Below, piece after piece: positions 1 to 32,000 of a stretch of DNA of 32,000 nucleotides; position 1 is the stretch's first letter, and each line of letters begins with the position of its first letter. Below the pieces are notes generated by a model. It saw nothing but the letters and a program-made list of their open reading frames with translations. It did not search any database and was not told the origin of the DNA. Both the position numbers and the translations under genes were made by a program. The stretch is from Nonlabens ponticola (lineage in GTDB: Bacteria > Bacteroidota > Bacteroidia > Flavobacteriales > Flavobacteriaceae), in NCBI RefSeq assembly GCF_003966335.1, contig NZ_CP034549.1, positions 420,001-452,000 on the forward strand, in the 5' to 3' direction.

Positions 1-964
1 TTTGTTCAATCAATGAATTAGAATATTCCTTGATTTTGTCACGCGCATCAGGATCCTCGGGATCAAAGCGTCGTTCAAAACTTTGCACCGTCAACCTCAT
101 GGGCGTCAAAGGATTCTTGATCTCGTGGGCAACCTGTTTTGCCATCTCACGCCATGCCTGCTCACGCTCGCTAGTCGCTAGTTTTACAGCGCTTTCCTCG
201 AGCTCATCCACCATCGCATTGTAGGATATCACAAGCGTGTTTATTTCCTCAGTTCCTGCGACGTCCACACTTATTTTTTGATTGCGTTTGGCAATGTTGA
301 GTTCCTTAATCTTGTCGCTGATATATCGTATGGATCTAGTCACATATCTGGACAAAATAAAGGCAATGAGTATGGTAAAAAACAGCATCACCGCGTACAC
401 CATACCTATGCGATATAGAAACTCACGCAACTCATAGTTTATAAAATCATCGTTCTCTAGATACGGCAAATTGATGATCGCTATATTCTTGAATTGATCA
501 TCCTTGAGATAGGTGTAACTAGACCTATAACTCTCGCCGTTTTCCTGAAATTCTACCACGTATCGACCGCTATCTGCATCACGCAAACGCGTCAAGGTTT
601 CTTGACTCAGCTGCTTTTCTAGATCGTCCTTGACCAGTTTTTTACTAGATGTCTTGAGCAACCTGCCTTTCAAATCATACATGTTTACCGGCAAGCCGTG
701 GATGTCACTTATGTCATCAATCTCTGTCTTAAAAATGAGTGGCAGCTTCTCTGTAGTAACCTCAAAGTCGGTTTTTTTGAGTTCATAATTAAAACTCTCA
801 AGAATCGCTTCTTCCTTGCGTTCCAGGCGCTTGTTATGGTAGTCCTTGCCTTGCTCGCTATACTGATAAATGGACACGCCTGCAATCAAGATACTCGAGA
901 TAAGAGTAAGCAAGATCATCGAGAAAAAGATCCTGTTGCGCAGGCTGTTCTTGTATAATTTCAT
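1..964 (-). CDS. sensor histidine kinase, N-terminal ~321 codons (3' end runs off the window)
   Basis: Missing from the ORF track because it has no in-window stop. The reverse complement from the ATG (complement of 962-964) reads without stops: MKLYKNSLRNRIFFSMILLTLISSILIAG (TM1) ... GMVYAVMLFFTILIAFILSRYVTRSIRYISDKIKEL (TM2 plus HAMP-like linker) ... EMAKQVAHEIKNPLTPMRL (HisKA H-box). The + ORFs 30..224 and 698..958 are antisense shadows. Confidence 0.8.
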   Translation of the reverse strand, partial: MKLYKNSLRNRIFFSMILLTLISSILIAGVSIYQYSEQGKDYHNKRLERKEEAILESFNYELKKTDFEVTTEKLPLIFKTEIDDISDIHGLPVNMYDLKGRLLKTSSKKLVKDDLEKQLSQETLTRLRDADSGRYVVEFQENGESYRSSYTYLKDDQFKNIAIINLPYLENDDFINYELREFLYRIGMVYAVMLFFTILIAFILSRYVTRSIRYISDKIKELNIAKRNQKISVDVAGTEEINTLVISYNAMVDELEESAVKLATSEREQAWREMAKQVAHEIKNPLTPMRLTVQSFERRFDPEDPDARDKIKEYSNSLIEQ

Positions 965-1039
965 CTGGATAAAAGTAGCAATTATTGCGCCAGTACTCAC
1001 GCGATGATGGATATGAAAATTTAAGATGGGTTTAATTTT

Positions 1040-1057
1040 GCTTTCGCGAAAGCGTAA
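1040..1057. repeat. palindromic element copy A (GCTTTCGCGAAAGC + GTAA)
   Basis: Perfect 14-bp palindrome at 1040-1053. The right arm extends to GCGTAA and the left arm is degenerate. Intergenic, 26 bp upstream of the aldo/keto reductase ATG. Confidence 0.95.
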
Positions 1058-1082
1058 CTACCTTTATTCTCAAACGCATATT

Positions 1083-2180
1083 ATGAGCATTGAGAAGTAT
1101 TACACGCTGGGAAAAACAGGCCTTAAAGTCAGTAGGCTGGCGTTGGGAACGATGACCTTTGGTAAAGAATGGGGTTGGGGAAATGAGAAAGAGGCGGCGC
1201 AGCAAATATTTGATTACTACCTAGATCACGGCGGCAATTTTGTGGACACTGCAGATATGTATACCGGCGGTACCAGCGAAGAATTTATTGGTGATTTCAT
1301 GCAATCGCGCAACAATCGCGAGGATATTGTACTTGCTAGTAAATTTACCTTCAATACCTCATCGAGCAATGCCATAAATAGTGGTGGTAATTCCCGCAAA
1401 AACATACGTCGGACGCTAGAAGAATCGCTCAAGCGACTGAAGACAGATTATATCGACCTATATATATTACATTGTTGGGACAAATTGACGCCTGTTGAAG
1501 AAGTGATGCGCACACTCAACGACCTAGTTAGCGAGGGCAAGATCCTGCACGTAGGTTTGTCGAACGTTCCTGCCTGGTATGCATCACGAGCGCAAATGCT
1601 TGCTGAAGCTAATGGCTATGAACCCATAAGCGCACTGCAACTAGAGTATTCGCTTATACAACGCACTATCGAGCATGAATATATCGATCTAGGACAATAC
1701 ACCAATGCTGGTATCATGGCGTGGTCGCCGCTAGGTGGTGGCTTGTTGTCTGGCAAATACAAGCCTGGCATTGACGATCAAGAAGATGTTGAAGGTCGCC
1801 TGAAACACATTACTGATAATGGCGGTGAGGTAAGCTCCAAAGACAACAAGCGCAACTGGAATATTGTGAAAACGCTACAGGAAGTAAGCGAGGAAATCAA
1901 TCAACCCATGGCAAGCGTGGCCTTGAACTGGACGGCTAACCAGCCCAATGTTGCCAGTGTACTCGTGGGCGCGACCAAAATGAAACAAATTGAGGAAAAC
2001 ATGAAAGCCCTGAATTTTGAAATACCAGCAGACCTGATGCAAAAACTCAACGAGGCCAGCGCACCACAAGCTGCCAATCCATATACCTTTTTCCAACCAA
2101 AAATGCAGGAACGCATCTATCCAGATAATAAAGTGGGTCATAAACCGCCACATTACTGGAAAAGTGTAGATATTGGCTAA
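1083..2180 (+). CDS. aldo/keto reductase family oxidoreductase
   Basis: MSIEKYYTLGKTGLKVSRLALGTMTFG..., DTADMYTGGTSEEFIG, YIDLYILHCWD and GKILHVGLSNVPAW are typical AKR blocks. I start at ATG 1083. The track start at 1026 only adds a translation of the palindrome (LSRKRN). Confidence 0.9.
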   Translation: MSIEKYYTLGKTGLKVSRLALGTMTFGKEWGWGNEKEAAQQIFDYYLDHGGNFVDTADMYTGGTSEEFIGDFMQSRNNREDIVLASKFTFNTSSSNAINSGGNSRKNIRRTLEESLKRLKTDYIDLYILHCWDKLTPVEEVMRTLNDLVSEGKILHVGLSNVPAWYASRAQMLAEANGYEPISALQLEYSLIQRTIEHEYIDLGQYTNAGIMAWSPLGGGLLSGKYKPGIDDQEDVEGRLKHITDNGGEVSSKDNKRNWNIVKTLQEVSEEINQPMASVALNWTANQPNVASVLVGATKMKQIEENMKALNFEIPADLMQKLNEASAPQAANPYTFFQPKMQERIYPDNKVGHKPPHYWKSVDIG

Positions 2181-2194
2181 ATAAATTACAAAAA

Positions 2195-2222
2195 ATACCT
2201 GCTACATAATGGCAGCAGGTAT
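2195..2222. terminator. bidirectional intrinsic terminator
   Basis: 9-bp stem ATACCTGCT (2195-2203) / AGCAGGTAT (2214-2222). A-run on the left and T-rich run on the right. Lies between convergent transcription units. Confidence 0.7.
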
Positions 2223-2228
2223 TTTCTT

Positions 2229-2327
2229 TTAATTTTTGCGATTACGATACCTTAAATAAATTACTGCAGCGACTACAAGCGATGAAATACTTATCGCCAC
2301 TACTAGTAACCAAAAAACCACGTACAT
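2229..2327 (-). CDS. candidate 32-aa single-pass membrane peptide
   Basis: My translation is MYVVFWLLVVAISISSLVVAAVIYLRYRNRKN*, a hydrophobic helix followed by a basic tail. It starts 10 nt after the desaturase stop and ends just before the terminator at 2195-2222. Too short for the ORF track. Confidence 0.3.
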   Translation of the reverse strand: MYVVFWLLVVAISISSLVVAAVIYLRYRNRKN

Positions 2328-2336
2328 AATCTCAAC

Positions 2337-3341
2337 TTATTTACCTACCAACGCTGGCTGTACCCACTTAAAAATATAGCTTTCATCTGGTATCACCATG
2401 CGCTGTGCGACACGCTCCATGCGTGCTGGTAACTTCATGAGGTAGTCACGAGCCTTTTCTGCCTCATCGCTTAGATCATTTAGACTAGGGATATCCCAAA
2501 CTTTGATGAGCTCTTTCAATATATCTATATAATCTTGAGCAGTGTAAACACCTATGCGCTGTGCGCTATTAGAGAAATCTTCAAAAGCTGCACCAATGGT
2601 TTGCCCTGACTCTCTCAAAAAGTGTGCTGGCATGACAATCTTGTGCACCATCATCTCCTTAAATGCAATCATCATATTGCTAGGATCTACCTTAAAGATT
2701 TCATCTACAAAAGCACTATAAGCCTTATGGTGGCGCATCTCATCACCGCTTATGATACGACACATTTTTGATAGTGCTGTATTGCCGTAAGTTCGAGCCA
2801 TTTTGGCCACCCGATTATGAGAAATATAGGTTGCTAGTTCCTGGAAGCTGGTATAAACAAAGTTCTTATAAGGATCACGATCGGTTCCTATATCAAAGCC
2901 ATCTGCGATTAAATGCTGTGTGGTCACCTCAACCTCGCGCATATTTACACGACCTGATAGATATAGATATTTGTTGAGGACATCGCCGTGACGATTTTCC
3001 TCACTAGTCCACTGGCGAACCCATTTTGACCAGACATTGCCTTTACCTTCTACTTGATTGACGCCTTCTACATCCATGAGCCATGACTCATAGGTAGGTA
3101 GCGCCTCTTCAGTAATGGTGTCGCCTACTAGGGCAACCCATAGATCATAAGGCAATTCTTTTGCTAGCTCACGTATTTCCTTGAGCTTGTCAAAAAAACC
3201 ATCAACTGTAGAATCTGGTAAGAAGTCTGACGGCTGCCAGATTTTCTCGATAGGAATCAAGAACTGATCCATGAAGGACTCTACCTTGGATTCAAGGCTT
3301 TGCATCACTTCAATGCGTATATTCTTTAGGGGTTTTATCAT
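2337..3341 (-). CDS. soluble acyl-ACP desaturase (di-iron, FA_desaturase_2 type)
   Basis: The two di-iron motifs EENRHG and DEMRHH lie about 90 residues apart, with WVRQWTSEENRHGDVLNKYLYLSGR. I start at ATG 3341 (MIKPLKNIRIEV...). The longer track ORF reads through palindrome copy B. Confidence 0.85.
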   Translation of the reverse strand: MIKPLKNIRIEVMQSLESKVESFMDQFLIPIEKIWQPSDFLPDSTVDGFFDKLKEIRELAKELPYDLWVALVGDTITEEALPTYESWLMDVEGVNQVEGKGNVWSKWVRQWTSEENRHGDVLNKYLYLSGRVNMREVEVTTQHLIADGFDIGTDRDPYKNFVYTSFQELATYISHNRVAKMARTYGNTALSKMCRIISGDEMRHHKAYSAFVDEIFKVDPSNMMIAFKEMMVHKIVMPAHFLRESGQTIGAAFEDFSNSAQRIGVYTAQDYIDILKELIKVWDIPSLNDLSDEAEKARDYLMKLPARMERVAQRMVIPDESYIFKWVQPALVGK

Positions 3342-3382
3342 TTGTTTAATTGTTGTTAGTAAAGGTATGGTATTTAGGCGAG

Positions 3383-3402
3383 TACGCTTTCGCGAAAGCG
3401 TA
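3383..3402. repeat. palindromic element copy B (TACGCTTTCGCGAAAGCGTA)
   Basis: 20-bp perfect palindrome, intercistronic between the plsC stop (3428) and the desaturase start (3341). Confidence 0.95.
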
Positions 3403-3427
3403 ATACTAAAGAACCGCATGGCATATT

Positions 3428-4171
3428 TTAACTTGCCGTACTGGTGACACTACTATGTACCACGTTTTGTGCCGCTTCTATAACCTCGAGCTCATCTTTT
3501 CCCGCGATGGGCATGGGCTCATGAACAGTAAGGCTAATGTGGTTGCCCATTCCAAAAGGAAACTTGCCATAACGATCCACTTTCCAGCTGTTGTTTACAG
3601 TCACCGGAACGACCACGGCGTTTGGTACATACTTGAAAATAGTCTGTAAACCACGACGTTGAAATGGTTTAGGGACGCCTGTACGGCTGCGCGTGCCCTC
3701 GGCAAAAATCACGATGCTGCGCGTTTTTTCGTGCGCATTCTTAGCAAAAGTCGTCAATGCATTCACCGCTTGTACCTTGTCCTTGCGGTCTATGGCACAG
3801 TTCTCACCTATACGCAGGTTGAGTGAGATGCTGGGAATATTTTTGGCGAGTTCGATCTTGCTCACAAACTTGGGGTAGTGCTTTCGTAAATACCAAATAA
3901 GCGGTGGTATGTCAAACATACTTTGGTGATTGCTGACAAATATGTAGGATTTACCGACTGGTAATTCTTCCGTGTACTTGATGCTAAAGGTGTTTCCCAA
4001 TGGTAACATACTGCCCATCAAGCACAAATTAAGCACTGCGACACTTTTTTGATGCAGGTCATGACCGCCTATCCAGTTGCACAATAACTGTATGGGATGA
4101 AATATCAACAGTGCCAGAAAAAACAGGATCAAATGAATCACCGACAATGGGTAGGAAAGAATTTTTGCCAT
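3428..4171 (-). CDS. plsC: 1-acyl-sn-glycerol-3-phosphate acyltransferase (LPLAT/PlsC family)
   Basis: HX4D motif NHQSMFD and the FAEGTRSRTG block, with an N-terminal membrane helix. Confidence 0.85.
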   Translation of the reverse strand: MAKILSYPLSVIHLILFFLALLIFHPIQLLCNWIGGHDLHQKSVAVLNLCLMGSMLPLGNTFSIKYTEELPVGKSYIFVSNHQSMFDIPPLIWYLRKHYPKFVSKIELAKNIPSISLNLRIGENCAIDRKDKVQAVNALTTFAKNAHEKTRSIVIFAEGTRSRTGVPKPFQRRGLQTIFKYVPNAVVVPVTVNNSWKVDRYGKFPFGMGNHISLTVHEPMPIAGKDELEVIEAAQNVVHSSVTSTAS

Positions 4172-4175
4172 GTTG

Positions 4176-4183
4176 CAAAGGTA
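4176..4183 (-). promoter_or_regulatory. Bacteroidota -7 box TACCTTTG, 4 nt before the plsC ATG
   Basis: The minus strand reads TACCTTTG-CAAC-ATG and matches TAnnTTTG. Confidence 0.45.
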
Positions 4184-4225
4184 ATTTCTTATCGCACGAG
4201 ACCCTTATTTATGGATCGCAATCGA

Positions 4226-4237
4226 TATGCATGCATA
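4226..4237. promoter_or_regulatory. 12-bp perfect palindrome TATGCATGCATA (candidate operator)
   Basis: Read directly. Lies 55-66 nt upstream of the plsC start and 5 nt from the microsatellite. Confidence 0.25.
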
Positions 4238-4242
4238 GTAAA

Positions 4243-4323
4243 TTGGTGAGTTGGTGAGTTGGTGAGTTGGTGAGTTGGTGAGTTGGTGAGTTGGTGAGTT
4301 GGTGAGTTGGTGAGTTGGTGAGT
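4243..4323. repeat. 8-bp microsatellite (TTGGTGAG) x10
   Basis: Ten perfect head-to-tail units at 4243-4322 plus one extra base. Intergenic, 72 nt upstream of the plsC ATG. Confidence 0.97.
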
Positions 4324-4503
4324 AATTTCTATCTTACGATACAAAAGCCAAACTACTATATCATTTTTTAAGTACCTAATTGCCTGCTACAGCGTACATC
4401 TTACTTTATAGTCTCGATGATGACTGCGCATTGTGTTTTCAAAGAAGATTTAAATGAAAACAGAGGCCTAATTAACTCTGCACCAAATGCGTGCAAATAA
4501 AAA

Positions 4504-4525
4504 AGCATCCTATTTCTAGGATGCT
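4504..4525. terminator. bidirectional intrinsic terminator
   Basis: Stem AGCATCCT (4504-4511) / AGGATGCT (4518-4525). A-run on the left and T-run on the right. Lies 26 nt downstream of the bacilliredoxin-like gene. Confidence 0.75.
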
Positions 4526-4550
4526 TTTGTTGATTTGAGAGTGACTGTGA

Positions 4551-4961
4551 TTAGCAGTTCTCGTTATAGGCTTCTTTGAGGTTTTCAGCAATCATCTCTG
4601 CTGGGCGACCTTCTATGTGGTGACGCTCAAGCATGTGAACCAATTCACCATTTTTAAATAATGCCATACTAGGCGAGCTAGGTGGAAACGGCACCATGGC
4701 CGCACGTGCTGTGTCAACTGCTTCACGATCTACACCGGCAAAAACAGTTACCAGGTGATCTGGCTTCTTACTGTTGTCTAAGGACATTTTTGCGCCTGGA
4801 CGAGCATTTGCTGCTGCACAACCACAAACCGAATTTACTACTACTAGTGTAGTACCTTCTTTGTTAATGGCATTCTTAACTTCATCTTGAGTATATAAAT
4901 GTTCAAAACCTGCTTGACCTAAATCATCGCGCATGGGTTGAACTAATTCTGCTGGATACAT
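4551..4961 (-). CDS. BrxA/BrxB (YphP/YqiW, DUF1094) bacilliredoxin-like thiol oxidoreductase
   Basis: MYPAELVQPMRDDL..., VVVNSVCGCAAANARPG (CGC redox motif), and a family-typical length of about 136 aa. Confidence 0.75.
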   Translation of the reverse strand: MYPAELVQPMRDDLGQAGFEHLYTQDEVKNAINKEGTTLVVVNSVCGCAAANARPGAKMSLDNSKKPDHLVTVFAGVDREAVDTARAAMVPFPPSSPSMALFKNGELVHMLERHHIEGRPAEMIAENLKEAYNENC

Positions 4962-5050
4962 AATTTTAATTTTGTGTAAAGTTATAAGTAATTACTTGTT
5001 TCTACAGTAATTACAATCATTAGTATTTATCGCTGGGTTGCGGTTGACAA

Positions 5051-5554
5051 TTAATCCTCGAGCAACTCGTCTAGCTCTTTCTTATAAAGAGTTTCGGCTA
5101 GATCTTCTGGTGTGCGCTCGTAGAGGTTCTCGATCTCTGGATCTGCTCCATGTTCTATGAGTAACTTGACGAGGTCAAAATTACCTTTTGAATTCATGAG
5201 TGCCACCCATAAAGGTCCATTATCATGCTCGTCCATCAAGTTAGGATCTGCATGATTGTTGAGCAGTAATAGAGCGGCACCGGTGCGCATCTCTAGACTG
5301 CAGTGGTGCAACGCACAGTAACCTATTTTATCCTGATGGTTAACATCTGCTCCTTGCTCGATAAGGCTGGCGACTAGTTCATCCTTACCAAAGAACGATG
5401 CATGCATCAATGCTGTACGACCATCGCTATCCTTTGCATCCACGCCATGATCCTCAAGCATGTGCGTTAATTCTTCCATGGCGTCACGTTGTACCAGACT
5501 GCGCATGCGACGCAGTGAATCATACGGTATCAATGGACGATTCTTATTTTCCAT
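5051..5554 (-). CDS. ankyrin-repeat protein
   Basis: Repeated DGRTALMHA..G..ELV..LIEQGADVN and GYCALHHC...LLLNNHADPN blocks, about 3-4 ANK repeats. Confidence 0.8.
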   Translation of the reverse strand: MENKNRPLIPYDSLRRMRSLVQRDAMEELTHMLEDHGVDAKDSDGRTALMHASFFGKDELVASLIEQGADVNHQDKIGYCALHHCSLEMRTGAALLLLNNHADPNLMDEHDNGPLWVALMNSKGNFDLVKLLIEHGADPEIENLYERTPEDLAETLYKKELDELLED

Positions 5555-5959
5555 CTACTTCTTATAGTTGTTGTTATATCGCTGGTTTACACGACTTGCA
5601 ATAGACTGCATCTCTTCCTTTTCCAGCGATACTTTATTTATAAATCTCATGTCTTCCATATCTCTCAACGGAATTAAATGCACATGCACATGCGGTACTT
5701 CCAGCCCGACGACTGACATGCCTATGCGTTTGCACGATACTTCTTCACGCAAGCATAATGCCACTTGTCGGGAGAACGCCATCAATCTTTCATAGGTTTC
5801 TTCATCCAGATCAAATAATTTGTTGACCTCTTTTTTAGGCACACACAATGTGTGACCAGGCGCATTGGGATTGATATCTAGAAAAGCATAGAAATCATCA
5901 CTTTCTGCCACCTTGTAGGATGGAATCTCACCGCTTATGATTTTTGTAAAAACACTCAT
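5555..5959 (-). CDS. HIT-family (histidine triad) nucleotide hydrolase
   Basis: HVHVHLIP histidine triad and an N-terminal FTKIISGEIPSYKV. Confidence 0.9.
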   Translation of the reverse strand: MSVFTKIISGEIPSYKVAESDDFYAFLDINPNAPGHTLCVPKKEVNKLFDLDEETYERLMAFSRQVALCLREEVSCKRIGMSVVGLEVPHVHVHLIPLRDMEDMRFINKVSLEKEEMQSIASRVNQRYNNNYKK

Positions 5960-5960
5960 G

Positions 5961-6437
5961 CTATCCTCTACTTATTTCTAGTATTTCTAGCTTGATGGTT
6001 CCTACCGGCACAGTAACCTCGGCCACGTCGCCTACTTCTTTACCTAGCAAACCTTTACCTATTGGAGAATCCACCGATATGTGACCCTTGGCAAGATCTG
6101 CTTCGCTTTGTGCTACCAGCTTGTAGTTCATCACCATATTATTGTTGTGATTCTTGATCTTGACATTACTGTGGATCAATGCCTTGCTGGTATCTAGGGA
6201 ATTTTCATCGATTACCCTAGCATTTGATACAACTGCCTCAAGTTTTGAAATGCGCATTTCCAGCATTCCTTGCGCTTCTTTGGCAGCGTCATATTCTGCA
6301 TTTTCACTCAGGTCACCTTTGTCTCTGGCCTCAGCAATCGCTTGTGATGCGGCTGGTCTATCAACGTCCTTTAATTGCTGCAATTCATCACGCAATTTCT
6401 TCAGGCCTTCTTCAGTATAATAGGATACGTTACTCAT
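5961..6437 (-). CDS. greA: transcription elongation factor GreA
   Basis: EGLKKLRDELQQLK...ARDKGDLSENAEYDAAKE coiled-coil plus C-terminal SPIGKGLLGK.VGD. Confidence 0.95.
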   Translation of the reverse strand: MSNVSYYTEEGLKKLRDELQQLKDVDRPAASQAIAEARDKGDLSENAEYDAAKEAQGMLEMRISKLEAVVSNARVIDENSLDTSKALIHSNVKIKNHNNNMVMNYKLVAQSEADLAKGHISVDSPIGKGLLGKEVGDVAEVTVPVGTIKLEILEISRG

Positions 6438-6468
6438 AATTTTTCTTGATTTGATGTTATTGTGGATG

Positions 6469-6514
6469 TTACGCTACTTCGACTCCGCTCAGTACAACTT
6501 TCGCGAAAGCGTAA
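6469..6514. repeat. split 46-bp variant of the palindromic element (copy C)
   Basis: TTACGC + 24-nt insert TACTTCGACTCCGCTCAGTACAAC + TTTCGCGAAAGCGTAA. Near-identical to 14935-14980. Lies 32 nt upstream of the greA ATG. Confidence 0.9.
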
Positions 6515-6643
6515 TAAAAAACCACATCTTAACACGCTGGTGTTTATAAAACACAAAATCCCATCATTGCTGCGGGATTAGGCTACAAATATACTAAATA
6601 TGCATAGGATCGTTATACATTTACAGGATCACTACACATTGCT

Positions 6644-7069
6644 ATGAAAAAATCCATCTTACTTGCCGTACTGCTCACGCTGTTTTCATGTGAGAATGAC
6701 GACGATTTTAATAATAATCCGTTTCTCGTGGATATATCTTTTCAAGTGATTCTCAATACTAATCTACCGCAGTACGCAGACCTGGATTTTCCTGGTAATA
6801 GTGTGGTAATTCCCAATCAAGGCTTGCGCGGCGTGGTCGTTTATTACATAGGCAATAATGATTATCGCGCTTTTGAGCTATCAGATCCCAACCACTCGCC
6901 TAACAGTTGTTCTACCATGAGAGTTAACGGCATCGAGGCAACTTGCCCATGTCCAGATGATAATTTTAAGTATAATATTATCACAGGAGAGCCCATGAAT
7001 GGCGGTGAGTTCCCTATGAAACCGTACCGTGCGACGCGTCAAGGAGATGATATTATAGTTTCAAATTAG
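6644..7069 (+). CDS. lipoprotein, unknown function (possible degenerate Rieske-like fold)
   Basis: Lipobox MKKSILLAVLLTLFSC. The segment GVVVYYIGNNDYRAFELSDPNHSPNSC...ATCPCPDDNFKYNIITGEP resembles a Rieske layout but lacks the full Cys/His ligand set. Confidence 0.6.
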   Translation: MKKSILLAVLLTLFSCENDDDFNNNPFLVDISFQVILNTNLPQYADLDFPGNSVVIPNQGLRGVVVYYIGNNDYRAFELSDPNHSPNSCSTMRVNGIEATCPCPDDNFKYNIITGEPMNGGEFPMKPYRATRQGDDIIVSN

Positions 7070-7093
7070 ACAGACAGATACATCCAAAAAAAA

Positions 7094-7119
7094 AGCCGCT
7101 GATGTTCACACCAGCGGCT
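7094..7119. terminator. bidirectional intrinsic terminator
   Basis: Stem AGCCGCTG (7094-7101) / CAGCGGCT (7112-7119). A9 run on the left and T-run on the right. Lies between convergent genes. Confidence 0.8.
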
Positions 7120-7141
7120 TTTCTATTTATCAGGATTCTTT

Positions 7142-9355
7142 CTAGAAGTTAAGCGTCAATCCAGCAAGAAAATTGATTCCAGCCTGCGGATAAAACCCTG
7201 CACCTTCTACTGTGTTGACTATTCCTGGATTGCTGAAATCGTCATCAAATGAAAAGTAGTAACCGTTTGAGACATACTGCTCATCAAAGATGTTGTTGAC
7301 CAGTCCAGTGATCACAATGCTATCAAAGATCTTTTTAGGCTTGATGGTGTAGATCAGATTCAGGTCATTCACAAAATAACTGTCCAGTTTTGATAATCGA
7401 GCCTCTGTATTGCTCATGAACTGCTCACTGACAAACTTGCTCAAGAAAGAGATTTGTAATTGCTTGACGGGTTCAAAAACGATGGCGTTTGCCGCCACAA
7501 CTTCTGGTGAATAGGCAATATCTGTAGAGCCTAGATTTTGCAACTCGCCGTCAAATGATCTGATGGTTTCATTATTTCTATTGCGACTTACTGCGACATT
7601 GGGCTGTAGCGTCAACTGTGGTGTTACAGGAATAATCGCTTCCAACTCCACACCTAATCTGTAACTATCACCGCTATTCTCTCGCACCGGTGCGCCTACA
7701 TCATTTATGGCACCTGTAAGGACTAACTGCTCATTGTACAACATTAAGTACCCATTTGCATTAAGGCTAAAGTTGCCAGATTTATGACGCCAGCCTAGTT
7801 CAAAGTCATTAAGTTTTTCTGGCTGGATGTCAGGATTATTTTCAAAGTCATCTCTTGTGGGCTCTCTATTGGCTCGTGCATAAGAGAAGTATAGATCGTT
7901 CTTGCGATTGAGTTCATAGGTGATTCCAGCCTTGGGATTAAAGAATGTGTAATTCTCGTCCACATTAAAATCAATCAAGTCTGCATTGATTCCAGAGGTC
8001 TCATAGTTCACATTTCTTACCTGTAGATCGCCGTACAATTGTATGCGGTCATTTAATTTATATGTTGCTTTCGCGAAAGCGGAAAAATCATTCTTCTTAC
8101 CGTTACCATCATAGTATCGATCTCTAATATCTAAGTTATTTGCAAATCTGGCCCAGATGACCTCACCAAAATGGTCACCATCATAATGACTGAATGAGGT
8201 ACCAAAAATCAAGTCAATTTCATTATTCCTGTAATTGGCACTGGCATTGATTACATAGTAGTCATTATCCAGCCATCTGCGGCGTATCAAATCTGTTGTA
8301 TTGACAATCTCATCATTGATCTCTAATGGTTCAATGCCATAGGTTTCAAAATCGTCATCTTCTCTAAACTGCTCAAAAAAGCCGCGACCGTATGTGTAGT
8401 TCAAGCCAATATTAGTGGACCAGTTGCGATCAATTTTTTGATTCCAGTGCAATTGATAGTGATCCTGGCGGTAATCATCTACCTCATTGTCATAAAACTG
8501 TGTCTCGCCATTCTCATCAGTAAATTGTCCTGCTGGATTGAACGTGCGATCGTTCTCCAAAGTTTCATTATCGATACCAAACCACGACTGATAAGTAACA
8601 TTGTTACCACCAAAGGTGATCGCCTTGATCAAGGTATTGTCATCCACATAAGCTCCTTGCAGGAAATAGGATTTCAGCTCTGTTCTTGCCCGATCTACAT
8701 AACCATCAGAAGAAATATTTGAAAGACGACCAGCAATCTCAAAGTGGTCATTCATCAAGCCTGTAGAAAACTTGACCGTATGCTTGCGGCTATTAAAACT
8801 ACCAGCAGAATTAGAAATCTCGCCGCTCGCCTCTTCTGAAACTAGGTCTGTGAGCACATTGATACTCGCACCAAAAGCGCCACTACCATTAGTGCTCGTA
8901 CCTACACCACGTTGCAATTGCAAACTTTGAACTGACGATGCAAAATCGCCCAAGTTTACCCAAAACGTACCCAACGACTCTGCATCAGAATAAGGAATAC
9001 CATTGATGGTCACGTTAGTTGATTGTGAGCTGATACCGCGCACGCGCAGTCCCGTATAACCTATACCGTTACCAGCATCAGTCGTCGTGACAACAGATGG
9101 CAGGAAATTGAGCAGCAGCGGTATGTCCTGTCCTAGGTTACGTTTTGCAATCTCTTCTTTTGACAGGTTGCTGTGCGTGATGGGCGAGTTGGCCTCGACA
9201 CGCACGGCCTTTACAAGCACCTCGCCTAGCCTTTCGGTCTTGGTGGTGTCCTGTGGTTGAGTGGTTTGCGCTGATAAGCTCACGGCTCCTAGCAGGAACG
9301 CAGCTTTTACAACGACTGATCTTGACGCGCTTAACGTCTTGAATAAATGGTTCAT
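7142..9355 (-). CDS. TonB-dependent outer-membrane receptor (likely thiamine or thiamine-precursor uptake)
   Basis: Signal peptide ending in SLSAQ, a plug region (GYTGLRVRG, INGIP), a long beta-barrel and a C-terminal ...LTLNF. A TPP riboswitch precedes it on the same strand. Confidence 0.9.
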   Translation of the reverse strand: MNHLFKTLSASRSVVVKAAFLLGAVSLSAQTTQPQDTTKTERLGEVLVKAVRVEANSPITHSNLSKEEIAKRNLGQDIPLLLNFLPSVVTTTDAGNGIGYTGLRVRGISSQSTNVTINGIPYSDAESLGTFWVNLGDFASSVQSLQLQRGVGTSTNGSGAFGASINVLTDLVSEEASGEISNSAGSFNSRKHTVKFSTGLMNDHFEIAGRLSNISSDGYVDRARTELKSYFLQGAYVDDNTLIKAITFGGNNVTYQSWFGIDNETLENDRTFNPAGQFTDENGETQFYDNEVDDYRQDHYQLHWNQKIDRNWSTNIGLNYTYGRGFFEQFREDDDFETYGIEPLEINDEIVNTTDLIRRRWLDNDYYVINASANYRNNEIDLIFGTSFSHYDGDHFGEVIWARFANNLDIRDRYYDGNGKKNDFSAFAKATYKLNDRIQLYGDLQVRNVNYETSGINADLIDFNVDENYTFFNPKAGITYELNRKNDLYFSYARANREPTRDDFENNPDIQPEKLNDFELGWRHKSGNFSLNANGYLMLYNEQLVLTGAINDVGAPVRENSGDSYRLGVELEAIIPVTPQLTLQPNVAVSRNRNNETIRSFDGELQNLGSTDIAYSPEVVAANAIVFEPVKQLQISFLSKFVSEQFMSNTEARLSKLDSYFVNDLNLIYTIKPKKIFDSIVITGLVNNIFDEQYVSNGYYFSFDDDFSNPGIVNTVEGAGFYPQAGINFLAGLTLNF
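8067..8080. repeat. palindromic element copy D (inside CDS)
   Basis: Perfect 14-mer inside the TonB receptor gene, read in frame as A-F-A-K-A (..DFSAFAKATY..). Confidence 0.95.
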
Positions 9356-9467
9356 ACGAACTTGTTTTAAGTCCTAATGAAAGAGGCATTCAATCGGTCG
9401 TGATTAAATATTACATAAAGGAGGAATCTCTTTGTAAACGCCACTCATTCTGTAAAGAATTGTAGCG

Positions 9468-9552
9468 ATCTACTTTTCCCTTGGCAGCATTACCTGCCCA
9501 GGTTCCTCGGGTATAATCTCAGCCGCTTGTGGCGGCACCCCTTGAGATTTTG
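9468..9552 (-). promoter_or_regulatory. TPP (THI-box) riboswitch
   Basis: The minus strand reads AAATCTCAAGGGGTGCC-GCCGCcacaaGCGGC-TGAGA-TTATACCC-GAGGAACCTG-GGCAGgtaatGCTGCC-AAGGGAAAAGTAGAT. All THI-box hallmarks are present (GGGGUGC, CUGAGA, ACCC, GAACCUG, the UAAUG-type loop hairpin, AGGGA). It lies 112 nt upstream of the receptor ATG. Confidence 0.85.
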
Positions 9553-9560
9553 CAAAATTA
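9553..9560 (-). promoter_or_regulatory. -7 box TAATTTTG for the riboswitch/receptor transcript
   Basis: Matches TAnnTTTG immediately 5' of the riboswitch, placing the transcription start at the first riboswitch helix. Confidence 0.45.
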
Positions 9561-9600
9561 AACATTAAATCAAGTTGACGAATGAAAATCTGTTGATTTG

Positions 9601-9620
9601 TTACGCTTTCGCGAAAGCGG
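9601..9620. repeat. palindromic element copy E (TTACGCTTTCGCGAAAGCGG)
   Basis: 16-bp perfect palindrome at 9604-9619, intergenic, about 45 bp upstream of the -7 box of the riboswitch transcript. Confidence 0.95.
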
Positions 9621-9849
9621 AATAGTCAAAAACTTTACTGCAACGATAATTCTGAATCTTCAATAAGTACACAGAATACCAGGTCTCTTGAAAGTCTAGA
9701 GCTTTATCGTTTGAAAATAGCTGTTGACTGCGCTCGAGCAGGCATTTTAACTTGAAAACATACTATCTTCAAGATCGTATTTTCAGATAATGAATGCGGA
9801 CTTCGAGTGGCCTCAGTTCTCATTTTGAGTTTATTTTTAATTTTATCCC

Positions 9850-10725
9850 ATGTCCAATACAGATTTGATTATTGAAGAGCGCAGTCGTGATATAGGCGAC
9901 TTTCTGGTAGGTAGATTGATACCATTCCGCAAGAAGCGCATGGTGGGTCCATTTATATTTATCGATCACATGGGACCAACTGCTTTGGGTCCTGAAAAGT
10001 ATATGGATGTAGATCAGCATCCGCATATAGGATTGTCCACGCTTACCTATTTGATGGACGGTCAATTGCAACATGCTGATGGTATAGGTACAGATCAAAC
10101 CATCCTGCCAGGATCTGTTAACTGGATGGTGGCTGGAAAAGGCGTTACTCATACAGAACGCACGCCACAAGCACTGAGAGATGCTGGTGCGCAGTTTACC
10201 ATGCATGGCTATCAGATTTGGGTAGCGCTGCCTAAAGAACTGGAAGATATAGAATCAGAATTTCATCACATCGATGCCGATGCTTTGCCTACATGGACCG
10301 ATCAAGATGCCAAATTCACACTTGTTGCTGGAAAAGGCTATGGCAAGGAATCGCCAGTGCCTGTGCACTCGGATTTGTTTATGATTGATATTAGTACCAC
10401 GGCAGATTATCATTTTAGCGCAGCAGGAAATCTATCGGGTGAGATAGGTATCACGATTGTGTCTGGCAGTGTGACGGCTTGCGGCGATGTTATCCAGGCA
10501 GGAAACATGCTGGTGAGCAAGACCAACGACCTATGCGATATCACGATCGCAGCAGATAGTCACGTGCTTATTTTTGGCGGTGAGCCATTTCCAGAAGAGC
10601 GTCATATCTACTGGAATTTTGTAAGCCATTCACAAGAAAAAATTGAAGCTGCTAAACAAGCGTGGAAAGAAAAGACCTTTCCTATGATGGATAATGATGA
10701 TAGTTATGTGCCGTTGCCAGAGTGA
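9850..10725 (+). CDS. pirin-family protein
   Basis: Bicupin with HPHIGLSTLTYLMDG and VTHTE blocks, about 290 aa. Confidence 0.85.
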   Translation: MSNTDLIIEERSRDIGDFLVGRLIPFRKKRMVGPFIFIDHMGPTALGPEKYMDVDQHPHIGLSTLTYLMDGQLQHADGIGTDQTILPGSVNWMVAGKGVTHTERTPQALRDAGAQFTMHGYQIWVALPKELEDIESEFHHIDADALPTWTDQDAKFTLVAGKGYGKESPVPVHSDLFMIDISTTADYHFSAAGNLSGEIGITIVSGSVTACGDVIQAGNMLVSKTNDLCDITIAADSHVLIFGGEPFPEERHIYWNFVSHSQEKIEAAKQAWKEKTFPMMDNDDSYVPLPE

Positions 10726-11352
10726 TTAAAAGAAGTAACTGACTCCTATATTCACTTGTTGCATATTCAAATTGAACCCGAAAGAACTAGATGTCGATTC
10801 CTCACCAAACTCAGGCTCTATGTTGGCGGTAGCATAACCTAGACTACCTACCTGTGCCTGTAGCGCGAATGCGTCATTTAAAGAGTAGCTAATACCTGGT
10901 CTCAAGCCAATTGAAAATCCGTCGATGTCTGCAGAAAATGAATTGGACTCTTGGTTTGATATGAAATATTCAACTTCTCCTTGAATGTTCAGCGCAAAAT
11001 TTTCTGAGAGAGAAAAATACTTTTTAACATAAGGTCTGAAACTGTAAGACCTTGCATAGCTTGTATTAGTAATTTGTGAAAACGAACTAGAACTCTCACT
11101 TTCATTGTAGGTAAAACCTAGACCTAATCCAATCACCAAATCGTCGCTAACCGCCAGACCCAGCTGCGGTATAAAACCAAAACTTAAATCATCACTCTCA
11201 AACGAGTCATTTTCACTGTTTGAGGAACTGAAACTTACAGCGCCAGTCAGCTCATAAGTTCCTTGACTGATAAATGACGTCTTTTCTTCCTCTTCTTGTG
11301 CAAATAAAACGGCAGATGATAGGATTGTCATTGCAAATATTATTTTTTTCAT
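10726..11352 (-). CDS. outer-membrane beta-barrel protein (porin/OmpA-like barrel family)
   Basis: Signal peptide MKKIIFAMTILSSAVLFAQ, alternating amphipathic strands, and a terminal GVSYFF. I start at ATG 11352, not the track start at 11442. Confidence 0.75.
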   Translation of the reverse strand: MKKIIFAMTILSSAVLFAQEEEEKTSFISQGTYELTGAVSFSSSNSENDSFESDDLSFGFIPQLGLAVSDDLVIGLGLGFTYNESESSSSFSQITNTSYARSYSFRPYVKKYFSLSENFALNIQGEVEYFISNQESNSFSADIDGFSIGLRPGISYSLNDAFALQAQVGSLGYATANIEPEFGEESTSSSFGFNLNMQQVNIGVSYFF

Positions 11353-11535
11353 GGTTAGTTTGATTAAATGGATGCATAGATAAGAATAATCCTTGTAATT
11401 AGGAATATGCATCAATGAGGTTGCCTCCATAGCAAATTCCAAATCTTTGCATAAACCTAGGCCAAAGTAATGTTAGCGATTGCTGTGATAGCCACCCTAT
11501 TTCCTAACTTGTTATTCCAAATAAAAACGAAAGCT

Positions 11536-11667
11536 ATGAAAACGCCCAACTACAAAGAAACACAAGGAAAACACCCGATTCCTCACGCTAAGAATATCGC
11601 AAAAGATGACAACCTACAACCAGAGTCTGTGACCATCAAAAACGAAACTAGCGAGGAAGAAGAGTAG
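11536..11667 (+). CDS. small hydrophilic hypothetical protein (43 aa)
   Basis: MKTPNYKETQGKHPIPHAKNIAKDDNLQPESVTIKNETSEEEE, followed by a terminator-like hairpin at 11690-11715. No recognisable family. Confidence 0.3.
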   Translation: MKTPNYKETQGKHPIPHAKNIAKDDNLQPESVTIKNETSEEEE

Positions 11668-11689
11668 TTTTTCTCATTTCAACAACAAA

Positions 11690-11715
11690 GGGGAGAAGTT
11701 ATTCTGCCCTTTTTT
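11690..11715 (+). terminator. intrinsic terminator candidate
   Basis: Stem GGGGAGAA / TTCTGCCC (7 of 8 paired), GTTA loop, then TTTTTT. Confidence 0.5.
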
Positions 11716-11819
11716 GTGTTACATGATTAGCTTTTATTCGTAGCTGAATTTCTGGATTGGTTCTTCTAATTAGCCATTGATCCACTTATACATTCTGGAT
11801 CTGTTCAAAAGAAAAAAGA

Positions 11820-12233
11820 TTATGGAACAAAATATGGAAAACTTCGATAAGTGTAATATTCATTTATTTTAACTCCAGGTTGAAATGAAGTTATCATTCT
11901 TTCATATCCTTTACTTAGAACCCCAATTTTATAGCGAAAAAATAGACTATCGTTTTGAAATTGAAGTCTTTTTATTTTTTGAGCTTTATCTAAATTGATA
12001 TTATTAATTGACTTTTGATCATAGAATCGTTGCGATATGATAACTAAAGAATCTGTGTTATTTAAAACGTGATAGAAATTGTAATTCTCAATCACATCGG
12101 TTTTAATCAATTTCAAATTGCTTTGGTTCACATCAAAAGCCGAAAAAAATATTCCAATAATAATCACAAACGATGTTGTGTGTTTCTTGAGCATAAAACC
12201 TTTGCTAAATGATTTAAACTTCTCATTTCCCAT
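11820..12233 (-). CDS. hypothetical membrane-anchored protein, third gene of the yefM-yoeB unit
   Basis: AT-rich ORF whose ATG (12233) overlaps the yoeB stop by 11 nt. An alternative ATG is at 12194. It has an N-terminal hydrophobic helix TTSFVIIIGIFFSAF and no recognisable motif. Confidence 0.5.
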   Translation of the reverse strand: MGNEKFKSFSKGFMLKKHTTSFVIIIGIFFSAFDVNQSNLKLIKTDVIENYNFYHVLNNTDSLVIISQRFYDQKSINNINLDKAQKIKRLQFQNDSLFFRYKIGVLSKGYERMITSFQPGVKINEYYTYRSFPYFVP

Positions 12234-12483
12234 AATGATACCTGCAAGCTGCGATAAATAATTGATCCTGAGAATATTTGTAAACCAGACGATGCTCTGC
12301 GGTAATACGTCTAGACCAGTAACCTTGCAGGTCGCCTTTCAACGCTTCGGGTTTTCCTATCCCTTCAAATGGTGTACGGCTGCAATTTTTGATGAGCTCG
12401 TTGATTCTCTTCAGAATCTTCTTATCCGTTTTCTGCCAATATAGGTAATCATTCCACGCTTGACTAGACCAGGTAAGTTTCAT
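12223..12483 (-). CDS. yoeB: YoeB/Txe-family toxin (ribosome-dependent mRNA interferase)
   Basis: Collinear with E. coli YoeB as I remember it: MKLTWS..WNDYLYWQKTDKKILKRINELIK...PFEGIGKPE.LK..L.GYWSRRIT.EHRLVY......L.IAACRYHY. Confidence 0.92.
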   Translation of the reverse strand: MKLTWSSQAWNDYLYWQKTDKKILKRINELIKNCSRTPFEGIGKPEALKGDLQGYWSRRITAEHRLVYKYSQDQLFIAACRYHYGK

Positions 12484-12731
12484 TTCTCAAGCAAATCATT
12501 CTCTATACCATTCCCGCTTTCTAGTTCACGTATCGATGATAGCAAAACATCTCTATTCTTTCCACTTAATAAATAAGCAGTCTCTTTCATAGAATTATAC
12601 TCATCCAGCGAAATCAATACTAGATCCTTGCCACCTTTTCTTTTAATCACGAGGTCGCTAACATCAGTGATTACTTTATCAAACCAAAATTTGAGATTTG
12701 ATCTAAATTCAGAATAATTGACTACATCCAT
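12480..12731 (-). CDS. yefM: YefM/Phd-family antitoxin
   Basis: ...VLISLDEYNSMKETAYLL... and a C-terminal L.SG.G motif. Overlaps yoeB by 4 nt (ATGA). Confidence 0.9.
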   Translation of the reverse strand: MDVVNYSEFRSNLKFWFDKVITDVSDLVIKRKGGKDLVLISLDEYNSMKETAYLLSGKNRDVLLSSIRELESGNGIENDLLEK

Positions 12732-12735
12732 ACTG

Positions 12736-12743
12736 CAAATATA
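12736..12743 (-). promoter_or_regulatory. -7 box TATATTTG, 4 nt before the yefM ATG
   Basis: The minus strand reads TATATTTG-CAGT-ATG. Confidence 0.45.
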
Positions 12744-12744
12744 A

Positions 12745-12765
12745 TACGTACTTATTTAAGTACTT
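12745..12765 (-). promoter_or_regulatory. candidate YefM-YoeB operator (two GTAC cores 12 bp apart)
   Basis: The minus strand reads AAGTACTT-AAAT-AAGTACGT. The GTAC cores are at 12748-12751 and 12760-12763, directly upstream of the -7 box. Confidence 0.35.
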
Positions 12766-12769
12766 GAAA

Positions 12770-14857
12770 TTAAGCAATAGTCGCACCATTCACAACCGCA
12801 TCATCAGGATTGACAAAAACCAATTTTCCATCAGGATCTTCGGCAAGTAGGATCATTCCTTGCGATTCTACACCCATCAATTTTCTAGGTGCAAGGTTGG
12901 CTAGTACGGTTACTTTTCTGCCTATGAGTTCATCGGCAGTGAAGTGTTTTGCGATGCCGCTCACGATGGTTCTTTTATCAATACCAGTATCGACCGTCAT
13001 GACCATGAGTTTGTTGGATTTCGGTAGCTTTTCTGCGGTTAGGATTTCTGCTACACGCAGGTCCATTTTCATAAAATCGTCATAGTTGGTTTCTTCTTTT
13101 TGAGGCATAAGATTAGGTGTTGTGATTTGGTTGGCGGCTTTAGTAGCTTCTAGTTTTTGCAATTGAGCTTCAATCTGCTCGTCCTCAATTTTTGAGAACA
13201 GCAATTCGGCTTTATTGATTTTGTAGCCGTGGTGTAGTAATTCCTGTTTTTGAGCGATGTCGTTCCACTCGATTTTGACCAGATCTGCACGCAATCTGGC
13301 AGCAGGATTTGATGCTATGTTGAGCATGTCCTGTAACTTGCCTGCGGTGTGTGGCAAGAACGGCTCTGCCAGCACGGCAAGAGCTCCAGCGATTTGTAAA
13401 CCTATAAACATGATGGTTTTCACGCGTTCTGGATCAGTTTTGATGAGCTTCCACGGTTCTTCATCGGCTAGGTATTTGTTTCCTAATCTTGCAAGATTCA
13501 TGAACTCGTTTGCGCTTTCGCGAAAGCGGTATCTCTCCAAACTACTTTCTATACTCGCAGGAAATGCATTGACCGCATCTAGCGTCTCTTGATCTACCTG
13601 AGTGAACTCGCCTGGCTGTGGAACCACGCCGTCGTAATATTTGTGCGTCAATACCAGCGCGCGATTGATGAAATTCCCTAGAATGGCCACCAACTCATTA
13701 TTATTGCGCGCCTGAAAGTCTTTCCAGGTAAAATTATTATCCTTGGTTTCTGGTGCGTTTGCGGTAAGCACGTACCTCAACACGTCCTGCTGACCTGGAA
13801 AATCCTGCAGGTATTCATGCAACCAAACAGCCCAGTTGCGCGAGGTAGAAATTTTATCGTCCTCAAGGTTCAAGAACTCGTTTGCAGGAACATTGTCCGG
13901 CAAGATGAAATCGCCGTGCGCCTTGAGCATCGCGGGAAAAATGATACAGTGAAAAACGATATTATCCTTACCTATAAAGTGCAACAGTTTGGTATCCTCA
14001 TTTTTCCAATAATCTTCCCAGTTTTTGCCCTCACGAGAAGCCCATTCCTTAGTTGAGGAAATGTAACCAATAGGCGCATCAAACCAAACGTACAGCACCT
14101 TGCCGTCTGCGCCTTCTACAGGAACGGGAATACCCCAATCCAGATCGCGTGTCACGGCGCGTGGTTTTAAACCATCTGTGATCCAGCCTTTCACCTGGCC
14201 CAGTACGTTGGTTTTCCAGTCGTCGGCATGGCCTTCTACGATCCACTCGTTTAAAAAGTCGCTGTATTGATCCAGTGGTAAAAACCAGTGCTTGGTCTCG
14301 CGCAACTCTGGCACGTTGCCTGTAATGGCACTTTTAGGCTCAATCAAATCTGTTGCATTGTGGCTGGTGCCGCAACGCTCGCATTGATCGCCATAAGATT
14401 CTGGATTGCCGCATTTGGGACAGGTTCCAATCACAAAACGATCTGCGAGAAACTGGTCTGCCTCTTTATCATATAACTGCTCCGTAACTTGCTCTACAAA
14501 TTTGCCGTCCTCATATAATTTAAGGAAAAACTGACTAGCGGTTTCATGATGAACCTGAGCACTGGTACGACTGTAATTGTCGAACGAGATGCCGAATTCC
14601 TCGAAGGAATCGCCTATGATTTTATGGTATCGATCTACGATTTCTTGTGGTGTAACGCCTTCCTTTTTGGCCTTGAGCGTGATAGGCACACCATGTTCAT
14701 CGCTGCCGCAAATAAAGGCAACATCGCTGCCCTTTAATCTCTGGTAACGCGCATAAATATCTGCTGGAACATAGACGCCAGCGAGATGCCCTATGTGAAC
14801 AGGACCATTAGTGTACGGCAGGGCCGCGGTAATCGTATATCGTTGTTGATTGCTCAT
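12770..14857 (-). CDS. metG: methionine--tRNA ligase
   Basis: HIGH motif ([11 protein letters not shown]), zinc knuckles (CPKCGN...CERCG), a KMSKS-region equivalent, and a C-terminal tRNA-binding domain ([12 protein letters not shown]...). I start at ATG 14857 ([15 protein letters not shown]). Confidence 0.95.
13513..13528. repeat. palindromic element copy F (inside metG)
   Basis: 16-bp perfect palindrome CGCTTTCGCGAAAGCG, read as R-F-R-E-S in ..[12 protein letters not shown].. Confidence 0.95.
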
Positions 14858-14875
14858 GTGCTGCTTTGAAAGGCA

Positions 14876-14883
14876 CAAATTTA
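14876..14883 (-). promoter_or_regulatory. -7 box TAAATTTG upstream of metG
   Basis: Matches TAnnTTTG, 18 nt before ATG 14857. Confidence 0.35.
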
Positions 14884-14934
14884 CAATTTAAGTCACAGCT
14901 TTAATGCTGGATGGTAGCAGTTGGTTTGTGGTGT

Positions 14935-14980
14935 TTACGCTACTTCGACTTCGCTCAGCATAAATTTCGCGAAAGCGTAA
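14935..14980. repeat. split 46-bp variant of the palindromic element (copy G)
   Basis: TTACGC + TACTTCGACTTCGCTCAGCATAAA + TTTCGCGAAAGCGTAA. Same length and architecture as 6469-6514, with 4 differences inside the 24-nt insert. Confidence 0.9.
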
Positions 14981-15097
14981 TCACCCAAAAAGTTATCATG
15001 CGCTATTTTTTTTTCACGTTAAAGTTATGTCTACAAACTATGGACGAGATTCTACCAAAGCTACCGAAGTAAGCACGCCTCATCTTGATACGTTAAG

Positions 15098-15105
15098 TAT
15101 ATTTG
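15098..15105 (+). promoter_or_regulatory. -7 box TATATTTG
   Basis: Matches TAnnTTTG, 24 nt before ATG 15130. Confidence 0.35.
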
Positions 15106-15129
15106 CTATCCCGTAAAAATCGATCTACT

Positions 15130-15726
15130 ATGAAAAAACTGTTGCTATTATTGTCATTAATCGCTGTTATATCCTGTAAAAACGAGGAGCCTGCTGTTGA
15201 TGATAGTTATAACGCAGTGATGCTGGCACAGAAGATTGCCAGCGGCACGTCCTGGGAACAAGAATTTACCGAAGACGAAATACTAACGGAAACCAGGTTT
15301 GTACGTGAATACAACGGTACCCGCATGATTAAAACCATTTATCCTGACACATCCAACGAGCTTTTTGTCGTTTATCTAGACAGCATACCTCAAGAATTGT
15401 ACTGGCATCAGACTGGTGAATGGACGACGCCGTATGGTACCGTAGGTCAACCTATAGCTGCTCTTGAGCAGGCAAATGGCGCTAGTATTGAATTTTATGG
15501 TCTAGGCTATGATGTGCCAGGTAAAGTCGAGATCAACAAGGGAAAACTGGCCAATCTTGATATCAAGTTCCAGGTGCGACCAACGTCAGATACGATTCCT
15601 AGTGAGTTTTACAGCTACAATAAGTTTGACAGCACCGTACCAGAGGCCGATGCGCTAGATTTATACTTGTCCAGAATCACCATACCAGTGAGTAAAGATG
15701 CCACGCTCACCGTTTCTGAAGAATAA
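15130..15726 (+). CDS. lipoprotein, unknown function
   Basis: Lipobox MKKLLLLLSLIAVISC. I start at ATG 15130. The track start at 15103 is a TTG. Confidence 0.65.
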   Translation: MKKLLLLLSLIAVISCKNEEPAVDDSYNAVMLAQKIASGTSWEQEFTEDEILTETRFVREYNGTRMIKTIYPDTSNELFVVYLDSIPQELYWHQTGEWTTPYGTVGQPIAALEQANGASIEFYGLGYDVPGKVEINKGKLANLDIKFQVRPTSDTIPSEFYSYNKFDSTVPEADALDLYLSRITIPVSKDATLTVSEE

Positions 15727-16257
15727 TTATAGCTCTTGCTGTTTTGCCTGGCGCTTATTCTTGAAATAAATCTTGTCTGCAATGTATATGGTTTTCTGCA
15801 CCGTGCAGTAGATTTTGTTGCCGCTACCATCAGTTAAATGGACGATTTTTGTAATCTCTGTCTCATCTTGTGATTTAACTCGTGCGATAATATCATCTAC
15901 CTCGTCCATGGTATACGTGAAACTGGCATACAAATCCTCTCGTGCAGGCCGCTTGAATTGAATCGCGGCTGCCTTGTCCCAAACAATATAATCATCACCC
16001 AACAGATTAACCAATTGTACCATCGGTATAGGATCCACGGCGGCAAACATACTGCCGCCAAAGATGGAGTTCATATAATTGCGGTTTTTCCACGAGATAG
16101 GCAGCTTGATCTTTATCTCTAATAAATCATCTGTCACGCTCGTGATGCGAGCCGTGCTGCGCCTATACATGGGTGATAGATTAAAGCCATACTTCAGGAG
16201 CGTGGACTTTGCCATGTACTTAGAACCAGTTTTGGCTAGGTTTTGATAAAAAGACAT
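15727..16257 (-). CDS. DUF4442-type hotdog-fold (thioesterase-like) protein
   Basis: NSIFGGSMFAAVDPIPMVQL...YIVWDKAAAIQFKRPA resembles the YiiD C-terminal/DUF4442 family as I remember it. Confidence 0.6.
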   Translation of the reverse strand: MSFYQNLAKTGSKYMAKSTLLKYGFNLSPMYRRSTARITSVTDDLLEIKIKLPISWKNRNYMNSIFGGSMFAAVDPIPMVQLVNLLGDDYIVWDKAAAIQFKRPAREDLYASFTYTMDEVDDIIARVKSQDETEITKIVHLTDGSGNKIYCTVQKTIYIADKIYFKNKRQAKQQEL

Positions 16258-16271
16258 TAAAATGGATAGCT

Positions 16272-17882
16272 CTAGTAAGACACAAACTGGCTGGAGTATG
16301 AATTACCATTGGTTTCTATCTTATAAAGATACTGCCCAGTAGCTAATCTTTGTTTGAGCGAGGCCTTGACATCAAATTCATGCCTGCCTGGCATGTAAAA
16401 TTCATTTGCTACTTGACCCACGAATTGACCCAGCATATTATAGATGGATATCTTTAATCTTGCGCCGCTTTCTTGCTCTATTCTCAAGATGTTTTGGCTG
16501 CCACGTGTCATCATCACGTGTTTAAAAGCAATATCATTGAATGATGGTGCGCTGGCCGTATTGCAATTGAATCCCAGGCTTACATTCTCATAGGCAGTGT
16601 TGTACATGGCTTGGTTAACGGCGGCTTGCGGTATGCACAACCAGTCTGTAAGTACCGTGCTATAAATATCCCTAAAGTCACGGTCATGAAACATATTACC
16701 GTTTTGATCTAGGTCAGTCAAGCTAGGATGATTACCTATAAAACCGTTGCCCTGTAATCCACCACCAAAAAGCATCATAGGCGCCGCCGTTCCATGATCC
16801 GTTCCCTGGCTACCATTTTGCTCTACGCGCCGGCCAAACTCTGATATGGTCATGCACAGGACTTCATCTTGATTACCGTAAGACTCAAGATCTTTATAAA
16901 AAGCATCAATGGCATTTGTCAAACGCGACATTTGTCGGGCGTGGCGATCTGTTTGATCTGCATGTGTATCAAGACCGTCAAGTGTCACCATATAGATTTT
17001 AGTGCCGAGATTACCTTTTAATAATCTAGCAACTATAGAGAACTGTTCTGCAATGCTGTTATTTTCATAATCTGCTTGCGTGTTGCTCGCTTCATAGGCA
17101 TTGTTGATTACACCAGCATATTTAAAGGTAGTATTTGTTGTGCTGCGCAAATAAGCTAGCTGACTGCCATAGGTACAATCTGGTACATCATTTACATCGT
17201 GTTGCCAGCCATTTTGAGCCAGTGAATACAGTTGTTGTGGATCTGCTACAGAGAATGCATAATTTGCATCAAGCCCTTCAAATGCCAGATTGCCCAGACT
17301 ACCTATTTGTATCGCTGGTGGTATGTCTGGCGGCTCCAGTAAAAAATTGGGCAGTTGCTGGTCATAATATCTACCCAGCCATCCAGTCTCTACTTCTTCG
17401 TCTGCGACGGTACTTGCCCAAATATCGCTTGCGCGGAAGTGTGACAAGCTAGCATCTTCATAACCAACGCCATGGACTACCTTCATTTTACCATCACCCC
17501 AAAGCGATTGCAACGGCTGCATGAAATCTGGTAACCCAAAATCATCATTAAGTCTATGCAAACTACTGCGACCCAGCGCGATATTGGGTCGTACAGCAGC
17601 ATAGCTGTCATAATCAAATAGAGGAACGATCGTATTGAGGCCGTCATTACCACCTTTAAGTCTAATAAGAACTAGTGACCTACCGTTGTCGCTTTCATTA
17701 AGCGCTTTTGTGATGGGAGAAACCACAGCTGCAGAAACCTTGGAGGTTCCCAACGCGATGCTACCAGCACCTGCAATTCCTATAGCTTGTAAAAATGCCC
17801 TGCGATTCCACGCCTCATGCTCCTGATGGTGAGCTGTTGAGTTAGGGTCTTGATGTTTTTTGTTTTTATCTGTATTACACAT
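16272..17882 (-). CDS. DUF1501 (sulfatase-like) protein with a Tat signal and a T9SS C-terminal sorting domain
   Basis: The twin-arginine motif NRRAFLQAIGIAGAGSIALG comes after a long polar N-region. The DUF1501-like core has DGLDTHADQ and GTDHGTAAPMMLFGG. The last ~80 aa (LKISIYNMLGQFVG...GQYLYKIETNGNSYSSQFVSY) look like a type-A T9SS CTD. Confidence 0.75.
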   Translation of the reverse strand: MCNTDKNKKHQDPNSTAHHQEHEAWNRRAFLQAIGIAGAGSIALGTSKVSAAVVSPITKALNESDNGRSLVLIRLKGGNDGLNTIVPLFDYDSYAAVRPNIALGRSSLHRLNDDFGLPDFMQPLQSLWGDGKMKVVHGVGYEDASLSHFRASDIWASTVADEEVETGWLGRYYDQQLPNFLLEPPDIPPAIQIGSLGNLAFEGLDANYAFSVADPQQLYSLAQNGWQHDVNDVPDCTYGSQLAYLRSTTNTTFKYAGVINNAYEASNTQADYENNSIAEQFSIVARLLKGNLGTKIYMVTLDGLDTHADQTDRHARQMSRLTNAIDAFYKDLESYGNQDEVLCMTISEFGRRVEQNGSQGTDHGTAAPMMLFGGGLQGNGFIGNHPSLTDLDQNGNMFHDRDFRDIYSTVLTDWLCIPQAAVNQAMYNTAYENVSLGFNCNTASAPSFNDIAFKHVMMTRGSQNILRIEQESGARLKISIYNMLGQFVGQVANEFYMPGRHEFDVKASLKQRLATGQYLYKIETNGNSYSSQFVSY

Positions 17883-17890
17883 GGCTAGCT

Positions 17891-19342
17891 TTATTTAAGT
17901 TGAAATTCTGGCATTCTAAATAAATGCCTTAACAGCAAGGTCATTTGATACGGCACAGAACTCCAATTGAGGTTCCACTGTCGTTCATCAAAATAATTTT
18001 GCGGGACATCACCCTTAAACGTGGTGGCGGCTAGTTCATAATCACTTTGTGTAAATAAGGTATCTGGTAAAAATCTATTGACCACATCACGTGTGATCTG
18101 CTCGACATCGTCGATAGAATCACTGTTCGCTAATGCGATATTGCGCAGCAATTCTTTATCTCGGTCCCAGGTCATCCACATAATATATTCTGCGGCGCTC
18201 CAGCGACCCGTGATGGTGCTGCTATTGATCCAGTCGCGATCTCCCTGCCAGCCAGCTACATCAATAGGATCAAAGTAAGTTTGTCCCAATATGGAGGCAA
18301 AGTAACCTACAACTTGTAGTTCTTGATCAATAAGCGGTGTCTGGATCTCGTTTATGAATGCCAGCGTGTAATCAAACGGACTTTTAATCATCGCTGCCAT
18401 TGCGGCATCATCGAAAAAGTGCTCGCTTTTGAAAAGCTTTCTATATACTGGTTCAAGTTCCCAATCAGCTGATTTGAATACCGTTGCCAACTCATCGATG
18501 ATAAATTCATCTGGCGAGGCTGGACTTACAAAATGATGGTAAATCTTAGTCACAATAAATTTTGCCACCTCATCAGCTCGCTCTTGAAAGATGAGATCAA
18601 TTAAGGAATCATGATCAAAGTTTGCCGTGACCCCAAAAATGGTTTTTTCTCCAGAGTCAAATTTGCTCTCATCAAAAGTTATCGTACCACCTAATTCCCT
18701 CACGTTAGTATAGCCAGTCAACGCTCTAGAGGCCTCTACAATATCTTGCTGGGTATAGCCATTATCTTCTCCTAATGTAAAGAGTTCAAATAACTCTCGA
18801 GCATAATTTTCATTAGGGTTGTTCTTTCTATTGCGTCGCCCATCCAGAAAAACCAGCATGGCTGGGCTCTTACCTATTTCCTTGACAAAGTCTTTAAAAT
18901 TACCAAATGTATTTTCCTGCAGTAATCTGTAATATTGAAACATCCAGCTAGGCGCATTGTAGTCCTCTACCCTAGTGACAAAATGATTGTGCCAGAAGGT
19001 GACCATTTTGCCTTTAAGCTCTGTACTAAGCAGGTCCTTGATCACTTGCAATCGCCATTCTGTGATTTTAGGAAAACGCTCTTCTTGATAGTCATTGTAA
19101 TCATTGCGATCCCAGTAACCCCATTCTGGCGCTGGTGTATGGCTATAATTGATGGATCTACTTATCCAATTATCAATGTACATTTGAGGTTGAATATCAA
19201 GGGCATCAAGTTCTTGATTGACGGACATACCGTAACCTAGTCGCCTGGATATGTGCCGTACGCGCTGGATATTCCAGGGTTGAGAATCGCTAGGCACATA
19301 GACTTCTAAGGTACCAGTATTACAGGGATTAAGGGTCTCCAT
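17891..19342 (-). CDS. DUF1800-family protein
   Basis: FWHNHF, ENYARELFELFTLG and GYT..D motifs. Lies 8 nt upstream of the DUF1501 gene, the usual pairing. No obvious signal peptide. Confidence 0.7.
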   Translation of the reverse strand: METLNPCNTGTLEVYVPSDSQPWNIQRVRHISRRLGYGMSVNQELDALDIQPQMYIDNWISRSINYSHTPAPEWGYWDRNDYNDYQEERFPKITEWRLQVIKDLLSTELKGKMVTFWHNHFVTRVEDYNAPSWMFQYYRLLQENTFGNFKDFVKEIGKSPAMLVFLDGRRNRKNNPNENYARELFELFTLGEDNGYTQQDIVEASRALTGYTNVRELGGTITFDESKFDSGEKTIFGVTANFDHDSLIDLIFQERADEVAKFIVTKIYHHFVSPASPDEFIIDELATVFKSADWELEPVYRKLFKSEHFFDDAAMAAMIKSPFDYTLAFINEIQTPLIDQELQVVGYFASILGQTYFDPIDVAGWQGDRDWINSSTITGRWSAAEYIMWMTWDRDKELLRNIALANSDSIDDVEQITRDVVNRFLPDTLFTQSDYELAATTFKGDVPQNYFDERQWNLNWSSVPYQMTLLLRHLFRMPEFQLK

Positions 19343-19425
19343 GTGTGCGGTGGTTAGAGTTATTGTGTGTTGAGAATAACCCTTAAATTACTTCTTTAGT
19401 ATAAAAAACGTTAATTGGCAGATGT

Positions 19426-19433
19426 TAAATTTT
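19426..19433 (+). promoter_or_regulatory. -7 box TAAATTTG
   Basis: Matches TAnnTTTG, 8 nt before ATG 19442. Confidence 0.35.
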
Positions 19434-19441
19434 GATAATCA

Positions 19442-20341
19442 ATGAATTACCTACCGCATAAAAGTCCGCAGCCTGGATCGCACATTAGGATATTATGTAC
19501 TGCTCGTGGGACTTCTATAGAAAAATTAGCGCCTGCAATACAATGGCTAGAAGAATCTGGTTATAGAGTGAGCCTAGGTGAAACCGTCGGTAAAAAGCAT
19601 CATCAATTTGGCGGAACCAGACAGGAACGCCTCGATGATATGAATAATGCACTTAAGGATCCTGATGTTGATGCTATCTGGGTAGCTCGTGGTGGCTATG
19701 GCTCCATACAGATTGTTGATGACCTTAATCCTGAATTAGTAAAAACCAGTAATACATTGCTGTTGGGATATTCTGACGTTACCGTATTGCATGCCTTGTG
19801 GCAACAAGCAGGCTTACAAAGTATCCACACCTTCATGCCGCAAGAATGGAACGAGAAGCCACCGCAAGTATTGAATAGCTTTCTTAATACGATAAAAGGT
19901 AAAGAGCAAACTTATAAATTGCCAAACGCGGATCAACATGCGCCAGCGATCATTAAAGCACCGGTGATAGGTGGCAATCTATCAGTCTTATGTAGCATGA
20001 TTGGATCATCGACGTATCCAAGCCATGAAGATCATATCCTTTTCATGGAAGACCTTGACGAATTATTGTACCACATTGATCGACTAATGACCATGCTCGA
20101 GCGCGCAGGTAAACTCAAAAACCTGAAAGTATTACTGGTAGGCGGCATGACAGATATGAGAGATCACGAGATTCCATTTGGCAAAAATGCAAGGCAAATT
20201 ATTGAAGAACATACTGCTGGTGTTGACTTTCCAGTAATCTTTGATTTTCCTGCAGGTCATATAGTAGATAATTATAGTTTTACTCTAGGTAAAATGATGC
20301 AAATTGAGATAGGCACTGATTTGATAACCATCACACAATAA
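19442..20341 (+). CDS. ldcA: LD-carboxypeptidase (peptidase S66)
   Basis: GYSDVTVLH nucleophile block, ARGGYGS, and a C-terminal FPAGH. Confidence 0.85.
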   Translation: MNYLPHKSPQPGSHIRILCTARGTSIEKLAPAIQWLEESGYRVSLGETVGKKHHQFGGTRQERLDDMNNALKDPDVDAIWVARGGYGSIQIVDDLNPELVKTSNTLLLGYSDVTVLHALWQQAGLQSIHTFMPQEWNEKPPQVLNSFLNTIKGKEQTYKLPNADQHAPAIIKAPVIGGNLSVLCSMIGSSTYPSHEDHILFMEDLDELLYHIDRLMTMLERAGKLKNLKVLLVGGMTDMRDHEIPFGKNARQIIEEHTAGVDFPVIFDFPAGHIVDNYSFTLGKMMQIEIGTDLITITQ

Positions 20342-20343
20342 TC

Positions 20344-20706
20344 ATGGCAGATCATAACAAACTGGGCAATGAAGGTGAAGAACTGGCATACCTGCATCTT
20401 CTCAAGACAGGCTACGAGATATTGACCCGCAATTATGTATTCCAGAAAGGTGAGATTGATATCATCGCTAGAAAAGAAAATACCATCATTATTGTAGAAG
20501 TAAAAACACGATCGACTCCAGACTTTGGCGATCCACAAGACTTTTTAAAGCCAGGACAGATTAAACGCTTGGTTGCTACCGCACATCATTTTGTAGAAGA
20601 GCTGGAAGAAAATGACCTAGACGTGAGGTTTGATATCGTTGCCATCATAAAGAATAAGGCTGGCACGAGAATCGAGCATCTCGAAGATGCTTTCTATCAT
20701 TTCTAA
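20344..20706 (+). CDS. yraN: YraN-family (UPF0102) predicted endonuclease
   Basis: GEELA..L...GY.IL.RN......GEIDIIA......I.VEVK. About 120 aa. Confidence 0.85.
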   Translation: MADHNKLGNEGEELAYLHLLKTGYEILTRNYVFQKGEIDIIARKENTIIIVEVKTRSTPDFGDPQDFLKPGQIKRLVATAHHFVEELEENDLDVRFDIVAIIKNKAGTRIEHLEDAFYHF

Positions 20707-20714
20707 AAAATGAA

Positions 20715-20737
20715 AAACGCCTCATTAAGAGGCGTTT
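20715..20737. terminator. bidirectional intrinsic terminator
   Basis: Stem AAACGCCTC / GAGGCGTTT with an ATTAA loop, flanked by A and T runs. Confidence 0.8.
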
Positions 20738-20760
20738 TATAAGTTTCAAAATAAAAGAAC

Positions 20761-21915
20761 TTAGTTTTTAGTCTTCCTTTTTTGTTTGTCCTTGAGCTCT
20801 TCAATAGTTTCATCGACTTGCTCCATGGCTTCTATCATCTTAGTCTCTTGAGACACTTCTTTGACTAGATAGACATAAACTGGAAAGTGGTCACTGTAGC
20901 CACCAGTAAACGTGCTGCCTAGAAAGCTGCGATACGGATAACCCTTGTAGGACCCAGTTTTATTGGTCATAAAACTAGGATTAAATATGTGGGCTTGATA
21001 GTATTTATAACCATCAACGCCTGATTCATTGAGTAATGGATAGGTCATCATGATCTGGTCAAAAGTATTTCCTGCATCACGGTAAAATAGTGTACTATAA
21101 CCTTGCTTATACATTTGCTCATAAGGATTATAAACCATTTGAGCTTTGACGTCTTCACGATCTTTTTTGGCACCTATATAAACCTTGACACTCTCGTTTG
21201 TAGGATCATCGTTAAGGTCACCCATGACCATGATTTTTGACATGGCATCAACACTATGCAAACTATCTATAATCGTTTTATTGAGCGCTGCTGCAGCATT
21301 ACGCCTGCTACGGCTGCGTTGCTCGCCACCACTGCGCGATGGCCAGTGATTCACAATAAAGCTGATCTTATCGCCATTGAGTAATCCAGTGACAACTATC
21401 GGGCTGCGAGTATAGATACGGTCACCATCAGATGGATCATAAATAAGTAGCTCTTTAGATGCGCTATTCAATACCTTGAACTCGCTTTTTCTATACAGTA
21501 AACCGGTATCAATACCACGCTTGTCAGGTGAGTTGTAATGCTCGATCCCGTAATCATAGTCTATAAGCAATGGATGGTTTACAAGATCCTCAAGCACCTT
21601 GCGGTTCTCTATCTCGCATACACCGACGATAGCTGGTGCACTTTGTGATACATCAGCACCTATTTTGCGTATCACGCGTGCCATATTAGATAATTTCTTC
21701 TGGTAAACTTCTTCTCGTATCCCAGCGTCCATCTCCATAATTGGGCTTGCCTCATCGTTTATGGTCGTATCATCTTCGGTGTCAAAGAGGTTTTCTAAAT
21801 TGTAGAAAGCAACGGTTTGCACTTTGTATTGTTTCGCTTGTTGAGATGATTGTGCTGTTACCGCTTTCGCGAAAGCTAAACAAAACAACATACTGGTAAT
21901 CACACTTTTATACAT
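20761..21915 (-). CDS. secreted endonuclease/exonuclease/phosphatase (EEP) family protein
   Basis: Signal peptide MYKSVITSMLFCLAFAKAVTAQ. EEP blocks VAFYNLENLFD, GVCEIEN, NHWPSR, MGDLNDDP and GGYSDHFPVYVYL. Confidence 0.85.
   Translation of the reverse strand: MYKSVITSMLFCLAFAKAVTAQSSQQAKQYKVQTVAFYNLENLFDTEDDTTINDEASPIMEMDAGIREEVYQKKLSNMARVIRKIGADVSQSAPAIVGVCEIENRKVLEDLVNHPLLIDYDYGIEHYNSPDKRGIDTGLLYRKSEFKVLNSASKELLIYDPSDGDRIYTRSPIVVTGLLNGDKISFIVNHWPSRSGGEQRSRSRRNAAAALNKTIIDSLHSVDAMSKIMVMGDLNDDPTNESVKVYIGAKKDREDVKAQMVYNPYEQMYKQGYSTLFYRDAGNTFDQIMMTYPLLNESGVDGYKYYQAHIFNPSFMTNKTGSYKGYPYRSFLGSTFTGGYSDHFPVYVYLVKEVSQETKMIEAMEQVDETIEELKDKQKRKTKN
21863..21876. repeat. palindromic element copy H (inside CDS)
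   Basis: Perfect 14-mer encoding A-F-A-K-A within the signal peptide (CLAFAKAVTA). Confidence 0.95.
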
Positions 21916-21968
21916 AGGTATAAGGTTCTAAGTTTAAGTTATTGTAAAATATCATACAAACGACGCGC

Positions 21969-21976
21969 CAAAAATA
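21969..21976 (-). promoter_or_regulatory. -7 box TATTTTTG (EEP nuclease side)
   Basis: Matches TAnnTTTG on the minus strand, about 53 nt before ATG 21915. Confidence 0.3.
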
Positions 21977-21996
21977 CGTTACTGAATATTAATACG

Positions 21997-22004
21997 TAGT
22001 TTTG
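21997..22004 (+). promoter_or_regulatory. -7 box TAGTTTTG (TonB-receptor side)
   Basis: Matches TAnnTTTG, 38 nt before ATG 22043. Back-to-back with the box at 21969-21976. Confidence 0.35.
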
Positions 22005-22042
22005 CCCGCCCATAGATAACGTTATAATAATATTAACATCGC

Positions 22043-24883
22043 ATGAACCAATTCTATTCTAGACTTTTAATCGCCGTTATGTTGCTATTTACCTCGCTAG
22101 GTACGGCACAAGAGCTATTAAAAGGTCGCGTCATTGACGAGACGACCGAAGAGCCTATTCCAGGCGTTGTTGTTACCATCAAAGACAGTCAGCTTAAAGT
22201 AACAACCGATGCACAAGGTTATTTTGTTTTTACAAGAGATCTACAACTAGGCGATCAAATCCTTGTTATTGAGGCAAATGAATACATTACACGCTCCATA
22301 CCAGTCGTTTTGGTGGAAGGTGAGACGGTAAATCTAGATCCTCTTTATCTACAGGTAGACACCATACAACAGGAACAATCAGTTGGTATCATCTCGTTGA
22401 CTGAAAATGATTTGTCTGAAGAAGATAATGCCTCTAATAATATCTCTGGACTCTTACAAGCGACTAGAGACCAGTTCTTAAGAGCTGCGGCTTTTGATTT
22501 TAGCGCGACTTTCTTCAGACCTCGCGGTTTGAATAGTGAAGATGGAAAAATCTTGATCAACGGTATTGAGATGAACAAGCAATTTTCTGGCCGCCCACAG
22601 TGGTCAAATTGGGGCGGAATCAATGACCTACAGCGCAACCAGACGTTTACCATGGGATTGACGCCAGCAGATAACTCCTTTGGTGGGTACGGTGGTGTAC
22701 AAAGTATTGACATGCGTGCAACACAACAGCGTCAAGGAACAAATATTTCCTACGCATCTGCTAACCGTAGTTATCAGGCGCGCTATATGGCTACTTATAA
22801 ATCAGGATTATTAAGTAGTGGCTGGGCTTATGCCATCGCTGCTTCAAGAAGATCGGGTGATGAAGGATTTGTAGAAGGAACTTTATATGATGCCAATTCT
22901 CTAAGTCTTAACGTAGAGAAAAAGATTAATGAGGACCACTTTATCAACTTTACAGGTGTCTATGCTGCTAATAGACGCGGTCGCCGTACGGCAATCACTG
23001 ATGAAATTAGAGACCTTAAAGGTATTGACTACAACCCATTTTGGGGTCTTCAAGAAGGTGCTGAGCGTAACTCGAGAATACGTGAAATTGATGAGCCGTT
23101 CTTTATCTTGAGCCACAATTGGAATGTAAACCCTAAGATCAAATGGAATACTAATGTTTCTTACCAATTTGGTAAAATAGGTAACACTCGTATCGATAAT
23201 GGTGGTACAAGACTTGTGAATGTTGATGGTCAAAACACCTTCTTAGGTGGTGCTCGCAACCCTAACCCAGATTATTACCAGAACTTGCCTAGTTTCTTCT
23301 TGAGAAACGGACAGGATTTGACAGACTTAGGTCGTGCTTACCGCGCTGAGCAGGACTTTATTCAAGATGGTCAACTTAACTGGAATGATATCTATGAAGC
23401 AAACCGCATCTTGAGAGAAAGCGGTGGCAATTCCATCTACATCATCCAGGAAGATCGTATTGATGACAATCAGTTTCAAGCAAGCAGCATCATTACTGCA
23501 GACCTTGCAGATAATATCCTATTTAATGGTGGCGTTTCCTACCGCAAGCTAGAAAGTGAGAACTATGCACTGGCACAGGACTTATTGGGCGGTACTGGTT
23601 ATCTAGATGTTGATTTCTTTGCTGAGGAAACAACACAAATCACCCAAGATCAAGCAGCACAGTCAGACATTAGAAATCCTAATCGTATAGTTACAGAAGG
23701 TGATCGCTACAAATACAACTATGTGATTGATGCTAATGTTGCGAGCGCGTTTGCACAAGCACAATTCAAGACCAATAAAGTAGATTTTTATGTAGCGGGT
23801 AATGTTTCTCAAACTGACTATCAACGTGAAGGTTTATATGAGAACGGTAACTTCCCTGGTGAGCAATCATTTGGAAAAAGTGAGAAGGTCGACTTTACCA
23901 ACTTTGGTGTAAAAGGTGGTGCTACTTATAAAATTAACGGCCTTAATTTCCTAGACCTCAATGCTGCCTACCTAACTAGAGCGCCATACATTAGAAACAC
24001 TTTTGTTAACGCACGTCAAAATAATTTGATTGTTGATGATATTGAATCAGAGCGTAGCTACAGTCTTGACGCAAGTTATATTTATCGATCACCTATCGTG
24101 AAGGCCAGACTTACAGGTTATGCCATTCAATTTAAGGACGGTAACGATTTAGGCTTCTATTTTACGGAAGATCTTACAGGTTTGCCTGCTGACGACGGCG
24201 CGGCTTTTGTTCAAGAAGTAATGACCGATGTTGATAGAAGAAATATGGGAGTTGAATTAGGTGTTGAAGTACAAGTAACCCCAACTATCAAATTGAAAGG
24301 TGCTGCAGCGGTAGGTCAGAATGTTTACACAAACAATCCTAATCTATACTTGACTAGTGATGATTTCCCAGGTCAATTGACATTTGGCGATGGTAAGGCA
24401 CAACTTAAGAACCTACACGTTGCCGGAGGACCTGAGACCGCGATGCAATTAGGTTTTGAGTATCGTGATCCTGATTACTGGAACATTGGTGTAACTGCAA
24501 ACTATTTTGCTAACGGCTACTCAGATATTAGTAACTTAAGACGTACCGCAAACTTTTCTCAAGACAGTGATGGTATTGAATTTGCAGGGTTTGATGAGGA
24601 CATTGCAAGAGAGTTGTTGAGACAAGAACAATTTGACGACTATATGCTTGTCAATGTAATTGGTGGTAAATCATGGAGGATTGACAATAAGTTTGTAGGT
24701 TTCTTTGCCACCATCAACAATGTATTTGATCAAGAGTATAAAACGGGTGGTTTTGAACAATCTCGTAATTCTAACTTTAGATCAGTACAAGAAGACCAGA
24801 ATAACCCAACAGAAGTGTTTGCACCAAGATATTTCTTCGGTAACGGCACAACCTATTACCTAAATGTGTATCTAAGATTTTAA
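22043..24883 (+). CDS. TonB-dependent receptor with an N-terminal carboxypeptidase-regulatory-like domain
   Basis: Signal peptide ...SLGTAQ. LLKGRVIDETTEEPIPGVVVTIKDS (CarbopepD_reg-like), a plug (ILINGIEMN), a roughly 700-aa barrel and a terminal ...NVYLRF. Confidence 0.88.
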   Translation: MNQFYSRLLIAVMLLFTSLGTAQELLKGRVIDETTEEPIPGVVVTIKDSQLKVTTDAQGYFVFTRDLQLGDQILVIEANEYITRSIPVVLVEGETVNLDPLYLQVDTIQQEQSVGIISLTENDLSEEDNASNNISGLLQATRDQFLRAAAFDFSATFFRPRGLNSEDGKILINGIEMNKQFSGRPQWSNWGGINDLQRNQTFTMGLTPADNSFGGYGGVQSIDMRATQQRQGTNISYASANRSYQARYMATYKSGLLSSGWAYAIAASRRSGDEGFVEGTLYDANSLSLNVEKKINEDHFINFTGVYAANRRGRRTAITDEIRDLKGIDYNPFWGLQEGAERNSRIREIDEPFFILSHNWNVNPKIKWNTNVSYQFGKIGNTRIDNGGTRLVNVDGQNTFLGGARNPNPDYYQNLPSFFLRNGQDLTDLGRAYRAEQDFIQDGQLNWNDIYEANRILRESGGNSIYIIQEDRIDDNQFQASSIITADLADNILFNGGVSYRKLESENYALAQDLLGGTGYLDVDFFAEETTQITQDQAAQSDIRNPNRIVTEGDRYKYNYVIDANVASAFAQAQFKTNKVDFYVAGNVSQTDYQREGLYENGNFPGEQSFGKSEKVDFTNFGVKGGATYKINGLNFLDLNAAYLTRAPYIRNTFVNARQNNLIVDDIESERSYSLDASYIYRSPIVKARLTGYAIQFKDGNDLGFYFTEDLTGLPADDGAAFVQEVMTDVDRRNMGVELGVEVQVTPTIKLKGAAAVGQNVYTNNPNLYLTSDDFPGQLTFGDGKAQLKNLHVAGGPETAMQLGFEYRDPDYWNIGVTANYFANGYSDISNLRRTANFSQDSDGIEFAGFDEDIARELLRQEQFDDYMLVNVIGGKSWRIDNKFVGFFATINNVFDQEYKTGGFEQSRNSNFRSVQEDQNNPTEVFAPRYFFGNGTTYYLNVYLRF

Positions 24884-24912
24884 AAGCAATGATCAATTTA
24901 AATAACAATAGA

Positions 24913-26400
24913 ATGAAAAATTTCAGCAAACTGTTTGCACTGCTAGCAATAGTTTCATTGACCTTTTCTTGTGTAGAGGATGATGACTTTGGTGTGCCAG
25001 ACACAGCTCCTGTAGCCGTTGAGCTTGATGGACCAGTAGTAACTATACAAGCTTTGAAAAGTGCTCATGAGCAATTAGTGCTTGATAGAGCAGACGATGC
25101 AGGTCTTGATCCTGATAGTCGTTTTGACGTTGAGGCAATACAGGCGATACGTGAGAATACAGTACTTGAATTTGGTGATACTGACCAGTATGTAGAAGGT
25201 TATGTGATCTCAAGCGATGAAGGTGGTAACTTTTTTGAAGAATTATACGTGCAAAACAGACCGGACATGGCTACAGCTGGTATGATCGTATCGATAGATG
25301 TGAATCCATTGTTTACTAAGTATGATCTAGGTCGTCAAATCTTTGTTGATCTTGAGAACTTAGCATTTGGTTTAGAGAATGGTGTTTATACCCTAGGTGT
25401 AAAAGAAGGCGATCAAGTAGAAAAGATTCCAGCATCAGAGCAAGACAATACTATCATTAGAAGTCCTAATGTTGGGCGTCTAATTCCTACGGTTGTTAGT
25501 TTAGGTGACTTTGACGAGAGTCTAGTAGGTACTTTGGTCCAAGTTCAAGACGTGCAATTCAGCCGTCCAGATGTTGTGCGCGATCAAGGCCCTAAGACCT
25601 ACGCAGGTGAAGACACTGACGAGTTTGACGGTGAGCGTCAATTGATAAGCTGTGCCAACGGTGCATCTGCTGTTTTTAGCACCAGTACCTTTGCAGACTT
25701 TAAATCACTGGACCTTCCAACAGGTCGTGGTGATGTAACTGCTGTATTGACAAAGAACTTCTTTGGTGACACGTTTAATTTATCCATCAACTCTCCAGAA
25801 GATGTTGATCTGAGCAATCAAGATCGTTGTGATCCAGACTTCTTAGTATGTAACAACTCAGATGCTGGTACAGGTGATCAAACTATTTTTGAGCAAAATT
25901 TTGAAACCATATTTGCTGAAGCTCAGCTTGATGATCAAGGATGGACTAACGTAAATGTTTCAGGTGGTGATGAGCGTTATGAAGATGGTAACTTTAGCGG
26001 TAATCGTTACATTCAAGTAAACGCATTTGGTCAAGACGATGATCCAATGATCGCATGGTTAGTTACTCCAGAAATTGATCTAGATGATACAAGCGATGAA
26101 GCATTTAGCTTCTCAATTCAAGCAAACTTTGACCAAGGTGGTTTACTCGAGGTATTCATTACTAATGAATATACTGGTGATCCAACAACAACAAACTGGT
26201 CACAACTTGAGGCTAACATTCCTGAAGGTCCAACCGGCGGATTTGCTTCTGGATTTACAGATGTAGATGCAATTGATATTTCTTGTGTAGAAGGTGAAGA
26301 AGTAAATATCGCATTTAAATACACAGCTTCAGATCCAGCTGGAACAACTACTAGATATCACATTGACAACCTACTGGTAACCGGTAATGATGACGACTAG
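24913..26400 (+). CDS. surface lipoprotein partner of the receptor (DUF5689 / choice-of-anchor-J-like, from memory)
   Basis: Lipobox MKNFSKLFALLAIVSLTFSC followed by an acidic linker. The central segment (YVEGYVISSDEGGNFFEELYVQN...) resembles the OB-like module of extracellular nucleases. The C-terminal domain (FEQNFE..GWTNVNVSGG...) resembles choice-of-anchor J. Lies 29 nt after the receptor stop. Confidence 0.6.
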   Translation: MKNFSKLFALLAIVSLTFSCVEDDDFGVPDTAPVAVELDGPVVTIQALKSAHEQLVLDRADDAGLDPDSRFDVEAIQAIRENTVLEFGDTDQYVEGYVISSDEGGNFFEELYVQNRPDMATAGMIVSIDVNPLFTKYDLGRQIFVDLENLAFGLENGVYTLGVKEGDQVEKIPASEQDNTIIRSPNVGRLIPTVVSLGDFDESLVGTLVQVQDVQFSRPDVVRDQGPKTYAGEDTDEFDGERQLISCANGASAVFSTSTFADFKSLDLPTGRGDVTAVLTKNFFGDTFNLSINSPEDVDLSNQDRCDPDFLVCNNSDAGTGDQTIFEQNFETIFAEAQLDDQGWTNVNVSGGDERYEDGNFSGNRYIQVNAFGQDDDPMIAWLVTPEIDLDDTSDEAFSFSIQANFDQGGLLEVFITNEYTGDPTTTNWSQLEANIPEGPTGGFASGFTDVDAIDISCVEGEEVNIAFKYTASDPAGTTTRYHIDNLLVTGNDDD

Positions 26401-26415
26401 ATTGTAGTCGATTAT

Positions 26416-26429
26416 GCTTTCGCGAAAGC
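26416..26429. repeat. palindromic element copy I
   Basis: Perfect 14-mer 16 nt after the lipoprotein stop and ahead of the terminator. Confidence 0.95.
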
Positions 26430-26440
26430 GAACATATCAA

Positions 26441-26469
26441 AAACCACCACTTACACAAGTGGTGGTTTT
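26441..26469 (+). terminator. intrinsic terminator of the receptor-lipoprotein operon
   Basis: Stem AAACCACCACT / AGTGGTGGTTT followed by TTTTT. Confidence 0.8.
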
Positions 26470-26548
26470 TTATTTCAGCCGCTTTTCTTCTAATTCAAGC
26501 TGCGCACGAATAGAATCTAAAGTATGACACAGATGTAGATAGGCAGAA

Positions 26549-26577
26549 AAATAAGCAGCTCACATGGTTGCTTATTT
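26549..26577 (-). terminator. intrinsic terminator downstream of the second EEP gene
   Basis: Stem AAATAAGCA / TGCTTATTT. On the minus strand it is followed by TTTTTC. Confidence 0.6.
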
Positions 26578-26629
26578 CTTTATTTAAATGAAATAAACAA
26601 ATTGATTTAAAAGAACTAGTTCTAAAACT

Positions 26630-27607
26630 TCAATTCCTGCGCAGTATAACGTAAACGGGAAAATGATCACTATAACCACCTGTATAGCGCCTACCTACAA
26701 ATGTGCGTGCTGGCTGGCCACGATACTTTCCTTTCCATTGGCGCAACATGATGTCGTCAAAAATATCTGCTTGATGAACGTACAAGGATCCAGGTACATC
26801 ATTATCTAAATTCTCACTCATCAGTATCTGGTCAAACAAATTCCACTGGAACTTGTGATTAAGCGATCCTCGATGACCTTTCTTGAGAGAGGCCGTGATG
26901 TTGGTAAATCCATGAGGTACTAGATGTTGAGCGATGCTATTGTTATTAGGATCGTCGTTAAAATCACCCATGATCAAGATATTCGTACCACTATCAATCG
27001 TTGTACGGCCTCCTTCTGGATCTAGCCTATTAACATGCTCCATTAATTGTTGAGCGACACTTATACGTTTATGCTCAGTATCAGCGGCGCCGTCACGTCT
27101 GGATGGCCAATGATTGACATATAGTTGCAACGGCATGCCTGCTAGTATTCCCTTTACATATAAGATGTCTCGAGTAGTGTCAGTACCACCGCGATCATCC
27201 TGCAAATGGATATGTATAGGTTGCGATTCTTCAACGGTAAATAAATCCTTGCGATAGAGTAATGCGACATCGATACCACGTTCATCTGGGCTGTTGTAGT
27301 GAACAAAGTTATAATTAAAAGCAGCAAGCTTGGGTTGTGAGATTAGGTCATTGAGAACTTTCTTATTCTCAACCTCAGCAACACCTATTATTGCAGGTGG
27401 TTTGCCAGTGAGATCTGTCGCTATTTTGCTGATAGCATCACTCAGGTTTTTGAGCTTCTTCTCATACCTGTTTTGATTCCATTCCTTGCGTCCTAGCTCA
27501 GTGAAATCATCATCGAGAATATGCTTATCGTTGGTATAGTCAAAAAGATTTTCGAGATTGTAAAAAGCAACGGTGTATTGCTCAAATGCTTGAGAAGGAA
27601 TAGACAC
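26630..27607 (-). CDS. EEP family protein, paralog of 20761..21915 without a signal peptide
   Basis: Same blocks as the paralog (VAFYNLENLFD, GVAEVEN, NHWPSR, MGDFNDDP, GGYSDHFPVYVIL). GTG start. The protein begins where the mature part of the paralog begins. Confidence 0.85.
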   Translation of the reverse strand: MSIPSQAFEQYTVAFYNLENLFDYTNDKHILDDDFTELGRKEWNQNRYEKKLKNLSDAISKIATDLTGKPPAIIGVAEVENKKVLNDLISQPKLAAFNYNFVHYNSPDERGIDVALLYRKDLFTVEESQPIHIHLQDDRGGTDTTRDILYVKGILAGMPLQLYVNHWPSRRDGAADTEHKRISVAQQLMEHVNRLDPEGGRTTIDSGTNILIMGDFNDDPNNNSIAQHLVPHGFTNITASLKKGHRGSLNHKFQWNLFDQILMSENLDNDVPGSLYVHQADIFDDIMLRQWKGKYRGQPARTFVGRRYTGGYSDHFPVYVILRRN

Positions 27608-27647
27608 TAAATAGAATTTGATACAAACCTAATGCATAAACTAGTAG

Positions 27648-28472
27648 TTATGCGAGATCTTCTAGGAACTGTTTTGTCCTCTCATAAACCGTTTCATCCT
27701 GTAGATCATGACCCAATCCTTTAGTATAATAGGCATGTATTTTTCCTTGAGGTATGGCATCTTTAATATACCCTATAGGGCATACACGGTCAGTCTCATC
27801 ATGAATGACTAACACAGGCTTGTCAATAGCAGTAAAGAAGCGTGCAAGTGTTATATCAAGCGGCGGTATTTTAGTTACATTTTCAGCGATATGTTGATTC
27901 ATATTATCTATCACTTTTTGGTTGAGACCAACTACCCGTTTGAAGAAATCATAAATGGATTGCATTCCTGCTGGAGCGCCAGTAATTACAAATCTATCTA
28001 CAGCAAGCTGTGGATTATCTAGATATGCATATGCAGTAACTAGACCGCCTAAGGAATGTGCGATTACCGCGTGTAGTTTCCCAATATCTTCAATGGCCTG
28101 CACCATGAAGCGTCTGTATATTTCAATATTCAAGGAATCACCAGGACTACGACCGTGCGCTGGCGCATCAATAGCATAGATAGTGTATTTCTCTAGGTCT
28201 AACATATTGATAAGCTGTTCCCATCTAGCACTATAACTTTTCCAGCCGTGTAATAAAAGAATAGGTCGATCTCCTGATCCCAATGTGTAAAGTGTCGCCC
28301 TGTAATCACCATCCTGAAGTACTCTTGAGCTTGCTTGATCTAGAAATTTATTAGGAGATTTGTCAATATTAGTCCGCTTGACACGGCACAATAATCTAAA
28401 TGCGAAAGAGCCATTCCATCGCGCCGCGATGAATGCGCTACTATTCAAGAAATAAGAGAGGATTTTTTTCAT
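27648..28472 (-). CDS. alpha/beta hydrolase
   Basis: LLLHGW (oxyanion region), nucleophile elbow AHSLGG, and a late GLGHD histidine block. Confidence 0.8.
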   Translation of the reverse strand: MKKILSYFLNSSAFIAARWNGSFAFRLLCRVKRTNIDKSPNKFLDQASSRVLQDGDYRATLYTLGSGDRPILLLHGWKSYSARWEQLINMLDLEKYTIYAIDAPAHGRSPGDSLNIEIYRRFMVQAIEDIGKLHAVIAHSLGGLVTAYAYLDNPQLAVDRFVITGAPAGMQSIYDFFKRVVGLNQKVIDNMNQHIAENVTKIPPLDITLARFFTAIDKPVLVIHDETDRVCPIGYIKDAIPQGKIHAYYTKGLGHDLQDETVYERTKQFLEDLA

Positions 28473-28478
28473 AGCTAT

Positions 28479-28492
28479 ATACCGATCGGTAT
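28479..28492. promoter_or_regulatory. operator copy 2: ATACCGATCGGTAT
   Basis: 14-bp perfect palindrome identical to the core of 29108-29129. Lies 7 nt upstream of the hydrolase ATG (28472), in the 39-nt gap after the tetR stop. Confidence 0.6.
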
Positions 28493-28511
28493 CTTATGGT
28501 TTAAATTTTTT

Positions 28512-29102
28512 TTATGTAAGTATGTTATTATTTAATTGCTTGAGACTTGCAACACAATGCTGCATAGCATCATTAGTTCCTTCTAGTTTACTCAACATGA
28601 TCGCACCTTCTAGTGTGGCAATAAAAACATAACACATCTGTTCGATATTTGTTTCTTGTTTAATCTGGCCATGATTCTTTCCATTATGCATGATTTTTAT
28701 GATGGAATCCTTAAGCTTTTGCAGCATCAATCTAGTCTTATCACGCATGATAGAGTCTTTATCATCGACTTCAACAGCACTGTTGAGTAGTGGGCAACCG
28801 CCAGCATACGGCGGCTCAATGAGATAGTTTTCGAAGAATTTGAAAACCACATCCATCTTCTCTTGATAGCTTTTGGCTTCCTTGATTTGGGTTCCCAAGA
28901 TGTTAAACATAGTAGTCGCTAGACGCTTGAGAGCCGCTCTTTCAAGATGTTCTTTATTCTTGAAATGCTTGTAGATAGCACCCTTTGTCAAGCCAGTGGC
29001 CTTAGTAATATCCCGCAATGAGGTTGATTTATAACCTTGCGTGTTGAAGAGATCAGCACTAGTTTTTATAATTAGCTCTCTTGTATGTTCCGGATTTCTC
29101 AC
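28512..29102 (-). CDS. TetR/AcrR-family transcriptional regulator
   Basis: N-terminal HTH: ELIIKTSADLFNTQGYKSTSLRDITKATGLTKGAIYKHFKNKEHL. GTG start. Confidence 0.9.
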   Translation of the reverse strand: MRNPEHTRELIIKTSADLFNTQGYKSTSLRDITKATGLTKGAIYKHFKNKEHLERAALKRLATTMFNILGTQIKEAKSYQEKMDVVFKFFENYLIEPPYAGGCPLLNSAVEVDDKDSIMRDKTRLMLQKLKDSIIKIMHNGKNHGQIKQETNIEQMCYVFIATLEGAIMLSKLEGTNDAMQHCVASLKQLNNNILT

Positions 29103-29106
29103 GTGT

Positions 29107-29114
29107 CAAAGATA
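29107..29114 (-). promoter_or_regulatory. -7 box TATCTTTG, 4 nt before the tetR GTG, embedded in the operator
   Basis: The minus strand reads TATCTTTG-ACAC-GTG. The mirror half on the + strand reads TATCTTTA (29123-29130), facing the divergent hydrolase. Confidence 0.45.
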
Positions 29115-29129
29115 CCGATCGGTATCTTT
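29108..29129. promoter_or_regulatory. operator copy 1: 22-bp perfect palindrome AAAGATACCGATCGGTATCTTT
   Basis: Read directly. Lies between divergent tetR (GTG 29102) and the hydrolase (ATG 29165). Confidence 0.7.
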
Positions 29130-29164
29130 ATTTCCTAATCAGAAATTATATCGTACATTTAAAA

Positions 29165-29917
29165 ATGCCACACATTAGATTAAAGCAATTAAGTGATCAA
29201 GGCGCCGCAGTTATATTAATACATGGTTTTTTAGGAAACTCGGTACAATGGCAACCTATAGCTCAGGTACTGCAATCCAACTACTCTGTTTATACAATAG
29301 ACTTACCAGGACATGGCTCAAATACAAGCCTCGAGTTTTACACGCTTACTGATCTTGCAAAAGATCTGGTAAGAGATCTTAATGAACGGCATATTGATCT
29401 AGTTCATGTGATAGGTCATAGCATGGGTGGTTATGTGGGTTCCGCTTTCGCGAAAGCGCATCCCGAGAAAATTGCCAGTCTCACCCTACTTAATAGTATC
29501 GCTGGTGCTGATAGCGCGCAACGCTTAACACTACGCAACCGCAGCCTTGAATTTATTGAGCGTTACGGCCATGCTTATACCAGCATGGCAATAGCAAATC
29601 TTTTCACCGATTTGGAAAAAGTAACTCATACTGCAATGATCGAGAACCTAAAGAATGCAGCGGCTGCGATGAATTTAATAGCCGTTAAAAATGCCATCAT
29701 TGCCATGCGTGATCGTGTGGATGCATTGCACATGCTAGACGATAAAGGTCTCAACATAAATTATATCGCTGGTACGCAGGATACAATACTTCCTATTGCA
29801 CAGGTACGAAAAGAAGCAGTTGAACTTAATAAGCCCATCGCAGAGATCGATTCAGGACATATGTCGTTGCTCACTTCACCCGAATTAATCATTGAAAGAT
29901 TACCGTTTATCGAATAG
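29165..29917 (+). CDS. alpha/beta hydrolase
   Basis: VILIHGFLGN, GHSMGG nucleophile elbow, and a late SGHM histidine block. I start at ATG 29165, not the track start at 29081, which overlaps tetR. Confidence 0.85.
   Translation: MPHIRLKQLSDQGAAVILIHGFLGNSVQWQPIAQVLQSNYSVYTIDLPGHGSNTSLEFYTLTDLAKDLVRDLNERHIDLVHVIGHSMGGYVGSAFAKAHPEKIASLTLLNSIAGADSAQRLTLRNRSLEFIERYGHAYTSMAIANLFTDLEKVTHTAMIENLKNAAAAMNLIAVKNAIIAMRDRVDALHMLDDKGLNINYIAGTQDTILPIAQVRKEAVELNKPIAEIDSGHMSLLTSPELIIERLPFIE
29443..29458. repeat. palindromic element copy J (inside CDS)
   Basis: 16-bp perfect palindrome encoding A-F-A-K-A just after the nucleophile elbow (GHSMGGYVGSAFAKAHPE). Confidence 0.95.
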
Positions 29918-29985
29918 ATTGTCGATAAAGTGCTGTTTTTGTGAATAACTTTCTTAGTTTTAAGAACATATTAAGACATTCCCTT

Positions 29986-30219
29986 ATGGCTCTTTTCAAC
30001 TCTCTCAAGTCTATCGCCTGCCAAATAACCGGTCACAAATTAGTAGTATCTGATCATGTGACAGATCGCGTGCAGGAACTATGTTGTAAAAATTGTGGCA
30101 TACAAATGACCACAAACATTTATGGTGATATTGTACCACTTAACGACCGTTATTCAAGAATCAATCACAGTCTGCGACAGATAGCATCGCATAAAAAAGC
30201 ATTGAAGATCGCTGGATAA
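29986..30219 (+). CDS. small hypothetical protein with a GHK...CxxC motif
   Basis: MALFNSLKSIACQITGHKLVV...ELCCKNCGIQM... The family is not recognised with confidence. The ATG at 29986 is preferred over the GTG at 29941. Confidence 0.35.
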   Translation: MALFNSLKSIACQITGHKLVVSDHVTDRVQELCCKNCGIQMTTNIYGDIVPLNDRYSRINHSLRQIASHKKALKIAG

Positions 30220-30221
30220 TT

Positions 30222-31268
30222 TTACTCTGATTCAAAGCTGTTCCAACCCATGGCCTTTACTGCTATCTGCTCGCCACCACGAGTTATTAGATGTATGCCT
30301 TCTCCTTCTGGAACCACGTGTCCTATTATTGACAAACTAGGATTTGCTTTGATTTTAGGAAAATCTTCTTGCTTTACGGTAAATAACAACTCATAATCCT
30401 CACCACCACTCAATGCTACCGTGGTACTGTCCAGATTAAATTCCTCGCAGGCAGATATAACTGTAGGATCCAGCGGTATTTTATCCTCGTAAACCTTCAT
30501 TCCTACCTTACTGTTTTTGCACAGGTGGATTATTTCACTACTCAAACCATCAGATAAATCAATCATGCTGGTAGGCTTGACTTCTAGATCTTCTAATAAC
30601 TTAGGAATATCCTTGCGCGCCTCTGGTTTCAGCTGTCGTTCTATTAAATAGCTATAAGCCTCAATATCTGGCTGGTTATTAGGATTTGCCTTAAAAACCT
30701 GTTTTTCTCTTTCAAGGATCTGCAACCCTAGGTATGCTGCACCTATGTCGCCGCTCACAACCAATAAATCACCATCGCTGGCGCCGTTACGGTAAACAAT
30801 CTCTTTTTCTTTTTGCTCACCTATTGCCGTGATGGAAATAATTAAACCACTATTACTTGACGTGGTGTCGCCACCTATTAGATCGACTTGATAATTTTTG
30901 CAGGCTAATTGTATACCGTCATACAATTCATCCAGCGCCTCGACAGGAAAACGGCTGGAAACTGCGATGCTCACAGTTACTTGGGATGCCACGGCATTCA
31001 TCGCATACACATCTGATAGATTGACCATGACCGCCTTGTAACCTAAATGTTTGAGCGGCACATAACTCAAATCAAAATGCACGCCTTCCACCAGCATATC
31101 GGTTGTGATGACTGTTTGTTTCTCATGATGTATCACAGCGGCGTCATCGCCTATAGCTTTGACCGTACTTGCCTGACCTATCTCAAAGTTTCTTGTGAGA
31201 TGATCAATCAAACCAAATTCACCTAATTGCTCTATCGGCGTGCGCTGCGGGTTTTTGTCTTCTATCAT
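30222..31268 (-). CDS. thiL: thiamine-monophosphate kinase
   Basis: LGEFGLIDHL, IGDDAAVI, DMLVEGVHF, GGD.T and a C-terminal GGEDYELLFT, all AIR-synthase-related fold motifs typical of ThiL. Confidence 0.9.
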   Translation of the reverse strand: MIEDKNPQRTPIEQLGEFGLIDHLTRNFEIGQASTVKAIGDDAAVIHHEKQTVITTDMLVEGVHFDLSYVPLKHLGYKAVMVNLSDVYAMNAVASQVTVSIAVSSRFPVEALDELYDGIQLACKNYQVDLIGGDTTSSNSGLIISITAIGEQKEKEIVYRNGASDGDLLVVSGDIGAAYLGLQILEREKQVFKANPNNQPDIEAYSYLIERQLKPEARKDIPKLLEDLEVKPTSMIDLSDGLSSEIIHLCKNSKVGMKVYEDKIPLDPTVISACEEFNLDSTTVALSGGEDYELLFTVKQEDFPKIKANPSLSIIGHVVPEGEGIHLITRGGEQIAVKAMGWNSFESE

Positions 31269-31272
31269 GATG

Positions 31273-31280
31273 CAAAGCTA
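31273..31280 (-). promoter_or_regulatory. -7 box TAGCTTTG, 4 nt before the thiL ATG
   Basis: The minus strand reads TAGCTTTG-CATC-ATG. Confidence 0.45.
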
Positions 31281-31402
31281 CAATTATGATTCATAAAGCT
31301 GTAAAATTTAGACCCATTATACGACTGGAAAAGCTATAAGAAATGTACATACAAGCATGTGAGAAACTCATGTAAATGCGCCTTAAGCCGCGGTGTGTAT
31401 TG

Positions 31403-31410
31403 TATCTTTG
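31403..31410 (+). promoter_or_regulatory. -7 box TATCTTTG upstream of the suf genes
   Basis: Matches TAnnTTTG, 28 nt before ATG 31439. Confidence 0.35.
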
Positions 31411-31438
31411 CACACATTTATTTAACGATAAAAGCATT

Positions 31439-31768
31439 ATGATAAACGTATCTGAAACAGCAAAAACAAGACTAAGCTCATTAATGAGCGAGGAAGGTTT
31501 TTCCATTGACAAAGACTACGTGCGCGTAGGCGTCAAGAGCGGTGGTTGTAGCGGTTTGTCCTATGATTTGAGTTTTGACAAGAATAGCGTCGAGACCGAC
31601 AAAGTCTTTGAAGCAAATGATGTACGCATCGTGGTGGACAAGCGCAGTTTTCTATACCTAGTAGGCACGACCCTAGAATTTAGCGGTGGTCTCAACGGCA
31701 AGGGATTTGTATTCAATAATCCTAATGCACAAAGAACCTGCGGTTGTGGTGAGAGTTTTTCCTTGTAG
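31439..31768 (+). CDS. sufA: HesB/IscA/SufA-type iron-sulfur cluster insertion protein
   Basis: MINVSETAKTRL..., GVKSGGCSGLSY, and a C-terminal CGCGESF. I start at ATG 31439. Confidence 0.88.
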   Translation: MINVSETAKTRLSSLMSEEGFSIDKDYVRVGVKSGGCSGLSYDLSFDKNSVETDKVFEANDVRIVVDKRSFLYLVGTTLEFSGGLNGKGFVFNNPNAQRTCGCGESFSL

Positions 31769-31783
31769 AGAGGTTTTGTGTGA

Positions 31784-31805
31784 TTACGCTTTCGCGAAAG
31801 CGTAA
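31784..31805. repeat. palindromic element copy K, full 22-bp form TTACGCTTTCGCGAAAGCGTAA
   Basis: 22-bp perfect palindrome, intercistronic between sufA and sufB. Confidence 0.95.
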
Positions 31806-31932
31806 CTAAAGAAAACAGATGAACAGTAATACCTACACTGAGAATAATCAAAGTGAAGGAACAAAATTTAAACGGTAAGACAAACACTGCCAAAAGCGTT
31901 GAACTTGAAACCGTTAACATTGAACTAAGAAA

Positions 31933-32000
31933 ATGGCAAAATATACTGAAGAACAATTAGAAAAGGAACTCGAGAATAAGGAGTACGAGTATGGTTTTTA
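31933..32000 (+). CDS. sufB: Fe-S cluster assembly protein SufB (first 22 codons, continues beyond the window)
   Basis: MAKYTEEQLEKELENKEYEYGF matches the flavobacterial SufB N-terminus as I remember it, and it follows sufA. Confidence 0.7.
   Translation, partial: MAKYTEEQLEKELENKEYEYGF

Follow-up and report, generated by a model that had tools for sequence, protein, structure and literature searches.

The 14-nt palindrome GCTTTCGCGAAAGC is a trait of a whole clade that comprises Nonlabens, Dokdonia, Croceiramulus and related uncultured Flavobacteriaceae, and we found no description of it in the literature searched. The motif very probably belongs to the class of selected or driven genome-wide signals and is not mobile. 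The best overall explanation, which we favour with a little less than even confidence, is that it is a lineage-specific, highly iterated palindrome acting as a strand-symmetric signal for the whole chromosome, of the kind known from USS, DUS and HIP1, and perhaps used in uptake or recombination. That its function is specifically the uptake and/or recombination of self DNA is possible by analogy with these systems, and we put this forward more tentatively.

Results

The palindrome in the window. The window is a 32-kb stretch of the N. ponticola chromosome (Table 1). It holds nine perfect copies of GCTTTCGCGAAAGC and two interrupted ones, with about 0.1 expected by chance. Our motif scan returned the nine positions listed in the preliminary description, which had also excluded chance; in dinucleotide-preserving shuffles of the window, the mean was indeed 0.13 matches and the maximum 1. 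The right-hand parts of the two split variants that it had reported were recovered at 6497 (one mismatch) and 14963 (two mismatches). Four of the 11 copies (8067, 13514, 21863 and 29444) are coding, the same four that had been placed within ORFs, and the reported lack of flanking repeats and of a transposase holds for the window. A CRISPR array had been dismissed and is rejected here as well, as the gaps are irregular (1.4 to 6.9 kb) and lie within ordinary genes. The window has a single instance of the full 22-mer TTACGCTTTCGCGAAAGCGTAA. The 14-mer is usually extended by C...G to a 16-mer, beyond which come a variable position and TT/AA.

Table 1. Copies of the palindrome in the 32-kb window and their surroundings
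Feature	Position	Location	Sequence detail
Perfect copy	1040..1053	About 30 nt upstream of the likely start (MSIEKYY...) of an aldo-keto reductase gene	
Perfect copy	3386..3399	Between an acyltransferase gene (stop 3428) and the next minus-strand gene, just upstream of the likely true start of the latter	
Split copy	6469..6514	Upstream of greA	TTACGC + 24-nt insert TACTTCGACTCCGCTCAGTACAAC + TTTCGCGAAAGCGTAA
Perfect copy	8067..8080	Inside a TonB-dependent receptor gene, minus strand	Reads AFAKA
Perfect copy	9605..9618	Divergent intergenic region between the TonB receptor gene and a pirin-like gene	
Perfect copy	13514..13527	Inside metG, minus strand	Codons CGC TTT CGC GAA AGC = RFRES
Split copy	14935..14980	Upstream of metG	TTACGC + 24-nt insert TACTTCGACTTCGCTCAGCATAAA + TTTCGCGAAAGCGTAA
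Perfect copy	21863..21876	Signal-peptide codons of an Exo_endo_phos_3 / ExeM-NucH-like nuclease gene, minus strand	LAFAKAV; MYKSVITSMLFCLAFAKAVTAQ
Perfect copy	26416..26429	Convergent intergenic region, 16 nt past the stop of a DUF5689 lipoprotein gene; a separate terminator-like hairpin downstream	
Perfect copy	29444..29457	Inside an alpha/beta hydrolase gene, plus strand	GHSMGGYVGSAFAKAHPEK
Full 22-nt palindrome	31784..31805	16-20 nt past the stop of an iscA/erpA-like gene	14-mer starts at 31788

Distribution in the clade. Counted in related genomes, as the preliminary description had proposed, the motif recurs beyond this region in other Nonlabens species, Croceiramulus and Dokdonia. Its density is about one copy per 4 to 7 kb in five Nonlabens species and Croceiramulus. 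Loci anchored on metG, which are unbiased with respect to the motif, carry three to six perfect copies per 22 kb in N. agnitus, N. antarcticus, N. dokdonensis, N. xiamenensis and Croceiramulus getboli, and 22 kb of Aequorivita at the metG-anchored locus carries none. Aequorivita has a different hyper-abundant 8-mer, TTCCGAAG, which is unrelated to the palindrome and suggests that lineages have their own "dialects." When a genome collection was scanned, about 85 of the 120 returned stretches belonged to Dokdonia, Nonlabens or uncultured Flavobacteriaceae and were scattered over many chromosomal positions. In 142 kb, 31 copies were observed and fewer than 0.01 were expected. In a set of 795 kb, 175 copies were perfect, 16 had one mismatch and 17 had two; perfect copies outnumber those with one mismatch about 5-10 to 1.

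Coding copies and their origin. We tabulated coding and intergenic copies and their reading frames, a check suggested in the preliminary description, and found that about 54% of 153 copies lie in the interior of ORFs, in all three frames and in unrelated proteins. The peptide is AFAKA in 48 cases, RFRES in 20 and LSRK in 16. Intergenic DNA is enriched about 3-fold in copies, often near the 5' ends of genes. The RFRES of MetRS aligns without gaps to RFKDA of the P. abyssi enzyme, RFRE[A/S] being ancestral in the family, and the AFAKA of the hydrolase (the 29444 copy) aligns without gaps to AFCER of PDB entry 7dq9. Both copies were made by substitution and not by insertion.

Conservation at orthologous positions. 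The five codons of the metG copy are identical in five of six motif-clade species, in which third-position identity is just 0.41 to 0.60. For six more of the window's copies, the orthologous site is also perfect, in flanks that are 70 to 84% identical. Among the coding copies, the one at 8067 has perfect counterparts in orthologous position in N. agnitus, N. antarcticus and N. xiamenensis, that at 21863 in three other Nonlabens species and that at 29444 in N. agnitus. The orthologue of the site at 6469 is perfect in N. agnitus and has one mismatch in N. antarcticus, and that of the site at 14935 is perfect in both. In each split variant, an insertion interrupts a copy that is perfect in sister species. 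At the 9605 site, N. agnitus has another palindrome in place of the left arm. The intergenic copy after the iscA/erpA-like gene is kept between Nonlabens and Dokdonia: a 20-nt sequence, TACGCTTTCGCGAAAGCGTA, is identical and at the same position as the 31784 site in Dokdonia sp. Asnod2-E02, in a surrounding spacer that has diverged. Orthologous copies are shared among species whose synonymous sites are nearly saturated.

Spacing. Copies avoid each other and are evenly spaced. Among 95 gaps, none was shorter than 500 bp (13.7 expected) and two were shorter than 800 bp (21 expected), a pattern matched by 0 of 5000 simulations. None of the gaps was below 600 bp, and the nearest two copies are 638 bp apart.

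Flanks and folding. Over about 30 nt to either side, the flanks have a mirror-symmetric composition, with C depleted 5' of the motif and G depleted 3' of it. Over about 75 bp, the context is T/G-rich and C-poor, then TT[A/C]C-GCTTTCGCGAAAGC-G[T/G]AA, then A/C-rich and G-poor. This skew is seen in coding and intergenic copies and is independent of the gene strand. Beyond 2 nt, the two flanks of one copy are no more complementary to each other than to the flanks of different instances, so that no instance-specific hairpin extends the core. The symmetry is therefore that of two half-sites, each with its own preference, and does not come from a longer stem. A 9-bp stem with a CGCG loop had been proposed; DNA folding agrees with this for the full 22-mer (-7.3 kcal/mol) and not for the 14-mer alone, which folds weakly (-2.1 kcal/mol). 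In ssDNA folding, native flanks had a small effect, with a predicted core-stem probability of 0.70 versus 0.61 (p = 2.5e-4), and their composition did not lower predicted flank structure. Folding of ssDNA, as modelled, would leave the C-poor and G-poor flanks unaccounted for.

Each strand of every copy carries GCGAAAGC, and each half of the motif is this mini-hairpin. As DNA, the GCGAAAGC mini-hairpin is ultra-stable (Tm 76.5 C), exonuclease resistant and poorly bound by SSB, and the octamer is located at the phage G4 primase site (PMC13037366). Isolated GCGAAAGC 8-mers showed no enrichment, and the mini-hairpin may therefore be a coincidence. The symmetric flanks of about 30 nt, the mutual avoidance, the nature of the split copies as insertions and the identity of the halves with GCGAAAGC are absent from the preliminary description.

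Phages and prophage-like DNA. Bona fide phage contigs, with portal, major head, protease and tape-measure genes, contain two to three copies per 11 to 14 kb, some within structural genes. Such copies are not obviously predicted by an uptake-driven process, unless these phages are resident prophages. Cultured Nonlabens phages have zero copies of the motif. Two of them, P12024S and P12024L, avoid CGCG, the centre of the motif (9 observed versus 43 expected, 0.21 of expectation), as well as GGCC and CCGG, which implies that hosts have restriction-modification systems at those sites. Nonlabens host DNA avoids neither CGCG nor TCGCGA. For the methylation or restriction target, one of three functions proposed in the preliminary description, this contrast between phage and host is indirect support.

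Discussion

The origin of copies by substitution, their conservation at orthologous positions, their even spacing and their spread through the clade support a signal of the DUS/USS type or a site for a dimeric protein, the class to which tolerance within genes had already pointed in the preliminary description. Copies arise in place by point substitution where the local sequence permits, in genes as AFAKA, RFRES or LSRK, and are then held letter-perfect at the same positions across long evolutionary distances, and apart from each other. In the mechanism that we propose, their reader would be symmetric: on the duplex it could be a sequence-specific protein acting as a dimer, or else it could be a factor for which the GCGAAAGC mini-hairpin looks alike on either strand once that strand is single stranded. 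The weakest step is the process that is served, which would need a tag of self DNA every few kilobases and would most likely be the uptake of same-species DNA and/or its recombinational processing. Riemerella columbina, placed in the Flavobacteriaceae by the paper concerned, shows natural competence with a preference for its own DNA, and no uptake sequence is known for it (PMC7965970). HIP1, the function of which was long a puzzle, is conserved within and between ORFs (PMC5861425) and is now linked to transformation (bioRxiv 10.64898/2026.06.24.733823; bioRxiv 10.1101/2024.09.10.611283). The 32-kb window contains nothing relevant among competence machinery or motif receptor genes. A more far-reaching and doubtful idea is that marine Flavobacteriaceae own lineage-specific "self-DNA" signals, the 14-mer palindrome in one lineage and TTCCGAAG in Aequorivita, and that either strand would show the GCGAAAGC mini-hairpin after a GT-rich tail, combining a duplex uptake or recognition tag with a nuclease-stop and recombinase-loading point on the incoming or resected strand. 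If true, these would be the first self-DNA signals in Bacteroidota, and USS-like and Chi-like roles would be merged in one element.

Two other readings also give the palindrome a function. The sites may load or bind a protein that organises the chromosome, comparable to ParB-parS, Noc-NBS, SlmA or an SMC loader, with a dimer on a 14- to 16-bp palindrome every few kilobases shaping or partitioning the nucleoid. The perfect palindrome of this length with its independent half-site flank preferences, the even spacing and mutual avoidance, the irrelevance of coding status and gene strand and the strong purifying maintenance all agree with this, and the periodicity of HIP1 has been read in the same way (PMC5861425). 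We nevertheless consider it unlikely: an extrapolated hundreds to about 1000 sites per genome is 10 to 100 times any known parS, NBS, SBS or matS set, and the presence of copies in temperate-phage-like contigs and their absence from cultured phages would need separate explanations. It is also possible, and again improbable, that the signal is read in single-stranded DNA. A strand exposed by replication, by resection of double-strand breaks or as incoming ssDNA would fold into the GCGAAAGC mini-hairpin or the palindromic hairpin, block SSB and 3' exonucleases and mark a Chi-like or ssi-like point of priming or recombinase loading, with the GT-rich, C-poor 5' flank as the preserved tail. The presence of GCGAAAGC on both strands, the properties of this octamer described above, the 30 or so nt of G/T-rich, C-poor 5' flank on each strand and the modest rise in predicted hairpin probability with native flanks fit such a role. 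RecA prefers GT-rich ssDNA, and sites a few kilobases apart come close to the density of Chi in E. coli. Against it, the lack of enrichment of isolated octamers indicates that the palindrome alone matters, covariation at stem-extending positions is weak, the energy predicted for folding is modest and the flanks show no predicted loss of structure. Known Chi sites are asymmetric 5- to 8-mers with an orientation skew, and Chi itself is rejected for a perfect palindrome of 14 to 16 nt; moreover, cultured Nonlabens phages propagate without any copy.

In a neutral model, like the early one for HIP1, methylation-linked or otherwise biased repair would turn near-matches into the canonical palindrome, which would be functionless. 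The CGCG/TCGCGA centre, the avoidance of CGCG, GGCC and CCGG by two cultured phages whose hosts avoid neither CGCG nor TCGCGA, the very sharp ratio of perfect to one-mismatch copies and the copies in prophage-like DNA are in line with it. It is very unlikely, as a system recognising 14 to 16 bp plus flanks of about 30 nt would be unprecedented, mutual avoidance and symmetric flank composition are not predicted, and conservation at orthologous sites was the argument for selection in the case of HIP1 (PMC5861425). A REP- or MITE-type palindrome spread by a RAYT or an IS200/IS605-like transposase, or the operator of a global transcription factor, would account for the intergenic enrichment near 5' ends of genes and for the other small palindromic elements inserted into or beside copies. 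A TTAC tetranucleotide beside a hairpin also recalls IS608 target sites. This reading is already largely refuted and hardly credible to us: about half of the copies are ORF internal in three frames, two coding copies are proven substitutions, positions are shared across species and genera, copies avoid each other instead of clustering, and flank homology, target-site duplications and, in the window, a transposase are absent. The same ORF-internal copies, substitution origin and minimal distance of 638 bp agree with the earlier exclusion of a classical REP. The regulon of a transcription factor would be expected to have degenerate sites positioned at promoters, whereas these sites are letter-perfect within genes.

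Among known systems, HIP1 (GCGATCGC) of cyanobacteria is likewise palindromic, abundant far over expectation within ORFs and between them, non-random along the chromosome and provided with a GC-rich core that is a possible methylation site. Its conservation at orthologous sites has been read as selection (PMC5861425), and lineage-specific replacement motifs, the alternate HIPs, exist (PMC4390886). The flavobacterial motif likewise exceeds expectation by far, inside ORFs as well as between them, and its sites are conserved between genomes more than expected under neutrality. It differs from HIP1 in its length (14 to 16 bp versus 8 bp), its phylum (Bacteroidota), its 5- to 15-fold lower density, its strand-skewed symmetric flanks of about 30 nt, its strict avoidance below about 600 bp and its halves, which are the GCGAAAGC mini-hairpin. 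The USS of Pasteurellaceae and the DUS of Neisseriaceae are also clade specific with dialects, have copy numbers in the hundreds to thousands, are found in genes, where substitution has made them in peptide frames that are tolerated, and are enriched in intergenic DNA. Bakkali et al. in 2004 reportedly found USS/DUS positions common to related species. Over-representation across the clade in coding and intergenic DNA, at a lower density, shared positions and tolerated peptides are all found for the flavobacterial motif. USS and DUS are asymmetric, 9 to 12 nt long and about 4 to 6 times denser (about one per kb), with close inverted pairs often seen for DUS, and their uptake bias and a receptor (ComP) have been shown experimentally. 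The flavobacterial motif, a palindrome of 14 to 16 nt with copies that avoid each other, departs from this pattern, which speaks against an uptake sequence. A further similarity is that the core USS has extended flanking preferences, although weaker ones. USS and DUS have many one-mismatch relatives; the ratio of perfect to one-mismatch copies is sharper here than reported for USS, which also counts against uptake.

REP/BIME elements with RAYT are likewise short, many-copy palindromes with intergenic enrichment, but they are extragenic, imperfect, clustered and mobilised, whereas the flavobacterial copies are also genic, letter-perfect, spaced, made by substitution and kept at orthologous positions. 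Sites of parS and Noc are exact palindromes of 14 to 16 bp, read by a dimer, located within genes and conserved across species. They number a few to tens per genome and are regional, whereas the flavobacterial motif occurs once per 4 to 7 kb at many chromosomal positions, evenly spread, with hundreds of copies per genome by extrapolation. The mini-hairpin d(GCGAAAGC) is known from single ssDNA priming sites at replicon origins (the phage G4 origin, and CCGAAGG in RSF1010 ssiA), for which a genome-wide palindromic array has not been described; in the flavobacterial motif, the exact octamer is present on both strands.

Results

The window contains nine perfect copies of the 14-mer palindrome GCTTTCGCGAAAGC, all at the start positions given in the preliminary description, and two interrupted copies that read TTACGC, 24 nt, then TTTCGCGAAAGCGTAA. 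Chance had been dismissed as an explanation, and this holds, as dinucleotide-preserving shuffles of the window average 0.13 matches at ≤2 mismatches. Four copies are coding, as had been claimed, and lie in the genes of a TonB receptor, MetRS and an alpha/beta hydrolase and in the signal peptide of a nuclease; the other seven are intergenic. Flanking repeats and a transposase had been reported as absent, and repeat finding indeed gave no shared flanks in the window, where neither target-site duplications nor a transposase were found. Across the window there were no Rfam matches to a known RNA family. The window comes from a Flavobacteriaceae chromosome and encodes TonB-dependent receptors, a SusC-like gene pair, a bacilliredoxin and a T9SS sorting domain; its MetRS is 100% identical to that of Nonlabens ponticola.

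Features of the window and their positions
Feature	Position (nt)	Remark
Perfect copies of GCTTTCGCGAAAGC (starts)	1040, 3386, 8067, 9605, 13514, 21863, 26416, 29444, 31788	13514 lies inside metG
Interrupted copies	6469-6514; 14935-14980	5' of greA; 5' of metG
24-nt inserts	6475-6498; 14941-14964	Each splits a palindrome
Acyltransferase gene	3428-4171	Minus strand
(GTGAGTTG)n tandem repeat	4222-4341	8-nt unit, ~13 units
YoeB/YefM toxin-antitoxin pair	12223-12731	Directly downstream of metG
Nuclease, receptor and lipoprotein genes	20761-27607	Two Exo_endo_phos_3 / ExeM-NucH-like secreted nucleases flank the next two entries
SusC-like TonB-dependent receptor	22043-24883	
DUF5689 'choice-of-anchor J' lipoprotein	24889-26400	
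ATACCGATCGGTAT palindromes	28479-28492; 29112-29125	Perfect; flank the TetR-family gene
TetR-family gene	28512-29102	

Confinement of the motif density to this one region had been named as a refutation; the motif is present in several Nonlabens species, Croceiramulus and Dokdonia. A scan of the genome collection (one genome per species, with genome-wide totals being extrapolations) gave at least 120 stretches with the motif. Among the matches listed, Dokdonia, Nonlabens and uncultured Flavobacteriaceae account for about 85, often with 2 to 3 copies per 8 kb at widely separated chromosomal positions, and the remaining ones are single matches in unrelated taxa. Loci of 22 kb anchored on metG, which were fetched independently of motif presence, hold six perfect copies in N. 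agnitus, five in N. dokdonensis, four each in N. antarcticus and Croceiramulus getboli, three in N. xiamenensis, and none in Aequorivita aquimaris, even allowing 2 mismatches. The density is about 1 copy per 5 kb in the metG-anchored loci and 1 per 6.9 kb by a zero-truncated Poisson fit to 8-kb blocks; the window alone has 1 per 3.6 kb. Nested counts in 142 kb (TCGCGA, 53; the shorter core TTTCGCGAAA, 34; 14-mer, 31; 16-mer, 20; 18-mer, 2) indicate that the unit is a 14- to 16-mer.

About 54% of 153 copies in flavobacterial DNA lie inside ORFs, in unrelated protein contexts and in all three frames (AFAKA, 48; RFRES, 20; LSRK, 16), and intergenic DNA, which makes up 12% of the sequence, has about a third or more of them. 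The MetRS copy codes for RFRES, which aligns without gaps to RFKDA of the Pyrococcus enzyme, RFRE[A/S] being general in Flavobacteriaceae MetRS, and the hydrolase copy codes for AFAKA, which aligns without gaps to AFCER of 7dq9. Both copies therefore represent substitutions at preadapted sites. A longer hairpin or MITE was rejected, as repeat finding showed no shared flanks and, beyond 2 nt, the flanks of a copy are not more complementary to each other than flanks taken from different instances. The motif does not behave like a mobile element.

Once present, copies tend to be maintained at orthologous sites. The metG codons CGC TTT CGC GAA AGC are unchanged in five of six motif-clade species, with third-position identity to N. 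ponticola of only 0.41 to 0.60; N. antarcticus has two synonymous changes, and Aequorivita has CGT TTC CGC GAA GCG. Perfect orthologous copies, with flanks that are 70 to 84% identical, are present in sister species for the copies at 8067, 21863 and 29444 and for the sites 5' of metG and greA. For the copy after an iscA-like gene, a 20-nt identity is kept in a Dokdonia genome where the surrounding spacer has diverged. Perfect copies number 175 in 795 kb, compared with 16 one-mismatch and 17 two-mismatch copies, and three-mismatch matches are at about the estimated chance level.

The motif sites can also decay and can be disrupted. The orthologues of both split sites are perfect in N. agnitus, and in N. 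antarcticus the one 5' of metG is perfect and the one 5' of greA has one mismatch, so each split variant is a 24-nt insertion into a preexisting palindrome. The insert is one instance of a short element with a very wide distribution, ACTTCGACTNCGCTCAG and then TGTGAC, TCTGACA or TACAAG, which we recorded in the window, at L069:7490 and L083:368 and in L247-L366 (compared loci or contigs). It occurs in metagenome contigs with a GC content of 0.28 to 0.71, often, in the examples inspected, in the loops of hairpins that otherwise have nothing in common. In Nonlabens DNA four copies were seen, each inside the palindrome or a degenerate form of it. At the N. agnitus orthologue of the copy at 9605 (L121:14940-14985), another palindrome, CCTGTCTGCCGACAGGCAGG, replaces the left arm and abuts the kept right half, CGCGAAAGCG; this makes a second type of small palindrome that occurs with motif sites.

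The consensus of the copies is TT[A/C]C-GCTTTCGCGAAAGC-G[T/G]AA. Outward from it, over about 30 nt, the 5' side is G/T-rich, with a C frequency of 0.09 to 0.14 versus a background of 0.19, and the 3' side is its mirror image, G-poor and A/C-rich. T is maximal at -4, -7, -10 and -13, and A at the mirrored positions. The skew, which fades by 35 to 40 nt, is seen separately in intergenic copies and in sense-oriented coding copies; since the latter show it on both sides, codon usage and 5' UTRs were rejected as its source. Copies also keep their distance from one another: the shortest of 95 gaps is 638 bp, with none below 500 bp (13.7 expected) and two below 800 bp (21 expected), and none of 5,000 simulations equalled the observed spacing.

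A restriction signature in the form of host avoidance was not found, neither for TCGCGA outside the TTTCGCGAAA core (19 versus ~22 expected) nor for CGCG outside the motif (247 versus 258 expected). In viral contigs most motif matches occur singly and seem to be due to chance. Several low-GC viral contigs have 2 to 3 perfect copies per 11 to 14 kb. Three of these IMG/VR contigs were checked (L176, L212 and L159); they carry caudovirus portal, major head, head protease or tape-measure genes, with some of the copies in structural genes and with copies in the protease gene and an HNH endonuclease gene, and probably represent temperate phages of the motif-bearing clade. The cultured Nonlabens phages P12024S (L245) and P12024L (L246) have no copies of the palindrome. 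They strongly avoid GGCC (0 versus 32 expected), CCGG (2 versus 32) and CGCG (9 to 10 versus 43). Avoidance of palindromes by phages has an established link to host restriction systems, and the pattern in these two implies matching systems in their host. From this indirect evidence we infer that the host restricts CGCG, in which case it would methylate the motif at its centre.

Discussion

The palindrome is a clade-wide, strand-symmetric signal that was made by substitution, is kept at the DNA level and is spaced along the chromosome, indifferent to coding status and gene orientation. Such a signal would have a symmetric reader, either a dimer on the duplex or one that meets the same hairpin on either strand, and would serve a process in which a tag is required every few kilobases. 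Precedents for this logic are uptake sequences, HIP1 and Chi. To our knowledge, no hyperabundant genomic word of the USS, DUS, Chi or HIP1 type is known in Bacteroidota, and literature searches with the sequence and related terms found no description of the motif. At the sequence level it behaves as a member of the HIP and USS/DUS classes and not as a REP/BIME, Chi, CRISPR or low-copy parS-type site. It differs, however, from every described HIP, USS or DUS member in phylum, length, the ~30-nt skewed flanks, lower density and strict mutual avoidance, and the palindromic architecture of two overlapping mini-hairpin octamers is peculiar to it.

We tentatively favor a self-tag for uptake or recombination, at somewhat less than even chances. 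The coding-frame pattern, orthologous stability, intergenic enrichment and clade specificity match those of USS and DUS, and the spacing would follow if a second tag close by brought diminishing returns. The case of Riemerella columbina also argues for this reading: this relative, treated there as a member of the Flavobacteriaceae, shows natural competence with a preference for self-DNA, and no motif is known for it (PMC7965970). HIP1, the nearest structural analogue, is now linked to transformation (10.1101/2024.09.10.611283; 10.64898/2026.06.24.733823). With a dimer on the duplex as reader, the motif might instead be the site of a nucleoid-organizing protein, which we consider rather unlikely.

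A signal that acts as a hairpin in single-stranded DNA, to allow priming, arrest nucleases or load a recombinase, appears distinctly unlikely. The 14-mer can be read as GCTTTC-GC-GAAAGC and therefore has the octamer GCGAAAGC on each strand, which has been described as an "extraordinarily stable mini-hairpin" (Tm, 76.5°C) that is exonuclease resistant, binds SSB poorly and occurs at the primase site of phage G4 (PMC13037366). With standard DNA folding the energy of the 22-mer is only -7.3 kcal/mol, and the native flanks raise the predicted stem probability modestly, to 0.70 versus 0.61. Insulation of the hairpin by the flanks was rejected, as the gain in stem probability is slight and the flanks have no less structure; the half-site as the functional unit was rejected as well, as isolated GCTTTCG/CGAAAGC and GCGAAAGC are near expectation. 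That the motif is a neutral by-product of repair seems improbable. Correction of quasi-palindromes into symmetric variants was rejected, as the 17 two-mismatch copies include no symmetric double variant. A REP element or a transcription factor operator is more improbable still. None of the readings considered, neither the uptake tag nor its rivals, accounts for the skewed flanks.

Hyperabundant words of the USS, DUS, Chi or HIP1 kind offer a rare view of how cells recognize and process their own DNA, and the palindrome is a concrete, testable candidate signal in marine genera that can be cultured, Dokdonia and Nonlabens among them. Its length and exactness, mirror-symmetric flanks, strict spacing and mini-hairpin halves would constrain the mechanism once the reader protein is found. 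As a practical marker, the motif could help to bin metagenomic contigs and flag foreign DNA, and it may be useful for improving genetic tools for these bacteria, as has already been done with HIP1.

Aequorivita aquimaris has a different word. In its metG locus (L244, 22.1 kb), the nonpalindromic 8-mer TTCCGAAG/CTTCGGAA is present in 19 copies versus 0.59 expected, or ~1 per 1.2 kb; all are in genes, some reading with the sense strand and some against it, and 14 of the 19 have the same orientation on the locus. The Nonlabens and Croceiramulus loci have 0 to 1 copies of TTCCGAAG. Because Aequorivita lacks the palindrome and yet is rich in TTCCGAAG, these sequences suggest that Flavobacteriaceae may in general have genome-wide signals, in dialects that differ by lineage.

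A few other observations concern individual loci. CCGAAG is enriched 4- to 6-fold in the Aquimarina loci L071 and L110. In the window, the two ATACCGATCGGTAT palindromes around the TetR-family gene, which face two adjacent alpha/beta hydrolase genes, are probably operators of the TetR-family repressor. The (GTGAGTTG)n repeat just upstream of the acyltransferase gene could be a slippage-prone, phase-variable tract. The segment with the two secreted nucleases, the arrangement of which is kept in four Nonlabens species, would seem to be a locus for the use of extracellular DNA. The YoeB/YefM pair is not at that position in the other Nonlabens loci examined.
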